Below are positions 1 to 64,000 of a stretch of 64,000 nt of DNA, one piece after another; position 1 is the first letter of the stretch, and every line of letters begins with the position of its first letter. A model generated the notes under the pieces. The model worked only from the letters and a program-made list of their open reading frames with translations. It had not been told where the DNA came from and did no database searches. Origin of the DNA: an uncultured archaeon (lineage in GTDB: Archaea; Thermoplasmatota; Thermoplasmata; Thermoplasmatales; Thermoplasmataceae); the NCBI GenBank assembly GCA_000965745.1, contig CP009479.1:640001-704000 (forward strand), read 5' to 3'. Made by a program: the position numbers and the translations under genes.

Positions 1-1151
1 GCCTCGTTGAAATTAAAAAAATCAAGGGGCAGGTTGGATTCCTGCACAAGCCTGTTCAATGCAGGGAGCTTCCAGTTAAAGTCTATGAATGCCAGGATAG
101 ATGTATGGCTCAACACTGTTTTTGAGACGTAATTTTCCTTGGCGTATGGAGAAATCACAATCAAGGGTACCCTGAATCCGAGCTGATGCCCGGCAACAAC
201 CGGTGGCGGTACATGATCATAATAACCCCCACCCTCGTCGTAGTTGATGAATATGGCTGTTGAATTCCACTCAGGGCTGTGCATTATCTTGTTTACCGTG
301 TATAGAAGCCACAATTCCCCTGCAAGCATGTTGTATGAGGGATGCTGGCTGTATTTCTCAGCACCTGCATGTATGGGCATCAGCCATGATACTGACGGAA
401 GGGTGTTGTTTGCCAGCTGGCTGTAGAAAGTGCTCCAGTTCCGTAAGTTTGAAGAATAATCTCCTATGTTGTGGATGAGTGACATCGGGCTCATAATTCT
501 ATCAGTGCTGTTGAGGTAATATCCCCACGTTATGTTGTTTGAGGACAGCTGGTGAAATACAGTCTGGTTGTATGAAATGTAAGGAGGCGGACCATAATCG
601 TTTATTACAGGGGAGAATCCGGCAAGTCCGAAAAGCCTGTTGGGGACGGTCTCACTGAGAATGCTGCTGAAATACATATCTCCGAGTGCATACTGCTGAG
701 CCATCACCCACTCCACTGCCATCTGTGAGGCAGTGAAATATTTGAGGGAATTGGGGCCGGAGTTCTTTAGAAAACCATTCATTTTACCGTTGTTCCAGTC
801 AAGGTGATATGCACTGTAGCCTTCCTCAGGGTTTCCCGTGGAAAATGAGCCATTGGCCACAGGGGTAAGACTCTCGGTCATGTTTCCCGGAAGCAGGTTC
901 ACAGGCCTGGTTATTGAGGATATCAGGGACTGGTTGGATGCATTCTGGTCGAGAGGGTACTTACCGAAAATATTATCGAAACTGTGGTTTTCCATCGTTA
1001 TTATTATCACATGCTTTATAGGGGTCGATGTTCCACCTGATTCAGCTGCTGCAACTGGAATGGAGAGCGTCCATGAAAGAAGCACCAAAACCATGGAGAG
1101 AACAAGGATTCTTGTTCCCGCAGTTCCATGCCTGCGCGGCCCATTTGTCAT
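1..1151 (-). CDS. Secreted phosphoesterase (phospholipase C / acid phosphatase AcpA family), 3' end outside the window
   Basis: Not in the ORF track. Manual minus-strand translation from ATG at 1151 gives a signal peptide followed by IKHVIIITMENHSFDNIFGKYP, the ENHSFD family signature. ATGA overlap with the stop of the upstream gene. Confidence 0.85.
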   Translation of the reverse strand, partial: MTNGPRRHGTAGTRILVLSMVLVLLSWTLSIPVAAAESGGTSTPIKHVIIITMENHSFDNIFGKYPLDQNASNQSLISSITRPVNLLPGNMTESLTPVANGSFSTGNPEEGYSAYHLDWNNGKMNGFLKNSGPNSLKYFTASQMAVEWVMAQQYALGDMYFSSILSETVPNRLFGLAGFSPVINDYGPPPYISYNQTVFHQLSSNNITWGYYLNSTDRIMSPMSLIHNIGDYSSNLRNWSTFYSQLANNTLPSVSWLMPIHAGAEKYSQHPSYNMLAGELWLLYTVNKIMHSPEWNSTAIFINYDEGGGYYDHVPPPVVAGHQLGFRVPLIVISPYAKENYVSKTVLSHTSILAFIDFNWKLPALNRLVQESNLPLDFFNFNE

Positions 1152-1735
1152 TTCCCACCCATCCCTGAACCACCGGGTTTCTTAAGTATGGCATGCCTGA
1201 AAATGACTGTTGAAGCAAAAAATAAGAAAATTTCTGCAGAAAGTGCTATAAGTGGAAGATTGGAATAATTCATGTAAGTGTATATATAGAAGAGCACAAA
1301 GAAAACAGCGGGGGACCCGCTGCCCATAGAGATGAAGTGCATGACGGAAAGTATACTGCCTCTCAGCTCACCGGCAACTTTTGAGATCGAGTGAGCCACA
1401 AGAGCATTTGACGACATATTGAAAAACGCCAGTATCCCGAACTCTTCAATTGGCATTGCAGGAGACTCCTTGATTATCGCATACGCCAGAAGTGCTGCCG
1501 CGGCAGATATTGTGAAGAGTACCGGTCCTGCAGGCATATTAGACCTTGCAGAAACGAGTCCTGTGGCAGAAAAAACAAAACCCCCGGCAACCAGGGCGCC
1601 GAGAAGAACAATGATCTGCAGAGATGCGCCGATGGAGTATATGAGTCCAATTACGAGAAACAGTGAAAATGGGACAACACCATTCATCATGAATCCCACT
1701 GCAAGAAGAGGAATTATGATTCTGTTTCTGCCCAT
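1148..1735 (-). CDS. Hypothetical multi-pass membrane protein
   Basis: 195 aa, almost entirely hydrophobic; overlaps both neighbours, consistent with translational coupling. Confidence 0.7.
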   Translation of the reverse strand: MGRNRIIIPLLAVGFMMNGVVPFSLFLVIGLIYSIGASLQIIVLLGALVAGGFVFSATGLVSARSNMPAGPVLFTISAAAALLAYAIIKESPAMPIEEFGILAFFNMSSNALVAHSISKVAGELRGSILSVMHFISMGSGSPAVFFVLFYIYTYMNYSNLPLIALSAEIFLFFASTVIFRHAILKKPGGSGMGGK

Positions 1736-3084
1736 GTTACACCAACAGCTCCTGTGCTTCGAAAAGCATCCTTCACAACCTTCTCAACCGAACCCAGATT
1801 CAAAGGATCGTATATTGTGGTACCATCCCGCCTCCTTAGAATATCTTCCGGGAAAAGTGCGCACTCATTAATGATGTATTCCCGGAACGGATTCCCGCTT
1901 TCTGGCCTTCTGTAATCCATAACCGGAAGATTGCTCGTTCTTATGCGTATTCCGCAGAACTTCCCAACCTCCCTGGCAATCTTCCTGGAAGCATGCCTGA
2001 AATCTGTGAGTTTTACTCCTGCCACCGATATCATTCTTCCATGGGTAAATATTGAAAAATCCCGCGATATTCTGTCAGGGTTGTCTCCCCTTCCCAGTAG
2101 GGGCCTGATCCCGCTGTATTTGGCCAGCACATTATTTCTGGAAAGATTGGGAAACAGCCTTTTTACACTGTTAACGATATAATCAACATCATCATTTTCA
2201 ACAGACAGGTCAGAAGGGCCTCTGACCAGGCTTTCTGTCGTGCCTATAATTGCTACTGAATCCCTTGGAATAACAAACATCTGTCTCCTGTCAATGTGTG
2301 ACCTGAATGTTATTGCCCTTTCCGCGGGAACATCTTTCTTATCGAAAACAAGGTGGACCCCCTTGCTAAGTTTAAGCGGTATATTGATTTCCGGCTTGTA
2401 GAGACTGAGAACTTTGTTTATCCATGGACCGGTACAGTTTACCACAACGTCTGCAGTGATAGAAAATTCTCTCCCGCCTGTATTGTCTCTGAGGGTGACC
2501 TCAACACCATCTTTTCTGTCACTGAATGATACTGCTTCAGTGTAGTTCAGGCAATAAGCCCCCCTGTCATGTGCTGACACTATATTGTAAATGACAAGTC
2601 TCGAATCATCAGTAACACCATCATAATAATGAAAAAAGCCCTTTACCGATCTTTCATACTCGCCGTTGTTTCTTTTCATCCTGGGAATTTCAGGCTTCCC
2701 TCCCAGCAGAGAGTAGAGAAAGAGCCCCAGGCGCATATATGACGGGGACCAGGAATAATTGTCAATCAGAATGTCAAAATCCAGCCTCTTGACAATGTCT
2801 GTGTTCTCAATAAGGTAGTTCCTCTCTCTAAGAAGATCTCTGGTGAGTTTTACATGCCCTTGGGCAAGGTACCTTATGCCGCCATGGATTAGCTTCGATG
2901 AACCGGAACTTGTTCCGGAGGCAAAATCCCCCTTCTCGACAAGAACAGTCTCCACTTTGTTATGGGACAGCAGGTTTGCAAGACCCGCCCCGACTATGCC
3001 TCCACCGATTATGAGGCATGTCACGTGCCTGCCGTTGAGGTTTTTGATATCGTCCTTTCTGGTTCTGTAAGAGAATTCCACCAT
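1714..3084 (-). CDS. glpD: FAD-dependent glycerol-3-phosphate dehydrogenase/oxidase (GlpD/GlpA family)
   Basis: IIGGGIVGAG FAD motif; DFASGTSSGSSKLIHGGIRYL signature; KGVHL; GIRPL. Confidence 0.85.
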   Translation of the reverse strand: MVEFSYRTRKDDIKNLNGRHVTCLIIGGGIVGAGLANLLSHNKVETVLVEKGDFASGTSSGSSKLIHGGIRYLAQGHVKLTRDLLRERNYLIENTDIVKRLDFDILIDNYSWSPSYMRLGLFLYSLLGGKPEIPRMKRNNGEYERSVKGFFHYYDGVTDDSRLVIYNIVSAHDRGAYCLNYTEAVSFSDRKDGVEVTLRDNTGGREFSITADVVVNCTGPWINKVLSLYKPEINIPLKLSKGVHLVFDKKDVPAERAITFRSHIDRRQMFVIPRDSVAIIGTTESLVRGPSDLSVENDDVDYIVNSVKRLFPNLSRNNVLAKYSGIRPLLGRGDNPDRISRDFSIFTHGRMISVAGVKLTDFRHASRKIAREVGKFCGIRIRTSNLPVMDYRRPESGNPFREYIINECALFPEDILRRRDGTTIYDPLNLGSVEKVVKDAFRSTGAVGVTWAETES

Positions 3085-3182
3085 TTTTCAGCTTCAACAT
3101 GAAGTCTGACATTTACTTTTAACTTTATCCAACTGCACAGTTATTTAGTTGAATAAAACTGATGAAAAATCGGACAGGGGCC

Positions 3183-3542
3183 TTATTTCCTGCCCTCTTT
3201 TCCAACATACCTGACCTCGAAGGTAAGGCAGCCACTATCTGTAATCCATGGCCCATGGGGCATTCCAGGAGGCCTGCAGGCAAACATTCCCTTCGTGAAG
3301 GTCTTGTTCAATGTCAGGTCGTGAATGTACCCTTCAAGGATGTATACCTCTTCCCAGACATCGTGCCTCAGTATGCCGTTGGGGCTGGTATCAGTCCCGG
3401 GCTCAAACTTCAGGATCCTAGAGACAACGCCGCTCTCATGATCGCGTGCAAGTATTCTTTCGTAGAGCCCTTCTGCCCTTCCTTCACACTTCGTCCATTC
3501 TACTGTTGTACTGTCATAAAATTCGTACTCCGGTTTTGACAT
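3183..3542 (-). CDS. ChrR-like cupin domain protein
   Basis: HDVWEEVYILEG and RPPGMPHGPW cupin motifs; coupled to the hpaB-like gene. Confidence 0.8.
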   Translation of the reverse strand: MSKPEYEFYDSTTVEWTKCEGRAEGLYERILARDHESGVVSRILKFEPGTDTSPNGILRHDVWEEVYILEGYIHDLTLNKTFTKGMFACRPPGMPHGPWITDSGCLTFEVRYVGKEGRK

Positions 3543-5014
3543 CAGTTTTTCCCTCCTTTTTCACTCGCCCCGGTTGAGAAGTCATAGTTGTGCATGAAGC
3601 TGTCCACCATTTCTACTGGTTCGTCATACCCATAATTTCTGAACGAGTAGTTCTTTGCCACAAAAGGCGCTCCTGCGTAAAACATCTCATACTGATGGTG
3701 CCTTCCCGCGAATTCTGATCCTATCACATCCCATGCAAGCCTGAACAGTTTGATTCTTTCCTCAGATGTTGCGTTAGAGGACCTTATGTAAGTGGATATG
3801 TCATCCCTGGTCTCAGGGTTGATCATTTCATGGATGCTGGAAGGGAGCTGAAGGACTCCTGCCCCACACAACTCTCTCAGAATATGGAGGGCTCTTGGAT
3901 AGAGGTCGGCCTGCATTCCCATTGCACCGTACAGGAACCTCGGGTTGGGTGAAATCACTCCAGCGGGGCGCTCCATAGCTGTGGACTCTGACGCCTGCAC
4001 CATGCCTTCAACAATGGATGACAGTGATGCAAGCTCACCCAGTTTTTCGACGACTCCCGGTATCTTGTCTATGCCATTCATGGCTGTCACCTTTCTGGCA
4101 ATCCCTATCAGGAACTTCATTTTCACTGACAGCCGAATCTGGGCCTGATTGTTTCCGAGAACGTGGGCAGCAGTTTCGAAAAACTGGGCCTGAAGCAGTG
4201 AAATGTCCCGGTAAACAAACACATTCTCCCAAGGCACAAAGACATCGTCAAAAACAAGGAAGGCGTCAGACTCATCGAATCTCGTTGACATTGGATAGTC
4301 AAACGTTCCAGACTTATCGACCGCGTATGGTTTTCTGCAGTACAGCTTCAGCCCCTTTGCGTTTACTGGCAGAGCAAAGGAAAGGGCATAGTCTTCGTCT
4401 CCGGGCTTCAACGGTGGTATGCAGCTGACAAAAATATAGTCAGATACCGCTGATCCTGTTCCAAGCATCTGGGCTCCCCTGATCACAATGCCTTTGTCAT
4501 TCTCTGAAAGCACTCCTACCTGGGTAAACCTGTTTTCCTGATCCTGGGCTGTTTTGCTCCTGTCATTTTGCGGAGGTATGATCGCATAGGTGACGTAAAG
4601 GTCCTCAGATACAACCTTGTGGTAGAAATTTATGACATTATCTGCAAATTCAGGTTTTCCTCTTGCGAAAACTTCCGGTTTTCCTGCGAATCCAGCAAGA
4701 AAACCTCCCACATGGTCAGGGCTGCGCCCAACAAAACCTGCTGTGAGCTTGGCCCATTTGTAGATTGCCTCGTGCCTGTCTGCCTGGTCCTGCTTGGTTC
4801 TAGGGATAATGAAGACATTGTTGCCCTCTGAACCCCACTCGGTTTTGAAAATCATGCCATTATCAGGATCAGAGCTGAAATCATACATCCCGGACAGTGT
4901 CTCTATTATCCCTTTGAATGCAGGATGCTCTCTAACGTCTGATACTTCAATCCCGTTGATGTATACTTTTCGTCCATCATTCAGCGAATCAACATACTCT
5001 TTTCCAGTTCTCAT
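3542..5014 (-). CDS. Two-component FADH2-dependent monooxygenase, oxygenase subunit (4-hydroxyphenylacetate 3-hydroxylase HpaB family)
   Basis: MRTGKEYVDSLNDGRKVYING N-terminus; GRSPDH; FDYPMSTRFDESDA; GSEFAGRHHQYEMFYAG. Confidence 0.9.
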   Translation of the reverse strand: MRTGKEYVDSLNDGRKVYINGIEVSDVREHPAFKGIIETLSGMYDFSSDPDNGMIFKTEWGSEGNNVFIIPRTKQDQADRHEAIYKWAKLTAGFVGRSPDHVGGFLAGFAGKPEVFARGKPEFADNVINFYHKVVSEDLYVTYAIIPPQNDRSKTAQDQENRFTQVGVLSENDKGIVIRGAQMLGTGSAVSDYIFVSCIPPLKPGDEDYALSFALPVNAKGLKLYCRKPYAVDKSGTFDYPMSTRFDESDAFLVFDDVFVPWENVFVYRDISLLQAQFFETAAHVLGNNQAQIRLSVKMKFLIGIARKVTAMNGIDKIPGVVEKLGELASLSSIVEGMVQASESTAMERPAGVISPNPRFLYGAMGMQADLYPRALHILRELCGAGVLQLPSSIHEMINPETRDDISTYIRSSNATSEERIKLFRLAWDVIGSEFAGRHHQYEMFYAGAPFVAKNYSFRNYGYDEPVEMVDSFMHNYDFSTGASEKGGKN

Positions 5015-5020
5015 AAACCA

Positions 5021-5689
5021 TCAATCCCCGATTTTTACAGTGTAGCTGTGATGAAGAACGGCTCCGGTCGAAGGCACTCTCAGCTCTACCTCAAATTCAT
5101 CTCCATACACAAAATTGCCAGCAAGCAGCGGCAACGTGCCCAGAAACAGGACTGAATTCTCAAGGCTCACGTCAACTGTTGATTTCAGCTCTTTAAGGAG
5201 ATCCGGTATGTCCATGATCTGAGAAACACTCCCTTCCTGGTATTTCACCATTCCCGAGCCCGTTTTTACCCAGCTCCTTATCTCGATGCTATCCCACACG
5301 CTCTTCAGGCTGCCGTATTCCATCACGTCACAGGATATGGGTTTCTGGCAGGAAGACTTGCTCTCAGCTATGCTCTCCTTCTCTACATCTCTCGCTGTAT
5401 GGTCGCTTCCTACACCGATGAACAGCTCACCTTTCACATTTATGAGCACAGGCTCAACCTCACCTGAAGATTCCCTGCTGCTTACAGTGATTCTATCAAA
5501 GGTTGAAACAAGATCAGGATTGAGCACAAAGAATGCCGGGACCCTTTCCGGGACTGGGACCCCTATGTCGGCAAGCTCCTTTATGTGCCGTTCCGTGCTA
5601 GCCCTGTCTTTTCCGGTGAAACCGGCTATGATAAGTGATGACGGCTTGAAATCAAGTGTTCTGTCCCTTCCCATGACATTTAGTTTCAT
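5021..5689 (-). CDS. DUF2848 family protein (FAH-like fold)
   Basis: AGFTGKD..HIKELADIGVP, SSGEVE and GSDHTARDVE motifs. Confidence 0.75.
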   Translation of the reverse strand: MKLNVMGRDRTLDFKPSSLIIAGFTGKDRASTERHIKELADIGVPVPERVPAFFVLNPDLVSTFDRITVSSRESSGEVEPVLINVKGELFIGVGSDHTARDVEKESIAESKSSCQKPISCDVMEYGSLKSVWDSIEIRSWVKTGSGMVKYQEGSVSQIMDIPDLLKELKSTVDVSLENSVLFLGTLPLLAGNFVYGDEFEVELRVPSTGAVLHHSYTVKIGD

Positions 5690-6008
5690 TGAGGCTCAAT
5701 CAGCTGATTATATTTAAAATTCCTATGCACCCTTACTGTAGGGCTAATCTGCCTATTCCGGCAAGCTCTGGCAATGTTAATATATGTGCGTTGAAGTAAG
5801 AAAAATTGTGGGAGTGAAAGCTGGATACATGAAAGAAACAGTGATAATTTCATACCGGAATAATGTCAACTGCATCTCGTCGGGTTACTTTTTATTATAA
5901 TGGCAAAAGTTCCAAACCGCCAGGAAAATGCCTAAAAAACTATTTTTTTGAAGCCTTGCAGCATCTTCGATCTTAAAATTTTAATAGGTATATTATGACG
6001 GCAACTAT

Positions 6009-6016
6009 TTTATATA
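6009..6016 (+). promoter_or_regulatory. Archaeal TATA box of a probably leaderless MFS gene
   Basis: TTTATATA ending 20 bp upstream of ATG 6036; no RBS in between. Confidence 0.5.
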
Positions 6017-6035
6017 TCCTACCTGTTCGCGACGC

Positions 6036-7379
6036 ATGGGAAGTCAAGACGCAATCTCTAACGAGAAATTTACGTCGACTAACGGAGCCCAGGTATACGT
6101 GTCGTTTTTCTCTTACACGTTTGATATACTGAGCTTCATTAGTATAATCTTCGTCATCCCGTACATCCACAACCTGATCTATCCTTCGCCCAATCTGGGG
6201 GTATCATTGCTGGTGACATGGGGTGGCGTAGCAGCAGGGTCTTTGACTAGACCGCTAGGTGCGGCAATATTCGGACCCTCAGGAGACAACAGAGGAAGAA
6301 AGAGAATGCTGTATATCACGATCACAGGATCAGCGATATTCACCGCAGCTCTCGCTGGACTACCGACATACGCACAGGTTGGTATATTATCGCCTGTCAT
6401 ATTTGTCGCGCTGAGGCTTATAGCCGGATTCTTCATTGGCGGTCTGATAGCTGGAGGACTTGTGTTCTCGGCTGAGAACCTGCCAGAGCGTTTCAGGGGT
6501 CTAATGACCGGTTTCGCTGAGTCCGGTGGAAGCTGGGCACATGTTATCGGATCAGCATGGCTGCTGATGACCACAATTGCATTCACCGGCGCGGCATACG
6601 CTGCATTCGGATGGAGAGTAATGTTCCTTGTAGCCTTACTGCCCTTAGTAGTGGTTATTCCTGTTCTATACAAGATACCGGAATCAGAGATATTTGCCAT
6701 ATCCAAGAAGAAGGGTAAAGTAAAGGGCAAAGCACTGAGAAGACTCTTCACAACACCAAAGGTAAGGGGAGTATTTGCTCTCTCACTGATATCATCCATC
6801 GGTCTTCTCGGATTTGACAACCTTACTGAGAACACTTTCCCAACTTTCCTGAAACAGGTTAATAACCTGGTGCCGAGCCACCTTGCATTCATTGTGCTCG
6901 TAGGGGCGGCATTCGGTGTTATAGGATCTGTTCTTGGAGGTGCCCTCTCGCAGAAGATAGGCAGGAAGCCGCTTGCAATCGGTGGTGGAGTTGTCTTGAT
7001 GATTATCAGTGTCCTCTTCGTTTACCTTGGAAATATACCGGGAACATTGGTGGACAGGATAATTCTGACACTTATACCGTTCTACTTCTTTGCCTCAATA
7101 AGCAAAGCAGACCTGAGCCTGTATCTTAACGAGGCCTTCCCCACGGATCTTAGGGCCAGTGGACTTGGTCTAAACTGGAATATAGGATACGGTCTGGCAG
7201 GCATATGGCCTTTGATTATCAGTGGTTTCATAGCAGTCTACGGCATAACTGTATTCCCGCTTGCCCAGGCTGTTGCAGTAGGAATCCTTGCTGCTTTCTA
7301 CACAGTCTCTTCAATATTCATGAAAGAGACCAAGGGAAACATCAGCTCGGAAAGATCGCAACTGGAAGCAGAGGCCTGA
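6036..7379 (+). CDS. MFS transporter (metabolite:H+ symporter type)
   Basis: RPLGAAIFG..GDNRGRK motif A, AENLPERFRG, about 12 TM helices. Confidence 0.9.
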   Translation: MGSQDAISNEKFTSTNGAQVYVSFFSYTFDILSFISIIFVIPYIHNLIYPSPNLGVSLLVTWGGVAAGSLTRPLGAAIFGPSGDNRGRKRMLYITITGSAIFTAALAGLPTYAQVGILSPVIFVALRLIAGFFIGGLIAGGLVFSAENLPERFRGLMTGFAESGGSWAHVIGSAWLLMTTIAFTGAAYAAFGWRVMFLVALLPLVVVIPVLYKIPESEIFAISKKKGKVKGKALRRLFTTPKVRGVFALSLISSIGLLGFDNLTENTFPTFLKQVNNLVPSHLAFIVLVGAAFGVIGSVLGGALSQKIGRKPLAIGGGVVLMIISVLFVYLGNIPGTLVDRIILTLIPFYFFASISKADLSLYLNEAFPTDLRASGLGLNWNIGYGLAGIWPLIISGFIAVYGITVFPLAQAVAVGILAAFYTVSSIFMKETKGNISSERSQLEAEA

Positions 7380-7474
7380 TTCAGGCCGCAAAAATCTTTT
7401 TAACAAAAACCAACTTTTTATTTCTTTTGGAATTTATCAGGGAAGCTCAGACATTGTTGTGCAATAAAGAAAGG

Positions 7475-7969
7475 TTATTGGGTAAGGCCAACTGTGCTCT
7501 TGAACCCTCTTTTGTGGTAAACAAGCGCATGCTCATCGTTCAGCACCGTTGCTTTCTCCACTTCTCCGACAAAGAGGAAATGATCAGCGATCTCCTCCTC
7601 CTTGTAAAGAGAGCATTCTATAGAGCCAAGTGCATCGTCAAGAACTGGGACGCCATTGCCGTTCAGGTGATATTTGATGCCTGAAAACTTGTCATCGCTC
7701 TTGTCGTTTGCAAAAATTTTGGCCTCATCTTCCTGCCCTTCCCTCAGAATATTTACCACAAACTTCTTTGTCTGCCTGACGGCCTTCGCTGTCCTGCTCT
7801 CAGTCGTTATAAAAAGGCCTATAAGGGGTGGATTAAGAGAGACAGATGTGAATGAATTCATTGTCCCTCCACAGTATTCTCCATCCAACAGGGATGTTAC
7901 TACTGTCACTCCCGTGGGGTATCTTCTAAGAACCTCTTTAAGATCTTCTCCCGGTTTGTTGTCAGTCAT
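7475..7969 (-). CDS. Flavin reductase (HpaC-like), likely partner of the monooxygenase
   Basis: PTGVTVVT, TMNSFTSVSLNPP, DHFLFVGEV. Confidence 0.9.
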   Translation of the reverse strand: MTDNKPGEDLKEVLRRYPTGVTVVTSLLDGEYCGGTMNSFTSVSLNPPLIGLFITTESRTAKAVRQTKKFVVNILREGQEDEAKIFANDKSDDKFSGIKYHLNGNGVPVLDDALGSIECSLYKEEEIADHFLFVGEVEKATVLNDEHALVYHKRGFKSTVGLTQ

Positions 7970-8144
7970 TTCGATTTCTCCTTTTCAATGGAAGTCAGCC
8001 TGAGTAACTTTCCCACTTATTTAATATGAATGGTACTAACTGTCATGGCTACCCAGGCGAACACAATCGTTGCATTGAGGCTTCATTTTAAAGTGTTTTG
8101 TGAATCTGAAACCAACAAGCAGTCAATGAGGGTTACTGGGGGAC

Positions 8145-8861
8145 TCAGTAAACTGTGCCCTTTTTCTCCAGCCTGGTCACGAAGTATCCCCAGTCTATGC
8201 CGCTGACTTCTTCTCTTATGTCCTTGGTGTCAGTTCTTCTTACCCTGTCATGGTCATATTCAACGATAGAGCCAAGAGCCGAAGCCATATACTGCTTCTT
8301 TGCAGCCCTCTCGAGAGAGGCTGCGGTTATCACAACATCTTCTATGCTTTCACCAACAACGAAAGCTCCATGCCCCCGGTGAAGGACAGCTTTGCTTTTC
8401 CCGAGTGCTTGGGCCATCCTGTACCCCATTTCTTTAGTGTTCACGAACAGCGGGAGCCCATCAAATACAGGCAAGCCGTCTATGAACAGGAATGAATCCC
8501 TAGTTGACATCTGGAGTTTGCTGTCTGTTATTTCAAGAAGGTTTGCATAGAAGGAATGCATATGCAATGCTGCCTTCACATCCCTCCTCACTTGAAAAAC
8601 CTCACTGTAGAAATAGAACTCATGCATTGATTCCGGGTAACTCCCCTCGAGGACATTTCCATCATAATCTATTGTAACTATATCTGAGGCAGTGCAGTCT
8701 GCTATTGACCTCTGAAAATCATGGAGGTGGCCAGGAATCAGTATCTTTCCTTCTTCAAGCTTGTAAGCTACATGACCTCTTCCAAGCTCTGTCAGGTTCT
8801 CGTTGACAATTATTCTGTTGGCCATAGCCAGCTTCTGTCTCAATCCTTCTTCAACAGGCAT
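8145..8861 (-). CDS. Class II aldolase/adducin family metalloenzyme (possible decarboxylase)
   Basis: GRGHVA, RRDVKAALHMHS, HRGHGAFVVG. Confidence 0.8.
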   Translation of the reverse strand: MPVEEGLRQKLAMANRIIVNENLTELGRGHVAYKLEEGKILIPGHLHDFQRSIADCTASDIVTIDYDGNVLEGSYPESMHEFYFYSEVFQVRRDVKAALHMHSFYANLLEITDSKLQMSTRDSFLFIDGLPVFDGLPLFVNTKEMGYRMAQALGKSKAVLHRGHGAFVVGESIEDVVITAASLERAAKKQYMASALGSIVEYDHDRVRRTDTKDIREEVSGIDWGYFVTRLEKKGTVY

Positions 8862-8976
8862 AGATTCAAAGTAAGAATCTCTCTATTAAATACTTGTCCA
8901 ACGAAATCCCCGTTTATGTACAAATGCAGCTAAACGTTCTCTGTAAAAAATGGAAAAAAAAAATCGTTCAAACGCT

Positions 8977-9768
8977 TCAGAGCGCTTTCTTTATCTCTGG
9001 AAGAAGAATCTTTACCAGCTCTTCAGGGTCCTCGATCATTGGATAGTGTCCGAAACCTGGAAGGGCCATATATCTTGCATTCCTGATCTGGTTGGCAGTC
9101 TCTGAAGCCATCCTTTCCGTGACTACCGGGTCTTCTTCGCCTCTTATGAGAAGAACATCCGTGTCGATTTTCCCGAGTTCTGCAGTAATGTCAAAATTGT
9201 TCCAGGCAAGCAGATCAGTCACGTAAATATCCCTGTTGTTGGAGCTTCTTATCCAGAGGAGTTCCTCAATTGCCTGTTTGCTTGATCTTGTCCCGCAGAA
9301 GTCGAAAGCTCTCTCCACATCGCCAGGGACAGTCTTCAGTATGGTTTCCTCTTCAAACGTATGTGTTTTTCCGGCCCCTTCAATAACAGCGGCAAGCTTC
9401 ACCTTCTTTCCAAGCAGTCTTGCGAGCTGCAGCGAGATCACAGCCCCCACTGAGCAGCCAACAACTATGACCTGCTTGTAACCCTGGCTCTCTATGAATT
9501 TTGCAACAGTGTTTGTGTAGTAAGAAACATTTACACGTGTCTTTCTCCATCCTGCCCATGGCCAGGATTTGCCGTGTCCAGGGAGATCGACAATGATTGA
9601 TGTAAATTTCTCTGGCAGAAGATCTACGAAATGTTTCCAGATCCTCCCGTCTGTCCCGGCAGTATGTATAAAAATAACAGGCGTTCCTTTACCGGATGTT
9701 TCATAATAAAACCTCAGGCCGTTAATGTCGGCATAGTGCCCCTCGCTCATTGGTTTCGATCTTGCCAA
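8977..9768 (-). CDS. Alpha/beta hydrolase
   Basis: HTAG oxyanion loop, DLPGHGKS, GCSVG nucleophile, EDPV, GHYP. Confidence 0.88.
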   Translation of the reverse strand: MARSKPMSEGHYADINGLRFYYETSGKGTPVIFIHTAGTDGRIWKHFVDLLPEKFTSIIVDLPGHGKSWPWAGWRKTRVNVSYYTNTVAKFIESQGYKQVIVVGCSVGAVISLQLARLLGKKVKLAAVIEGAGKTHTFEEETILKTVPGDVERAFDFCGTRSSKQAIEELLWIRSSNNRDIYVTDLLAWNNFDITAELGKIDTDVLLIRGEEDPVVTERMASETANQIRNARYMALPGFGHYPMIEDPEELVKILLPEIKKAL

Positions 9769-9854
9769 GATATATAGAAGTTATCCAAGAAATGCTCCAT
9801 AATAGGCTATATTAACGTGTTTCTAATCAAATATTTTATATACACCGTGTTTTT

Positions 9855-11159
9855 ATGCCAACGCTTATGGAATCCAATATCAGCTACACTAGAAACGAGA
9901 GATATGGGGCACTTGGTGGCATTCTTTTTGGTCACTTCAGTGACGGTTATGATCTGGTTCTGATCAGTTATCTGTTCTTCCCCATGGCTCACGAATTCCA
10001 TACAGGTATTCCCCAGATTGCGCTTGCTTTGACAATAAGCCTCGTGTTTTCTGCGCTCGGGGGAGTTGTGTTTGGTTGGTTTGCCGACAGGTTTGGAAGG
10101 AAAAAGGGACTTATACTTTCTCTCGCAATATTTGGTCTGTCAACTCTTTTGACAGCAGGCATAAATTCCCTTTGGCAGTTGTATCTGCTCCGTGCAATAG
10201 AGGGAATAGGAATTGGCGGTGAATGGGGAATAGGATTCGCCCAGATTACGGAAGTATGGTCGCCTAAGACAAGGGCAACAGGAGGGGGTATCCTTCAAGC
10301 TGTCTTCATTATAGGATCTATAACAGGAGCATTTACTGCTGGATACACCCTTCAGGCTTACGGCTTTTCTCTTGGATGGAGATATGCATTCGTAATAGCT
10401 GGAGTAGTGGCTCTGATAGGTATAGCTGTTGTACAGCTTATAATGCCTGAGTCAAAATTCTGGAAGGATTACGACAGCAAGAGAAGGAAGGGAGAACTTC
10501 CGAAGGACTATGACATCAGGTCCCCGCTCATTCAGATTTTTTCAAAGAAGGTCAGAAGATGGACACTCTTCTCACTCCTGATAGGTGGCGCCAACCTGTT
10601 CATATACTTCTCATATGCGAGCTTCATGCCAACTCTTCTTGGAACTCTCAGCGTACCAATCGCCGATTACACTCTTATACTGGTCTTGGGTCAGGCGATA
10701 GCAGTTCCATTCTACTGGTTGAATGGATACTTTGCTGACAGATTCGGGAGGAAATCCTCAGCCATTGGTTACGGAATAATCTACATAATTGCGGTAGTAT
10801 CATTCATGGGGGCAAATATATTGAAGACCCCATACCTCATGCTAGTGGCTTTCCCGTTGTTCTATACATACACTTTTGTCTCAATAGGGCAGGGAGTATC
10901 GGGAGAGTACGGTGTCTGGTACAGCGAACATTTCCCAACAAAGATGAGATCAACCGCAACCAATTTCGGTTATATGGTTGGAAGGGGTTTTGCTGGGGGT
11001 CTTGCACCAATAGTCATTCCCCTGATAGCCGCGAGCCTGGGAGGGTTGAGCCATCTTGGAATAGCGATGTCAATTGCAATGCTTGTAGGGGTAATTGTCC
11101 AGTTTATTGGCTTCTTCGGCCTCAAGGAAACAAAGGGAACAGAGGTTACAACCCTCTAA
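9855..11159 (+). CDS. MFS carboxylate-type transporter (NanT/Jen-like)
   Basis: GWFADRFGRK, GIGGEWG, EHFPTKMRSTA; clear paralog of 28003..29304. Confidence 0.9.
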   Translation: MPTLMESNISYTRNERYGALGGILFGHFSDGYDLVLISYLFFPMAHEFHTGIPQIALALTISLVFSALGGVVFGWFADRFGRKKGLILSLAIFGLSTLLTAGINSLWQLYLLRAIEGIGIGGEWGIGFAQITEVWSPKTRATGGGILQAVFIIGSITGAFTAGYTLQAYGFSLGWRYAFVIAGVVALIGIAVVQLIMPESKFWKDYDSKRRKGELPKDYDIRSPLIQIFSKKVRRWTLFSLLIGGANLFIYFSYASFMPTLLGTLSVPIADYTLILVLGQAIAVPFYWLNGYFADRFGRKSSAIGYGIIYIIAVVSFMGANILKTPYLMLVAFPLFYTYTFVSIGQGVSGEYGVWYSEHFPTKMRSTATNFGYMVGRGFAGGLAPIVIPLIAASLGGLSHLGIAMSIAMLVGVIVQFIGFFGLKETKGTEVTTL

Positions 11160-11170
11160 TTTTTTTATTT
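11160..11170 (+). terminator. Oligo-T archaeal terminator
   Basis: T-run immediately after the TAA of the MFS gene. Confidence 0.5.
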
Positions 11171-11331
11171 CAGCACGAAATTTCCAAAACCCATTCTTAT
11201 TTTTGTTTGTGAATTTATGCCTCCTTAATTTTCAACCATAATTATAGAAGTATGATATATATAAAAAAAGAAAGGCATTTGTAAAAAAGTTGCCAAGGAA
11301 AAATACATAATCTTTACGTTGTCTTATAACA

Positions 11332-11562
11332 ATGAACTGGCCAATCTTTTGGCTCAGCTATGGCGTCATGATGGTCCTTGGAATATATATTGCCTAGGAT
11401 TATTCATATTATCGAAAAGCTGAAGGGGTGGATTTCTCCCCCTTTGGTTGGGGTCAGTGGGATATAGGGTGGAGATATACAAAAGAACATTGGAAAGTTA
11501 GCCTGGTTCTTGTATTCTTTTGGGCTATTTGTATGTATGAACTAATTTCCTTATTCAGTTGA
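11332..11562 (+). pseudogene. Small two-TM membrane protein interrupted by one in-frame TAG
   Basis: Manual translation: MNWPIFWLSYGVMMVLGIYIA*DYSYYRKAEGVDFSPFGWGQWDIGWRYTKEHWKVSLVLVFFWAICMYELISLFS*; TAG at 11395-11397. Confidence 0.5.
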
Positions 11563-11745
11563 AATTGACGCGATACCAGGAGCGTGTCGGAAGACTCCTT
11601 TAAGCGCATAAAACGGGCAGGGTCGAACTTCGATAATCGTCATTTCCACTCAACACATTATAAAGGGCCTTCTGAACCTACTTTTCTATTTTAAAGCGGG
11701 ATTCACAGCACAAGCTATAAGTAGGAACTATTCTTAGCACCGCAA

Positions 11746-12390
11746 ATGGCGAGCATGGACTTCAAAAAGAAGGAGCTTCACACAGCACTGGACCCATCCA
11801 GAACTGCACTTCTCATAGTAGACATGCAGAATGATTTTGTAAAGGATGAGGGTTACCTCGGGCAGAGGAAACATGGGATTGATGTTGTTCAGGAGACAAT
11901 CCCTGTCATAAAGAGGCTGCTGGAACATTTCAGGAACAACGGCCTTATGGTGGTTTATACAGAGACCGTTCACATGAGGTACACAAATTCCCTGAACTGG
12001 GTCAGCAGGTCTGCTGAAAAATCACTTGACCCAATGATATGCAAGAGTGGAACCTGGGGTGCTGAAACCATACCGGAGCTCAAGCCCCTTGAGAACGAGC
12101 CTGTCATACAGAAACACAGGTACGATGCATTCATGGACACTGATCTCCACGTTGTTCTCAGGTCAAACAACATCTCAAACCTGGTAATTGTCGGTACGCA
12201 GACAAACCTGTGCGTTGAGAGCACTGCGAGGCACGCATACATGATGGACTACATGACTATCATGGTGAGTGACGGGGTCTCAACACCGGAAACAGAATAT
12301 CAGGCACCGTTGCTGAAGAATTTTTCGGAAAATTTCGGTTATGTTATGTCTGCTGAAGAAGTGCTTCAGGAACTGAAAAAGCAAAATTAA
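11746..12390 (+). CDS. Isochorismatase-family cysteine hydrolase (RutB-like amidase)
   Basis: LLIVDMQNDF, KHRYDAF, TNLCVESTAR (D-K-C triad intact). Confidence 0.9.
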   Translation: MASMDFKKKELHTALDPSRTALLIVDMQNDFVKDEGYLGQRKHGIDVVQETIPVIKRLLEHFRNNGLMVVYTETVHMRYTNSLNWVSRSAEKSLDPMICKSGTWGAETIPELKPLENEPVIQKHRYDAFMDTDLHVVLRSNNISNLVIVGTQTNLCVESTARHAYMMDYMTIMVSDGVSTPETEYQAPLLKNFSENFGYVMSAEEVLQELKKQN

Positions 12391-12409
12391 GTGAAAAATT
12401 GGAGAATGA

Positions 12410-14017
12410 TCAGATTTCTCCGAGTATGTCTTTTTTAACCCTCTTCTTGGCGAGTTCCTCACCAATCTTGAAATGTTCCCCATTCAGGACCATTCTTGCG
12501 TATCTGTCATACTCATCTGACCACTTTTCAAGATTGTATCCATGCCAGGGCTGCTTCAGGCTCAATTCTGGAAGATCAAGGCTCTCCCATATCTCTTTGG
12601 CTTTGAGCATGTACTCCTTCTTAGGCAGAGAAGTCGGGGGGTAATCGGTCTTCCTCGTCGCGTCTATCAGAATTGCTGACGCTTCCCTGTATCCGCTGTT
12701 AGCATCGCTCTGTCCCTTTACAAACACAGACGGGTCCAGGTGGGCAGTCTTACCCTTAATCAGCTGCATGTCCCTGTGGGGCTGCATTCTGAAACTAAGA
12801 GCCCAGTTGACTGAGTCAGGATCGAAAGGATCAATATCGTCATCCACTGCTATGAACACCTTCCCGATGTCTGCTGCATATCCCGATGCACACACCAGTG
12901 CACGCATTGCGTCAGTGGGCGCATCCTTCTTTATCTGAACCACACAGTACTGCCAGCTTCCGCTGGATTCGTGGAATGCCACCTTTGTAACATTTGGCAG
13001 ACCGCAGTCATTCCTGAGGAACTTAGTGAAGGCGCTTCCATATGCCACCTGCCTCAGCTTGCTGCTCTCACTGGGCGGGAACTGGCTGATAATCGTCTGA
13101 AATATGGGCTTATCCTTCCTGTGGGTAACTGCTGTTATCTCCATTACAGGGCACCACTGGCTCTCAACATCAGCAGCTACGTAACCGGTATATTCACCAA
13201 ATGGAGTCTGGGGCTCGAAGTCCTCAACAGAAACCTTCCCCTCAATGATATATTCAGCGTTTGCGGGCACATATAGGTCAACGGTCTTGCATTTGACAAC
13301 ATCAATCGGCTCTCCTGCGAGACCACCTGAAACAGCGAACTCATCAAGCCCGTACGGGACCTTGGAAGCTGCCGTGTACTGCACATATGGGGGACCGCCT
13401 ATCACTATTGCCGCATCCAGGGTCTTGGAACCATTAGAGGCAGCTTTCCTTAGATGCATGAAACCATGGCTTCCCCTGTGGACTTCCCAGAGTATCTTCC
13501 TCGGGCCGAAAATCTGCCCGGAGTATGTTCCTGCATTCTGAATCCCCGTCTCAACGTCCTTCGTCACGAACGCCGTAGTTGTCCTGACCTGGCAGCTGTA
13601 TCCCGGTATCTCCACAGGAAGCGGTATATCGCTCAGGCCCTTGGCATCAAGGTCCTTTCCGGTAACTACAACTTCCTGGACTTTTGCATCTGTGACAACT
13701 CTTGGCTCAATCGGGCTCTCAATAGCTTCTGTAAACCTGTCGGAGACCTTGTCCGGCTCGCATTCCATACCAGCTGCATACACATCAATAGAGCTGGAAA
13801 GGACGCCGGTGGTCACGGCACCATCATAGTGCCTTCCCTTGGAATCATATACGTTTGTGAAGAGAAACCCTTTCCTCTGCTTTTCAGGCAGGCCTTTGAA
13901 CTGAAGCCTTACCAGGGGCATGAGTTCAGTTTCAAGTTGAATCTCCTTGTCAATTTCAGTAAGGAGGTTTCTTTTCTTGAGTTCTGAGAGATATTCTCTC
14001 AAATCGTGATATACCAT
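12410..14017 (-). CDS. UbiD-family protein 1 (long type, non-canonical active-site motifs)
   Basis: DLREYL N-terminus, VPANAEYIIEG, PFGEYTGY, VDDDIDPFD, IDAT; long C-terminal extension shared with 17199..18800. Confidence 0.9.
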   Translation of the reverse strand: MVYHDLREYLSELKKRNLLTEIDKEIQLETELMPLVRLQFKGLPEKQRKGFLFTNVYDSKGRHYDGAVTTGVLSSSIDVYAAGMECEPDKVSDRFTEAIESPIEPRVVTDAKVQEVVVTGKDLDAKGLSDIPLPVEIPGYSCQVRTTTAFVTKDVETGIQNAGTYSGQIFGPRKILWEVHRGSHGFMHLRKAASNGSKTLDAAIVIGGPPYVQYTAASKVPYGLDEFAVSGGLAGEPIDVVKCKTVDLYVPANAEYIIEGKVSVEDFEPQTPFGEYTGYVAADVESQWCPVMEITAVTHRKDKPIFQTIISQFPPSESSKLRQVAYGSAFTKFLRNDCGLPNVTKVAFHESSGSWQYCVVQIKKDAPTDAMRALVCASGYAADIGKVFIAVDDDIDPFDPDSVNWALSFRMQPHRDMQLIKGKTAHLDPSVFVKGQSDANSGYREASAILIDATRKTDYPPTSLPKKEYMLKAKEIWESLDLPELSLKQPWHGYNLEKWSDEYDRYARMVLNGEHFKIGEELAKKRVKKDILGEI

Positions 14018-14219
14018 GGCCCGGGAACACAGGTTCGCTAAAAAAAATTTCTAATAGTGGAAGAAGCATTTTCCGCTTTACGTAAATTTCCTGGCATATG
14101 GGGGTCCCATGATTTAACAAACGAAGATTTTCTCTATCCAATTTCAAGCGATTCGAGATTAATCCCTTTAAGACCCTCATTATTAATTCTATAATTCCAA
14201 TCCCAATTCCAGCTAATCC

Positions 14220-14563
14220 GCATGTGTGTATCATGAATGGACCCATCGCTGCAATTTCCTACATGCAATCTAGGAATGCGATCTGACTGTTTATCCCATG
14301 GAGGTCCAACTGTCCGTCTCTCCTTGATAGTGCCTGGAAGCTTGGTATTTCCTTAAAGCCGATAGGGGGAAGTTATTCCTCAAGTCCGGTTAGGAATATC
14401 CCTGTAAACCTGTATGAGATGCCGAATAACTGGAGCAGTAAAAGAATCTTCAGTATCTGGCGATCAGACTACTTCCTCTTCCTCACATCATGGCAAACTG
14501 TATTGTCGATAATTCACACATTCAATTATGTAAATAATGATCGACATTTACCTGGCTCTTCAT
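14220..14563 (-). pseudogene. Degenerate N-terminal fragment of a DDE (IS4/IS5-like) transposase
   Basis: Manual translation: MKSQVNVDHYLHN, frameshift, then IIDNTVCHDVRKRK*SDRQILKILLLLQLFGISYR...KEIPSFQALSRR...EIAAMGPFMIHTC with three in-frame stops. The PSFxxLSRR helix resembles DDE transposase N-termini (recalled, not searched). Confidence 0.5.
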
Positions 14564-14650
14564 GAAACCTGAGACCCCATATTGGTACAAATTAAACATC
14601 AGCCAGCCTCCTACGCATTATTTTATAAGTCGAAAATTCATTATAGCCGT

Positions 14651-15334
14651 GTGCACCAGCAGTGGGACGACATTGTAAGCGAAAAAGAGAGAGAGATTAT
14701 ACGGAAAGGCGGCTACGGAAACAGAAAAGACCTGGGCCGTAAGCCTGCACTGATAGTCATAGACGCCCAGTATAACTTTTTTGGAGACAGGAGCCCGACA
14801 CTTGAACAGATGGAAAAGTACCCCACAGGCGTGGGTTCAAAAGCATGGGAATCTCTGGATAAGTCGGTATCTCTGATAAAGGCAGCCAGAATAGCAAAGA
14901 TACCTGTAATATACACCAGATATGTGGCACAGAAATCAGGCAGGTCTCATGAGAGCAAGATGAAGAGAGACCATGCTAAATTTCAACCTGAATCGAAAGG
15001 CTCACAGATCGTGAAGGAAATGGCTCCCATGGGAGACGAAGTGGTCATCGACAAGCAATATGCAAGCGCCTTTTTTGGGACATCACTTATAAATCATCTG
15101 GTAAGCGGAGGGGCAGATACGCTGCTGTTCATTGGTGGAACTACCAGCGGATGTGTCCGTACAAGTGCCATTGACGCATCAAACTATGGCTTCAACTCAG
15201 TGATTGTGGAGGACTGCGTCTTCGACAGGCTTGAAGTTTCACACAAGGTTGCTCTTCTTGATGTGTGGATGAAATACGGAACACTTGTAACACATGAACA
15301 GGCCCTGGATTACTTCAATACGTTTCTCAGGTGA
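14651..15334 (+). CDS. Isochorismatase-family amidase (maleamate amidohydrolase NicF / N-carbamoylsarcosine amidase-like)
   Basis: GYGNRKDLGRKPALIVID, KQYASAFFGT, TTSGCVRTSA. Start moved to GTG 14651; the ORF-track extension runs through promoter-like DNA. Confidence 0.85.
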   Translation: MHQQWDDIVSEKEREIIRKGGYGNRKDLGRKPALIVIDAQYNFFGDRSPTLEQMEKYPTGVGSKAWESLDKSVSLIKAARIAKIPVIYTRYVAQKSGRSHESKMKRDHAKFQPESKGSQIVKEMAPMGDEVVIDKQYASAFFGTSLINHLVSGGADTLLFIGGTTSGCVRTSAIDASNYGFNSVIVEDCVFDRLEVSHKVALLDVWMKYGTLVTHEQALDYFNTFLR

Positions 15335-15370
15335 TAGTTTATTACCAGACATTCCCGTACATATTCAGGT

Positions 15371-15541
15371 GTGGGTTTGGGGAAGTTGGAGTTAATAGCA
15401 GAGCAGAAGCACTTTGGCTCCCCTTTCGTTGTAGCATACGACGAAGAGGGTGAGAGATTTCCGCATGTGGCAAGCATACTCGTCCCAAGGAAAAAATTCG
15501 AAGGCGTCGAAGTTCCCAAAAAAAATAAGGGTGGTAATTGA
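15371..15541 (+). CDS. Possible 56-aa small protein
   Basis: GTG start; MGLGKLELIAEQKHFGSPFVVAYDEEGERFPHVASILVPRKKFEGVEVPKKNKGGN*; below the ORF-track cutoff. Confidence 0.3.
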   Translation: MGLGKLELIAEQKHFGSPFVVAYDEEGERFPHVASILVPRKKFEGVEVPKKNKGGN

Positions 15542-15579
15542 GTGGGAATAAAAAAACCAGTGTAAATATCATGTTTTGA

Positions 15580-17037
15580 TTAAGATTTCTTGAAAAGGTC
15601 AGGCCACTTGTCGTGCACTTTCCGGTCTGTGTCAGGATCTGCCTTCACAACGTCCGGGAATGTCTTCTTCATTATCTTCTCGAAGGGCTTTACGGCCATG
15701 ACTATTGCCCTCGATGCGGTATACTCAAGCAGGTCCTTTCCTTCTTCGTGCTTTGCAATAGGATCAAGTGGAGTTCCCATGGTGTTCCTGACGATGTCAA
15801 TTCCAGACGCAGGATCATTTCTGCTGCACATTGCCCATACAACCTCGTTCAGGTTGGATGGGTCTATGTCATCATCCACAACTACTGTGTATCGCCCTGC
15901 AACATTTCCAGGCCTGCTCTGGGATGCTATGTGCCCCGCCATTACCGCGTGCCCGCCAAACATCTGCTTAACAGAAACAGCTGTGAACGCTCTGGAATAC
16001 CCTTCTTCATGGCACCATACTCCTTTGACGCCAGCCACTCCGGAACCTTCGAGGGCATTCCAGATCAGGGAGGCCCTGATTGGGCATCTATAGTAGGAAT
16101 AATCATAGGGGGGCTTGCCTGCACATGTGCCCATAAGTATGGGCCTGTTTCTGTAGTAGACCGCTTCAATCTTGATCACTGGATTGGACATTTTTCCACC
16201 GGCATAGTACCCCATGAATTCGCCAAGCGGCCCTTCGTCGGTCCTCTCTCCCGTGATGTAACCTTCAACTGCAATCTCACTGTCAGCAGGGATCGGAAGG
16301 CCGGTCACAGGACCTTTGAAGGTATGAACAGGCTTTTCCCTGACAGCCCCAAGGAAGTTGTACTCTGACATACCCTCAGGAACTTCATTGCTGGAAAACA
16401 GGTTGAGGCCAGGATTGTGGCCAAATGAAAGTGCAATGGGTGCGGGTTTGCCGGAATCTAGGTTTTTCTCTACATGTGATCTTCCATGCCTTGAGGCCTC
16501 CATTAGAATGGCCAGCCTCTTTGAGTCCTTCACCATAACCCTGTAGGTTCCCACATTGACCCATCCTGACTCAGGGTCCCTTGTTATTACGGCATCGGCT
16601 GTGCCGATATACCTGCCGCCGTCATTATGGAACCACTTTGGCACAGGAAACTTGAAGAAGTCAATCCGGTCTCCCTTGTCGACATTTTCCATTGTGGGTG
16701 GGTTATCAACCATTACAGGAGCGTATTTCTCATATCCTTTCTCCACGTTTCTCAGTTTTTCCCTTATGGCAGTTGTAAGCTCCAGGTTGTTCAGGTTACT
16801 GTCAAGGTCCAGTGCAGTCGAAACCCTTCTGGAGTCCAGGAGAGCCCCGGTGAGAACCCTGAAGCCCTCAGGATACCCCGGTATCTTGTCAAACAGCAGG
16901 GTGTATTTGTTCCTCTTTGCGTTTGCATCGGTGATGGCACCAATTTCCAAATCCCAGCTGGCACCTTCCACTTTCCTGAGCAACCCCAATTTCTCTATTC
17001 TCTCAATAAATTCCCTTAGGTCATAACTTGAACTCAA
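15580..17037 (-). CDS. UbiD-family prFMN-dependent (de)carboxylase 2 (canonical motifs)
   Basis: DGGRYIGT, NVGTYR, EGPLGEFMGYY, VVDDDIDP. Confidence 0.92.
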   Translation of the reverse strand: MSSSYDLREFIERIEKLGLLRKVEGASWDLEIGAITDANAKRNKYTLLFDKIPGYPEGFRVLTGALLDSRRVSTALDLDSNLNNLELTTAIREKLRNVEKGYEKYAPVMVDNPPTMENVDKGDRIDFFKFPVPKWFHNDGGRYIGTADAVITRDPESGWVNVGTYRVMVKDSKRLAILMEASRHGRSHVEKNLDSGKPAPIALSFGHNPGLNLFSSNEVPEGMSEYNFLGAVREKPVHTFKGPVTGLPIPADSEIAVEGYITGERTDEGPLGEFMGYYAGGKMSNPVIKIEAVYYRNRPILMGTCAGKPPYDYSYYRCPIRASLIWNALEGSGVAGVKGVWCHEEGYSRAFTAVSVKQMFGGHAVMAGHIASQSRPGNVAGRYTVVVDDDIDPSNLNEVVWAMCSRNDPASGIDIVRNTMGTPLDPIAKHEEGKDLLEYTASRAIVMAVKPFEKIMKKTFPDVVKADPDTDRKVHDKWPDLFKKS

Positions 17038-17198
17038 CTCGCCACACCTTCAGCGATTATGGTATTTCTTTTTAAAACGGTTTCGTCCTTTTGAGGTTCT
17101 CAATAACACCGGGAACGGCTCATATGCATAATCTCTTTAATGCTATACGTGGCACGCAGAAAACCAAAGGATTTATACATGCAATTTCATAAAGTGCT

Positions 17199-18800
17199 AT
17201 GGCAGAGTATTACAGGGATTTGAGTGACTATCTGGCCGCATTGGAGAAGGCAGATAAGCTGTACAGAATCGACCGCCCTGTTGAAAAAGAGACTGAGCTT
17301 ACGCCTCTTGTCAGGCTTCAGTACAGGGGTTTACCAGACGAACAGAGAAAAGGATTTCTTTTCAACAACGTGAAGGATGCAAAGGGAAGAAACTATGATA
17401 TTAAAGTGGCAACAGGAATATATGCATCATCAATGGAAATTTATGCTCTCGGCCTGAAGGCTGAGCCAACCAAGGAATCCATTCAGGAAAAATGGGTAAA
17501 TGCGCAACTTCATCCCGTTGAACCCGAAATGGTTGACCATGCGCCAGTCCAGGACAATGTTTTTGAGGGAGACCAGCTCCTTGAGGACGGGAAGGGCCTG
17601 GAAGCATTGCCTATTCCAATAGAGGTCCCTGGGTTCAGTGGCCAGATAAGGACCAGCACGCAGGTCATCACAAGAGACCCCGAGACCGGAATAAGGAACA
17701 TGGGCAACTACTCTGCTCACGTTTTTGGCAAAGACAAGATGCTGTGGGAAATAAACCGGGGAAACCAGGGTTTTATCCACTACAACAAGTGGAAGAAGCT
17801 TGGCAAGCCTATGCCTGCTGCAATCGTGGTTGGCGGAGTACCCTCTTACTTCTACACTGCATCTGCCAAGATTCCATACGGGGTTGACGAGCTTTCCATT
17901 GCCGGAGGCTTTTCAGGTGAGCCGGTCAAGCTTGTTAAGGCAAAGACCGTTGACATGGAAGTGCCTGCAGATGCAGACATAGTCGTTGAAGGCCTCATTT
18001 CAACTGAGAAGATGGAGCCCGGAAACGCATTTGGCGAATACACAGGGTACATGGCTACAGACGTCTGGCTGAGGCCGGTTTTCAATGTTACAGCCGTCAC
18101 AATGAGGAAAAAGCCAACTTTTGTGCACATAATGAGCCAGTTCCCGCCGAGCGAGAGCAGCAAGGTGAGGCTTGTCTCTTCGGACAACGTATACCTGAAG
18201 TTCCTCAGGCACGATGCAAAGGTGCCCGGTGTTCTTGACGTGGCATGGCACGAGATGAGCCAGGCGCAGTGGTGTGTTGTCAAGATCAAGAAGGTCAACA
18301 AGTCCCATCCCTGGCAGATACTGAACCTGCTTTCAGGATATGATACCAGGTGGGGGAAGTTCTTCATCGTGGTGGATGAGGATATAGATCCGAGATCACT
18401 TGATTCTGTCATATGGGCAATGAGCTGGAGAGTGCAGCCAGCCAGGGACATGAGAATAATCCAGGGAAAGGTTCCGGGCCTCGATCCTTCGGCTTACAGC
18501 CCCGGAGCATCCCACGAGGAGAAGGAATTTCCCGGAGGCGTGGGAAGCTCAGCAGTCCTTATTGATGCCACGATAAAGTATCCGTACCCTCCAACCTCAC
18601 TTCCGAGGAAGGAATATATGGAAAAAGCCCTGGAAATATGGAAGGAGCTCAAGCTGCCGCAACTCAATCTGGTGGCTCCGTGGTACGGCTATGAACTTGG
18701 CTACTGGCCTGACGAGTTCAGGCAGGATGCGGAGGACCTGGTAAAGGGTGAGCACTACAAGATCGGAGAGAGGCTTTCCAAAAAAGAACTGAAAGATTAA
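17199..18800 (+). CDS. UbiD-family protein 3 (long type, non-canonical active-site motifs)
   Basis: Close paralog of 12410..14017 (SQFPPSESSK, PPTSLPxKEYM, PWxGY). Has NMGNYS and GNAFGEY where GTYR and EGPFGE are expected. Confidence 0.9.
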   Translation: MAEYYRDLSDYLAALEKADKLYRIDRPVEKETELTPLVRLQYRGLPDEQRKGFLFNNVKDAKGRNYDIKVATGIYASSMEIYALGLKAEPTKESIQEKWVNAQLHPVEPEMVDHAPVQDNVFEGDQLLEDGKGLEALPIPIEVPGFSGQIRTSTQVITRDPETGIRNMGNYSAHVFGKDKMLWEINRGNQGFIHYNKWKKLGKPMPAAIVVGGVPSYFYTASAKIPYGVDELSIAGGFSGEPVKLVKAKTVDMEVPADADIVVEGLISTEKMEPGNAFGEYTGYMATDVWLRPVFNVTAVTMRKKPTFVHIMSQFPPSESSKVRLVSSDNVYLKFLRHDAKVPGVLDVAWHEMSQAQWCVVKIKKVNKSHPWQILNLLSGYDTRWGKFFIVVDEDIDPRSLDSVIWAMSWRVQPARDMRIIQGKVPGLDPSAYSPGASHEEKEFPGGVGSSAVLIDATIKYPYPPTSLPRKEYMEKALEIWKELKLPQLNLVAPWYGYELGYWPDEFRQDAEDLVKGEHYKIGERLSKKELKD

Positions 18801-18821
18801 TCAGTTCCTTTCCATTTTTAA

Positions 18822-19092
18822 CAAAATTGAGCGTGAATTCCCCTTCCGAAAGGGAGGGGATGAAAGCGAAATCTTTTTCTATTTTCCAGAAATAATACGT
18901 TGCTCACCAGCAGACAGAATGGAAGAAGGGTCGGATAACGTGTAGCTCCATGCGTGCCTGCGTCCGTAAAGTCGAATGGATTAGTGTGGAGGGCAAAGTA
19001 CCCTCGGGCCTGAGGGAATTCATGCCTGCGGAGGTTCCGCTGGTAACCGTCGAAGCAGGAAGCCCCTTTCGAAGGATAGGGGAGGAGGTCAC
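18822..19092 (+). mobile_element. 271-bp non-autonomous IS200/IS605-family element (PATE/SMN1-like), copy 1
   Basis: Preceded by TTTAA; left hairpin TCCCCTTCC-GAAA-GGGAGGGGA; right hairpin CCCCTTTC-GAAG-GATAGGGG; ends in TCAC; no TSD. 12 substitutions and no indels versus copy 2 by manual count. Confidence 0.85.
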
Positions 19093-19108
19093 CTGGTGCA
19101 TCAAAATG
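18995..19108 (+). ncRNA. Putative TnpB omegaRNA/reRNA-like scaffold plus flanking guide (boundaries approximate)
   Basis: GTACCCTCGGGCCTGAGGGAATTCATGCCTGCGGAG...GAAGCAGGAAGCCCC...GGGGAGGAGGTCAC resembles the right end of tnpB elements; CCTGC/GCAGG complementarity. Expression is not shown. Confidence 0.5.
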
Positions 19109-19621
19109 TCCCAAAATCTCGGCAGCAAACTTCCGGACAAGACGTTCAATTCCCTGAAATTTTCAAACGAAACAAGAACTAACAGCGCGATTTTCCTGTT
19201 GACTAAAGACGGTGAATCATTCCCCCACGTAGCGCTACTGTCTCCATACCAGGTGGTGGCAGTAAACAGGGTGAAGCTACTCGTGGCAGTCCATTCCGCT
19301 TCCAGAAGCTGCGCGTTTCTGGCATCAGACGGAAAGGGGACTCTCATACTCCAGCTTGAACCCGCAGTGCAGTATGTCAAGTGCAGATTTTCGGAATCGG
19401 ATGACAAGGGATACTCATCAGGGGAATACGGTGAAAAACTGTTCAATGCAACCCCACTGGAAATCCTGGAGGATTACTCTGACAAAGCGCCATTTGTTTC
19501 AGAACTCAGATTTGATGAAACAAACACCTACGGCCCATACTCCGAAGGTTTCGGCAGGCTCAAGAAGATAGCGGAAGAAGACACCGGAAGGGAATGGCCT
19601 AGTCCTCTCCCCACTCCTTAA
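19106..19621 (+). CDS. Pyridoxamine 5'-phosphate oxidase-like FMN-binding split-barrel protein
   Basis: FLLTKDGESFPHVALLS...SRSCAFLASDGKGTL pattern. True start ATG 19106 follows a GGTG RBS; the ORF-track N-terminus is mobile-element DNA. Confidence 0.6.
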   Translation: MSQNLGSKLPDKTFNSLKFSNETRTNSAIFLLTKDGESFPHVALLSPYQVVAVNRVKLLVAVHSASRSCAFLASDGKGTLILQLEPAVQYVKCRFSESDDKGYSSGEYGEKLFNATPLEILEDYSDKAPFVSELRFDETNTYGPYSEGFGRLKKIAEEDTGREWPSPLPTP

Positions 19622-20165
19622 GTAGATCCGTCTTGACGCCAATCATGTTCAGGACCCTTCCCACAGTAAGGTCCACCATATTCTCTATGTCACTTATCTT
19701 GAAGTAAAGTGGAGGCAGCGGTGGCATTATTGTTCCCCCGGCCTCAGTAATCTGTACCATATTCCTGAGATGTATCAGGTTAAGGGGAGTCTCCCTCGCA
19801 AGAAGGATCAGGGGCCTCCTCTCCTTCAGTGTTACCATGGCAGCTCTTGCAACAAGGTTCTGCTCAAAGCCGGTCGCAATGGCAGAAAGCGTTTTCATGG
19901 AACACGGGGCAACGATCATGCCCTCGGTCTGGAATGACCCGCTAGCTATGGACGCTGTGAACTCATATTCGCCGTATACGTGATCCGCAAGCTCCTTGAG
20001 TTTGTCGGCTTCAAGGCCCGTTTCTATTTTTAGAGTCTTCTCAGCCCCATTGCTGACCACAAGGTGGGTTTCGGCATCAGTCTTGTTTCTGCAGGCCAGT
20101 AGCAGCCTGTATCCATAAATCGCACCCGTCGAGCCGGTAACGGCCACAACTATCTTCTTTGTCAT
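19599..20165 (-). CDS. ubiX: Flavin prenyltransferase UbiX
   Basis: VTGSTGAIYG, ASIASGSF, APCSMKTLS, LKERRPL, RETPL. Confidence 0.95.
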   Translation of the reverse strand: MTKKIVVAVTGSTGAIYGYRLLLACRNKTDAETHLVVSNGAEKTLKIETGLEADKLKELADHVYGEYEFTASIASGSFQTEGMIVAPCSMKTLSAIATGFEQNLVARAAMVTLKERRPLILLARETPLNLIHLRNMVQITEAGGTIMPPLPPLYFKISDIENMVDLTVGRVLNMIGVKTDLLKEWGED

Positions 20166-20254
20166 TAGCGCACCTTTTGCTTGTACGGGTCTGAATCAAC
20201 CCGATAATAGATAAACTCTCCCTATTTCAGGCGTATAAAAATAAAAAAATGAGG

Positions 20255-21073
20255 TTATTTTGTTGTTATCGCTATCGGCCTGAATGGAGAGCCCGTAGCA
20301 CCCTTGAACTTCAGTGGAAGCCCGATGAACAGGAACTCGTAGACCTTGTCCCTGGAGAGCTCTTCCAGGAATATATTCTCTATTATGTATATTCCTTTCT
20401 TTGCAAGAAGTATCAAGTGGCCTGGAAGTTTTGACTTTGTCTCCGGGTCAGGGTCGTGGGGGACATCCCATGCAAGATTGTCTGAACCAACGGCAAATAC
20501 CTTGTCCTGCAGATATTCACTCACTTCCTTTGAAACTCCAGCCGCATTCATGTATTTGCCCTGCTCATTCCAGTACTTTCCGTATCCGGTTCTCACCAGG
20601 ACAACATCATCCTTTCCGAAGGTCACTCCTTCCTTCTCCACCGCTTTCTTGAACTCTTCAAGGGTTATCTCATGGTTCTCATCCAGCGGATCCCTGACAA
20701 ATGCAGCCACATCAATGAGAACGCCTTTCCTGACCATTGCCGGGAGCTCTTCGGCACCGAGTTTCGTGTACCCCCACGGAGTCTCGACTTCGGGCGTGAC
20801 TTTTGTACCGTCATAGAACGTCATGTCCGAGGCCTGATGGCATAGTGCATCTATGTGGGTCCCGGACTGGTCCGTCATGATGATGAGCCCCGAGGAGCTG
20901 GTCCTTGGGCCTGTCTTGTCAGGAGTGTAGTAGTTCTCGTGATGTCTGTACAGGAAATAATTCAACCCGGGTTTGACAGGATCAAACGCAGGCATTCCGG
21001 GGTATCTAACGTGCTCAAGGTCATACACCTTGTTTCCGTTTCCTGCTATCTTCAATAAATCAGCTATCGTCAT
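20255..21073 (-). CDS. Cyclase-family amidohydrolase (kynurenine formamidase / isatin hydrolase-like)
   Basis: QSGTHIDALCH, RTGY, GHLILL..GIYIIEN, GATGSPFRPIA. Start reset to ATG 21073 after a GGAG RBS. Confidence 0.88.
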   Translation of the reverse strand: MTIADLLKIAGNGNKVYDLEHVRYPGMPAFDPVKPGLNYFLYRHHENYYTPDKTGPRTSSSGLIIMTDQSGTHIDALCHQASDMTFYDGTKVTPEVETPWGYTKLGAEELPAMVRKGVLIDVAAFVRDPLDENHEITLEEFKKAVEKEGVTFGKDDVVLVRTGYGKYWNEQGKYMNAAGVSKEVSEYLQDKVFAVGSDNLAWDVPHDPDPETKSKLPGHLILLAKKGIYIIENIFLEELSRDKVYEFLFIGLPLKFKGATGSPFRPIAITTK

Positions 21074-21086
21074 GAAAAACATCTCC

Positions 21087-21530
21087 TTACTGCTTAACCG
21101 CAGATTTGTTCTCAAGCTTGGATGAAGCCTTAATTTCGATTGCCATGTAGTCTGAATCAGAGGAAGCTGCTGCTGTATGCGCCATTCCTCTGGGAATATA
21201 GAGCATCTCGCCGGCGTTGAGCTGGTATTCGCCATTCTCTGTCTTCCATGTGGCCTGGCCCTTTACGCAGATGATAACCTCATCAAAGTCCATGTTCCTG
21301 TGCCAGAAAGGCATTACCGCCCTCCTCTTTGAAAGCTCTATGCTCACTCCGTCTCCCACAAGAAGCTTCATCGGCGGGCCGTCAGGCTTCTCCATGTTCG
21401 GGGGGTTAAGGCTGCCGTATTTTATAACTTCAGATTTTGCATCTATTTTGAATGCTTCAGGCTCCTTTGCCCTTTCAAACAAAACGTTGACTCCCTTTGA
21501 AGTCAGTTTCTCCTTTACTGTGTCAGACAC
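21087..21530 (-). CDS. Small cupin, homogentisate 1,2-dioxygenase-like metal motif (possible ring-cleavage enzyme)
   Basis: PFWHRNMDFDEVIICVKG and GEMLYIPRGMAH. Confidence 0.7.
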   Translation of the reverse strand: MSDTVKEKLTSKGVNVLFERAKEPEAFKIDAKSEVIKYGSLNPPNMEKPDGPPMKLLVGDGVSIELSKRRAVMPFWHRNMDFDEVIICVKGQATWKTENGEYQLNAGEMLYIPRGMAHTAAASSDSDYMAIEIKASSKLENKSAVKQ

Positions 21531-21672
21531 TGTTATTCACCGAGTCGCAATCATGTTTTATCTAAAATTATTTACGTATGCGATTTTCGTATGAATTCCG
21601 CGAAGATGCAATTCTTTTGGGTTGATAAGGGCAAGAAGGGATGAGGTTAATCACCCAACCTGAACAGGAGAC

Positions 21673-22485
21673 TTACGAAATTTCCGAAAGGGATTCCGTG
21701 ACTGCCTTGGAGAAAGCATCAGGGCTGGAAATACTGGGAATGTGGTCAGCACAATCTATGAAGACAAGTTTAGAAGATTTCAGGCGCCCATGGATTGCAC
21801 GGTCAACCTCAACCATCCCCTTGCGGTCTTCTTTCCCAACAATTATCAACACAGGCATTTCAAGCATTTCTAGCCTCTTGAAGGCAGGAGGTTCCGGTGA
21901 TAACTGAAACCTGTCAACGTCCTCTTCCTCAGAATTCACATTCTCCTCAGCTATGTCCAGTACATGTTTCCTAACATCACCCGAGAGCTTATGGGTCCAG
22001 TAATCCACATCGATGGCGGCTGCATCCCTGTATTTACCTTTATTCCTGAGCTCAATATATCTCTCTTCAAGAGATCCGAGATCACCCCAGAGCTCATTCT
22101 CATCCCCCTCAATTTCAACTCCTCTCACCCCCGAATTCACAAGTACAAGGGCAGATACTCGGCCAGGAAATTCAACTGCGAAGTCAAGCGCGATTCTACC
22201 TCCGTTTGAGACCCCCAATATTGTGGCCCTGTCTATGTTCAGATTGTCCAGAATAGCCTTGAGATCCTTGAAGTCGGAATATTCTTCACTGGCCTTGCTT
22301 GATTTTCCAAATCCGCGAACATCATACCTGATTAACCGGCGGCCTTTTCCAAGAGCCTCCATCTGATTATCCCACATGCGGCTGTCCAGGTAGCCCGCAT
22401 GTACCAGGACCAGTGGCTCGCCTGATCCGAGGTCTTCATAGTATATACTTGCATTTTCAGCATTAATATAGCCAGTGCTCACCAA
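21673..22485 (-). CDS. Alpha/beta hydrolase
   Basis: HAG, YDVRGFGKS, GVSNGG, DH near the C-terminus. Confidence 0.88.
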   Translation of the reverse strand: MVSTGYINAENASIYYEDLGSGEPLVLVHAGYLDSRMWDNQMEALGKGRRLIRYDVRGFGKSSKASEEYSDFKDLKAILDNLNIDRATILGVSNGGRIALDFAVEFPGRVSALVLVNSGVRGVEIEGDENELWGDLGSLEERYIELRNKGKYRDAAAIDVDYWTHKLSGDVRKHVLDIAEENVNSEEEDVDRFQLSPEPPAFKRLEMLEMPVLIIVGKEDRKGMVEVDRAIHGRLKSSKLVFIDCADHIPSISSPDAFSKAVTESLSEIS

Positions 22486-22600
22486 TTCCTATGCAAAAGG
22501 CAGTATATTCTTCATCTGTAGCAGCAGGAATGACACCAAACACCCCTTCTCTGCAACACAAAAGAAAAAAATTTGAACCAAAGCAGATTCTCCAAGGGCA

Positions 22601-23572
22601 ATGAAAAACATCGACATCCATTCACACATGTTGCATTCTTCTTCGATAGAACAACTGGGAGGGGAGATAAACCAGATTGAAAACAGTCCTCTTTACGCCA
22701 TAAATGTGCTGGGAAAGAAAGTGGCTCCTATGCCCAAGGGGTTTTTTGACACTGATGCACGAATCAGCGAAATAGCTGAAATGGGAATAGAAGGGCAGAT
22801 TATATCACCTACCCACCACCTCTTCATGTATGACAAGGACGCATCATCTGCAGCCAAATCAGCGAGAATCCAGAATGAGGGAATCAGCAGGGTCTGTTCA
22901 GAACACAGTGGCAGGTTTGCGGGAAATGCAACACTCCCGATGCAGGACGCGAAGCACGCCCTGGATGAGCTTGAATATGCATATTCCAAGCTCGAAATGA
23001 AAGGCATAGAGATAGGCACAAACATAAACGGCAGGAACCTGGATGATGAGAGCCTCTTCCCGGTTTACGAAAGAGCGCAGGAACTTGGAATGCCAATATT
23101 TGTCCACCCCAACGATTTCATGGCAAAGGAGAGGCTATCAAAATACTACATGGGGATAGTTGTGGGAACACTTGCTGAGACCACTGTGGCAGTGAGCAGC
23201 CTTCTTCTGGGAAACGTATTCGGGAAGTTCCAGAAATTGAAGATGGTATTCTGCCATGGCGGAGGCGCAATACCCTACCAGATCGGAAGGCTCCAGCATG
23301 CAGTGGACATACGTGAGGAGCTCAAGGACGCGAATGTGGACATATCAAAAGGTATCAGGAACATACTCTTTGACTCTGTAGTGTTCACACCAGAGGCACT
23401 TGATTTCCTGATAAAGGAAACTGGAGAAGACAACGTTGTTCTCGGTACGGATTATCCGTTCAACATGGGCAACTGGAATTCAGCAAAGGACCTTCAGAAC
23501 CTTTCAACAATCAGTGAAACAACAAGAAACAAGGTTATGCTTGAAAACACGAAGAAACTGTACGGACTCTGA
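22601..23572 (+). CDS. Amidohydrolase_2 family decarboxylase (ACMSD-like)
   Basis: IDIHSH, IFVHP, CHGGGAIP, GTDYPF. Confidence 0.88.
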   Translation: MKNIDIHSHMLHSSSIEQLGGEINQIENSPLYAINVLGKKVAPMPKGFFDTDARISEIAEMGIEGQIISPTHHLFMYDKDASSAAKSARIQNEGISRVCSEHSGRFAGNATLPMQDAKHALDELEYAYSKLEMKGIEIGTNINGRNLDDESLFPVYERAQELGMPIFVHPNDFMAKERLSKYYMGIVVGTLAETTVAVSSLLLGNVFGKFQKLKMVFCHGGGAIPYQIGRLQHAVDIREELKDANVDISKGIRNILFDSVVFTPEALDFLIKETGEDNVVLGTDYPFNMGNWNSAKDLQNLSTISETTRNKVMLENTKKLYGL

Positions 23573-23591
23573 TCCGTTTTCCATTTTTTAA

Positions 23592-23862
23592 CAAAATTGA
23601 GCGGAAAATCCCCTTCCGAAAGGGAGGGGATGAAAGCGAAATCTTTTCCTATTTTCCAGAAATAACACGTGGCTCACCAGCAGACAGAATGGAAGAAGGG
23701 TCGGATAACGTGTAGCTCCATGCGTTCCTGTGTCCGTAAAGTCGAATGGATTAGTGTGGAGGGCAAAGTACCCCCGGGCCGGAGGGAATTCATGCCTGCG
23801 GAGGTTGCGCTGGTAACCGTGGAAGCAGGAAGCCCCTTTCGAAGGATAGGGGAGGAGGTCAC
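23592..23862 (+). mobile_element. 271-bp non-autonomous IS200/IS605-family element, copy 2
   Basis: Same TTTAA|CAAAATTGAGCG left junction, same hairpins and TCAC end as copy 1; constant offset of 4770 bp; 3' flank differs immediately after TCAC. Confidence 0.85.
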
Positions 23863-23922
23863 AAAAAGAATGGCCTGGTCAATTAAATAAATATAAAAAT
23901 ATAATAAACGTGGTACTAAACT

Positions 23923-24402
23923 TCACTTCTTCTGGGCAAAGTACTTTCTCTGAGCGTCCTGTACTGCGTCAACGATCTGCTGATACCCGGTGCACATACA
24001 GTAATTCCCATGCAGCTTTTCCCTGATCTCCTCTCTTGTCATCTCCTCGTTGTTCCTGATGAGATAGTTTGTCATCATAAGGAAACCCGATGTGCAGTAC
24101 CCGCACTGAAGGGCGAACTTCTCCCTGAAGGACTCCTGCTCAATGCTCAGCTCTCCGTTCGGCCCTTCAAGCCCTTCTACCGTCTTTAGGTTTGCACCCT
24201 GAGCCTGGACAGCCAGTATCTGGCAGGACTTCACGGGTTTCCCATCCCACTGGATAGTGCATGCTCCGCAGTGGCCAGTGTCACAACCTATGTGCGTCCC
24301 CTTGAGTTTCAATACATCCCGTATGAAATGCACGAGCAGCATCCTCGGCTCAGTCTCACCCGAATATTCCTTTCCATTTATTGTAAGATTCACAGTAACC
24401 AT
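23923..24402 (-). CDS. Molybdenum hydroxylase small [2Fe-2S] subunit (CoxS/CutS-like)
   Basis: GCDTGHCGACT, QCGYCTSG, NYCMCTGY. Confidence 0.93.
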   Translation of the reverse strand: MVTVNLTINGKEYSGETEPRMLLVHFIRDVLKLKGTHIGCDTGHCGACTIQWDGKPVKSCQILAVQAQGANLKTVEGLEGPNGELSIEQESFREKFALQCGYCTSGFLMMTNYLIRNNEEMTREEIREKLHGNYCMCTGYQQIVDAVQDAQRKYFAQKK

Positions 24403-24414
24403 TGTTATTCCTCC

Positions 24415-25266
24415 TTACTCAATTAACTCCTTTATCACTCTTGCTAGCATCATTTTCAGCGAGTATTTCCTGTACTCCTCTCCTCCATGGATATCCGAAA
24501 TCGGGGTGAGAGCGTCAACAGTCTCTGATATGGAAGTTTGGAGGTCCACTGAATCTTTCTTCTTCCCCTTAAGGGCAGACTCAAGGCTCTTTAACCTCTC
24601 AGGCCCATCCGTAAGTGCTCCAGCTGCAATTCTAAGTTCTTCTATGCTTCCGTCCGAAGCAGTTCTGGCAATAGCTGCCACCGAAACTACTGCAAAGTCA
24701 GCCTTTCTCCGCGCATACTTCTCCACATGGTATTGATCTGTGCTCTTCGGGACTATTATCTCCACAGCTATCTCATCTTCCCTTGCATCAGTCTCGTAGG
24801 GCCCTTTGATGAAATCTTCTATCCTCACGGTTCTCCTTCCTTCTTTGGAAAGAAGGACAATGCTTGCTTCAAGAACGAACATAGTGGGTGGATAGTCTGC
24901 AGAGGGGTCTGCTTCACATATGCTTCCACCAATTGTCCCCCTGTTTCTTATCTGTATATCTCCTATGTTTTCAGCCGTGGAAGCAAGAATTGGCGCATTT
25001 TCCCTGATAAGCCCGTTCTCTATTACTTCAAAATGGGTCACCATTGCGCCGATTCTGAGATTCCCGCCTTCATCAAGCTTCACCTGCTTCAGTTCTGGAA
25101 TAGCTCCAAGATCTATCAGGCAGGCAGGCTCATAAAAACGGAGCTTGAGCATAGGCATCAGGCTCTGCCCTCCAGCTATGACTTTTGGCTCTTCAACGGT
25201 CTTCATCAATTCTAGGGCCTCGTCGAGAGTTTTTGGCCTGTAGTACTCGAATTCAGTGGGATACAT
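24415..25266 (-). CDS. Molybdenum hydroxylase FAD subunit (CoxM/CutM-like)
   Basis: AGGQSLMPML, IRNRGTIGGS, ADPSAD. Confidence 0.93.
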   Translation of the reverse strand: MYPTEFEYYRPKTLDEALELMKTVEEPKVIAGGQSLMPMLKLRFYEPACLIDLGAIPELKQVKLDEGGNLRIGAMVTHFEVIENGLIRENAPILASTAENIGDIQIRNRGTIGGSICEADPSADYPPTMFVLEASIVLLSKEGRRTVRIEDFIKGPYETDAREDEIAVEIIVPKSTDQYHVEKYARRKADFAVVSVAAIARTASDGSIEELRIAAGALTDGPERLKSLESALKGKKKDSVDLQTSISETVDALTPISDIHGGEEYRKYSLKMMLARVIKELIE

Positions 25267-27743
25267 CAGTTTGCCCCTCCTGTGAGTTTCTTGTATTCAT
25301 CAGTATCCTTGACCATCTCCCAAAGCTTTTCAGGCTTTATTGGAAGCTCGCTTATCTTAACGCCAAATGGCTTAAGTGCATCTTCAACTGCTCCTGCTAT
25401 GGCCCCCAGGGATGTTATTGCCCCTCCCTCGCCTACGGCTTTAGTTCCGAATACGGTGTTTGGTGCCGGGGACTCCATTTCATCAAGCTTTATCTCAGGA
25501 GACTCCATTGCAGTTGGCTTCATGTATTCTGCGAATGTAAGCGACAGGTTATTGCCCTGTTCGTCGAAGAGAAACTCTTCATAGAGTGCACCACCTATTC
25601 CGCTTACGGTTGAACCTATGGCCATGCCGTCCACGATTCCGGGGTTTATGACTTTGCCTGCGTCATGAACTATGGAGTAATCGAGAATCTTCACGTTCCA
25701 GTTCTCGGGTGAAACTTCTACAAGGCATATGTGGGTCGAATTTGAGTGTGTCAGCTGAACGTTAAAATCATCTCTGTGGAATGGCTTGGCAGTCTTGTTC
25801 ACGTAAGATGCCGTTATCTTAAGTCCAGGGTCCTGATCCTTGGGGAATGAGAGCAATCTGCCGTAGGAGATCTTTGCGAGTTCCTTGACACCAACCAGCT
25901 TCTCTGAATCCGATTTCCTGAAAACATGTCCTTCTGCTATATCCAGGTCTTCCACATTCTCCTTCTTTAGCGATGCTGCAATCGCAAGGATCTTCTCCTT
26001 CAGCAGTGTGGCCGCCTTCATCACTGCTCCAAGGTAAACATCATTGAACGCGTTTGAGTAGGTCCCTGCGTATGTCAGATGCCCATGCACGGAGTCATAC
26101 CAGCCATCTACAATGATGTCCTCAGGCTCAAGGCCAAACACATCTGATACTACCTGCGCAATGGTGGTTACATGTCCTGTTCCAATCTCAGGGCCGTTCA
26201 TGTTAACCTTCACGGTTCCGTCGGCTACCATTTCAACTGTTGCCATCTGGCCAGCACCGTTGTAGTCAGGGTCTCCCTCCTTTGAAAGGAAGTAATATCC
26301 AAGGTTGGAAGTACCGGGTTCTATGCCGCAGGCGATTCCAATTCCCACGTATCTGCCTTCTTTCCTGAGCTTTTCCTGCAGCTTCAGCTTTTCATGGTAT
26401 TCTGAAAAGTTGAGCGCTCTTCTGAAATTCTCGGGATAGTTTCCGCTCTCGTATACTTCACCTGAAAATGTGGTATATGGCATTTTCTCGGCAGGAACAA
26501 AATTCTTCTCCCTGATAATTGTCCTGTCGATGCCAAGGGCGTCCGCACTCTTGTCCATCATTCTTTCAAGGGCGAAGGACATGAATGGCTTCCCGACTCC
26601 TCTGTCCTGAACTATAGGTGGATCATTGGTGGCGACAGAATGGTACGAGTAGTCGAGGTTTCTTATTTCGTAAACGCCACACATGTTTGCAAACTTGATC
26701 AGCGAATAAAGAGCAGCAACATATGGCCAGTTTCCATCTGCCTGCCAGTCTGTAAGGCGTGCTCCGAGTATCTTTCCGTCTTTTCTGAGGGCAAATTCAG
26801 CATCCATAAACCCTCTCGGCCTGTGGAATGCGTACAGGCTTTCTGTCCTGGTCTGAACCCACTTTACGGGTTTGCCCGTCAGCTTGCTAAGGAGCGAGAC
26901 CAGTGCAACGTACTGCCAGATAGCGAGCTTGTTGCCAAATCCTCCTCCCACCTGCGGCACTATCAGCCTGATCTTCGACTGCGGAATCTTGATCGTGCTT
27001 TCTATGGACCCTACCGTTCTTCCAGGCTGCTGATCGCTCGCATAGGCGAGAAGCTCGTCTCTAGTCTGGTCATAAAACGCGCTGGTCACAAAGGTCTCAA
27101 GCGGTGTTGATGCGTACCTGTGGATCCGTATCCTGTCCTTAACTATCTTATCTGCCTCCTTGAAAGCCTTTTCCGTATCCCCGAACTTGAAGTGATCTTC
27201 TATGAGCTGGTTGGTCCCTATCTCAGGATAGATGAGCTCAGATTCTTTTTTCATGGCATCTTCTATTGTAGCTACCACAGGAAGCGGGTCATATTCAACA
27301 TCAATGAGGTCGATCGCGTCCGCTGCAATGTACTTCGTCTTGGCTACAACGGCAACAACAGGCTCTCCCATGTACCTTACTTTGTCCACTGCGAGTATGT
27401 AGTGTGATGTTGGTGATTTCGTTGCAGCTCTTGACTTCATAGGGTTTGTGATCTTTTTCACTTCTTCCCCTGTCAGAACATATATCACGCCGGGTAGCTC
27501 AAGAGCCTTGGAAATGTCGATGTTTTTTATCTTTGCATGCGCAAACGGGCTGAAATGGAAAGCAGCGTAATGCTGGTCGGCGAACTCAATATCGTCAGCA
27601 TACCCTCCTTTTCCTCTAATAATTTTCAGGTCCTCAATGCGCGGAACAGCTTTTCCTACACTGCCTGACTTTTTGCCATCTTCTGAATAAACGAGAGTCT
27701 GGGCAGACGAATTTGAACCTTGCATATTGGCTGAAGGTAACAC
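25266..27743 (-). CDS. Molybdenum hydroxylase large molybdopterin subunit (xanthine oxidase family; not aerobic CODH)
   Basis: VGGGFGNK, GTGH, GTKAVGEGG (catalytic Glu); active-site loop QDRGVG rather than AYxCSFR. Confidence 0.9.
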   Translation of the reverse strand: MLPSANMQGSNSSAQTLVYSEDGKKSGSVGKAVPRIEDLKIIRGKGGYADDIEFADQHYAAFHFSPFAHAKIKNIDISKALELPGVIYVLTGEEVKKITNPMKSRAATKSPTSHYILAVDKVRYMGEPVVAVVAKTKYIAADAIDLIDVEYDPLPVVATIEDAMKKESELIYPEIGTNQLIEDHFKFGDTEKAFKEADKIVKDRIRIHRYASTPLETFVTSAFYDQTRDELLAYASDQQPGRTVGSIESTIKIPQSKIRLIVPQVGGGFGNKLAIWQYVALVSLLSKLTGKPVKWVQTRTESLYAFHRPRGFMDAEFALRKDGKILGARLTDWQADGNWPYVAALYSLIKFANMCGVYEIRNLDYSYHSVATNDPPIVQDRGVGKPFMSFALERMMDKSADALGIDRTIIREKNFVPAEKMPYTTFSGEVYESGNYPENFRRALNFSEYHEKLKLQEKLRKEGRYVGIGIACGIEPGTSNLGYYFLSKEGDPDYNGAGQMATVEMVADGTVKVNMNGPEIGTGHVTTIAQVVSDVFGLEPEDIIVDGWYDSVHGHLTYAGTYSNAFNDVYLGAVMKAATLLKEKILAIAASLKKENVEDLDIAEGHVFRKSDSEKLVGVKELAKISYGRLLSFPKDQDPGLKITASYVNKTAKPFHRDDFNVQLTHSNSTHICLVEVSPENWNVKILDYSIVHDAGKVINPGIVDGMAIGSTVSGIGGALYEEFLFDEQGNNLSLTFAEYMKPTAMESPEIKLDEMESPAPNTVFGTKAVGEGGAITSLGAIAGAVEDALKPFGVKISELPIKPEKLWEMVKDTDEYKKLTGGAN

Positions 27744-28002
27744 CCCTAATCTTTAAAATCTTTCGATGTAAGCGATTACGGAATCAGTATTAAAACGCGT
27801 CTGTGTCACAATTTCATAGATGCTATAACTGACCCTATCGTGCTACGAACTGACATTCGGGGCAGGATGTATATCGATTACAGAATTCGAATTTTACATA
27901 AGAATGGGTGAATACATAAGGCATTGTTTAAATAATTGTTTGTGAGAATGAATATTTTCTAGAACAAATGAATAAATACTGTCAATCTTTGACTCATGCT
28001 AG

Positions 28003-29304
28003 ATGGAGACAGACATTTCCTATACAAAGGCTGAGAAAAGCAAGACTTATGTCGGGGCAACACTGGGTTATCTGTTTGATGGGTACAACCTACTTCTTAC
28101 CACTTTTCTGGTTGTAACTCTAGCAACATATTTCGGTGTGACCCCTAAGGCGATAGTCTTTGCAATAACCCTCGCCCTTGTCGGATCCGTCATCGGAGGA
28201 ATTTTTTTCGGATGGCTGGCAGACAGAATAGGGCGGAGGACTACACTGCTCGTAACGATAGTTCTCTTCGGAATAGCTACAATCATTACCGGAACAAGTC
28301 GGACCCTCGACGAGTTCTATCTGCTCCAGTTCATAGCTGGAATCGGAGTAGGGGGAGAATGGGGCGTCGGCTTCTCGATGCTGAACGAAGCCTGGGGGAC
28401 AAAGTCGAGAGGTCTTGCGGGAGGTTTCCTGCAGGCAATGTTCCCTGCCGGCGGTCTGCTAGGGGCTGTCACAGCAGGAGTCATGCTGGGAGCCTATGGA
28501 GGAGATCTTGGTTGGAGATATTCCTATTATTTCGTGGGTATACTCTCCTTGGTTTTACTGGCCTTCAGGTTCTTCGTCCCGGAATCAAAAGTATGGAAGG
28601 CACAGGTTAAGGCCAAATTGGAAGGAAAGAACGCGAATGAGCTTTTGATGAAATCTCCACTTTCAGAGATATTCTCGAAGGAAACACTTAGATGGACCAT
28701 TTTCGGAACTCTGATGGTGTTCGGTTTCATGTTCTTCTTTTACTCCGGTCAGGTATTCTACCCCACGTTTTTCAAAACTGTTGGCCAGGTTCCGGATGTG
28801 AGCGTGACCCTGATTGTTACAATCGGGTCAGTTCTGGGAATCATTGCAGAAGTTGTCATCGGTGGAAGCAACGACCTCCTTGGAAGGAAAAAATCGGGGA
28901 TCATATTTGGTGTGATCTCGATTATTGTTGTCTTCCCATTCCTGTATACAGCAATGAACCCGACCATTTTCAGCGGAATAGGGTCTTACCCCTCATTCTA
29001 CACATACGGTCTTCTGTACTTCTTCCAGGCAAGCTATGCTGCACTGTTTGGTGTATGGCTAGGTGAGCATTATCCAACGAGGATGCGTGCAACGGGCTCA
29101 AACTTCTGCTATATGGTCGGAAGAGGTTTCGGCGGCGGTCTTGCACCTATCATAGTACCCATACTCGCGGTCAGCGTGGGAGGTCTTGGAGTGAGCATGT
29201 CCATAGGAATGATAATTGGTGCTGTAGTGATGACCATTGGTGCCCTTGGCCTCAAGGAAACAAAGGGCGTGAAGATAACAGAAGTCGACGCGGCCAGCGC
29301 ATAA
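28003..29304 (+). CDS. MFS carboxylate-type transporter
   Basis: GWLADRIGRR, GVGGEWG, EHYPTRMRATG; paralog of 9855..11159. Confidence 0.9.
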   Translation: METDISYTKAEKSKTYVGATLGYLFDGYNLLLTTFLVVTLATYFGVTPKAIVFAITLALVGSVIGGIFFGWLADRIGRRTTLLVTIVLFGIATIITGTSRTLDEFYLLQFIAGIGVGGEWGVGFSMLNEAWGTKSRGLAGGFLQAMFPAGGLLGAVTAGVMLGAYGGDLGWRYSYYFVGILSLVLLAFRFFVPESKVWKAQVKAKLEGKNANELLMKSPLSEIFSKETLRWTIFGTLMVFGFMFFFYSGQVFYPTFFKTVGQVPDVSVTLIVTIGSVLGIIAEVVIGGSNDLLGRKKSGIIFGVISIIVVFPFLYTAMNPTIFSGIGSYPSFYTYGLLYFFQASYAALFGVWLGEHYPTRMRATGSNFCYMVGRGFGGGLAPIIVPILAVSVGGLGVSMSIGMIIGAVVMTIGALGLKETKGVKITEVDAASA

Positions 29305-29416
29305 GAATCATTTACTAACCAACAAATTTTTTTCCCTCTCATTATATTGAAATAAGCTTTTGAGGAATACGCGCTAAAAAACTAATTATCTGTTAGTATT
29401 TTCAGATCGGTTTCTG

Positions 29417-30880
29417 ATGGTGCAATGGGCAGATTTAAGGGAATGGATAGAACTCGCTGACAAACTTGGTGAACTTAAGGTTCTGAAGGGAGTGGACCCA
29501 AAACTGGAATTGTCTGCAATAGCTCAGATCAACGCAAGGAACCAGGGGCCAGCTCTCCTTTTCGACGATGTTAAAGGATATGAAAACACAGGATTCAGGG
29601 TGCTTAGTAACTCAGTATCAAACCTCAATCTTTTCAATCTTACTTTCGGAGGCAAAACCGGCCTCTCTCTAAAAGAGACTATAGAGGGCCTGATGGGGAA
29701 ACCGAATGAGTGGCAGCTCAATAGCAAGGATTATCAGGTCAAGTATGTAGAAAATGGTCCGGTAATGGAGAATGTTGAGGAAGGAGAGGGTGTTGATCTC
29801 ACTAAATTTCCTACCCCAATTTGGCATGACAAGGACGGGGGGCCATTTATTGGCACTGGTGTCGCTGTGATAACCAGGGACCCTGAGACAGGGGTAATAA
29901 ATTCCGGGTCATACAGGGCGCAGTTGCATGAAAAAAACATTGTCGGCATAAACGCAGAAAGAGGAAAACACGGAGCTTTCCACAGGGACAAATACTACAG
30001 CAGGGATGAGCCAATGCCCGTTGTCATGGTTTTCGGCCCGGATCCTCTGATGTACATTCTGGCAGGAAGTGAAATTCCAACAGGGATATCGGAGCTCGAG
30101 TATCAGGGAGCCGTCCAGGGCAAGAGTATTACAGCGGTGAAAGGAAAGTATACTAGGCTACCCATACCATCAAATGCTGAAATTGTGATAGAAGGTTTCA
30201 CTTACCCCGGAAAAACGAAACTGGAAGGGCCGCACGGTGAATGGACTGGATATTACGCCAGTGATGCCAAAGAGAAACCGTACGTCGAGGTAAAGGCTGT
30301 TTATTACAGAAACAACCCTATAATCCTTGGGGCAGCAATGTCAAAGGGAAGCTACAATGATCACGCTTTCTGGAGAAGCATCATGAGGTCTGCGCTGGTG
30401 TATGATGAGATGGTGAAAAACGGAATCCAGGGGATAAAGGGGGTGTACTCGCCTCCTTTTGGAGTTGGCAGGCAATTTATCACCGTATCAATCAAGCAGT
30501 CCTATCCGGGCCACGCTACAGAAGCAGGATATCTCGCCTCACAGACAAGGAGTGCCGCCTATATGGGCAAATGGGTCGTGGTTGTTGACGATGACGTGAA
30601 TCCGTACGATATGGACGATGTCCTATGGGCCATGTGCAGCAGGGCTGACCCATCCGAAACAGGCATAATCAGAAAGGCTTGGGCGAGCGGCGTTGATCCT
30701 CTGAGGCCAAAGGATGTCCCCGCATCCAAACACACAAATTCCAGGGGAATAATATTCGCGGTTGTTCCCTATGAAAGGATGGACAACTTCTCTGAAACCT
30801 GCATTGCATCTGATGACACAAGGAGGGAAACCTTCGAAAAGTGGTCAGAAGAACTGAATGGCAGATGGGACAAATATTGA
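29417..30880 (+). CDS. UbiD-family prFMN-dependent (de)carboxylase 4 (canonical motifs)
   Basis: DGGPFIGT, NSGSYR, EGPHGEWTGYY, VVDDDVNP. Confidence 0.92.
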   Translation: MVQWADLREWIELADKLGELKVLKGVDPKLELSAIAQINARNQGPALLFDDVKGYENTGFRVLSNSVSNLNLFNLTFGGKTGLSLKETIEGLMGKPNEWQLNSKDYQVKYVENGPVMENVEEGEGVDLTKFPTPIWHDKDGGPFIGTGVAVITRDPETGVINSGSYRAQLHEKNIVGINAERGKHGAFHRDKYYSRDEPMPVVMVFGPDPLMYILAGSEIPTGISELEYQGAVQGKSITAVKGKYTRLPIPSNAEIVIEGFTYPGKTKLEGPHGEWTGYYASDAKEKPYVEVKAVYYRNNPIILGAAMSKGSYNDHAFWRSIMRSALVYDEMVKNGIQGIKGVYSPPFGVGRQFITVSIKQSYPGHATEAGYLASQTRSAAYMGKWVVVVDDDVNPYDMDDVLWAMCSRADPSETGIIRKAWASGVDPLRPKDVPASKHTNSRGIIFAVVPYERMDNFSETCIASDDTRRETFEKWSEELNGRWDKY

Positions 30881-30895
30881 TTCCTTCAGGGAAGA

Positions 30896-32293
30896 TTACC
30901 TTCTTCTCTTTCCCCGGAATAGCAACAATCCGCCAGCTGCCCCTGCTATTGCCACAGAAGCTCCGACTGCGAGAATCTCCTCATGAAGAACTGATACGCT
31001 GTGGTAATCAACTTTTATCGAAGTATTTCCCCTGACTTCCATGCTGCCGGTCAATGATCCATAATATCCGGGTTCAGGCGAAGCGGAGTAATTTATTTCT
31101 GCATTACCTAGGTCGAAGCTGATCGTCCCTGTATTCGAGTATCTGGTCACTCCATTTACTGTAACGTGCCATAATGTCCCTATCGGAAGCCCGTTTTCTG
31201 TGAAGGCAATATCATTGCCCTCAACAGGGTAAATGAATGACAGGCTGTTTGAACCATGGTTTCCAACCGCCAGGACTCCGTTCGAACTGTCGTAAGACAG
31301 TGCATATGGCTGGGAACCGACCTGGAGGTTCTGAACAACTTTGTTTGAGGAGGCGTCAATTACTGAAACATTGGAAGAATCAGTATTTGCAACAAATATA
31401 TTTCCTGTTCCATTAGCAACTTCTATCCCTGAGGGGGAGTAGCCGACATTGATTTTCCCGGTAAATGCCTGGGTGGTCCCATCAATCACATCAACTTGGT
31501 TCAACCCCTGGTTGGTCACGTAAACATTGTTTCCATGCGGGCTTACAGCAATATCATATGGTGATCCGCCTATGGTTATGTTTTTCACAAATTGACCGGT
31601 TCCCGGGCTGAATACCGATACAATGCCCCCCAGGGGGTATGAAATGTAGATGTATCCGTTGTGCGTGTCGAATGCGATTCCGAAGGGTCCAAACCTGAGC
31701 GGAAGCCTGTAGGAAACATTGAATGTTGTGAGGTTAACGGCCACAAGGCTCTTAGGCCCCTGCACTGTTACGAACATTGTGTCGTTAAGAGGGCAGTAAG
31801 CCATATATTGGGGATAAGAACCTACAGACACATTTCGGGTAACACCAGTAGTCAAATTCCATTCTGTAAGGTTATTGCTTCCGGGGAGAAGGTAAAGGTT
31901 CCTGTTGTTTGGGCCAAAACTGAGTGAAGAGGTAAAACTTCCGGGGGAAGAATGCACGCCAGTAACAAATGAACTCTCGTTCACGGAGTAGATGCTGTTA
32001 ATTCCGGATGCGACCAAGACCGTTTCCGGAATACTGCCAGAAAGAAGAGCTTCAGGACCCGGAACCGTGGAGTAGTAGTTTACATTGCCGTTGATGACCT
32101 TTGAGCTGTTCAGGTATTCTGTATATTTGACGTAGTACTTCCCGCCTGCTGCAGTGGAGGCCATATAGTCTGAAGCGTTGACACTACTGGTGTCATTCCT
32201 GCCGTTTCCGGTGTGCATAATGAGCGGTAGAATCATGCCCGATGCCATTATCAGCACGATTATCAGAGGAGCCAGCCTCATCAGATCTGGCAT
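30896..32293 (-). CDS. Cell-surface YVTN/YncE beta-propeller protein with a thermopsin-type repeat and C-terminal anchor
   Basis: Signal peptide; repeated VGxxP...YVTN/FVAN units; FTENGLPIGTLWHVTVNG; C-terminal TM followed by GKRRR. Confidence 0.85.
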   Translation of the reverse strand: MPDLMRLAPLIIVLIMASGMILPLIMHTGNGRNDTSSVNASDYMASTAAGGKYYVKYTEYLNSSKVINGNVNYYSTVPGPEALLSGSIPETVLVASGINSIYSVNESSFVTGVHSSPGSFTSSLSFGPNNRNLYLLPGSNNLTEWNLTTGVTRNVSVGSYPQYMAYCPLNDTMFVTVQGPKSLVAVNLTTFNVSYRLPLRFGPFGIAFDTHNGYIYISYPLGGIVSVFSPGTGQFVKNITIGGSPYDIAVSPHGNNVYVTNQGLNQVDVIDGTTQAFTGKINVGYSPSGIEVANGTGNIFVANTDSSNVSVIDASSNKVVQNLQVGSQPYALSYDSSNGVLAVGNHGSNSLSFIYPVEGNDIAFTENGLPIGTLWHVTVNGVTRYSNTGTISFDLGNAEINYSASPEPGYYGSLTGSMEVRGNTSIKVDYHSVSVLHEEILAVGASVAIAGAAGGLLLFRGKRRR

Positions 32294-32375
32294 TGCTTCA
32301 ATATATTTTAACCCGAAGAGAATGTATGGATTTTTTATTCATAATAGTTGATAAACCCTGAAGTACTGGAAATCT

Positions 32376-32897
32376 ATGATTCCAGATTATGAAAAAGTAC
32401 TGTCTATATTCCCGACCTTCTTTTTCATAGTCATGTTTCTGATAATGAGTGCCCTGTATTACAACAGGTACCACACTGAAGAATCCGACGAGAAAGCTAC
32501 CAGGCATTTCAGGGACTACATCGCAATTATGAACAGCCAGTCGGTTCTGATTTCATCGATTAATGGCATGATCCTGATAATCCTTTACAACCAGCTCATG
32601 GTTGGTGTAACTCTTCTCCTGATCACCCAGGCACTTGCCACATACGTTTTCGTCTCGCTGTATATGAAGTCTCACTACGATTCCCTGTTTTTCCTCATCT
32701 TTTCGGTTCTTGCATACGTGTTTGAGTTTCTATACTTTCTGTTCGCAGGCATTCAGACAGAAATATTCGGCAGATCAATGGGTGGCCTTGAAGTCGCCCT
32801 TATAGTGTTCGTAATAATCATCGCAGTCCTGTCCCTGATCCTGGCATCACTTGCTGCGTATGTTAACAGAACTTCATCGGACGACGGTATATACTGA
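32376..32897 (+). CDS. Hypothetical membrane protein
   Basis: 173 aa with about five hydrophobic segments. Confidence 0.7.
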   Translation: MIPDYEKVLSIFPTFFFIVMFLIMSALYYNRYHTEESDEKATRHFRDYIAIMNSQSVLISSINGMILIILYNQLMVGVTLLLITQALATYVFVSLYMKSHYDSLFFLIFSVLAYVFEFLYFLFAGIQTEIFGRSMGGLEVALIVFVIIIAVLSLILASLAAYVNRTSSDDGIY

Positions 32898-32917
32898 AAA
32901 AATGGTGGGGTTGGATT

Positions 32918-34216
32918 TTACTCCCCAGGGTTGAAGAGTTCTATGTAGGAATACGGCTTGTGTTTCCCGAAACAGTATTTTGTCTCCGTGAACCTTGACT
33001 TGAGATCAAGGACCCTGCTCTTCACCTGATCCACCTCCCTGTTGTCAACTATGGCCATAGAGATTATATCAGCAATCTCCTTCATTTCGGAGGGCCCCAT
33101 ACCGATTCTTGTCACTTCCTGGGTGCCTATCCTTATTCCACTCGGGTCCTGTGACTTCTTGTTGTCGTCCCATGGGAGCAGGTTCTTGTTAAGCACAACG
33201 CCGCAGGACTCAAGATACTCCGAGACGTGCCTTCCGCCACCCTGTGCCCTTATATCTGCCACGATGGTATGTGATTTTGTAAAGCCGTGCTTTTCTCCAA
33301 GAACCTTTATCCCGAGTGATGAAAGGGACTCGCCAAGGGCCTGTGCATTTCTTATTGTCTTATCTGCATACTCCGCGCCATACTCTATCTCTTCGGCGAT
33401 TGTCACGCCGAGGGCAGCCATGGAGTTCAGGTGATGGTTGCTCAGCACTCCAGGGAACACTCCTCTCTGAACTTTCTTCCAGGTGTCGTCATCCGTGTTT
33501 CCAAGTATTATGCCATGCTGGGGCCCCGGGAAAGTTTTGTGGGTGCTGCCCGAAATTACATCTGCTCCTTCTCTCAATGGGTCCTGGAACTTTCCTCCGG
33601 CAATCAGGCCAAGGACATGGGCAGCATCATACCATACTTTTGTTCCAACTTCCTTGAAGGCCTCATTCAATTCTTTCAGAGGCTCAGGGAAGAGAAAGAC
33701 TGATTTTCCGAAAAGGCACAGTTTTGGCTTCTCCTTCTTGATCAGTTTTATCGAACCGTCAATGTCAATGTTCATATCATCAACATCAAAGGGGTAGTTG
33801 AACAGGTTCAGCCCCCTCAGGCCAACTGCACCGAATTTTGCAGCACTGATGTGGCCTCCGCCTGAAAGTGGCGGGGCAGTGATTGTGTCCCCGGGTTTGG
33901 ACAGTCCGAAAAGGATTGCTGTATTGGCATTTGTGCCAGATACCGGCCTCGGGTCTGCCTGCTTGGCGTTGAAAAGCCTCTTGGCAAGGTCGATTGTCAG
34001 GTCTTCAACCTGGTCAACATAATAATTGCCCTGGTAGTACCTGTGGTGCGGGAGTCCCTCTGCATACCTGGAGCCAAAATCCGTGACCAGCATCTCCATG
34101 GCAAGAGGGCTCATTATATTCTCAGAAGCTATGAGTGGGATGCTTTCCTCAAAAAATTTGTTGTGTTTTACCGCAAGATCTCTAATCTTAAGTGCCTCGT
34201 CATAAGGATTGCTCAT
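32918..34216 (-). CDS. glyA: Serine hydroxymethyltransferase
   Basis: LIASEN, YAEGLP..RYYQG, GGHISA, STHKTFPGPQ, SGIRIGT. Confidence 0.97.
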   Translation of the reverse strand: MSNPYDEALKIRDLAVKHNKFFEESIPLIASENIMSPLAMEMLVTDFGSRYAEGLPHHRYYQGNYYVDQVEDLTIDLAKRLFNAKQADPRPVSGTNANTAILFGLSKPGDTITAPPLSGGGHISAAKFGAVGLRGLNLFNYPFDVDDMNIDIDGSIKLIKKEKPKLCLFGKSVFLFPEPLKELNEAFKEVGTKVWYDAAHVLGLIAGGKFQDPLREGADVISGSTHKTFPGPQHGIILGNTDDDTWKKVQRGVFPGVLSNHHLNSMAALGVTIAEEIEYGAEYADKTIRNAQALGESLSSLGIKVLGEKHGFTKSHTIVADIRAQGGGRHVSEYLESCGVVLNKNLLPWDDNKKSQDPSGIRIGTQEVTRIGMGPSEMKEIADIISMAIVDNREVDQVKSRVLDLKSRFTETKYCFGKHKPYSYIELFNPGE

Positions 34217-34975
34217 GGATAGTCATCTTGTGAGCATATTTTTACGTTCCGCAATCGTTATAGTTCGAAATGTGAAATGTTTGGTCAAAAACCCTAAGTC
34301 TAAGTAATCTTTGGTATAACGTTCTATTTTTTATGTTGCGCCACAAGGCAGGATCATTGTCACTTTCCCAGTAGTAATCAAATCTGCACTTACATCTCCG
34401 AAATCTTCCACAAGTCCCTGGAAAAAGGAATCAAAGTGAGGTCATAATCCTAAGATATTACAGGTGTTTATCGCTTACATACTGTTTTTATACAATAAAA
34501 GTCAAAGAAATATCTCTTGCCGCCATCATTTATTTCCAGGTCAATTGTCGCGTTCCATTCATTTAAAGTTGAATTTGTGGTATCACAATCAAATTCACCT
34601 CCAATCGGCGGGTAGATATATGTCTAGTTGTTGATTTCTATATGGACAGGAAACTGAAAACACTCATTGCCATAACCGGTGCAGCACTGTTAACTGCACC
34701 ATTGAATTATCTCAATGTTACCAGGATGTTTCGATGACATTCTGGATGCACAATTTTCTTTTTGAAATCAGGGTCATAGCAATGGAATCCCACGGAAAGT
34801 AATTTCTGCCTTTCTGAGGGCATTTGGATTATTGCTCCATGAACAAGGTTCCTTGATCTGTATTCATGGCTCAGCCTTTTCTCTTACACGAAACCGGTTA
34901 ATTTGGGTCAGTTTTTGTTCTATGCAAAATAAAGCTGTAAGCGGAAAATGGAGAAATGTTGGAAAAATTTCCTCC

Positions 34976-35932
34976 TTATTTTCCTATTATATCCACCAGG
35001 TCAGTCAAAGCAGCCTGTGCTGTCTCAACTCTCCCTGCTCCAGGTCCGGCTACAGTCACCTCTCCCAGTGTATCGGTGTCAAACTGGATTGCATTTGTAA
35101 CTCCTGTCACATGGTAGAGAAGGTCTGTTTCGTCGAGTTTCACTGGCCTTACGTATGCATCATTCTTGTCGGCGTATCCTATCAGCTTGTAACCCTTCCT
35201 GTCCCTCGAATCCTTCAGGGACCTTATTCCCTCGATCCTGACATCAGAGAAGGTTCGTTTCCATCCGAACAGGCTGCTGAGTATCGCAACCTTCGCTCCT
35301 GCATCATACCCGTCAACATCGTTAGTTGGGTCTGCTTCAGCATAGCCTTTGCTCTGCGCTTCCTGCAGAGCCTTGTCGAAGTTCTCTCCAGCATCGAGCC
35401 TTGAGAGTATGAAATTGGTCGTCCCGTTGAAAATTCCCCTTACAGACTTTACCTCACTTCCAGGAAGGAGATCCATAACATTGAATGAAGGGGTTCCGGC
35501 CATCACAGTGCCCTTGATCCTGAGATTCCTTCCATTCTTGTCGGCCAGTTCCTTCAGCTCATTGTAGAATAGTGCTATTGGTCCCTTATTGGTTGTTATC
35601 ACGTCTTTTCCTGTTGTCAGAGCTTTTCTTATATGGGACACTCCAGGCTCTCCATCCTTGAAATTTACCCAGGTAAACTCGCAAACGATATCTGCATCTG
35701 ATTTCTGTATGATATCAAGAACATCAATTTTGGAACCATCTTCAACCGGTTTGAGGTTTGAAATAAGATCATCCTGGGGATTGACAATATGCCCGTATTT
35801 CAGATCTACAATCTCACTGATGCTTACATTATCAAGAGCAAGTGACTTTTTCTTGCTGTTGAACAGCTCAAAGAAACCCTGGCCAACTGTCCCGAATCCG
35901 AGAATTGCCACCTTAACATTATCTGAAGACAT
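34976..35932 (-). CDS. hom: Homoserine dehydrogenase
   Basis: GFGTVG, TTNKGP, FNGTTNFIL, GYAEADPTNDVDG, GPGAG..ETA. Confidence 0.95.
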   Translation of the reverse strand: MSSDNVKVAILGFGTVGQGFFELFNSKKKSLALDNVSISEIVDLKYGHIVNPQDDLISNLKPVEDGSKIDVLDIIQKSDADIVCEFTWVNFKDGEPGVSHIRKALTTGKDVITTNKGPIALFYNELKELADKNGRNLRIKGTVMAGTPSFNVMDLLPGSEVKSVRGIFNGTTNFILSRLDAGENFDKALQEAQSKGYAEADPTNDVDGYDAGAKVAILSSLFGWKRTFSDVRIEGIRSLKDSRDRKGYKLIGYADKNDAYVRPVKLDETDLLYHVTGVTNAIQFDTDTLGEVTVAGPGAGRVETAQAALTDLVDIIGK

Positions 35933-36181
35933 GAGCAATTTATTCTATTCAATTTATTAAATTTAGCTCTGCCTTGACCGTAATAATTTGAATATGGCAA
36001 AGGTCCTTTTGAATTCTTTTGGCAAATTGGGTTATTTTCCGACAAATTTTCAAGACAGGGAGGCAAATAGATTCAACTTGACTTATGAAAGATTAAAAGC
36101 CCGACAAAGGGCTGGATAGGTCCGTGAAGAAGAACAGTGAGTCACGACAAAGACTAAATATGGTGCGGGCGTTGCGATAGC

Positions 36182-36547
36182 ATGGCAAACGCAACCAAGA
36201 CGAGCTGGGATGGTGTCGAGTCGGAACAGCTTTCAGAAACAATTTCCAGGAAATTTATACACGGAGAGAAAGTGATGGTGGCTGAGATAAGGCTGAAGAA
36301 GGGTACCGTTGTTCCTGAGCATCACCACGAAAGTGAGCAGGTCACATGGATAATGAAGGGAGAACTTATCTTTGAAATAGATGGAAAGGAGATAAGCGTA
36401 AAAGCTGGAGAAGTTCTGGTTATACCCTCAAACAAGCCTCACAAGGCAACGGCCGTCGAGGACACAATAGATATGGATCTGTTCAGTCCCATAAGGCAGG
36501 ACTGGATCACAGGAAATGACCAGTATCTAAGAGGAAAGCAGGCTTAA
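36182..36547 (+). CDS. Cupin domain protein
   Basis: PEHHHESEQ..G and IPSNKPH; DLFSPIRQD. Confidence 0.88.
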   Translation: MANATKTSWDGVESEQLSETISRKFIHGEKVMVAEIRLKKGTVVPEHHHESEQVTWIMKGELIFEIDGKEISVKAGEVLVIPSNKPHKATAVEDTIDMDLFSPIRQDWITGNDQYLRGKQA

Positions 36548-37047
36548 ACCTGCTTTACATCTGTTTTTATAGCATGGGAAATTGAATAAAGGGCGGGACA
36601 TCTTCTGGACGCCTTAAGAATTTCCTCAATATCCTTGTCAGACTCAACTTCCAGTTTCAGTTCCTTTATCAGTGGCTCATCACTGTCAGTAAGCATTGGC
36701 CCTATGTCATAGTAAAGGTGCCCCTTTATCTTCAATTTTCCAAGTTTTACGCCCCTTCTGCCAGCCTGTATCACCACTGTTGATGCGAAGCAGGACATTA
36801 CACCAAACATGAGGTAATTCAGCGGTGTTGCATGAACTCCCCTTCCACCGAGCAGTCCGGGTTCATCCGCCCCCATGGTGAATTTAGCCTTTTCCGACAT
36901 CAGTTCTGCAGTAAACATTGGGCTCCCTTCAAAATGAAACTCGCCCTCTATGTGCTTCTCTACGTCAAAATGCCCATTGTTTTCCTCAGCTTTCCTGGCT
37001 GTGCTGTCTACTATGGTTAAATCTACATTATTCACAAGTTCTGCCAT
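36544..37047 (-). CDS. OsmC family protein
   Basis: ADEPGLLGG..TP, SCF...RCP cysteine pair. Confidence 0.82.
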   Translation of the reverse strand: MAELVNNVDLTIVDSTARKAEENNGHFDVEKHIEGEFHFEGSPMFTAELMSEKAKFTMGADEPGLLGGRGVHATPLNYLMFGVMSCFASTVVIQAGRRGVKLGKLKIKGHLYYDIGPMLTDSDEPLIKELKLEVESDKDIEEILKASRRCPALYSISHAIKTDVKQV

Positions 37048-37177
37048 ATAAAATCACATGCAATCTAAATCTCCAGCCTATTTAAAAGTTGTTTAGAAAT
37101 AATGAATGTGAAATACACGTTTCACCGATTTTTTTAAAAAAATGACAGAATGATCGTGGAAAAATTGGGGAAAGAGG

Positions 37178-38386
37178 TTAGCTCTTCCTCTTCTTGTTGA
37201 GGAATTCTGCAAGCCTCTTCATTCCCTCATCAACGGCATCATCAGATGTTGCGAATGAGATCCTAATGTAATTCTTCCCGGATTCTCCGAACAGGTATCC
37301 CGGCATAACCCCAACTTTGTAGTCTCTAAGCAGTCCTGATGAGACTTCTTTGCCGGTCATTCCCGATCCTGAAACGTCTATCCACCCATAGAATGTTCCC
37401 TGGGGAGCTACTATGGACATTACCGACTGGTTGTCGTTTATGTATTTCAGAACCATGTCGCGCCTCTTTGACCAGGTGGACACCATTGTATTGACGTAAT
37501 CTCTCGATTTCTGGCTCTCCAGTGCTTCAATGGCGGCTTTTTGAGCTACACTTCCAGCACAGACTAGTGTGTATCCGAGCAATGACGTCATCTTCTGAGT
37601 GAGTTCAGGTGATGATGCGGCAAAACCAACTCTCCAGCCCATCATGGCGTATCCCTTCGAAAGGCCGTTCACGGTGACAGTCCTTTCTCGCATTCCCGGC
37701 AGGGAAGCTATGCTGGTGTGCTTGCTGTTACCGTAGAGGATCTTCTCGTAAATTTCATCAGAAACCACTATTATGTTGTTTCTTTCTGCAACTCCTGCTA
37801 TGCCCTCGAGCTCGTCACGCGTGAGAACATGCCCAGTGGGGTTCTGCGGTGTATTAAGTATGAGCATCTTGGTTTTCCCGGTCACTTTCTTCTCAAGATC
37901 CTCTGCGTCGAGCCTGAACCCCTCGTCTTTTCTCTGCGGGACTCTTACTGGAACATTTCCTGCCAACCCCGACAGTATGTGGTAGTGGAACCATGCCGGG
38001 TCCGGGATGAGTATTTCATCTCCCCTGTCCGCGAGGGCAAACAGAAGCAGGAATATTGAAGACGAACTTCCAGGCGAAACTATGATCTCGCTCGGGTCAT
38101 AGTCCAGCTTATTGTCTTCCCTCAGTTTCCTTGAAATCGCTTCCCTTAGGGGAAGTATGCCTGTTGAACTTGTGTAGTGTGTAAAATCCTCGTCCATTGC
38201 TCTCTTGGCCGCCATGTTTACAAAATCGGCAGTCGGAAAATCAGGCTCTCCTGCTGTGAGGCTGATCACATCAGGGGGGAGCCCCAAGGCGAGTTTAAAA
38301 ACCTCATCGTCTATCTGCTGCGCTCTCTGGGATACCTGAAAATTACTTTCCCCGGCTCCTTTCGGTTTTTCGGATACTTTGTCCAT
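37178..38386 (-). CDS. PLP-dependent class I/II aminotransferase (aspartate aminotransferase-like)
   Basis: GEPDF, NTPQNPTG, SDEIY, SKGYAMMGWRVG. Confidence 0.93.
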   Translation of the reverse strand: MDKVSEKPKGAGESNFQVSQRAQQIDDEVFKLALGLPPDVISLTAGEPDFPTADFVNMAAKRAMDEDFTHYTSSTGILPLREAISRKLREDNKLDYDPSEIIVSPGSSSSIFLLLFALADRGDEILIPDPAWFHYHILSGLAGNVPVRVPQRKDEGFRLDAEDLEKKVTGKTKMLILNTPQNPTGHVLTRDELEGIAGVAERNNIIVVSDEIYEKILYGNSKHTSIASLPGMRERTVTVNGLSKGYAMMGWRVGFAASSPELTQKMTSLLGYTLVCAGSVAQKAAIEALESQKSRDYVNTMVSTWSKRRDMVLKYINDNQSVMSIVAPQGTFYGWIDVSGSGMTGKEVSSGLLRDYKVGVMPGYLFGESGKNYIRISFATSDDAVDEGMKRLAEFLNKKRKS

Positions 38387-38515
38387 TTCAATCCTCCTCT
38401 GTTATCGATCTTAACTGAAAAATAGGTAAATACTTGTCCATGGAAAATCCGGAAAAATGGATTTTCACGAACAAAAAAATGTTTAGGTGTTTAAATTAAA
38501 AACCTAAAATTAAGA

Positions 38516-40141
38516 TTATGCGAGTTCCTCATCCTCTTTAATCGGAACGAGCCTCTTGACCTTCCTGTTCTTGTGGTATGCAATGCCTGCGTAGTATCCC
38601 CAGTAGTAGAATACCAGTGATACTGCCACGAATATGGCTGTTCCAAAGAACACTCCGTTGTTGGGATACCAGACAGCTAGGTAGAACTGGTCGAAATATG
38701 TCACTGCAAGCATTGCCAGCAGGAATATTGGCAGCCATACACCATACTTGATATCTCCAGGCTGGAGCCCCTTGCCTCTCTGGTATTCTATCAGGAAGAC
38801 AAGGCCCACGAACATTGCAACAACTATGACAAGTGTTGCCTCCCAACCTGACCAGAATACTAGCAGACTGGCTATTGCGAACGAGAATGGTGAAGATATC
38901 TTCACAAGAGGTATCTTGTAAGGCCTCTTCTCATCAGGGAATACTTTCCTGAGGATAGCAACACTCAGCGCACCCGGCATGTATGATATGACGAGCCCGA
39001 CTGCCACAAGGAGTGCAAGAGCCTTGAATGACGGCATGATCAGGATGAATATTATGGATATGATAAGTACAAGCACATTGCTTGCGAACGGGATTCCCAC
39101 TTTGTTCATCTTGCTCAGTGTTGGAGGGAAGAACCTTCCATCTCTGGCGAGATTATGCCCTACTCTTGAACCTCCTCCGAAGAAGAGGACACCATCCTTG
39201 AATGAAGCTATAAGGGTAGCTATAAGAGCGACTATTGCAACTGCCACGAAGGCTGGGCCTGCAAATCCCTTTGCTGCATCAACGTAAGGGCTCGTGTTAA
39301 GGGCAAGTGAAGACCAATCGCCGGTGAAACTGAAACCGCTGCCGCTAGATGAAAGAACACCAAGGAATGCAAGGCTCTCCACGATGTATATGATAGCTAC
39401 TATTATCATGGTTCCGGAAACAGCTCTGGGAATGGATCTTCCCGGATCCTTCACTTCCTCAGCATAGTCTACAGGATGCCTGAACCCTCCATATCCGTAT
39501 ATCGTGGCTGTTATTGCAATGAAGAAACCACTTGCGCCGAGGGGGGCAACTCCTTTCCACTCAACCCTGTTGAAGTTGGCTGGGTTATAGTGAATGAGGA
39601 AAGCCCCGGCGAACACAATGATCAGGATAATCGTCAGTATTGTCATGATATTGTTGATTTGTCCAAGGTGCTTGATCCTGAAGTTATTGATGACGAATAT
39701 GATCAGCAGTGTGATTATCGTGATAATGATACCAAGCGTTGTCAGGTTCCCGTTTGACGCGGTAAGCGGAGCATAGACTGATCCCAGGTAATCCACAAGT
39801 GCCACCACTATGGAAGGCACTGCAAGGGTATATCCGAAGAAATTACCCCATCCATTTAGCACGCCGACCAAGGGACCGTTGCTCTCCAGTGGATAGTAAG
39901 CAAGACCTCCACCCCTGGGCCACATTGTGCCCATTTCCGCATAGATCATAGCAAGGGGATATATCAATATCAACGCAACAATCCAAGCTATGACTCCAGC
40001 CGGCCCACCGTAACCTAACACCTGAACAGGTGAAAAGGCGATAGCAGGTCCGAGAATTGCACCAACTGCCAAGAACATTGCAGTCCATGTGCTCATTTCT
40101 TTCCTGTATCCTGTCTCATTCTTTTTTTGACCTTCAGTCAT
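38516..40141 (-). CDS. APC family amino acid permease
   Basis: GAILG, GPAG, AEMGTMWPRGGG, AEEVKDP; multiple TM helices. Confidence 0.9.
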   Translation of the reverse strand: MTEGQKKNETGYRKEMSTWTAMFLAVGAILGPAIAFSPVQVLGYGGPAGVIAWIVALILIYPLAMIYAEMGTMWPRGGGLAYYPLESNGPLVGVLNGWGNFFGYTLAVPSIVVALVDYLGSVYAPLTASNGNLTTLGIIITIITLLIIFVINNFRIKHLGQINNIMTILTIILIIVFAGAFLIHYNPANFNRVEWKGVAPLGASGFFIAITATIYGYGGFRHPVDYAEEVKDPGRSIPRAVSGTMIIVAIIYIVESLAFLGVLSSSGSGFSFTGDWSSLALNTSPYVDAAKGFAGPAFVAVAIVALIATLIASFKDGVLFFGGGSRVGHNLARDGRFFPPTLSKMNKVGIPFASNVLVLIISIIFILIMPSFKALALLVAVGLVISYMPGALSVAILRKVFPDEKRPYKIPLVKISSPFSFAIASLLVFWSGWEATLVIVVAMFVGLVFLIEYQRGKGLQPGDIKYGVWLPIFLLAMLAVTYFDQFYLAVWYPNNGVFFGTAIFVAVSLVFYYWGYYAGIAYHKNRKVKRLVPIKEDEELA

Positions 40142-40587
40142 TTGACTTCCAATGTTATACAATCACATGCTATTTAAAAGTTATTCGCTGAAAACACAGC
40201 ATTTTAGCGATTTTGCCATATTTATTTATAAAAACATGTTTATATGTGTGTATTTTAGAATAAGTTTGTGACGGCTTGCATAATTGCTCTTTCCAACGCC
40301 ATTAAGGAGGATGCATTGGATAGACCCCACACCGTATTATATCTAAATGTTATCATGTCCAATTTCGCATTTCTTGTGTTTTTTTAGAAAAAGTAAAAAT
40401 TATAGTTTTTGGTATTATTGGTAACAATCTAATACTGAAATTACACCTTCTGCGACATGGGTCATTGATAGACATTCTCAAACAGCATATTCCCGCCGAT
40501 TCCACTCGCATTCAAAATGTTCTAATACCCCAATTTTCAAAGGCTGCAGAAAACACATGACAGAAACAAATAATAGCATCCGTACCG

Positions 40588-41256
40588 ATGGGTTTATCCA
40601 TGGACATAAAACGAGTAATAGATCTGACAAATGAAGTCAAGACCTTTATGCCGGTATGGCCAAGCGCACCTTTGCCGGAAATAAAGCCAGTAGGTATAGT
40701 CAGCAGGGACAGTTACAACGTAGAGACCATTTCAGCTCTTTCACACAGCGGTACGCACATTGACGCTCCTTACCATTTTGATGAGAAGGGAGATACCGTG
40801 GACAGGATAGACCTTAAGACACTGGTAGGAGAAGGATACTGCCTCATAGTGAAGGAGGACGAAAAGCACGAGATAAAACTCTCCGAGATTAAAGACAAGT
40901 GGAAAAGTGAATACGACGGAAAAATAATACTCCTAAATACCGGCTGGAGCAAAAAGAGAGCATTCACCAAGGAATGGCTATACGAATTTCCCGGCCTCAG
41001 CATGGAAGCTGCGGAATTTCTGTACGACCACAAGATAAAACTTGTTGGTATAGACACTCTTGGAATGGACCCTTACGTCCACGAGGGATTCGACGTGCAC
41101 CACTTCCTTCTGAAGAAAGGAGTAGTTTTCATTGAAGACATGGCCCACCTCGAGGACCTCGAAGAGGGGAAAAAATACTTGATTTCAGCCCTGCCTCTGA
41201 AACTCTACGAGGGGAGCGGTTCAATGGCCAGGGTCGTTGCAATAGAAACGTCTTAG
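40588..41256 (+). CDS. Cyclase family protein (KynB-like)
   Basis: HSGTHIDAPYH, GIDT, HHFLL..FIE, GSMARVVA. Confidence 0.9.
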   Translation: MGLSMDIKRVIDLTNEVKTFMPVWPSAPLPEIKPVGIVSRDSYNVETISALSHSGTHIDAPYHFDEKGDTVDRIDLKTLVGEGYCLIVKEDEKHEIKLSEIKDKWKSEYDGKIILLNTGWSKKRAFTKEWLYEFPGLSMEAAEFLYDHKIKLVGIDTLGMDPYVHEGFDVHHFLLKKGVVFIEDMAHLEDLEEGKKYLISALPLKLYEGSGSMARVVAIETS

Positions 41257-41335
41257 GAAAACCCATAATTTATTCCTTTTTTGCACATAAGCGTCTATAG
41301 ACAGACTTTATATAGCACGCTGAAAATCCATATCT

Positions 41336-42124
41336 GTGAAAGGCTTATCAAATAAGGTGGCTCTGATAAGTGCCGCCAGTTCTGGAATAGGGAAGGCAAT
41401 AGCAAAGGTAATGGCATCAGAAGGATGCAAGGTGCACATTTTCTCGCGCGATGAAGAAAAGATTAGGAAAAGTGCAGAGGAAATATCAAAGGAAACTGGA
41501 GGGAAGGTGAAGTACAGTGTAGGAGACCTTAGCAAAACGGAAGATGTAAAAAGGGTACTTTCAGAGGTAAAGAAAGAATCCGGCGAAATCGACTTTCTGA
41601 TCGTCAACTACGGGGACCCGAAAGTTGCACCTTTCATGGACATATCTGAAGAAGAATGGGATACGAGCATAAACATGATAGTAAAAAGCTCGGTCATAAT
41701 GGCAAGAAACGTTCTCCCAGGAATGTCTGAAAAGGGGGATGGGCGCATAGTGTTTGTAACTTCCCTGACAACAAAACAGCCGCTGGAGAATTTTGCCATA
41801 TCAGCTTCACTGAGGGCTGCTGTTGTTAGCCTCTCAAAAGTTCTGTCGATTGAATTTGCTGAGAAGGGGATTACTTCAAACAGCATATCTCAGGGTTACA
41901 TAATGACGCCAAGGCTTGAAAGCATTGCAGAGAAGAACGCAAAGAAATTCAACATATCAGTGGAACAGGCATACGATGCTCTGAAGCAGGGGATTCCCGC
42001 CAAGAGATTCGGAAATCCTGAAGAGATTGGATATCTTGTATCATTCCTGTGTTCCGATGAAGCATCATACATCAACGGGACAAATATTCAGATTGATGGG
42101 GGAGTTGTAAGATTCCCATTCTGA
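41336..42124 (+). CDS. Short-chain dehydrogenase/reductase
   Basis: AASSGIG, SASLR (atypical YxxxK), RFGNPEE, YINGTNIQIDGG. Confidence 0.9.
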   Translation: MKGLSNKVALISAASSGIGKAIAKVMASEGCKVHIFSRDEEKIRKSAEEISKETGGKVKYSVGDLSKTEDVKRVLSEVKKESGEIDFLIVNYGDPKVAPFMDISEEEWDTSINMIVKSSVIMARNVLPGMSEKGDGRIVFVTSLTTKQPLENFAISASLRAAVVSLSKVLSIEFAEKGITSNSISQGYIMTPRLESIAEKNAKKFNISVEQAYDALKQGIPAKRFGNPEEIGYLVSFLCSDEASYINGTNIQIDGGVVRFPF

Positions 42125-42152
42125 CCCCGCACATTTCAATTTGAGAATAACC

Positions 42153-43043
42153 CTACTTTTTATTCTCGTAATTTTCAAGCCAGTACCTGGCTATCTCTTC
42201 CCGTGTGGCAATCCACACATCCTTTTTTGAAAGCACGTAATCCAGGAACTTGACAAGCGCAGGGAATCTTCCAGGCCTTCCGGACACTCTTATGTGGAAA
42301 GCTGCAGACATCATCTTCGGGACCTCCCTGGACTCTTCATAGAGCACGTCAAACGTGTTAGTTATGTATTCAAGGAACTGGCTGCTTGTGGCAAATCTGT
42401 GCATGGGCGAAAGGAAGTGGAAATCATTTGCATCGGGGGTGTAGGGAACTATCAGAAGCCTGTTGTTCTTGTACTTATGCGGTAGATCATCATCATAGGA
42501 ATCTGAATCGTAAATGAAATTGTCAAACTCTGCCAGAATGTCTATGGTGTTCTCGCTAGGTTCTCTTGCATAAAACCCTACAGGCTTTTTGCCCGTTATG
42601 CGCTCTATTGTCTCCACGGATTTTCTTATCTCTTCCCTCTCCTCTTCATACGTCATCTTGAACGTCTCTGTCCACCTATAACCATGATCGCATATTTCAT
42701 GGCCATCTGAGACGATCATTTTTGCTGCTGCAGGATTCACCTCCAGGGCTTTTGCAGCGGCATAGAATGTTGCTTTCACCTTTTTCTTCTTCAGCAGGTT
42801 AAGGATCCTCCAGATCCCGACTCTCTGCCCGTATTCATAAACCGTTTCCATTCCGACATCTCTGGTGCCCATATCCACGGGACCGAATTCCCCTATGGAT
42901 TCCACAACGCCATCCACAGGGTATGAATGCTCCCCTCCCTCTTCGTAGTTGAAAACTAGTGACAGGGCCAGCGTCTTGCCATCGGGCCATTTGACATCAG
43001 GTGGATTCTGGCCATAACCGATAAAGTCTCTTTCATAGACCAT
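42153..43043 (-). CDS. Polysaccharide-deacetylase-fold hydrolase (PuuE allantoinase-like)
   Basis: RDFIGYG..PP..WP, NYEEGGE, YEYG.RVG.WR, HGYRW, H.RVSGRPGR. Confidence 0.85.
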   Translation of the reverse strand: MVYERDFIGYGQNPPDVKWPDGKTLALSLVFNYEEGGEHSYPVDGVVESIGEFGPVDMGTRDVGMETVYEYGQRVGIWRILNLLKKKKVKATFYAAAKALEVNPAAAKMIVSDGHEICDHGYRWTETFKMTYEEEREEIRKSVETIERITGKKPVGFYAREPSENTIDILAEFDNFIYDSDSYDDDLPHKYKNNRLLIVPYTPDANDFHFLSPMHRFATSSQFLEYITNTFDVLYEESREVPKMMSAAFHIRVSGRPGRFPALVKFLDYVLSKKDVWIATREEIARYWLENYENKK

Positions 43044-43166
43044 GCGATCTAATGTTTTACATGCGATATGAATTTTTGTCCGAAAACTCCTAGAAAAATA
43101 CCGGTGTTTTGAATAAAATGTCAGAAAAAATATGGTCTGGTTTAATTAACATGTGCTTAATTAATC

Positions 43167-43928
43167 ATGATTCCAATGATAGGCGAATTCAGGGAAAAAG
43201 TCAAGAGTTCCAGGGACCTCCTTGGACCCTTAGTGAGCATTTATGATCCGTCAGTTGCGGAGACTTTGTTGCCATTGCATCCAGATTTGCTGGTTGTGGA
43301 CATGGAACATTCAGTTATTGATGTGAGGTCATTGCAGAGTATTGTAATGGCTTCCGGCGAGACGCCCATTCTTGCAAGAATAAGGGGGCTTGAAAAGAAC
43401 GAGATTAAGAAAGTGCTTGACACCGGTGTGGCAGGCATCATAATACCCGGCATAAGGACTGTTGAGGAAGCCGAGCAGGCCGTCATGTTCTCAAAGCTGC
43501 CTCCAGAGGGAATAAGGGGAGCAGGTCCGGGAAGGGCATCCGGTTACGGATACCAATTTCAGGATTACGCTGGAAAAGCAAACAAATCCCTTGTTATAAT
43601 TCAGATAGAGACAAGGAAGGCATTCAGCGATCTGGAAGAAATTCTTTCCGTGAAGGGCCTGGATGGCTATTTCATCGGGCCAATGGATCTCTCCATAAGC
43701 CTTGGAATGGAATATTCATGGAACAATCCAACCTTCGTTGAGGCTATAGACAAAGTGGTCAGGGAAGGCAAGAAGAGAAACCTCATAAGTGGAATATACA
43801 CCCCATTGAACGGAAAAGACTTCAAGAGAGTGAAAGAGAGGGGCTTCAACTTCATCATGTTCGGGTCGGACAGGCAGGCAATGACCATAACCTACGAAAA
43901 TTCACTGAACGGGTACAGGGACCTGTGA
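43167..43928 (+). CDS. HpcH/HpaI family aldolase
   Basis: DMEH, PPEGIRG, QIET, FIGPMDLS. Confidence 0.9.
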   Translation: MIPMIGEFREKVKSSRDLLGPLVSIYDPSVAETLLPLHPDLLVVDMEHSVIDVRSLQSIVMASGETPILARIRGLEKNEIKKVLDTGVAGIIIPGIRTVEEAEQAVMFSKLPPEGIRGAGPGRASGYGYQFQDYAGKANKSLVIIQIETRKAFSDLEEILSVKGLDGYFIGPMDLSISLGMEYSWNNPTFVEAIDKVVREGKKRNLISGIYTPLNGKDFKRVKERGFNFIMFGSDRQAMTITYENSLNGYRDL

Positions 43929-43978
43929 GCCTTTAAGGCACGCACTGATAATAAAATTTTTAAAAGGTGAGTAAAAAA

Positions 43979-45595
43979 CTACTCACCAAACTGTGTTCTT
44001 CTGTATATTTTTACGATTGCACCGGCGATGAGAAACAGTATCGCAAGCCCTATTCCGTATAATGCCCCGTTTGTAAGGGAATTGTCCGGAATTCCCGAAA
44101 TCACGTATATTATCGCTACCGATGACATGGCAAACCCACCTGAGTATGCCACGTAGTACCTGCTTCTCATCATTCTGGGACTCTCTTCTTCAACGATTTC
44201 TGGCTTTTCATTCAGAATTATGAACAGAGAGATGAAAGAAATGCTCGCTGCCATAGCGAGGAGTACAAGGGGGATCTCATACATCATCGCCCTGCTTGTC
44301 AGAAAAGCTGACAGCAGCATTCCAAGGCCAAAGGACGAAAGCCCCAGGAACGTGAAATTTATGAATATACGCTCCGGATGGGGATGCTTTAGCCTACCTC
44401 TTTTTATCCATCCAGTCACAGAGTACACCAGGAGGAACACCACAACAGCAGGTATCAGAAAGAAGAGCAGAACCTCCCAGTCAGGTATTATTACACCTGG
44501 TGTGAGCGCTCCCCATATTGAAAGCCCCATCATGTATATGAGACCAACAATCCCGAGGGAAACGGTGAGTGGCCTTTCAACCAGTTTAAGGCTGCTTCCA
44601 CGATCCAGTATCGGCAGAAGGAGCAGATAGATAAGGGGCGCACCTCCAAACAGGACTGTTCCCCAGAAAGTGCCTATTACTGATACCATGTTAAAGTCCA
44701 TCGCCTTGTAGACAAACAGCAGGAACCACGGGGGGTATGGAGGTACTATCGAAGCAAGGGGGCTGCTCGGCGATACCTGCGGCAGTGGGGAGAAGAGCGC
44801 AGGGACATTCGAAATAAGTGTCAGCACTGATGGGATAAGCAATATCATGAAGAACATGAAGAAGGTGAGCTCAACCATGTACAGTATGTTATACGGGTAC
44901 CATGGCTTGTAATCCGGCTTCTCATGGTCTATCAATGGAGCTTTGAACTCTTTTTTGGTGATCTTGGGCATGATGGTGTTGAACTCCGCAATTATGAAAT
45001 GTACCATGAAGAGCACGCCAATAAGTGCTGTCAGAACAATGTGCCATCCAAGCATCCTTTGAAACAGTGACAATGCCGTGCCATCCCCGAAAAAGATCCT
45101 CTCTATGTATCCACCAATAAGTGGGGCTCCCTGGGCAATACCCCTGCCAACATCAGTTGCGTCTGCTGACAGGACATCCCCGCTCATGGAATACCCGAAG
45201 AACCCTACTCCTATTGTAAGCAGAAGGAGCAGAATACCGGTAAACCATTGCGTCATCCTCGGCTTTTTGAAGGCTCCCACAAAGAGATTTCTCAGAAGAT
45301 GCGCATAAAGAAGCACAATCATTGCATAGGCGCCGTAAAGGTGGGTGGTAAGTATCACTGAACCAAAAGGCGTGGAATTAAGAAAATTCGTTGTGCTGCC
45401 ATACGCATTTGCAGGCTGATAGTAGAACAGTATAACCAGGCCAGTCAGAGCCTCATAAAGAAAAGCTATTGTAACCAGCGCACCCGTCCAGTACCATATT
45501 CCACCCTTTTTCCTCATGTAGTCAGGAACCCTTCTTGGTATCGGCTGGGGGTCATTCATCATTTTTACAAAAACAGGATCATTCTTTTCTGTCAT
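43979..45595 (-). CDS. Cytochrome b of an archaeal Rieske/cytochrome b complex (SoxN/SoxC-like)
   Basis: Heme His pairs HLYGAY...AHL and GWH...VHF; PPWF variant of PEWY; extra C-terminal TM helices. Confidence 0.9.
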   Translation of the reverse strand: MTEKNDPVFVKMMNDPQPIPRRVPDYMRKKGGIWYWTGALVTIAFLYEALTGLVILFYYQPANAYGSTTNFLNSTPFGSVILTTHLYGAYAMIVLLYAHLLRNLFVGAFKKPRMTQWFTGILLLLLTIGVGFFGYSMSGDVLSADATDVGRGIAQGAPLIGGYIERIFFGDGTALSLFQRMLGWHIVLTALIGVLFMVHFIIAEFNTIMPKITKKEFKAPLIDHEKPDYKPWYPYNILYMVELTFFMFFMILLIPSVLTLISNVPALFSPLPQVSPSSPLASIVPPYPPWFLLFVYKAMDFNMVSVIGTFWGTVLFGGAPLIYLLLLPILDRGSSLKLVERPLTVSLGIVGLIYMMGLSIWGALTPGVIIPDWEVLLFFLIPAVVVFLLVYSVTGWIKRGRLKHPHPERIFINFTFLGLSSFGLGMLLSAFLTSRAMMYEIPLVLLAMAASISFISLFIILNEKPEIVEEESPRMMRSRYYVAYSGGFAMSSVAIIYVISGIPDNSLTNGALYGIGLAILFLIAGAIVKIYRRTQFGE

Positions 45596-45605
45596 TTCTT
45601 GCCTC

Positions 45606-46367
45606 CTACTTTGGTGTCCCCGAATTAGATACCTGAGTTTGCGTGTCCGACGACAGGGGGGAGTTTCCTTTCAGGTCATCTGTCTGGCCATAAATCGTTG
45701 GCCCAACCATCGACACTGCCTTGTATGTATCTGAAGTTGAATCATAGTTCAGGACAATATTCGGAAGAGGTTTCTGCGTGGGCCCGCTTAATATGCCGAA
45801 TCCGTTTAGCGGATCATAAGTGCTGCCATGGCAATTGCAGTGAACAAAGCCTTTGTTGCTCGCCCCGGAATAAGAAGTCCCGGGAATGCTGGATCCTGGC
45901 TTGTAGAAGTGAATCATAGGGGGTACGCAACCCAGATGTTCACAGATTGCGCTGGCTGCAACCACAGATTTGTACGGCCCAACCCCGCCTGGAGACTGGA
46001 ATTTCTTGCCTGAGGAAGGGACTGACACATTTACCGATTTTACTTCAACATCTCTGTTGCTGGAATCTCCCATTCTGAGGAGAAAATTTGGCTCTCCCTG
46101 AAGAGGATATTCGAAAAGCACAACTGACGGATCGTTTACCTTGATGTCTGAGGTAGACACCGGCTGCCCCGACGCCGAATTCACGAGTGTCAGGGACGGG
46201 AAACCTGTTATACCCACATCTTTTGGTATTATGTTCTGAACAAGCCCCCTGCCGACTCCCCCTACAGCTGCTGCTACAGCTACTACGGACATGGCCTTTA
46301 AGAAATTTCGTTTGGAAGGATCCCGTATCTCTATGTCAACAGGATTCTCCTTCACATTTTCATCCAT
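45606..46367 (-). CDS. Rieske [2Fe-2S] protein (SoxL/SoxF-like)
   Basis: SKRNFLK Tat-like signal; CEHLGC and CNCHGS. Confidence 0.93.
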   Translation of the reverse strand: MDENVKENPVDIEIRDPSKRNFLKAMSVVAVAAAVGGVGRGLVQNIIPKDVGITGFPSLTLVNSASGQPVSTSDIKVNDPSVVLFEYPLQGEPNFLLRMGDSSNRDVEVKSVNVSVPSSGKKFQSPGGVGPYKSVVAASAICEHLGCVPPMIHFYKPGSSIPGTSYSGASNKGFVHCNCHGSTYDPLNGFGILSGPTQKPLPNIVLNYDSTSDTYKAVSMVGPTIYGQTDDLKGNSPLSSDTQTQVSNSGTPK

Positions 46368-46383
46368 TGAGACATGCCTCCGA

Positions 46384-47601
46384 TTACTGTGCGAATACTG
46401 TACCGGTCATCCATCCCGGAGTTGACATCGCACCGTTCCATCCAGCATTGCCGGAACCACAAGCTGCTTCACACTGCCACGTGTAGCTTCCTGAATTGAG
46501 AGTGAACGAAGTCTGTATCACGCTTGATGGTGTGACAGGTATGTTGATCACTGTGCTTGCCCCACTCAGGAGAGTGAATGTGTGGGCGATGTTCGTGTCA
46601 GGAACATTTGAGACAGGGGCAGTTCCATTCACTACTATCCCATTGGATCCCTGGCTCGAATTGACGTTGGTCTCATTTACTATAGTGATCTGGTTGTTCG
46701 TAGTTCCAGTTACGTTTGCGTATGTAGCTGCTGTATCGGCTGGCCCATCATCATAGTTAACTATTGTGGCAACTATCTTCTTTCCTGCTGGGAGTGTTAT
46801 GTTCTCTGTCGATACCAGCTTTCCATTGTCAAGCACGTAGTAAGCCGGCTGATCTGTTACTGTGTTGTTAAACCAGTTGCTGGTGGATATGAGAAGTGTG
46901 AGTGAGTAGTAGTTCTGTGCCGGAACTGAGCTGGAGACATATACTGCACCGGTCATCCATCCCGGAGTTGACATCGCACCGTTCCATCCAGCATTGCCGG
47001 AACCACAAGCTGCTTCACACTGCCACGTGTAGCTTCCTGAATTGAGAGTGAAGGATGCCTGAATTGTGGATGACGGTGTTATGGGAAGGTTAACGACCTC
47101 CTTTGTACCACTGAATACTGTGAATGTATGGGCAATATTCGAATCGGGAACATGGGTGACTGTCTGGCTTCCGGATACGCTTATTCCGTTTCCGCTGTAG
47201 CTTGAATTTATATTTGTCTCATTGAAAATTGTCATTTCATTGTTCGTAGTTCCGGTGACGTTTGCATAGGCTTGGGCTGTTGTTGCTGGCCCATCATCAT
47301 AATTGATTATGGTCAAATCAATCTGAGTGTTTGACGGAAGCGTTATGTTGGCAGACGATTGCAGCTGTCCGTCATTCAGAACATAAAAGGCTGGCTGATC
47401 TCCTACAGTGCTGTTATAGATGTTGCTTGTTGTTATTACCAAGGTAAGGGAATATGGTGCAACAGTGGCTGGCTGACTGTTGCCGGGATTTCCCGGACCT
47501 TTGGCGCTCTGGCTGATTTCCTGATCATAGACGGCTCCTATGGAGATGCCGCCTATGATTATAACAGCGGCTATTAAAGCATATAGTACATTATCTTGCA
47601 T
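46384..47601 (-). CDS. Membrane-anchored protein with two tandem cupredoxin-like domains
   Basis: N-terminal TM; two ~182-aa repeats, each with IAHTFT and GSYTWQCEAACGSGNAGWNGAMSTPGWMTG; many N-x-S/T sequons. Confidence 0.75.
   Translation of the reverse strand: MQDNVLYALIAAVIIIGGISIGAVYDQEISQSAKGPGNPGNSQPATVAPYSLTLVITTSNIYNSTVGDQPAFYVLNDGQLQSSANITLPSNTQIDLTIINYDDGPATTAQAYANVTGTTNNEMTIFNETNINSSYSGNGISVSGSQTVTHVPDSNIAHTFTVFSGTKEVVNLPITPSSTIQASFTLNSGSYTWQCEAACGSGNAGWNGAMSTPGWMTGAVYVSSSVPAQNYYSLTLLISTSNWFNNTVTDQPAYYVLDNGKLVSTENITLPAGKKIVATIVNYDDGPADTAATYANVTGTTNNQITIVNETNVNSSQGSNGIVVNGTAPVSNVPDTNIAHTFTLLSGASTVINIPVTPSSVIQTSFTLNSGSYTWQCEAACGSGNAGWNGAMSTPGWMTGTVFAQ
46402..47052. repeat. Exact 105-bp direct repeat (46402-46506 and 46948-47052)
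   Basis: Base-by-base identical; encodes the Cys/Met loop of each domain. Confidence 0.95.
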
Positions 47602-48030
47602 ACCGATACGCTAATGATCTTCGGGTGTGAAAAAAGGGGTTCCTAAAATATTAGTACTTCCTACAAAGGACAAGAGAGTTACTATCAAGTCAGCGACTGT
47701 CTTGAGACTTATTTTCATTCACATGTTAAACCTTATATTTAAGGCTTCAGTTGAAAAAAGTGCATGGAAAATCACTCTTTTAGGCTATTTTGACTTAGAA
47801 ACCATTTCAGGAAGAACCACAGATTAAAATACAATTATTAGGCAGGAATTTGCTAGTTCCAAAGTTCGTGCGTTTTCTCCTCAGAATCCTAGTTTCAGAG
47901 GATCTTGCAGCTATTCTGCAATGTCCCAACAAAAAACAGGAAGATATGCATGCCTTCAGGAGGCATTGTTTCAGGCAATTTTAAGAGAATGAACAAAAAA
48001 GGAGGGTATTTAACCCATATCTCGTAAGAG

Positions 48031-49173
48031 TTAAGACACATCCTTTAATAGATAGTCCTCAAAACGGTCAATTCCCGTTTCAAGCGTTTCCTTCGTGCCC
48101 GAAAATGATATCCTAACGCGGTGTTCTCCCTGATCCCCGAACGCTGTGCCTGGGAGCAGGGCAACATCGTATTTATTCAAAAGCCCCTTAGCCAGGTCCC
48201 CCGCTTCCACATTTTTGTCGTATGTGGGGAAAGCATAGAATGCTCCCTCCATTGGGCCACACTCAACACCCTCAATCTCGTTGAGCCTCTTGTATACAAA
48301 ATCCCTCTTTTCCCGGAACTCGTCCCTGAATTTCTTTATGAACCCGTCTCCGTTCTCAAGAGCATATGCAGAAGCCTTCTGTATGAAAGGGGGGGCGCAT
48401 GTGTACGTGTGCTCAATCACTCTTGCCATGTTCTTAATGATATCTTCACCTGCCACAGTGTATCCTGATCTCCAGCCTGTCATTGAGTAGCTTTTCGACA
48501 ACGTGAAAATGCTTATGACATGTTCTGGCGCATCTTCCAAGGAGCCAATTGAAACATGCTTCTTCTCGTATACCAGATCTTCGTATGCTTCATCACTAAT
48601 GATCTTGAAATTGTGTTCCTTTGCAAGCTCAATAAGCTCCTCCAGACTTTTTCTTTCCAGAACTCTTCCTGTAGGATTGGATGGAGTATTGAGGAAGACA
48701 GCAGAGGTGTCAGGCGTTATCTTCTCTTCGATTTTGGAAACATCCAGTGAGTTATCTTCCGAAAGGTTGTACACGACCGGTTCAAATCCGGCAAGTTTTG
48801 CAGGATCTCCATAAAAATAACCGGGATCAGGCATGAGGATTTCCCTCTTCTTCCCCGCAATTGCCAGCATTGCGGCGTATATTGCCTGCTTTGATGTCAT
48901 GAAAATTGTATTTTTGATCTCTGCATTGATGGAATTCTTCTTTGAAGTCTTGTTCACAACTGCATTCCTGAAGTCTGCTATTCCATAGGAAGAAGTGTAG
49001 TGCGTGTTTCCATTCAGCATCTCCCTGTTTGCAACGTCTATTATCTCCTTTGGGGTATCATACATTGGCTCCCCTATTGCGAGGGATATAAGCTTGTCCC
49101 CCCGTGCCAGCCTTTCAAGGACAATATTCACTACTTCAAGGGATGGTGACCCTTCGAGCTCACTGACATACAT
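48031..49173 (-). CDS. PLP-dependent class I/II aminotransferase
   Basis: LAIGEP, NTPSNPTG, SDEAY, SKSYSMTGWRSG; start at ATG 49173. Confidence 0.93.
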   Translation of the reverse strand: MYVSELEGSPSLEVVNIVLERLARGDKLISLAIGEPMYDTPKEIIDVANREMLNGNTHYTSSYGIADFRNAVVNKTSKKNSINAEIKNTIFMTSKQAIYAAMLAIAGKKREILMPDPGYFYGDPAKLAGFEPVVYNLSEDNSLDVSKIEEKITPDTSAVFLNTPSNPTGRVLERKSLEELIELAKEHNFKIISDEAYEDLVYEKKHVSIGSLEDAPEHVISIFTLSKSYSMTGWRSGYTVAGEDIIKNMARVIEHTYTCAPPFIQKASAYALENGDGFIKKFRDEFREKRDFVYKRLNEIEGVECGPMEGAFYAFPTYDKNVEAGDLAKGLLNKYDVALLPGTAFGDQGEHRVRISFSGTKETLETGIDRFEDYLLKDVS

Positions 49174-49289
49174 GGTTTGAAGATATGGCATTTTTATTAT
49201 AAAACAATTCGAGTCATTATCTATCATGCCTTTGCCAGAGAATTTCCCTGAAAATTAATCATCTTTTCTAGCTTCACCAAGGGATAGTA

Positions 49290-49754
49290 TTGAAAGGAAC
49301 GCGAATTGACTACGGAAGCATAGAGCCTGAAGCAAGAAAGATCATATCACTTATTTCCAGATACGTGCGGAATTCCACACTGGAGCCTAAATTAGTGGAG
49401 CTTGTAAGGATCAGGGTCTCACAGATTAATGGGTGCGCGTTCTGCATTGACATGCACACACAGAATGCAAGGGCTGCAGGGGAAACAGAACAGAGATTGT
49501 ATTGTCTCAGTGCGTGGGTAGATTCTCCATTCTACAGCGAAAGAGAGAAAACCGCCCTGGAATTCGCCGAATATCTTTCGGATATTGGCAGGTCCGGAAT
49601 TCCTGACCACCTCTACCACAGGGTTCTCTCCCAATTCAATGAAAATGAGTACATAGCAATAGTCATGCTTGTCAACGAGATAAGCAGCTGGAACAGGCTT
49701 TCCATCTCTTGCGGTGCAACATCCGGAATGTATAAGGGAAAGAACACTGTTTGA
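49290..49754 (+). CDS. Carboxymuconolactone decarboxylase / AhpD family protein
   Basis: ELVRIRVSQINGCAFCIDMH, WNRL. Confidence 0.9.
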   Translation: MKGTRIDYGSIEPEARKIISLISRYVRNSTLEPKLVELVRIRVSQINGCAFCIDMHTQNARAAGETEQRLYCLSAWVDSPFYSEREKTALEFAEYLSDIGRSGIPDHLYHRVLSQFNENEYIAIVMLVNEISSWNRLSISCGATSGMYKGKNTV

Positions 49755-49806
49755 CTGGATTCCATTCAGAAATCCAATTTATAATACTAAATGCGATAAC
49801 CGGTGT

Positions 49807-51465
49807 ATGCAGGTTGATGAAGAGGGAAGGATAGGAAATCTCACCATAAAGAACAGGATAGTTATGGCTCCCATGATATCCAATCTGGGGAATCCTGACG
49901 GGAGCACCAACAACAATCACATTGCTTATCTGGAGGAAAGGGCAAAGGGCGGAGCAGGACTCATCATCACCGAATACACTTACATCGACAGAATAAACAG
50001 CAGGGGTTCACGGAACCAGCTGGGAATGTACTCCACGAATCTTGTGCCGAAACTGAAAAGGCTTACTGAGAGGGTTCACGGCCATGGGTCCAGGATATTC
50101 ATGCAGCTTGTCCATGCGGGAGGAAAAGCCTCTAGCAGCATAAATGGGGTAGAACCCATGGCTCCTTCTGCAGTGGACTATATAGGCCACACTCCAAGGG
50201 AAATGTCCGGCGATGACATCGAAAATGTGATTGAATCATTCACAAAGGCAGCAAGGTACGCGTATCAGGCAAATTTTGACGGGATCGAGCTGCATGGAGC
50301 ACATGGATACCTCCTTCAGGAATTCATGTCTCCAGCACTTAACAAAAGGAATGACAGATTCGGCGGAAGTTTCGAGAACAGGCTCCGAATATCCCAGGAG
50401 ATAATTGACAGGATAAAAAGTGAACTCGACTTTACGGTGGGGATAAGGCTCAGCTTGTATGAGGATGACCTGGACGGGTACGATCCAGACTATGGCGTGA
50501 GAATCGCAGAGACTCTGAGAAATATTGATTATGCCCATTTCTCAGCAGGCAGGTTTGCACCTCCCGGCTCCTCCGCATCATTCTATGACAGTAGGACCCA
50601 TATACTCAACAGGCTTCCACGGAAGCCGGGTGTGGCAACAATGGTCGTGGGATCTGTGATCGGAAGGCAGGATGCTGAGGCCGTACTGAAGAAGGCTGAT
50701 TTTGTTTCGGTAGGAAGGGCAATGCTCGCTGACCCTTATTTTGCAAGCAAAGTGATGCACGATCCCTCATCTATTAGGCCCTGTATAAGGTGCAACCAGG
50801 GATGCAGAGATCTTGCCTATGGAGAAGTTAGATGTACTGTAAATCCCGACGTTGGGCATGAGAATTTCAAGCGTTTTTCCCGTTTCACAGGAAAAGTAAC
50901 CATAGTAGGGGCAGGAGTCAAAGGGCTGGAAGCGGCACTTACGGCGGCCAAGATTGGCCTCGATGTAACACTTTATGAAAAGAGAGAAGAAGTGGGTGGC
51001 CAGCTTCTTGATATATCCGACGAGAAGAAGAAAGCCGAATTTCTGCCCCTCCTGGAATACTACAGGACAGCACTTGCGAGGTTGGGCGTAGAGGTTGTCA
51101 CGGGTGAAGAGTATAGTGGTGAAGGGCTGTACTGCCTCCCCGACAGCATATATCCTGAGATTCAGGAGAAAGAAGAGGTTGCAATCGATTCCAATGTATT
51201 TCAGTACCATGATCTTGCCCTCAAACTATCGAGAAACCACAAAGTGTTTCTGTCAGAAAGAAGCCTTTCTAGCCTGGATAGGTCCAGGCAGATGAGATAC
51301 AGGGAATGTGCTGAAAACCTGGGAATCGAGATTGTGGATCACAGGGGCAGGACTTTCGACATCGTGCGATTTGAAAAGAGCCAGTATGACATTTCCAAGG
51401 CGATGTTATCTGGAAGGAATGCTATATTGGGGTATATTGAGGGGATAAACAGCTATCCCCTCTAA
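49807..51465 (+). CDS. NADH:flavin oxidoreductase (Old Yellow Enzyme domain plus 4Fe-4S and FAD-binding region)
   Basis: KNRIVMAPM, ELHGAHGYLL, CIRCNQGC...C, VGAGVKG; start at ATG 49807. Confidence 0.9.
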   Translation: MQVDEEGRIGNLTIKNRIVMAPMISNLGNPDGSTNNNHIAYLEERAKGGAGLIITEYTYIDRINSRGSRNQLGMYSTNLVPKLKRLTERVHGHGSRIFMQLVHAGGKASSSINGVEPMAPSAVDYIGHTPREMSGDDIENVIESFTKAARYAYQANFDGIELHGAHGYLLQEFMSPALNKRNDRFGGSFENRLRISQEIIDRIKSELDFTVGIRLSLYEDDLDGYDPDYGVRIAETLRNIDYAHFSAGRFAPPGSSASFYDSRTHILNRLPRKPGVATMVVGSVIGRQDAEAVLKKADFVSVGRAMLADPYFASKVMHDPSSIRPCIRCNQGCRDLAYGEVRCTVNPDVGHENFKRFSRFTGKVTIVGAGVKGLEAALTAAKIGLDVTLYEKREEVGGQLLDISDEKKKAEFLPLLEYYRTALARLGVEVVTGEEYSGEGLYCLPDSIYPEIQEKEEVAIDSNVFQYHDLALKLSRNHKVFLSERSLSSLDRSRQMRYRECAENLGIEIVDHRGRTFDIVRFEKSQYDISKAMLSGRNAILGYIEGINSYPL

Positions 51466-52199
51466 AACTCATTTTTTCTTAGTCTTTTTTCTCTTTTTTC
51501 CTTTACTCTCTCCACGTCCTTCTTCTCCTGATCGGTAAGTTCAACTTCTTCCTCTGGAACCTCAACCACGAATTCTGGAGGGATCTCCCTTACAAGAAAA
51601 ACATCTTCTGTTGCCCTGTAGACGGGGTAGCCTGCTTCAGCAAGCTTGACAGTATCAACACCGACAATAGTGGGGGAATCTACGTGGTACAGACCCGATA
51701 CAAAAGCCTGTCTGTAAGTATGTGAAAGGTGTATCCAGGTCTTGTCTGATGGGCTTATGCCGGTCTCGTTGATTAATTCAAGTTCCTCCTCAGTGGTCTG
51801 ATAATATAGAACTTCCGGGACACCATCCGTGGGAAGATCATCCATCTCTATGGGTATAGTGTGCCCATAGGCTGCCCTTATCTCATGATTGCCGCTTACC
51901 TGGTATCGTTCTTTTGGGTCTGTGAGAGCCATGGACTCGATATGCCTCGCTGTCAACCAGCCGAAACTCTTCCTTCTCGCCCTAATTGCCGGCACTATTG
52001 AGTATATCCTCACCCATCCATGGTCATCGAGCCTGACCCCATAATTCTCAGGAAAATGTCTCAGCATACCGGCCAGGATTCTTCCAAGGCCCTCTATCTC
52101 ATACTCATTCATCAGTCTTTTGCCGCGGTCACCGCACTGGGGGCACCCGCTTCCTCTGAATACCCCGTGCTCAAAACATTCCCTAAGATCCTCTCCCAT
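51462..52199 (-). CDS. kptA: RNA 2'-phosphotransferase (Tpt1/KptA)
   Basis: N-terminal Zn knuckle, LRHFP, D..GW, DPKERY, IRAAYGHT, IHLS. Confidence 0.88.
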   Translation of the reverse strand: MGEDLRECFEHGVFRGSGCPQCGDRGKRLMNEYEIEGLGRILAGMLRHFPENYGVRLDDHGWVRIYSIVPAIRARRKSFGWLTARHIESMALTDPKERYQVSGNHEIRAAYGHTIPIEMDDLPTDGVPEVLYYQTTEEELELINETGISPSDKTWIHLSHTYRQAFVSGLYHVDSPTIVGVDTVKLAEAGYPVYRATEDVFLVREIPPEFVVEVPEEEVELTDQEKKDVERVKEKREKRLRKNEF

Positions 52200-53056
52200 T
52201 AGAGACCCCCTCTCAATCTTTCCGCCACTTCCTCTGCTATGCTAATGGTGCTGTACTCACTCTGAATGGTGTCCGTGACAGCAACCTCGTCAGCTGCATC
52301 CTTTATTCTGGCAGCTGAGTTGTTGGTGAATATGCCATGGACGGCGGAAATGTAAACATTGGTCGCGCCTTTCTCGCGCATAATAGATGCTGACTTCATT
52401 ATTGTGCCTCCTGTTGAAATGATATCGTCAACAAGGAGAACTTTTTTCCCTTTAAGCTCAACATCAGGAACTTCCATCCTCACTGTCCTTGAATCCACCC
52501 TCACTTTGTTCAGATAAAAGGTCTTGACACCAAGAACCCTCGATATTTCTTCTGCCCTTACTGATCCCCCGTCATCGGGGGAAACAACGTAATCTATGCC
52601 ATAGCTGTTGAAATGCTTGGCTATGGACTTGATGATGCTGATGTTTTCAAACGGTACCGGGGAGTAGCCCAATGTCTCCTCATCATGTATGTCCACCACG
52701 TACATCCTGTCTGCCGATGAGGCAAGAGATTGTGTAAAAACCTTGGAAGAGATTGCTTCTCCCGGATTGTATACCCGGTGCTGCCTTGAATACCCGAAAT
52801 AAGGGAAAACAACAGTCAGTTCATCTGGTGAAGCCTCTCTGACCGCATTCAAAGTGAGAAGCATTTCAATAATGTCAGCATCCATACTGGTGTTTCCTAC
52901 CACTGCAACATCGTGCCCTGATATCTCTTCATTGATTCGAACGTAAAGCTCACCGTCGGGGAATCGCTTGACAGTCTTGTCTGCAACTTTTGCATTGAGC
53001 TCCCTGCCCAAATCATCGCTGAGTTTCTGACCGGATGAGGTAGGTATGATAAGCAT
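52199..53056 (-). CDS. prs: Ribose-phosphate pyrophosphokinase
   Basis: FPDGE, PYFGYSRQ, SPDDG, VDDIISTGGT. Confidence 0.96.
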   Translation of the reverse strand: MLIIPTSSGQKLSDDLGRELNAKVADKTVKRFPDGELYVRINEEISGHDVAVVGNTSMDADIIEMLLTLNAVREASPDELTVVFPYFGYSRQHRVYNPGEAISSKVFTQSLASSADRMYVVDIHDEETLGYSPVPFENISIIKSIAKHFNSYGIDYVVSPDDGGSVRAEEISRVLGVKTFYLNKVRVDSRTVRMEVPDVELKGKKVLLVDDIISTGGTIMKSASIMREKGATNVYISAVHGIFTNNSAARIKDAADEVAVTDTIQSEYSTISIAEEVAERLRGGL

Positions 53057-53222
53057 GTGAAACGAAGTGGTTATGTTCTTTACTTTTAAAAAATCTTTTG
53101 AGGACGCCGTTGAATTTTTTCATAGAAAGTGTTCTCCTTCTGAAAACCCACACGATGACAGGAGAGATGGCTGGAATGATGGATTGTAAATGTTTATTAT
53201 CAAATACCTGGATTAGGCTATT

Positions 53223-54881
53223 ATGAACTCCACAGTTTCAGATGTTGTAATCGAGACACTGGTCAGTCTCGGGGTAGAACGAATCTACGGAATACCCGGA
53301 GACTCAATCGATCCACTGGTAGATTCCATAAGAAAGAATGGTAAAATTCAATATGTCCAGGTCAGGCATGAGGAGGGGGCTGCACTTGAGGCTGCTTTTG
53401 AAGCAAAGCTTACTGGTAAACCTGCAGCCTGCATGGGAACTTCAGGCCCTGGCTCGATTCACCTTCTCAACGGACTCTACGAAGCTAAGACCGCTCACGT
53501 TCCTGTAATTGCTCTAACAGGCCAGGTTGAGACTGACCTTCTTGGCCATGACTTCTTCCAGGAAGTCAACCTCAACAGGCTTTTTGATGACGTATCCCTC
53601 TTCAACAGCCAGATAATGCATCCGGATAATGCGGAATACATCATATGGAGGGCGTTCAGGGAATCACAAGTAGGGAGGGGGGTATCGCATGTGACTTTGC
53701 CCGTTGATGTTCTGAGAATGGAATCAAAAAAAGACAGAAGCTTGAACTACGTTGGAGAGCCTCCAATAGATTTCAGCATAGATCCATCTGGAGCGGAGAG
53801 GATGATCAACAGCAGCAAAAAGCCCGTTCTGTTTATCGGAAAGGGTGCAGCGGGTTTGACAGATGAAATCAACTCCTTGTCGGAAAGGATTGGTGCTCCT
53901 GTTATATACGCACTCAATGGAAAGGGGATAGTCGATGACAATGATCGGAAGGTTCTTGGCGGACTTGGCCTCCTCGGCTCTAAGGCATCGGTTGAAGCGG
54001 TGAGGAAGGCAGACCTCCTTATAATGATTGGGACCTCCTTCCCTTACGAAGATTTCCTGCCAGATGGTGTAAAGACAATCCAGGTGGACATAAACCGCCT
54101 CAATCTGGGAAAGCGCTTTCATGCAGACTTAGCATTAGTGTGCACAGCCGAACATTTCCTGAAATCAGTTAAACCAGATTCTAAGGACGAGAAGTTCTAC
54201 GACGACTTTCAGGATGAAAAAGAAAGCTGGATAAACGACCTGAAAAAGAGTGAGGAAAGCCAGGAAAACCCTATAAAGCCTGAGAGAGTGGCTGCAACGC
54301 TTGAAAAATACTCGGACGAAAATTCGGTCGTTGTCATAGACACAGGCAACGTAACTGTCTGGGGCATGAGGAATTTCAGGAGCGGGACGAAACACACTTA
54401 CCTTTTCTCGCCATGGCTCGGCAGCATGGGCGTTGGAATCCCGGGAGCGGTTGGAGCATCATTTGCAACCGACAGGCAGGTTATTGCCATGGTAGGTGAC
54501 GGAAGCTTTGCAATGACCATGATGGAGCTTATAACAGCAAGGAAGTACTCAAGGCCGATAAAGGTGGTTGTATTCAACAATTCTAAACTTGGAATGATAA
54601 AGTTTGAGCAGGAAGTAATGGGATTTCCTGAATGGGGTGTTGATCTGCTGAATCCTGATTTTGCACAACTTGCCAGGAGTATGGGAATTGAGGGCTTAAA
54701 GGTGGAAGAAAGCAACCAGTTGGATGAAGGCGTAAAGAAACTTCTGGCCACTAAAGGCCCTGCAGTTCTTGAGGTGATAGTGAACGGAGAAGAAAGGCCC
54801 ATGCCGCCAAGGCTTACTTTCAAGCAGGTGAGGGGTTATATAACATCACTTTTCAGAGAAGAACTAATGGAGCATTTCTGA
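53223..54881 (+). CDS. TPP-dependent pyruvate oxidase/dehydrogenase (PoxB-like)
   Basis: GIPGDS, RHEE, GTSGPGSIHLLNGL, GDGSF...NNS. Confidence 0.88.
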   Translation: MNSTVSDVVIETLVSLGVERIYGIPGDSIDPLVDSIRKNGKIQYVQVRHEEGAALEAAFEAKLTGKPAACMGTSGPGSIHLLNGLYEAKTAHVPVIALTGQVETDLLGHDFFQEVNLNRLFDDVSLFNSQIMHPDNAEYIIWRAFRESQVGRGVSHVTLPVDVLRMESKKDRSLNYVGEPPIDFSIDPSGAERMINSSKKPVLFIGKGAAGLTDEINSLSERIGAPVIYALNGKGIVDDNDRKVLGGLGLLGSKASVEAVRKADLLIMIGTSFPYEDFLPDGVKTIQVDINRLNLGKRFHADLALVCTAEHFLKSVKPDSKDEKFYDDFQDEKESWINDLKKSEESQENPIKPERVAATLEKYSDENSVVVIDTGNVTVWGMRNFRSGTKHTYLFSPWLGSMGVGIPGAVGASFATDRQVIAMVGDGSFAMTMMELITARKYSRPIKVVVFNNSKLGMIKFEQEVMGFPEWGVDLLNPDFAQLARSMGIEGLKVEESNQLDEGVKKLLATKGPAVLEVIVNGEERPMPPRLTFKQVRGYITSLFREELMEHF

Positions 54882-54908
54882 AAATTCAAGACCTCATTTC
54901 TATTCGAA

Positions 54909-55883
54909 TCATAAGACCAGGTAGATGTACAGGACAAAGAAAACGAGGCCGAAGGAAAGCGCGAATAGCGGGAACCTGCCTCTTCTTATGAAGAAAATGT
55001 ACACTAGGGAAATAACCTCAGCTGTAATCACGCTAACTACCGCACTTTCGTTTATGCTCCAAGGTATCAGAAGAAGCGCAAGTCCTGGGTAGAGCGTAGT
55101 ATAAAGCACCTTTTCCCCAACAAGTGAGGCGACGGCAAAGGTATCTTTGCCCTGGTATCCCCATATCATGGCAGTCAAAGTTTCAGGTATTGCTGTGGCA
55201 AAAGGAATGATAATTATTGAAAGGGTCAGCGCGTCTATGCCTATACTGAGGGAAAGATCGCTTATTGAGTGCACAATGAGTTCTGATCCGTAATAAAGCA
55301 GCACTATTGCAACAGCGAGTTGTAGAACTGATGCAACCTTCGCGTTCATAAATCGTCCCAGAAAGGGCTCTTCCTGCTCCTCCCCAAGAAGTGAGGACTC
55401 TTCTTTGTACATTATGTAAACATAAATCACGTACGCCGCAAGAAATACGATTCCGAGCGCATAGTTAAGGGTCCTTGTCAGGTACCCCGCAAGAATAAGG
55501 AATGGATAAAGTATTGAAACGAAAATGTACGGATATGCCAGTCCCTTGTCGACATCCATGTATCTCTTCTTTTTTTTCTTGATGAACAGGGACCCGATTA
55601 TTGCAGCCAATACAAGGGTATACGCCAGAGAGGAGGAGATAAAGGGTTCACCAAATATCACTCCAATTGCAATGTCGTTTCCCTGGACATGGTCTGCAGA
55701 TAAAATCGCAACAACAAAAACTATCAGTTCTGGAAAAGAGGTGAAGAATGGTGATATTATGGCGCCTACAAAGGATCTGGACCAGTTAAAGAGCCCCCCT
55801 ACATATTCAATTGCGTTGACGAAGATGAGAGACCCAAAGAAGACTGTAAGGATACTGATTGTGAGCAGGAACAGGATATTCAT
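54909..55883 (-). CDS. Sodium:calcium antiporter family protein
   Basis: Two alpha repeats TSFPE and TAIPE; about 10 TM helices. Confidence 0.85.
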   Translation of the reverse strand: MNILFLLTISILTVFFGSLIFVNAIEYVGGLFNWSRSFVGAIISPFFTSFPELIVFVVAILSADHVQGNDIAIGVIFGEPFISSSLAYTLVLAAIIGSLFIKKKKKRYMDVDKGLAYPYIFVSILYPFLILAGYLTRTLNYALGIVFLAAYVIYVYIMYKEESSLLGEEQEEPFLGRFMNAKVASVLQLAVAIVLLYYGSELIVHSISDLSLSIGIDALTLSIIIIPFATAIPETLTAMIWGYQGKDTFAVASLVGEKVLYTTLYPGLALLLIPWSINESAVVSVITAEVISLVYIFFIRRGRFPLFALSFGLVFFVLYIYLVL

Positions 55884-56027
55884 TGGCCAGACCCCTATTG
55901 CCTGAGGTATAATTAAATTCTTATTGTGCGAAGCGAGATCTTGCTTTTACCGCGGAGATCGTTCCGTTATATCCAGTATATAGCATATGTAAGATAGTAT
56001 TATATTCGCAGGTAGTCATAAACCTCC

Positions 56028-56702
56028 ATGAAATATGAGATCATCAATCCTCAGGGCGGATATGCAGTCCTGAAGACAAGACTTGCCCATGGGGAAGAAT
56101 TCTATTCCATGCCCGGAACAGTCACAAGTCTCCACGGCGTTAATTTTGCATCACAGAGAAAGGGAGGGCTTCTCGGCGGATTGAAAAGGTCCCTCTTGAC
56201 AGGTACAAATATGTACAAGGACAAGCTCTATTTTGAATCCGATCCGGGTGAGGCTGTCGTAGCGCCAAGGTTTCCCGGGCAGATAGCAGAAGTCCAGCTT
56301 GAACAGGACATGTTTGCTCACAGTCACAGTTTTCTCGCAGCCGAAAATGAAGTAGAAATCGGCTCTAAATCTCTTGGGGTAAGATCACTGCTTGCAAACG
56401 ACACCCTATTCTGGGTATCACTCCAGAGAAATCCCGGCAAGAAGGTCTGGCTTTCATTCTTCGGTGACGTGATCAAAATGGATGTTAAAGCGAATGAAAG
56501 AGTTTCTATTGAGCATGGGCATTTCGTTGCTATAAATGCGGATGCCAAATTCAACATCAGGTTTCTTGGCATAAAGAGAGCCTTGCTTGGTGGAGAGGGG
56601 CTATACATGGTGGACATAGAAGGACCAGCTCAGGTTTGGCTTCAGACAAGGAATCTGGAAGCATTCATCCAGATGGTTGCTGCACAGGTTCCAAGGAGGT
56701 GA
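56028..56702 (+). CDS. AIM24 / TIGR00266 family protein
   Basis: GGLLGGLKR, APRFPG, GGEGL, GPAQVWLQTRN. Confidence 0.85.
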   Translation: MKYEIINPQGGYAVLKTRLAHGEEFYSMPGTVTSLHGVNFASQRKGGLLGGLKRSLLTGTNMYKDKLYFESDPGEAVVAPRFPGQIAEVQLEQDMFAHSHSFLAAENEVEIGSKSLGVRSLLANDTLFWVSLQRNPGKKVWLSFFGDVIKMDVKANERVSIEHGHFVAINADAKFNIRFLGIKRALLGGEGLYMVDIEGPAQVWLQTRNLEAFIQMVAAQVPRR

Positions 56703-56957
56703 AAAAGAGGAAGATCCGAAGAGAAATGCGAAAGGGGCTGCCCGAATCTTCTCTTCATACCTCTAATTTCTCCCAGCAATTTCCAGCCCTCAGTACGGGG
56801 TGGTATTTTGACTTTTAACGCTAATGAAGTCGAAAGAACGCTTGTTAGAAGAGGGAGAAGGCTTGGGGACCTCTTCTGATCCCTGTCTATTTGAAATCTA
56901 TTATTCGGAGCATCTCAGGCTTCCTAGAATTATAGGCGATCTCCTGGAGGTGTTGGA

Positions 56958-57194
56958 GTGGTTTCGCCACAGGACTCACAGATCCATTCTAAAATCGACA
57001 GTTACCTTGAGATCAGAAATGGTATGGACGTTTCAGCATCAGAGTTCCTCGAGTCGGTTGACTTCGATCCTTCGGAAGCTGAAAGACAGATCTCGATATG
57101 GATGGAAAGGCACCCCAACGATTTTCATGTGCTTGACAGAAACCCTATAGTTCTGAAGATCTATGGAACGGTCATTTATTCCAGGAGGAGATAG
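56958..57194 (+). CDS. Small hypothetical protein
   Basis: GGAGGTG RBS upstream of the GTG start; protein-like composition. Confidence 0.45.
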   Translation: MVSPQDSQIHSKIDSYLEIRNGMDVSASEFLESVDFDPSEAERQISIWMERHPNDFHVLDRNPIVLKIYGTVIYSRRR

Positions 57195-57365
57195 CTGTGT
57201 TCCATTCTCTTAACAATGATTTCTCTTCATTTTCAGACCAATCAATAGCACAGAGAACCGCTATTTTCAACGATGGGATAATTTTCTTAATAAGAAAATT
57301 CAGAAGGCACAGGGGATCATATCCCCTGGAAATCTCGCAAAGTAAGACATCTCTATTTTTCTTTA

Positions 57366-58624
57366 GATGGTGTGTGCAAAGTGCTGTAAAAGTTGAAAAG
57401 GGTCCTGCGAGATTTGGATGTGAGTTGACCCAAAAATGCAGGACCAATTGAACATGGTGGAGGATCTAATAAGTCATTTCCTCAAGGACAACAGAGAAGG
57501 CAAGAAGCAGCTGATCGAGTGGTTTTGAACTCGGTCATGGACAAAGAGATGATGGATCAGATCAGGGCGGAGTGGTATGAAAGATCTGAGCAGAGGAAAG
57601 CGCACAGGAATGGCAAGAGAAAGAGATCTCTGAAAACATCGGACGGCGATCTGATGCTGGAGAAGCCCCAGATACGTGAGTTTCCCCTTGAAACTCAGGT
57701 ATTCGATCGCTATTCCAGGGTTGAAAGAGCAGTTGAATCAGCTATCCTGGAATCGTATATACAAGGTGTCTCAACAAGGAAGGTGAAGAAAATAGTTGAG
57801 ACCCTTGGGATACGAAAAGTATCCCCGTCATATGTCTCATCACTCTCCTCCGAGCTGGATGAGAAGGTGAAGGAATTCCTTGAGCGTCCTATCGAACAGG
57901 GGATCAGGTACATGTATGTGGATGCCACATACATCAAGGTACGCCAGGATTCCAGATACAAAAGCATGGCGCTGTACATTGCTGCTGGCGTCAGGGAGGA
58001 TGGGTACAGGGAAATCCTGGGGGCAAGGCTGTACGACTCTGAGACAGAGATAGATTATGAATCATTCTTCGATGATCTGAAGGAAAGAGGACTGAAAGGC
58101 CTTGGTCTCGTCATATCCGACGGCCATAAGGGCATAAGAGAGGCTGTACTCCGATCATTCCCGGGTGCATCATGGCAGTTCTGCCATGTGCATTTCATCA
58201 GGAACCTGATGAAGAAGGTCTCCAGGAAAAAGTGGGGATCAGTATCACTCATAGTGAAGGAATCTCTCGAAAATCCTTCACTCATGCCGCTGGCACAGCA
58301 GGCCTTGATCGATAATGGGATGGACAGGGCTGCTGAGATGTACGATAGATGGTCGGATTCGCTGTACAATTATCAGTCTTCTCCAAGGGAGCATTGGATA
58401 AGGATCAGGACAACAAACATGATGGAGCGGTTGAACTATGAGGTCAAGAGACGCACAAAGAAAGTTGGTGCGTTTCCATCTGAGAAAGCATTGATCAGGT
58501 TAGCAGGTTCCATTCTAATGGACATGAATGAAGAATGGATCACTGGGAGAAAGTATTTGAGGATCGAGGATTTGCACGATCAGTAGGACTCTGATCAATT
58601 CTACAGCAGTCTCTGCACATGACC
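57366..58624 (+). mobile_element. IS256-family insertion sequence
   Basis: Imperfect IRs (GGTGTGTGCAAAGTGCTGTA / TACAGCAGTCTCTGCACATGACC) flanked by TTTCTTTA at 57358-57365 and 58625-58632. Left end uncertain by about 3 bp. Confidence 0.85.
57436..58586 (+). pseudogene. IS256 transposase with a frameshift near 57525
   Basis: MQDQLNMVEDLISHFLKDNREGKKQLIEWF* continues in another frame as LNSVMDKE; downstream VDATY, SDGHKG, CHVHF and TTNMMERLN motifs. Confidence 0.8.
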
Positions 58625-58639
58625 TTTCTTTATAATTAA

Positions 58640-59941
58640 GGTTCATCCTAGAAATGTGTGGGTATTTTTATCCTTCTTTTCATTATATTTGCCATGCAGG
58701 ATGCTGAACAGTTGTACTCCGAGCTCTTAGGGCTCAAGAACCCCTGGAGGGTTGAGAGTGTTTCACTTGATTCAAATGACAAGGTTGTTGAAGTCTTCAT
58801 AGCACACGACAGGGGAGCTAAGCTCCCATGTCCCGAGTGCAGGAGGGAGTGCATGGTCTACGATCATCTGAGGGAAAGGGTCTGGAGGGATCTTGACAGC
58901 ATAGGGTTCAAGACATTCATTCATGCCAGATCACCAAGGATACAGTGTCCGGAGCATGGCATAAGAGAGGCGGTCATGCCCCTCTCCGAGAAGAGATCAA
59001 GGTTCACTCTCAGATTCGAATCAAGATCCATAAGGATGCTCCAGAACATGGATGTTGAGAATTTCACCCGGGTAATGGACATTTCCTGGAGCCGGGCATG
59101 GAACATCATCGATCATGCGGTTAAGAGAGGACTGTCAAGGAAAACATCAAGGCCAAGGATCATAGGCGTTGATGACAAATCGTACAGGAAGGGGCACAAG
59201 TACATCACGCTGGTGATGGACATGGAGAACAGCGGTGTTGAGTTCATCTCCATGGACAGGAGGAAATCATCACTCGATGAGTATTACAAAACGATGAGTG
59301 ATGATGAATTATCTCGCATAGATGCGGTATCAATGGACATGTGGGATCCGTACATATCATCCACGCTTGAGCATGTACCACAGGCTCATTCAAAGATCGT
59401 CTTCGACAGGTTTCATGTCATGCGCCATGTGAATGAAGCGGTTGATGCGGTGAGGAAGGAGGAGAATCGTGAACTGGTGAAGAAGGGTATCATGGACCTC
59501 AAAGGATCAAGGTACATATGGCTCTATTCCGGCGATCGCCTTCCCGAAAGGTACAGGGAGCGGTACAATGAGCTAAGGAATTCAGATCTAAGGACGGGCA
59601 AGGCGTACTCCATGAAGGAGAACATAAGGAACCTGTGGAATCTCCCCTCAATGGAGGATGCAATGGATTACTGGAAGAGATGGCACTCCTGGATCGTGCA
59701 CTCCTCGATTGATGCAATGAAGAAGGTGGCGAAGATGATGCGAATGCACATCGACAAGATACTGAACTATTTCATCCACAGGATAACAAACGCAAAGGCA
59801 GAGGGAATCAATTCAAAGATCGCGCTGATAGAGAAGATGGCGTATGGATTCAGGAACAGAGGCCATCTCAAGACAGCAATATATTTCAAATGCGGAAATC
59901 TGGAGCTTTATCCATGAGCCCACACAAAACTAGGAAGAACC
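58640..59941 (+). mobile_element. ISL3-family insertion sequence
   Basis: 24-bp imperfect IRs GGTTCATCCTAGAAATGTGTGGGT / GCCCACACAAAACTAGGAAGAACC; TSD ATAATTAA at 58632-58639 and, beyond the IS5, at 61065-61072. Confidence 0.92.
58694..59917 (+). CDS. ISL3 transposase
   Basis: CPEC...CPEHG zinc finger, GVDD, SMDMW, DRFHV, TNAKAEGINSKI..AYGFRN. Confidence 0.95.
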   Translation: MQDAEQLYSELLGLKNPWRVESVSLDSNDKVVEVFIAHDRGAKLPCPECRRECMVYDHLRERVWRDLDSIGFKTFIHARSPRIQCPEHGIREAVMPLSEKRSRFTLRFESRSIRMLQNMDVENFTRVMDISWSRAWNIIDHAVKRGLSRKTSRPRIIGVDDKSYRKGHKYITLVMDMENSGVEFISMDRRKSSLDEYYKTMSDDELSRIDAVSMDMWDPYISSTLEHVPQAHSKIVFDRFHVMRHVNEAVDAVRKEENRELVKKGIMDLKGSRYIWLYSGDRLPERYRERYNELRNSDLRTGKAYSMKENIRNLWNLPSMEDAMDYWKRWHSWIVHSSIDAMKKVAKMMRMHIDKILNYFIHRITNAKAEGINSKIALIEKMAYGFRNRGHLKTAIYFKCGNLELYP

Positions 59942-59944
59942 ATA

Positions 59945-61063
59945 GAGGATTTCCCAAAACTATTCGTTATACTTCAACAGTGTTGATGAGTGTCTTCAAT
60001 TATGCCTGATTCATGGAAAACAGCTCCTTTGAGCTGTATTTTTACTGTTTATTTCCTTTGTTTTCCCTAAAACTCGAGGGCTTACGCTATCCTGTCAAGA
60101 TATCTTGCCCTGACAAGGTTGTAGCATATTGCAGTGAAGTATGTCTTCACACGCACTCTCTGTACCGTTGTGACCATCACATGTGAGAAGTGGAACATTC
60201 GCTTGAAGAATGCATATGGATGTTCCACCAGCGATCTGATGCGAGATATCCTCAGGTTTCGCCGTATGCTTTTCATGGGAAGCTTGTGATTCCTCACTGC
60301 CCTGTCCATGGTGGCATCGATTCCCCTGCAACCGGAGCCGAAGTATCCCTTGTCCCTGTACACCACAATTCCGGGAATGCTCAGATCTATCTGTGAGTCA
60401 TGCACGTTGGCAGGTGTCACAGACAGCCTCTCCAGGATCTTGATCTCGTTCACAAGCGAGTGAGTCTTGTACCCGAAATGCTTCTCATGGTTCTTCGTAG
60501 CGGATGCACCGTCCTTAGATCTGCGAGTCTTTGCATCCTCGCCTCTGGGTTTTCCGTATTCTCCCCTGTCGGATTCGGTGAAGGATGCGTCCTGCATCGT
60601 TCCCGGTCTTACACTTATCTTACGCGCCATGATCTGGTCCCTTATCTCGTTGAAAACCAGGCGATCCTTACCTGTCTCTGAGAGGCGCTCCTTGAAGTAC
60701 CAGATCGTGTTCCTGTCCGGTAATTTTTCTGGATATCCGAGAAAGTTCAGGAATGATATCCTGTCTCTTATCTCCCTTTCAACTTGCGGATCTGAAAGGT
60801 TGTACCACTGCTGAAGCAACAGTATCTTCACCATCAGTATGGGATCATAATTTGGCCTTCCCCCTTTCTCAGTGTTGTTTTCATACAGGTCTGAGAGGAT
60901 CGGCCTGATCCTCTCAAAGTCAATGCGGTCTGTAATGCCTGAAAGTGGGTCTCCAAGTGACTCAACTTCCCTGTACCACTCTGGGAAACTTGATTGCAGC
61001 AGGTTCATGCTATTTGATCATGAGGTCATGAAAAAGGTTTGCGGTGGGTTTTTGGAAAAGCTC
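59945..61063 (-). mobile_element. IS5-family insertion sequence
   Basis: 16-bp IRs (13/16 match) at 59945-59960 and 61048-61063; 4-bp TSD CATA on both sides. Confidence 0.88.
60082..61008 (-). CDS. IS5 transposase
   Basis: GGRPNYD, LLQQWYNLSD, QDAS, FGYKTH, ANVHD, DKGY, RSLVEHPY. Confidence 0.95.
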   Translation of the reverse strand: MNLLQSSFPEWYREVESLGDPLSGITDRIDFERIRPILSDLYENNTEKGGRPNYDPILMVKILLLQQWYNLSDPQVEREIRDRISFLNFLGYPEKLPDRNTIWYFKERLSETGKDRLVFNEIRDQIMARKISVRPGTMQDASFTESDRGEYGKPRGEDAKTRRSKDGASATKNHEKHFGYKTHSLVNEIKILERLSVTPANVHDSQIDLSIPGIVVYRDKGYFGSGCRGIDATMDRAVRNHKLPMKSIRRNLRISRIRSLVEHPYAFFKRMFHFSHVMVTTVQRVRVKTYFTAICYNLVRARYLDRIA

Positions 61064-61070
61064 CATAATT

Positions 61071-61095
61071 AATTTAATAATTAAATTATTAAATT
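61071..61095. promoter_or_regulatory. 11-bp perfect inverted repeat upstream of an RHH-like gene (possible operator)
   Basis: AATTTAATAAT-TAA-ATTATTAAATT; entirely A/T, so chance cannot be excluded. Confidence 0.35.
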
Positions 61096-61152
61096 CTAAT
61101 TCTAGATTAGATTATAGATACTCTATTCTGAGAAATTCCAGAAGAAGAGGAG

Positions 61153-61521
61153 GTGTCTCTTTTGCCCAAAGCTAAAGGTGCTGGCAGACCCTCTCTCCAG
61201 AAGAAAGACCCAAAAAGGAAAGTTCCAGTATCAGCATCCCTAGAGCAGGGACTACTCTGGAAACTTGAAGAACTCGGCATATCGCCAACAGAACTTCTCT
61301 CTGCAGCAGCTCAAACTGTTGAAACCGACGAACACGGTTTAACGCAGAAGGATTTCCTGAAACTCATCCTGGATCTTCCAATAAATGACATGAGCGAGGA
61401 CCAAAATCAACGGGTAAGAAAGGAAGTCATGGAAATGAGCTTCAGTCCAGGAGAAGATATCCAGGACATATATGACCAGGCAAGGTATAGAAAAAGGAAA
61501 ATTCTGAAAAGGGATATGTGA
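61153..61521 (+). CDS. Hypothetical protein, possible ribbon-helix-helix DNA-binding protein
   Basis: GAGGAG RBS; GAGRP followed by KVPVSASLE (strand-like) and helices (GISPTELL). Confidence 0.55.
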   Translation: MSLLPKAKGAGRPSLQKKDPKRKVPVSASLEQGLLWKLEELGISPTELLSAAAQTVETDEHGLTQKDFLKLILDLPINDMSEDQNQRVRKEVMEMSFSPGEDIQDIYDQARYRKRKILKRDM

Positions 61522-61660
61522 CGACGCATTTATTTCCGAACCATACACAGTCAACGGATTCACATTCATTCTATCACGATAAGGTGAACAGCAACGAGTG
61601 GCGAATTTTTTTCATTAACTTCTGTTTATCAGAAGTATAATCAACTGAATGTGAAAAGGG

Positions 61661-61903
61661 ATGTACAACCACGAGGGCTGCATTAAGATCGAAGATCCGC
61701 ATTTTACTGAGAGATCAGACGCTCGTTTTCTGCCTAAAAACACTATCGACAATATTCTGTCCCGAGGAAGGTGGATGCCTGACGGAAAGAAGGTTAACAA
61801 TCAGCAAGACTTTCGAGTAGTACTGGGCAAATGGACGCTGAAAATCACCATAAAATTCGGAAATCCCTGTACAATTACATTTTGGACTGCTTATTTTAAA
61901 TAG
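61661..61903 (+). CDS. Small DUF4258/RelE-like putative toxin
   Basis: PHFTERSDARF...IDNILSRG...WTAY pattern; directly upstream of a zinc-finger gene. Confidence 0.5.
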   Translation: MYNHEGCIKIEDPHFTERSDARFLPKNTIDNILSRGRWMPDGKKVNNQQDFRVVLGKWTLKITIKFGNPCTITFWTAYFK

Positions 61904-61965
61904 CGAAAAATGGCAGTGCAAAGTAACAACACAAAAACTTTTATCATGACACCTATTCTAATACT

Positions 61966-62331
61966 ATGGACGAACCTCTAAGTTCAATCGAATGTCCCGT
62001 TTGTGGTTCTGGCATGGTTAAAGGTAAGATGCCATTCAGTATAGATAGGGTGTTCGTTGACTTCTATAAAGCATGGCGCTGCACAAGTTGTGGGAACTCT
62101 TTTTTCATAACTGAAGAGAGGGATATAAGAATTAGAGACGCCACAATATTGGGAATAATTCAATCAGAAAGTGTGCAGGAAGAGCTTGTTTATAAGTCGG
62201 ATGAGACGAATCATCAAGACATTGAGGTTTCGACAGATGTGCCCAAAATAATATCGCTCCCTCGAGAATTTAAAAAGGACAAAGAACAGTTATCAGATAA
62301 TTTCTCTGAGGTTACAGCGATTGTGAGTTAG
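61966..62331 (+). CDS. YgiT/MqsA-type zinc finger protein (putative antitoxin)
   Basis: CPVCGSGM...AWRCTSCGNSFF. Confidence 0.65.
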   Translation: MDEPLSSIECPVCGSGMVKGKMPFSIDRVFVDFYKAWRCTSCGNSFFITEERDIRIRDATILGIIQSESVQEELVYKSDETNHQDIEVSTDVPKIISLPREFKKDKEQLSDNFSEVTAIVS

Positions 62332-62332
62332 T

Positions 62333-62857
62333 ATGTACCAACCTATTGATTTTCGCAAATATCCTGAAAAGGACTTTCGTACTAGGGGCCAATTTCAATG
62401 GGCAATTTATGATATTGAGCATCCAGATTGTACCGGTACGTTAAAGGTGGCAAATCTTCCGGTCAAAGTCTTGGAGGTACCGGAATATCTGGCCCCTCCA
62501 GGCGCATTTGATGATAATAACCCTCCCTTCATGGTAATGTGGGCGCCGTTAGTGGTATCATTTAGGAACAAAGGCGTTAGGAAGAAAGCGGGAGTTCCTT
62601 TGACAAGGGAAGATTACAACGAAGCGGACAAAGTGGATCTATTTTCCGGAGACCTAGTAACGAGATATGAACCAGATAACGAGTATACGGTTATAGATAG
62701 ATCTTCTTACATTCTAAGAGCGAGGTTAGTCGCCACTAAACTTGAGTTGCTCCAAAACAAAGTAGATCAGTTTGGAGATCCAGGTTTATGGGTAACTTGT
62801 AACAATAACATTAGTTTCACGAAGTTTACTCCAGGAGTTCCAGGGGTTCACCAATAG
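62333..62857 (+). CDS. Hypothetical protein
   Basis: 174 aa ORF starting 1 bp after the zinc-finger stop; no family recognised. Confidence 0.65.
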   Translation: MYQPIDFRKYPEKDFRTRGQFQWAIYDIEHPDCTGTLKVANLPVKVLEVPEYLAPPGAFDDNNPPFMVMWAPLVVSFRNKGVRKKAGVPLTREDYNEADKVDLFSGDLVTRYEPDNEYTVIDRSSYILRARLVATKLELLQNKVDQFGDPGLWVTCNNNISFTKFTPGVPGVHQ

Positions 62858-63047
62858 ATTATCGAGTGATGGCTATTTGTGTTTGTTCTCAAGACATCAT
62901 TCTTGTAAGTGAATATCTCTACACATCTCAAGTTAAGTTTTACGCTAAAACTTAACGCCATTTATATATGACTTTGATTAAACACCCTTGATTATATAGT
63001 CGATCTATGCGAAAGACGTTAAGTTTTGACACAATCTTAACATCACC

Positions 63048-63305
63048 TTGAGGCCGATAGTAAGATCATCCAACAAATTCCAGGTCAGGATCCTCAGGCC
63101 ATCTGAATGGGAAATCTTGAGAGATAAACTGGACATTAACATGAAAAGAATTTGTGCATCATGCCTGGTAACTGGAATGAGATACGCAGAATTGCGGAGA
63201 TTCAAGGAAAATCCAGACTGGTTGGAAGGAAGGTTTGTATATCTCCCCAGGGAATCCACGGTGAAATTCCAGACAAAGTTTGGTGTCAAGGAAGAAGACA
63301 TTTAA
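63048..63305 (+). pseudogene. Truncated tyrosine recombinase/integrase
   Basis: RILRPSEW...LVTGMRYAEL (box I Arg), then a stop at 85 aa with no HxxR/Tyr box II. Confidence 0.65.
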
Positions 63306-63513
63306 GGGTTCTACGAGGGAGAAGGGGGAATCAATCTGAAAGGGGATTATATGGGGGCAGCTTGTACCATCGCATGGGGAAATAAAAGACCGTTTTCATT
63401 GAAGCGTGTATAAAGCCTGATCTGAGATCAGAGACCATGCCGAGGTCTACGCATAGAATAGAAATATGCAATAGAATAAACAAATTAATAAGCAGGAGCT
63501 ATTTTATTTTTTT

Positions 63514-63882
63514 ATGGCCGGAAACTACTATTATGATAAACTTACTCATTGGATGCAAATAACCAACGGAGACTACAGACCCTACATCAGAAACAAGGGA
63601 AAATCTGGAATTTCAAATGAGTTTAAGAATGACCCAAGATTCACGAGGGAAGTTTGCGGATATCTGAAGACTTATGCAAAGGGGAAGGAAAGAGATTCCG
63701 TTTCGACGATTATTAAAGGTATTTCAAATCCAGAGAGTGATGTGCTGGACATTCTGGTAGGTGCCACATTAGATGCTTGCGGTTACACAGATACTGGGAA
63801 TACCTTGATTGGCTTGGCTGTTGCGGGCTTAATTGGTGTTGGCATAATATCAATCCTTGCTGCCCTGACTTCAAAGAGGTGA
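63514..63882 (+). CDS. Hypothetical protein with a C-terminal transmembrane helix
   Basis: 122 aa; LIGLAVAGLIGVGIISILAAL. Confidence 0.6.
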   Translation: MAGNYYYDKLTHWMQITNGDYRPYIRNKGKSGISNEFKNDPRFTREVCGYLKTYAKGKERDSVSTIIKGISNPESDVLDILVGATLDACGYTDTGNTLIGLAVAGLIGVGIISILAALTSKR

Positions 63883-64000
63883 TGACAATAAACCCATTTA
63901 TTCCGGACCTATCTTTCTTTGACACTTATATAATTCCCTTGATGTCTGCTTGTTTGGCTCTTTACGGAACGTTACTAGCACGAAAAGAGAAACTGAACGG

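Follow-up and report, generated by a model that had tools for sequence, protein, structure and literature searches.

We identified a true accessory island of 28 kb in an uncultured acid-loving archaeon of the Thermoplasmataceae, at positions 3183–30880 of the 64,000-nucleotide stretch of contig CP009479.1 analyzed here (the window). The island is probably catabolic and would serve the uptake and degradation of aromatic carboxylic acids or their amides, most likely N-heteroaromatic ones. It comprises about 24 genes in approximately 10 transcription units of both orientations, with operon signals in the form of overlapping or abutting genes. All gene families listed in the initial annotation were confirmed by Pfam scans; a DUF2848 protein, a small PNPOx-like protein and two 278-nt mini-elements had not been listed.

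Two congeneric genomes, G084 and G126, are without the island and thereby define its ends, which agree with 3183–30880. At this site they contain genes for a glycerol-3-phosphate dehydrogenase, a flavin reductase, UbiX, a beta-propeller protein, unk173 and SHMT. Accordingly, both flanks of the island belong to the backbone and lie outside it. The left flank encodes an FAD oxidoreductase like glycerol-3-phosphate dehydrogenase (1714–3084, minus strand; Pfam DAO; NCBIfam models of this enzyme matched below cut-off), which adjoins the flavin reductase gene in G126. The right flank encodes the beta-propeller protein (30896–32293, minus strand), whose gene adjoins ubiX in the congeners without the island. 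The island itself consists of three gene blocks arranged around two backbone genes, those for the flavin reductase (7475–7969, minus strand; Pfam Flavin_Reduct) and the sole UbiX flavin prenyltransferase (19599–20165, minus strand; NCBIfam NF004685, 238 bits vs a cut-off of 188). UbiX, encoded by a single copy in the genome, is a core backbone gene that 143 of the 151 genomes of the order possess; it is retained next to the flavin reductase gene at the locus in G084 and G126. The earlier statement that the block holds no housekeeping gene is therefore incorrect. The flavin reductase, one of two encoded in the genome, could be a partner of HpaB, of UbiX or of both.

The archaeal origin assigned from the sequence was correct, as the relatives of the island are Thermoplasmatales; both hosts and relatives originate from acidic environments. 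Of 150 other genomes of this order, 10 contain an orthologue of UbiD3 and eight one of HpaB, all eight being among these 10 and none among the remaining 140. The genes for the small cupin and the ACMSD-like enzyme were present in G097 and were not found in G084, G126, G099 and G063. Thus, these four markers from four transcription units show all-or-none presence. The genome encodes eight UbiD paralogues, and the location of four of them in the island is not random (P = 1.5e-4 for four of eight random points falling within 18.5 kb of a 2.23-Mb genome).

About 20 island genes were also found clustered, in shuffled order, in three genera of Thermoplasmatales (loci L009, L010, L012, L013, L015, L016 and L019). 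One contig of Nitrososphaerota (“Thaumarchaeota”; L039+L020) carries the gene set with 45–67% identity for most genes, so that 14 of the approximately 20 families are kept together across a phylum boundary, and a core set is present in a Ca. Caldarchaeum locus (L040). The Nitrososphaerota version contains additional C-N hydrolases (Amidohydro_1, CN_hydrolase). HpaB was not found in it, and hence not every module is obligatory. Synteny of related loci, together with the joint presence of the markers, bears out the initial view of the block as a coherent unit.

The island had been described as built around four UbiD genes. All four are present and keep the Asn/His/Glu residues of the Mn site in alignments, but the description is overstated, since the catalytic Arg and the first Glu are absent in two of them. 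In the non-canonical UbiD1 (12410–14017, minus strand; Pfam UbiD), which is extended by about 50 aa at the C-terminus and has HmfF (6H6X, E 3e-45) as its best solved relative, these residues are replaced by Ser and Gln; in UbiD3 (17199–18800, plus strand; Pfam UbiD), 52% identical to UbiD1, the alignment shows Ser and Gly. Judging from these residues, UbiD1 and UbiD3 may lack decarboxylase activity altogether. UbiD2 (15580–17037, minus strand) and its sister UbiD4 (29417–30880, plus strand; Pfam and alignment) look like canonical prFMN decarboxylases of the PhdA type. UbiD2 has intact NxGxYR and EGPxGE motifs and matches PhdA (7PDA) with 305 bits, the runner-up among solved proteins reaching 166 bits; PhdA is by far the best solved relative of UbiD4 as well (257 bits). 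Between UbiD3 and UbiX, in all loci examined, lies the gene for a split-barrel protein of 171 aa (19106–19621, plus strand), which has no Pfam match and is PNPOx-like by its atlas feature score (0.96 to PNPOx-family clusters).

Two predicted hydroxylating systems are encoded. The oxygenase subunit of an HpaB-type two-component flavin monooxygenase (3542–5014, minus strand; Pfam HpaB_N, HpaB) scores 333 bits with TIGR02309 (cut-off 480) and is closest among solved proteins to Thermus HpaB (2YYG, E 2e-76). The three-subunit Mo hydroxylase (23923–27743, minus strand; Pfam) is encoded by MoL (25266–27743), MoM (24415–25266) and MoS (23923–24402). Among solved proteins it comes closest to CoxL, quinoline 2-oxidoreductase and 6-hydroxypseudooxynicotine dehydrogenase; the GEGG motif keeps its Glu, and the sequence of the active-site loop is QDRGVG. 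The best NCBIfam models, all below cut-off, are those of glyceraldehyde dehydrogenase and CO dehydrogenase, so that the Mo enzyme could oxidise an aldehyde.

Two further enzymes resemble decarboxylases. The Amidohydro_2 metal decarboxylase (22601–23572, plus strand; Pfam) has human ACMSD as its best solved relative (E 3e-54); its Zn ligands are retained, as are the catalytic His and the second of the substrate-binding Arg residues. The first of these, Arg47 in human numbering, is replaced by Pro in each of the six archaeal orthologues aligned, and Ile/Val occupies a nearby position that is Trp in ACMSD. Because Arg47 is missing, the enzyme cannot be called ACMSD proper; identity with PicC was rejected too, as its nearest relatives lie on the ACMSD side and not with gamma-resorcylate decarboxylase. 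The class II aldolase-fold enzyme (8145–8861, minus strand; Pfam Aldolase_II) falls into a decarboxylase-like group, with matches to 3,4-dihydroxyphthalate decarboxylase among NCBIfam models (below cut-off) and to NovR and Mlr6791 (2Z7B) among PDB entries.

The hydrolases include two isochorismatase-fold cysteine amidohydrolases with the Asp-Lys-Cys triad (Pfam). Iso1 (11746–12390, plus strand), whose nearest relatives are RutB and biuret hydrolase, adjoins UbiD1 in every locus examined; the start codon of the second (14582–15334, plus strand) is uncertain. The cyclase-family metal hydrolase (20255–21082, minus strand; Pfam Cyclase; start revised to 21082) matches PDB 5IBZ and, weakly, KynB and isatin hydrolase. 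Kynurenine formamidase and isatin hydrolase are both members of the cyclase family. Alpha/beta hydrolase 1 (8977–9768, minus strand; Pfam Abhydrolase_1/6; PcaD-like matches below cut-off) recurs in the clusters of other genera, and among the related loci searched alpha/beta hydrolase 2 (21673–22485, minus strand; Pfam) was matched only in the closest relative, L009. The DUF2848 protein (5021–5689, minus strand; PF11010) is encoded by the first gene of an operon that continues with HpaB and a small cupin. No PDB entry matched it by sequence, and it probably has a divergent fumarylacetoacetate-hydrolase (FAH) fold: its SGE-x-E and GSDHT-x-R motifs are conserved, its atlas neighbours are named hydratase and PF01557 was assigned to 10% of the members of one cluster.

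The cupin at the end of this operon (3183–3542, minus strand; 119 aa; Cupin_7, Pfam E 1.3e-7), whose start shares 1 nt with the HpaB stop, has His/Glu/His positions invariant in seven orthologues. The other small cupin (21087–21530, minus strand; 147 aa; Pfam Cupin_2) heads an operon followed by the cyclase and UbiX genes, and 30 homologues share its H77, E84 and H118 without exception. Only 39 clusters of this family were found in 5.8 billion proteins, all named matches being archaeal, and its AF2 model (pLDDT 92) shows a cupin of generic type. Both cupins, generic by predicted fold, are candidate dioxygenases. Three MFS transporters (Pfam MFS_1 for the first) resemble a metabolite/H+ symporter (MFS1, 6036–7379; TIGR00883 best, below cut-off), an aromatic acid/H+ symporter (MFS2, 9855–11159; TIGR00895 best, below cut-off) and sialate and aromatic acid/H+ symporters (MFS3, 28003–29304; 41% identical to MFS2); all are on the plus strand. 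The dispersed 278-nt mini-element, with nine full-length copies in the genome, occurs at 18815–19092, between UbiD3 and the PNPOx-like gene, and at 23585–23862; the first copy is absent at the same site in L009, which is 95% identical.

The transporters make a carboxylate substrate a reasonable suggestion, and three features lean towards N-compounds: the Mo subunit has quinoline and nicotine-pathway hydroxylases among its closest solved relatives, UbiD2 and UbiD4 are nearest, among solved proteins, to a phenazine-1-carboxylate decarboxylase, and three genes seem to be of the C-N hydrolase type, with more in Nitrososphaerota. An island of the same type might instead act on homocyclic substrates originating from coal, lignin or humic matter, namely phthalates, hydroxybenzoates or benzene polycarboxylates, in which case nitrogen would play no part. 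The 3,4-dihydroxyphthalate decarboxylase match, the use of phenols by HpaB enzymes, the aromatic acid symporter-like MFS2 and MFS3 and the presence of resorcylate, dihydroxybenzoate and carboxyvanillate decarboxylases in the Amidohydro_2 family would fit this, and six possible decarboxylases would suit poly-carboxylated rings. However, it leaves the two triad amidases and the cyclase-type hydrolase with no obvious role, does not account for the extra C-N hydrolases of Nitrososphaerota or for the N-heterocycles used by the nearest solved relatives, and no usual intradiol or extradiol dioxygenase was found among the island genes in Pfam scans; we regard it as unlikely.

Protonated aromatic acids cross the membrane at very low pH and acidify the cytoplasm, and the genes could remove such acids by proton-consuming decarboxylation and modification, with no carbon passing to central metabolism. 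The unusually many decarboxylase-type genes, the acidic habitats and the lack of a clear lower pathway to central metabolites in the island are in line with such a detoxification or acid-stress device, which is nevertheless quite improbable: ring-hydroxylating enzymes exceed its needs, as do four hydrolases and the putative ring-opening cupins, and symporter-like MFS genes suggest uptake. Still less probable is a hot spot of unrelated small accessory modules around UbiX, despite the many transcription units in both orientations, variable module order, the Nitrososphaerota version without HpaB, the mobile mini-elements and the occurrence of other Mo hydroxylase/Amidohydro_2/cyclase groupings elsewhere in the genome; repeated reshuffling has not separated the families in three genera and another phylum, and markers of four units are gained or lost jointly. 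Synthesis of a quinone, cofactor or secondary metabolite, for which UbiD/UbiX and HpaB-type enzymes are known and to which the NovR-like and BagN/FevL-like matches could point, is very improbable, as the distribution is accessory, hydrolases, the Mo hydroxylase and uptake-type transporters dominate, and no scaffold-forming enzyme (prenyltransferase, PKS, NRPS, chorismate enzyme) is encoded.

For the degradation of N-heteroaromatic acids and amides, which we favor, we infer the following order of reactions. Substrates would enter by carboxylate/H+ symport through the three MFS transporters, and the two cysteine amidases would hydrolyse amides, Iso1 being paired with UbiD1. Ring carboxyls would be removed by UbiD2 and UbiD4, and possibly by the UbiD1/UbiD3 pair with the PNPOx-like protein as helper, with prFMN supplied by UbiX. 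The Mo enzyme would hydroxylate next to the ring nitrogen and HpaB with the flavin reductase would introduce a second hydroxyl. Decarboxylation of the hydroxy-acids would then fall to the ACMSD-like Zn enzyme, together with the enzyme of class II aldolase fold. One or both His-Glu-His cupins would open the ring, and the products would be hydrolysed by the alpha/beta hydrolases, the FAH-like DUF2848 protein and the cyclase-type amidohydrolase.

The island does not map one-to-one onto a described pathway: no island gene reached a curated NCBIfam equivalog cut-off in profile comparison, and no description of this route was found in the published literature searched. UbiD2 and UbiD4 share the full Arg-Glu-Glu network and a position near UbiX with PhdA/PhdB, the Mycolicibacterium fortuitum enzyme that decarboxylates phenazine-1-carboxylate (PDB 7PDA; PMC10850782), but the similarity is moderate, no equivalog model was matched and no other phenazine-pathway gene is recognisable in the island. 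The 2,5-furandicarboxylate decarboxylase HmfF/HmfG and furoyl-CoA dehydrogenase HmfABC (PDB 6H6V, 6H6X) recall UbiD1, UbiX and the three-subunit Mo enzyme; however, UbiD1 and UbiD3 lack the catalytic residues, and neither a CoA ligase nor a hydrolase of the furoate route is encoded in the island. The ACMSD-like enzyme is 36–39% identical to eukaryote-type homologues of ACMSD from the kynurenine and 2-nitrobenzoate pathways (PDB 4IGN, 2WM1, 2HBV), from which the Arg47 and Trp replacements set it apart, and no TDO or 3-hydroxyanthranilate dioxygenase (HAO) was found above cut-off in the genome.

The pic cluster of Alcaligenes faecalis JQ135 encodes a Mo dehydrogenase (PicA), a monooxygenase (PicB), an Amidohydro_2 decarboxylase (PicC), a dioxygenase (PicD), a deformylase (PicE), an amidohydrolase (PicF) and an isomerase (PicG) (10.1101/530550, 10.1101/457895). 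The island similarly combines a Mo hydroxylase of three subunits with a monooxygenase, a Zn Amidohydro_2 decarboxylase and predicted ring opening followed by an alpha/beta hydrolase and an isochorismatase-fold amidase. Its monooxygenase is HpaB-type, whereas that of pic is four-component; its Amidohydro_2 enzyme is nearest to ACMSD and PicC to gamma-resorcylate decarboxylase; and it adds four UbiDs, UbiX, the class II aldolase fold, the cyclase, two small cupins and DUF2848. No gene for a NicX/PicD-type dioxygenase was found in the genome, and no recognisable regulator, maleate isomerase or other isomerase in the island. In the nic cluster of Pseudomonas putida KT2440 (NicAB, NicC, NicX, NicD, NicF, NicE), Mo hydroxylation is followed by flavin monooxygenation, cleavage to an N-formyl amide, deformylation and isochorismatase-fold amide hydrolysis; NicC, a flavoprotein with a single component, also carries out a decarboxylation. 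The island would follow the same reaction logic, with a match at the fold level only and the same differences as from pic. The earlier proposal of a funnel for several N- or O-heterocyclic acids is reasonable in its leaning towards carboxylates and N-compounds, and its comparison with the nicotinate and picolinate routes applies to reaction logic and does not extend to orthology: by analogy, these archaea would degrade such acids by a logic resembling that of pic and nic through a non-orthologous gene set, with several steps carried out by unrelated protein families.

The island at 3183-30880, proposed to act on (hetero)aromatic acids, is an accessory locus. The relatives of its third UbiD (UbiD3) were MAGs of Thermoplasmatales with 76-95% identity, in agreement with the taxonomic guess of the initial annotation. 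Orthologues of UbiD3 were found in 10 of the 150 other genomes of the order sampled, belonging to 4 of 36 genera, and orthologues of the HpaB-type oxygenase in eight genomes, all of them within the 10 UbiD3 carriers (Fisher P = 9e-12, a value that exaggerates the association, since related genomes do not count as independent). Within the genus of the source organism, UbiD3, HpaB, the ACMSD-like gene and the 147-aa cupin are all absent from two genomes, G084 (95% complete) and G126 (88%), and all present in another, G097. The corresponding locus of G084 and G126 contains the genes for a G3P-dehydrogenase-like protein, flavin reductase, UbiX, a beta-propeller protein, a small ORF and SHMT, the same genes that in the window border the island or lie between its blocks. 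Thus, the island is made up of three blocks (3183-7379, 8145-19621 and 20255-30880) around two backbone genes, flavin reductase (7475-7969, minus strand) and UbiX (19599-20165, minus strand), and its ends, deduced from these island-less congeners, coincide with the outer limits that had been proposed from the sequence. Presence and absence vary at one locus among close relatives, as in accessory loci.

The initial annotation had seen no housekeeping gene within these limits. This does not hold for UbiX, the single UbiX of the genome and a core gene surrounded by the island, which was found in 143 of the 151 genomes of the order, including all 74 high-quality ones. The flavin reductase is a backbone gene as well and adjoins UbiX in non-carriers (L030:8861-10193 and L031:5656-6984, loci of island-less congeners); besides HpaB, it may provide UbiX with reduced FMN for prFMN synthesis. 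Base composition (GC 0.43-0.51 over the window) showed no step at the island ends and no compositional sign of foreign origin, and Pfam scans covering the island plus the adjoining flanks revealed no integrase-type domain. The source genome, a single 2.23-Mb contig, contains eight UbiD paralogues; for eight points placed at random, the probability of four lying within 18.5 kb is P = 1.5e-4.

All gene families recognized earlier were recovered in place by ORF listing and Pfam scans. The first block contains a small Cupin_7 gene (cupin7, 119 aa; 3183-3542, minus strand), whose start overlaps the stop of HpaB (3542-5014, minus; assigned by Pfam), and the gene of the FAH-like DUF2848 protein (5021-5689, minus), located 6 nt from HpaB and forming one operon with it and Cupin_7; the transporter gene MFS1 (6036-7379, plus) completes it. 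The second block comprises genes for a class II aldolase-fold enzyme (8145-8861, minus), alpha/beta hydrolase 1 (8977-9768, minus), MFS2 (9855-11159, plus), the isochorismatase-fold protein Iso1 (11746-12390, plus), UbiD1 (12410-14017, minus), the second isochorismatase-fold protein Iso2 (14582-15334, plus), UbiD2 (15580-17037, minus), UbiD3 (17199-18800, plus) and a 171-aa protein without a Pfam match (19106-19621, plus). In the third block are a cyclase family gene (20255-21082, minus), the 147-aa cupin gene (21087-21530, minus), which overlaps the long cyclase ORF and heads the operon cupin > cyclase > UbiX, alpha/beta hydrolase 2 (21673-22485, minus), the ACMSD-like Amidohydro_2 gene (22601-23572, plus), the small, FAD and large subunits of a Mo hydroxylase (23923-27743, minus), MFS3 (28003-29304, plus) and UbiD4 (29417-30880, plus).

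Sorted by type, the inventory includes up to six enzymes of the decarboxylase type, three hydrolases of the amidase type and downstream hydrolases, in addition to two ring hydroxylases, two metal cupins and symporters of the acid type. The MFS proteins resemble metabolite/H+ and aromatic acid/H+ symporters. None of the island proteins scored above the equivalog cut-off of an NCBIfam model; the only models passed were generic subfamily models for UbiD and UbiX. Nearest solved relatives were ranked by PDB bit score. No transcription factor gene was recognized in the island. It should be mentioned that two intergenic gaps of ~570-590 bp (11159-11746 and 14017-14582) neither match the repeat nor contain an ORF of at least 60 aa. 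A dispersed 278-nt element, present in nine full-length copies genome-wide, occurs twice in the island (18815-19092 and 23585-23862, 96% identical). Its first copy sits between UbiD3 and the gene of the 171-aa protein and is missing from that site in L009, the 95%-identical locus of the closest relative; therefore, this insertion is recent.

When every protein of the window was compared with loci of relatives by tblastn, about 20 families were found to stay clustered, with order and orientation shuffled, in seven loci (L009; L010; L012 from Thermoplasmatales archaeon AK; L013; L015; L016 from UBA447; L019), so that synteny across relatives was borne out. In L013 and L016 the gene set is compressed to ~21 kb. 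Several sub-modules recur: flavin reductase - DUF2848 - HpaB - cupin7; Iso1 adjoining UbiD1; UbiD3 followed by the 171-aa protein and facing UbiX - cyclase - 147-aa cupin; Amidohydro_2 facing the Mo hydroxylase; and an MFS gene adjoining UbiD4. In L019, from a Thermoplasmataceae MAG, UbiX and the cyclase are separated by an inserted 722-aa gene (L019:13121-15289), which is catalase-peroxidase-like and has two matches to peroxidase domains.

Most of the set was also found in ~35 kb of a 179-kb contig labelled Thaumarchaeota (overlapping loci L039 and L020). Identity to the window proteins was 67% for the cyclase and UbiD4, 66% for UbiD3, 64% for UbiD1, 62% for the Mo hydroxylase large subunit, 61% for the 147-aa cupin and MFS1, 51% for the class II aldolase-fold enzyme, 50% for Amidohydro_2, 45% for cupin7, 39% for UbiX, 33% for DUF2848, 29% for the 171-aa protein and 27% for Iso1. 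Genes for a CN_hydrolase, a luciferase-like monooxygenase and an Amidohydro_1 enzyme are located nearby in L020. On a Ca. Caldarchaeum contig (L040), Amidohydro_2 is grouped with both cupins, the cyclase, DUF2848 and Mo subunits; HpaB was not found in three Nitrososphaerota/Aigarchaeota genomes. In a FastTree phylogeny, UbiD1, UbiD3 and UbiD4 each had a Nitrososphaerota/Aigarchaeota sister, which indicates that the UbiD duplications are older than the spread between phyla. These cross-phylum identities, together with the patchy distribution within Thermoplasmatales, suggest that the unit was transferred laterally between Thermoplasmatota and Nitrososphaerota.

All four UbiDs matched PF01977 and PF20696, and PF20695 was significant in three of them and weak in UbiD1. 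The metal/phosphate site (Asn/His/Glu) is kept in all four, and their UbiX partner, encoded within the island, passes its own NCBIfam cut-off. The NxGxYR and EGPxGE motifs, reportedly defined in work on A. niger Fdc1 as carrying the Arg-Glu-Glu acid-base network, are intact in UbiD2 and UbiD4 (37% identical to each other), and their network is complete. UbiD1 and UbiD3, which are 52% identical and have a C-terminal extension of ~50 aa, lack the Arg and the first Glu and keep the second Glu (Ser/Gln/Glu in UbiD1, Ser/Gly/Glu in UbiD3), a pattern shared by every one of the 21 full-length archaeal orthologues in the alignment. Among solved structures, 7PDA, the phenazine-1-carboxylate decarboxylase PhdA (PMC10850782), ranked first by a wide margin in bit score for both UbiD2 (305 bits, next 166) and UbiD4 (257 bits, next 153), with no curated model among the matches. 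As PhdA-like enzymes of thermoacidophile lineages, UbiD2 and UbiD4 may be useful as robust (de)carboxylases. For UbiD1 the best solved relative was HmfF; since the catalytic residues are missing, this match gives no support to furandicarboxylate activity. A furan (hmf) route was rejected because the HmfF-like UbiD1 and UbiD3 are devoid of the Arg and first Glu and no CoA-ligase family was present among the Pfam matches of the island.

The 171-aa protein always follows UbiD3 and resembles split barrels of the PNPOx type (Atlas score 0.96), an assignment that we regard as a lead only. A clearly conserved UbiD subfamily devoid of two of the three catalytic residues, in every case adjoining a PNPOx-like protein and UbiX, is worth studying. 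In Binatia and delta-proteobacterial MAGs (L022:8685-11866; L024:9989-13170), a Ser/Gly/Asp-variant UbiD lies directly against a canonical paralogue (Arg/Glu/Glu) from its own subfamily, which suggests a heteromeric UbiD composed of one catalytic and one altered subunit. The contexts of these UbiD3-like genes contained only ABC transporters and periplasmic binding proteins, with no clue to the substrate. Two more UbiD paralogues of the source genome (contig C1 of G000, 97972-99642 and 924903-926564), 40% identical to each other, have a ~100-aa insertion and lack the metal-site His.

The Amidohydro_2 protein is 36-39% identical to eukaryote-type ACMSD homologues. Its Zn ligands (HxH, His, Asp) and catalytic His are kept, with H7, H9, H169, H219 and D284 invariant. 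Of the two arginines that we take to bind the substrate in ACMSD (Arg47 and Arg235, human numbering), the second is kept as R230, whereas the Arg47 column contains Pro in 6 of 6 archaeal orthologues and Arg in 5 of 5 ACMSD-type sequences; a nearby position, Trp in the ACMSD type, is Ile or Val in the archaeal orthologues. An ACMSD-like decarboxylase with such an altered substrate pocket is of interest on its own. The ACMSD-like and cyclase genes could suggest a kynurenine/3-hydroxyanthranilate pathway, which was rejected because Arg47 is missing and neither TDO nor 3-HAO was found above cut-off in the complete genome. An identity with PicC was likewise rejected: the protein scored 188 bits with ACMSD versus 60-72 bits with gamma-resorcylate decarboxylases, while the nearest characterised relatives of PicC are gamma-resorcylate and 2,3-dihydroxybenzoate decarboxylases (10.1101/457895), PicC being 45% identical to the former.

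HpaB belongs to its Pfam family, and its scores with both equivalog models were under the cut-offs (TIGR02309, 333 versus 480 bits; TIGR02310, 301 versus 885), so the protein was not accepted as a curated 4-hydroxyphenylacetate 3-monooxygenase. The Mo hydroxylase consists of large Mo, FAD and 2x[2Fe-2S] subunits by Pfam and passed no equivalog model. The large subunit keeps the Glu of GEGG at position 772 and has an unusual active-site loop, QDRGVG, at the position presumably occupied by AYRGAGR in form II CODH; its nearest relatives are CoxL, quinoline 2-oxidoreductase and 6-hydroxypseudooxynicotine dehydrogenase. The Asp-Lys-Cys triad is kept in Iso1 and Iso2, the nearest relatives of which are RutB and biuret hydrolases. 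The class II aldolase-fold protein falls in the decarboxylase-type group, alongside NovR, the Mlr6791 protein and the model for 3,4-dihydroxyphthalate decarboxylase.

Both cupins keep the His-Glu-His set in all orthologues. The family of the 147-aa cupin is very narrow (39 clusters in 5.8 billion proteins) and deserves study; its named matches are archaeal only, including Sulfodiicoccus acidiphilus and Thermoplasmatales archaeon B_DKE. A fold search with its confident predicted model (pLDDT 92) returned generic small cupins only, the hydroquinone dioxygenase PnpCD ranking low, and was not diagnostic. The single-sequence AlphaFold model of DUF2848 was uninformative (pLDDT 38); its Atlas neighbours, used instead, are FAH-like, as are its motifs.

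The initial annotation had likened the island to the bacterial nicotinate and picolinate routes. The proposed order of steps does parallel the picolinate route, but several island proteins are not orthologous to its enzymes. No match was found in the complete genome to Peptidase_M29 (PF02073), which we take to be the family of the NicX/PicD-type 2,5-dihydroxypyridine dioxygenase. The folds of the lower nic/pic pathway (alpha/beta hydrolase, isochorismatase triad) are present, with PcaD, RutB and biuret hydrolase as nearest relatives and none named NicD or NicF. Therefore, a true nic or pic pathway in the sense of orthology was rejected: there is no NicX-type gene, the relatives of Amidohydro_2 are wrong for PicC and the monooxygenase is of another type.

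Co-occurrence kept through repeated reshuffling and across the phylum boundary argues for one functional unit, and we consider it highly unlikely that the modules are unrelated to one another. The gene content is consistent with a catabolic funnel that would take in aromatic carboxylates or carboxamides and lean to N-heterocycles, and we class the island among the aromatic and N-heterocycle catabolic clusters. Homocyclic polycarboxylates are unlikely to be the substrates; a role in detoxification only seems distinctly improbable, and biosynthesis can hardly be expected. As a possible, if rather doubtful, joint reading, it can be hypothesized that the catabolic funnel is a complete archaeal route for a pyridine-, quinoline- or phenazine-type N-heteroaromatic carboxylate. 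In this route the small cupin, of a family found only in archaea, mostly acidophiles, and the cyclase-type hydrolase would replace the NicX-type step (ring opening) and the NicD-type step (deformylation) of bacteria. The Ser/Gln(Gly)/Glu UbiD pair and its PNPOx-like partner would perform prFMN chemistry other than Arg-Glu-Glu decarboxylation or would need a separate cofactor-maturing protein, and the whole unit would have moved between Thermoplasmatota and Nitrososphaerota. Elsewhere in the source genome (contig C1 of G000, ~337-341, 971-996, 1657-1666 and 1709-1711 kb), Mo subunits are grouped with Amidohydro_2, cyclase, isochorismatase-fold or alpha/beta hydrolase genes. In total, the genome has eight Mo large subunits and three Amidohydro_2 genes, and several comparable catabolic modules seem to be present in the organism.

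To our knowledge, no pathway for aromatic or heteroaromatic catabolism has been characterised in Thermoplasmatales. Literature searches revealed no description of such a cluster in this order, and nothing relevant on DUF2848, on UbiD in Thermoplasmatales, on a link between prFMN and PNPOx or on the combination of UbiD, isochorismatase, molybdenum and pyridine. In Ca. Scheffleriplasma hospitalis B_DKE, the 147-aa cupin and ACMSD-like genes have consecutive locus tags, i.e., at least part of the island is present, and a pure culture of this archaeon exists (PMC8975820), which provides an experimental entry point. The island is a defined, testable set of ~24 genes with sharp ends and with natural carriers and non-carriers in one genus, and several of its enzymes merit study by themselves. 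As a whole, it would represent a case of a large metabolic island moving between two phyla of archaea with hot, acidic habitats in common.

Follow-up and report, generated by a model that had tools for sequence, protein, structure and literature searches.

Gene content of the locus

The 64,000-nucleotide stretch of DNA analyzed here (the window) encodes four UbiD-family proteins, which we refer to as UbiD1 to UbiD4, together with other genes listed in Table 1. All four UbiD reading frames are intact, and each product contains the UbiD_N, UbiD, and UbiD_C Pfam domains, in agreement with a preliminary description of this DNA, in which UbiD1 and UbiD3 were regarded as otherwise intact genes with altered catalytic motifs. 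Both proteins easily exceeded the gathering score of the Pfam UbiD model (E values of 5e-50 for UbiD1 and 2e-50 for UbiD3) and also matched UbiD_C. The TIGR00148 model has a cut-off of 244.85; UbiD1 (238.5) and UbiD3 (231.0) scored below this value, and UbiD2 (257.2) and UbiD4 (264.6) scored above it. UbiD2 matched PhdA (PDB 7PDA) with an E value of 9e-90.

Table 1. Features of the window discussed in the text
Feature	Coordinates	Strand	Description
Isochorismatase-family hydrolase	11746..12390	+	Convergent with UbiD1
UbiD1	12410..14017	-	535 aa; long-form UbiD, variant type; NAGTYS 161-166, QTPFGEY 270-276; signature S141-R145-N161-S166-Q270-E275, SRSQE subclade (alignment and tree)
Second isochorismatase-family hydrolase	14582..15334	+	In the UbiD1-UbiD2 interval
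UbiD2	15580..17037	-	485 aa; canonical short UbiD, D-Y-N-R-E-E, PhdA-like; NVGTYR, EGPLGEF
UbiD3	17199..18800	+	533 aa; long-form UbiD, variant type; NMGNYS, GNAFGEY; signature S-R-N-S-G-E, SRSGE subclade; sister lineage to UbiD1
PhdC-like protein	19106..19621	+	171 aa; lies between UbiD3 and UbiX; candidate prFMN maturase; profile match
UbiX flavin prenyltransferase	19599..20165	-	NF004685, 238.5 bits against a cut-off of 188; 0.8 kb from UbiD3
Molybdenum hydroxylase	23923..27743	-	Three subunits: 2Fe-2S, FAD, MoCo
UbiD4	29417..30880	+	487 aa; canonical short UbiD, D-F-N-R-E-E; NSGSYR, EGPHGEW

The island around UbiD1 and UbiD3 holds the molybdenum hydroxylase, amidohydrolases, isochorismatase-type hydrolases, MFS transporters, UbiX, and the PhdC homologue. 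In the window UbiD2 is divergent from UbiD3; in relatives (loci L008 to L010) it adjoins the UbiD1 orthologue in the same direction, and the second isochorismatase-family gene is missing at this position. The 2:2 ratio of canonical to variant proteins that had been pointed out earlier is a property of the window only, since the genome encodes eight UbiD paralogues, six canonical and two variant.

Replacements in the active-site network

In Fdc1, binding of the carboxylate or CO2 falls to R173, which also promotes the oxidative maturation of prFMN; replacing this residue with Ala or Lys perturbs maturation and nearly abolishes activity, and E277 tunes R173, such that an E277Q enzyme is nearly inactive (PMC5818171). 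The E(D)-R-E ionic network to which these residues belong has been described as conserved throughout the UbiD family (PMC3650080, PMC8988006). In UbiD1 and UbiD3 this network is incomplete: the Arg is replaced by Ser and the first Glu by Gln (UbiD1) or Gly (UbiD3), with the second Glu kept. Across the wider motif, the canonical D-x-x-x-Y...N-x-G-x-Y-R...E-x-x-F-G-E becomes S-x-Q-x-R...N-x-G-x-Y-S...x-x-x-F-G-E. An HMMER alignment of UbiD1 with the solved structure of HmfF (6H6X) placed Ser166 opposite the Arg and Gln270 opposite the first Glu, and the same register was obtained with MAFFT (209 homologues) and with hmmalign (154 ORFs from 86 loci); the motif loss first reported for UbiD1 and UbiD3, and its retention in UbiD2 and UbiD4, was thereby confirmed.

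The two residues covary, as had been anticipated: approximately 110 of the 209 homologues have both the Arg and the Glu and approximately 95 have neither, with only three that carry the Arg without the Glu and one that carries the Glu without the Arg, a distribution that chance does not explain. It is likely that they were lost together because, as the Fdc1 mutants indicate, the Glu serves to tune the Arg. When 91 variant sequences were compared with 113 canonical ones, just four columns were found to define the clade: the Asp is replaced by Ser, the Tyr by Arg (99%), the canonical Arg by Ser, and the first Glu by variable residues. The Arg gained in the second of these columns (Arg145 of UbiD1, in the QVRT/QIRT motif) was found on recounting in 93/93 variant sequences versus 0/113 canonical ones. 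It takes the place of the Tyr of the D-x-x-x-Y motif, 21 residues upstream of the old Arg and on the adjacent hairpin strand; the register is fixed by those variants whose loop is as long as the canonical one (PGFDxxxRTT versus PGFDxxPYTT). The pairwise HMMER alignment with HmfF had set Arg145 one residue away from the Tyr, but this placement was rejected after right- and left-anchored comparisons with canonical long forms and with variants lacking the one-residue deletion. Papers on PA0254, AnInD, and Fdc1 yielded no role for either the Tyr or the Asp of this motif.

The AlphaFold2 model of UbiD1 (pLDDT 94.6) has consecutive strands at residues 144 to 153 and 160 to 171, joined by a six-residue turn, and its top 45 Foldseek matches are all UbiD enzymes, the nearest being HmfF (6H6V/6H6X). 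The hairpin register implied by the DSSP string of this model would bring Arg145 near the old Arg site. The compensating Arg that was suspected in QVRT/QIRT is thus present at the level of sequence, on the strand beside the old position in the predicted fold. By the refuting condition set in the preliminary description, this weakens the view that the Arg was lost and favors the view that it moved.

Other conserved positions are kept. The metal and prFMN-phosphate ligands are those of canonical enzymes (N161 in 93/93 variant sequences, H188 in 89/93, and E226 in 93/93), and conservation at N161, Y165, H188, E226, F273, G274, E275, R300, K386, and W405 equals that in canonical sequences. The C-terminal extension (PPTSLP.KEYM...PW.GY..W) is common to UbiD1 and UbiD3, as originally noted; however, it occurs throughout the long-form subfamily and cannot be tied to the loss of the Arg and Glu, since canonical long forms have it too.

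Phylogeny and neighborhood of the variant clade

Within the long-form UbiD subfamily (approximately 530 aa), 92 of the 93 variant sequences form a single clade that is sister to the canonical long forms. Its support is 0.998 when one outlier (P0134, 'ERNDE') is set aside; with P0134 included, the most recent common ancestor also takes in canonical sequences. Members were found in Thermoplasmatota, Sulfolobales, Aigarchaeota, Nitrososphaerota, Desulfobacterota, and Chloroflexota, with a mean column identity of 61% across two domains of life, and the residue at position 270 is fixed by subclade (Q in 22/22 and G in 38/41). UbiD1 and UbiD3 are sister paralogues that are 52% identical, and for this reason their shared loss was inherited from a single ancestral swap and does not represent two independent events. 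No published account of a UbiD clade without the active-site Arg came up in our literature search; the variant branch is an old, widespread, and uncharacterized part of the family.

The large subunit of a molybdenum enzyme is encoded within 10 kb at 10 of 21 variant loci. The long-form UbiDs that cultured rhizobia and Paraburkholderia encode beside molybdenum enzymes are of the canonical type, and a search of a plasmid collection returned canonical long forms only, in cultured bacteria. The Sulfodiicoccus orthologue is named anhydromevalonate phosphate decarboxylase in UniRef; the gene context in the window and its relatives is catabolic.

A five-sequence profile (A3) for the 171-aa protein matched PhdC (9SRG) with an E value of 2.5e-9, the next match having an E value of 0.25, and a PhdC-like gene lies at the same position in an Aigarchaeota locus (L004). 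PhdC homologues are present at 4 of the 21 variant loci, all archaeal, and are missing from every bacterial variant locus. A specific tie between this protein and the loss of the Arg is weakened by that absence and by the canonical active site of its known partner, PhdA; the homologue may serve the PhdA-like UbiD2 instead of the variant enzymes.

Function of UbiD1 and UbiD3

To judge from their sequences, UbiD1 and UbiD3 resemble functional enzymes whose active site has been rewired, and not broken copies. The opposite reading, that they are inactive relics on the way to being lost, could draw on the near inactivity of the matching Fdc1 single mutants (R173A and E277Q) and on scores that fall just under the TIGR00148 cut-off. 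It is contradicted by the selection data, which show strong purifying selection: where omega could be computed for the variant genes it was 0.03 to 0.06, with dN of 0.10 to 0.18, below that of the canonical neighbor UbiD2, and saturated dS. Together with the intact frames, the invariant catalytic and cofactor positions, and the retention of the clade in two domains of life, these values make decay very improbable. The preliminary view that the change was selected holds up well, given at least 93 sequences in archaeal and bacterial phyla, invariant cofactor and metal positions and second Glu, and low dN.

We therefore favor, with a probability of roughly 55%, the interpretation that UbiD1 and UbiD3 are functional prFMN enzymes, most likely reversible decarboxylases, of an ancient clade in which the charge network of the active site has been rewired. 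As the sequences show, the canonical Arg (R173 of Fdc1) has given way to Ser, the near-universal Asp of D-x-x-x-Y to Ser, and the Tyr of that motif to the invariant Arg. The first Glu (E277), the tuning partner of the departed Arg, has become free to vary and is Gln in the lineage of UbiD1 and Gly in that of UbiD3. The proton-donor Glu (equivalent to E282) is retained, as are the metal ligands and the remaining residues that are invariant in the family. On this interpretation, the new Arg, although shifted in position, would provide the positive charge close to the flavin and may thereby alter the hold on the carboxylate or CO2, and hence the substrates accepted; full compensation by Arg145 is an assumption, because Fdc1 loses nearly all activity when R173 or E277 is mutated. 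UbiD1 and UbiD3 would act as separate catalysts in an island for the catabolism of N-heteroaromatic or hydroxylated heteroaromatic acids, a substrate class suggested by the neighboring genes, with prFMN made by the adjoining UbiX and possibly matured by the adjoining PhdC homologue. A bolder extension, which we regard as improbable, is that the move of the Arg marks a second type of active-site architecture in the UbiD superfamily, with a distinct mechanism. It would place the carboxylate or CO2 differently relative to prFMN, perhaps with a trans-acting maturase or a route to the active cofactor that does not use O2, and would enable the enzymes to (de)carboxylate hydroxylated N-heteroaromatics produced by the neighboring molybdenum hydroxylases or to carry out nondecarboxylative prFMN chemistry.

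It can also be envisioned that UbiD1, UbiD3, or both form a hetero-oligomer with UbiD2, as the subunits of multi-UbiD carboxylases do, in which the variant site has a structural or regulatory role or serves a second substrate and does not catalyze a reaction by itself. A trio of long variant, short canonical, and long variant genes recurs in Thermoplasmatales (L008 to L010), Nitrososphaerota (L005), and Desulfobacterales (L003 and L077), and the UbiD2 and UbiD1 orthologues are neighbors on one strand in the first of these groups. Another UbiD gene lies within 10 kb at 9/11 variant versus 13/34 canonical long-form loci (Fisher P = 0.017, with phylogeny ignored), and such companions are nearly always of the short DGGxY type. 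However, pairing with DGGxY proteins is not specific to the variants, because canonical long forms share such companions (22 in 65 loci); moreover, no canonical UbiD gene lies within 10 kb of the solitary variant genes at L001 and L080, and those at L037, L063, and L064 are paired solely with another variant. UbiD1, UbiD2, and UbiD3 are separate transcription units in the window. A noncatalytic subunit would not be expected to keep its acid-base Glu, its metal ligands, and the new Arg invariant, and both subunits of the known heteromer, PpcA and PpcB, retain the canonical network. We consider such a complex unlikely.

Alternatively, the clade may use prFMN for something other than ordinary acid decarboxylation, such as the net carboxylation of a hydroxylated heterocycle, a reaction on a noncarboxylate substrate, or chemistry with another redox or isomeric state of the cofactor. 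The Arg to which carboxylate or CO2 binding and a role in promoting oxidative maturation are ascribed (R173 of Fdc1; PMC5818171) has left its place, the position of the first Glu has diversified by subclade, the clade is tightly associated with molybdenum hydroxylases, and some members belong to strict anaerobes (Syntrophales and Desulfobacterales), to which O2-dependent maturation is not available. Against this, an invariant Arg is still close by, the proton-donor Glu is retained, and decarboxylation is the reaction of all of the nearest characterized relatives, namely, HmfF, PhdA, and the canonical sister clade; this alternative appears quite doubtful.

The Glu-Arg-Glu network is regarded in the UbiD literature as invariant and mechanistically essential, and the variant clade lacks both the Arg and the first Glu. 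In this clade, nature has in effect tested which components of the network are truly required, and the clade offers enzymologists targets, some of them in cultured organisms or with complete genomes, as well as a wider sequence space for the biocatalytic (de)carboxylation of heteroaromatics. For annotators, motif-based calls of an inactive UbiD would probably be wrong for these proteins.

Among characterized enzymes, the best match of UbiD1 in both sequence (E value of 3e-45) and fold (Foldseek E value of 7e-41; TM score to target of 0.83 to 0.92) is HmfF, the 2,5-furandicarboxylate decarboxylase of Pelotomaculum thermopropionicum, which depends on prFMN and UbiX and acts on a heteroaromatic acid. 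HmfF differs in its low identity (26 to 28%), shorter length (approximately 445 aa), lack of the C-terminal extension, and canonical D...Y...R...E...E residues. Likewise, Fdc1 of Aspergillus niger shares the fold, cofactor site, and second Glu, and its N-x-G-x-Y-[R] spacing and F-G-E loop align with those of the variants; unlike Fdc1, the variants have Ser in place of R173, Gln or Gly in place of E277, and a new Arg where the D-x-x-x-Y motif farther upstream has its Tyr.

Phenylphosphate carboxylase, whose alpha and beta subunits (PpcA and PpcB) are two UbiD-type proteins encoded side by side and forming one enzyme, had been proposed as an analogy. It does not extend to the degenerate site, since both proteins, as annotated in Azoarcus sp. 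KH32C, are D-Y-N-R-E-E. UbiD1 and UbiD3 also score far below the cut-offs of the Ppc models (119.8 and 135.4 bits against 468.95 for TIGR02724; 99.9 and 114.2 bits against 564.6 for TIGR02723), and none of the neighbors scanned was annotated as a Ppc delta or gamma subunit. The phd genes of Mycolicibacterium fortuitum, which encode phenazine-1-carboxylate decarboxylase (PhdA), a prenyltransferase (PhdB), and a prFMN maturase (PhdC), have counterparts in UbiD2, UbiX, and the PhdC homologue, clustered here with the variant genes; the PhdA network is canonical, and the phd operon has no counterpart of the variant long-form genes. By description only, the island can also be likened to the xanthine-8-carboxylate decarboxylase (XCDC) and molybdenum-dependent lumazine dehydrogenase of Cupriavidus sp. 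LA-1, where a UbiD enzyme that its authors consider distant from known UbiDs shares a cluster with UbiX, a molybdenum dehydrogenase, and enzymes of the amidohydrolase type for the breakdown of an N-heterocycle (PMC12391406).

Four conserved positions altered in UbiD1 and UbiD3

The source genome (complete, 2.23 Mb), whose nearest kin are Thermoplasmatales archaea, encodes eight UbiD paralogues. Two of them, UbiD1 and UbiD3, are variants, and the other six are canonical; among the four located outside the window, two are long but have a different C terminus. UbiD2 is PhdA-like, its closest solved relative being 7PDA (phenazine-1-carboxylate decarboxylase; E = 9e-90). Alignment of UbiD1 to the solved HmfF structure with HMMER placed Ser166 at the position of the catalytic Arg and Gln270 at that of the first Glu; the preliminary description was therefore correct, and in register, in stating that UbiD1 and UbiD3 lack both residues. 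The C-terminal extension that these two proteins share is also real; however, it is not specific to the variants, since it is found throughout the long-form subfamily (~530 aa), including members with canonical sites.

Features of the window and UbiD-related positions elsewhere in the genome
Feature	Position	Strand	Description
UbiD1	12410-14017	-	535 aa; intact; NAGTYS, QTPFGEY
UbiD2	15580-17037	-	485 aa; intact; NVGTYR, EGPLGEF
UbiD3	17199-18800	+	533 aa; intact; GNAFGEY, NMGNYS
PhdC-like ORF	19106-19621	+	171 aa; between UbiD3 and UbiX; five-sequence profile matches 9SRG at E 2.5e-9 (next match, E 0.25)
UbiX	19599-20165
UbiD4	29417-30880	+	487 aa; intact; NSGSYR, EGPHGEW
UbiD-related, elsewhere in genome (G000)	C1:98683-99264; 925248-925832; 1081288-1081848; 1845822-1846424		examples

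Two large protein searches yielded 209 near-full-length homologues, and in all but 4 of them the Arg and the first Glu were either both kept or both gone. When 91 variant sequences were compared by column with 113 canonical ones (50 long-form, 63 short), only four columns defined the clade: in the variants, the near-universal Asp of D-x-x-x-Y is replaced by Ser, its Tyr by Arg, and the catalytic Arg by Ser, while the first-Glu position is variable. Residues N161, Y165, H188, E226, F273, G274, E275, R300, K386, and W405 (UbiD1 numbering) were equally conserved in the variant and canonical groups. The new Arg is Arg145 of UbiD1, within QVRT, and lies within QIRT in UbiD3; the register of the Tyr-to-Arg change was set by variant members of canonical loop length (PGFDxxxRTT versus PGFDxxPYTT). 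On recount, all 93 variant sequences and none of the 113 canonical ones had this Arg, so that the compensating Arg suggested earlier for this motif holds at the sequence level. The same all-or-none signatures, variant x-R-N-S-x-x versus canonical x-[YF]-N-R-E-[ED], were also seen in 154 UbiD open reading frames from 86 fetched loci.

The AlphaFold2 model of UbiD1 was confident (pLDDT, 94.6; pTM, 0.90), and its closest folds were HmfF, E. coli UbiD, AroY, Fdc, and further UbiD enzymes. In this model, strands 144-153 and 160-171 are consecutive, with a turn of six residues between them. Provided that the end residues of these strands pair as usual, Arg145 would lie opposite residue 168, sharing the face of Ser166 but two residues farther from the metal site; its guanidinium might reach the old Arg site, a placement drawn from the presumed strand pairing.

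R173 of Aspergillus niger Fdc1 is the residue that binds the carboxylate or CO2, and clean oxidative maturation of prFMN depends on it, with the radical building up in R173A and R173K; E277 tunes R173 and E282, E277Q being nearly dead, and E282 is the proton donor (PMC5818171). If the Arg were relocated, the tuning Glu would lose its role and the proton donor would have to stay, which matches the pattern observed. We consider it most likely that UbiD1 and UbiD3 are active, prFMN-using enzymes in which the Arg has been relocated. The network has been described as conserved throughout the UbiD family (PMC3650080; PMC8988006; PMC5818171), and full-text literature searches found no description of a UbiD variant with this active-site swap. 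UbiD1 and UbiD3 deserve biochemical and structural study.

Origin and maintenance of the variant clade

In a maximum-likelihood tree, 92/93 variants formed a single clade (SH-like support, 0.998) whose sister group was a canonical long-form clade; the Asp is still kept on the basal branch of the variant clade. The UbiD1 (S-R-S-Q-E; n = 22) and UbiD3 (S-R-S-G-E; n = 41) subclades are sisters, and each has a fixed residue of its own at the old Glu position. The single clade and its sister subclades show one ancient swap followed by duplication, rather than the parallel losses in two paralogues originally envisaged. The clade extends across Thermoplasmatota, Sulfolobales, Aigarchaeota, Nitrososphaerota, Desulfobacterota, Chloroflexota, and other taxa.

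Compared with their orthologues in four related genomes, UbiD1 and UbiD3 had dN values of 0.10 to 0.18, with synonymous sites saturated, and an omega of 0.03 to 0.06 in the cases where it was computable. Canonical UbiD2 had a higher dN (0.15 to 0.28). The UbiD1 and UbiD3 genes are not in decay, and the proposal that their altered sites were selected is borne out.

Two further noncanonical UbiD types were found. P0134 (E-R-N-N-D-E) falls outside the main clade and may represent a second, independent origin; the other, a protein of 502 aa (L035, 6740-8245), has E-T-N-T-H-D at the six positions. A bacterial variant subclade known from MAGs (S-R-N-S-E-D; L037, L063, L064, and L080) has Glu at the first-Glu position and Asp at the second, and often shows two paired variant genes with a Mo hydroxylase alongside. 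In UniRef, a UbiD1-type orthologue from Sulfodiicoccus acidiphilus (P0014) is listed as "Anhydromevalonate phosphate decarboxylase," which looks like an over-annotation because the contexts of the clade are catabolic.

Gene neighborhood and the possibility of hetero-oligomers

The reading frame between UbiD3 and UbiX, which Pfam alone misses, encodes a protein homologous, by profile comparison, to PhdC, the prFMN maturase; the order UbiD, PhdC-like, UbiX recurs in one Aigarchaeota genome. The position of PhdC Glu47 is Gln in the window protein and Glu in the Aigarchaeota homologue. Nearby are genes for a three-subunit molybdenum hydroxylase, an Amidohydro_2 protein, a cyclase-type hydrolase, and two alpha/beta and two isochorismatase-type hydrolases; further genes here encode three MFS transporters, a DUF2848 protein, and an HpaB-type oxygenase accompanied by a flavin reductase. 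Of 21 variant loci, 10 have a Mo-hydroxylase large subunit no more than 10 kb away, and NicX, TPP enzymes, and transporters are repeated neighbors in other phyla. This neighborhood fits a putative role in breaking down N-heteroaromatic or hydroxylated heteroaromatic acids. There is a published precedent in the lumazine pathway of Cupriavidus, where a UbiD described as distant is found together with a Mo dehydrogenase (PMC12391406). On a Neorhizobium petrolearium plasmid (L091, 3290-18109), a canonical long-form UbiD is flanked by two xanthine dehydrogenase family Mo subunits, together with UbiX, a TPP enzyme, and a tripartite tricarboxylate transporter; this cultured organism may allow study of the long-form subfamily.

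Less probably, variant UbiDs may form hetero-oligomers with other UbiDs. The trio variant/short canonical/variant is repeated in Thermoplasmatales, Nitrososphaerota, and Desulfobacterales, and another UbiD lies alongside in 9/11 variant versus 13/34 canonical long-form loci (P = 0.017, kinship ignored); however, variant genes stand alone at L001 and L080 and have only variant partners at L037, L063, and L064, the same DGGxY-type companions occur beside canonical long forms, and sequential action within one pathway would explain the clustering equally well. In the window, an isochorismatase-like gene (14582-15334) in the opposite orientation occupies the interval between UbiD1 and UbiD2 (14018-15579); in related Thermoplasmatales (L008, 2641-5779; L010, 1321-4639), the UbiD2 and UbiD1 orthologues are side by side on one strand. 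The analogy once drawn with phenylphosphate carboxylase, a known two-UbiD enzyme, fails for the degenerate site: on an Azoarcus sp. KH32C plasmid (L092, 5998-9441), its alpha and beta subunits both have D-Y-N-R-E-E, so that, unlike UbiD1 and UbiD3 with their altered sites, both UbiD subunits of that enzyme keep the canonical network.
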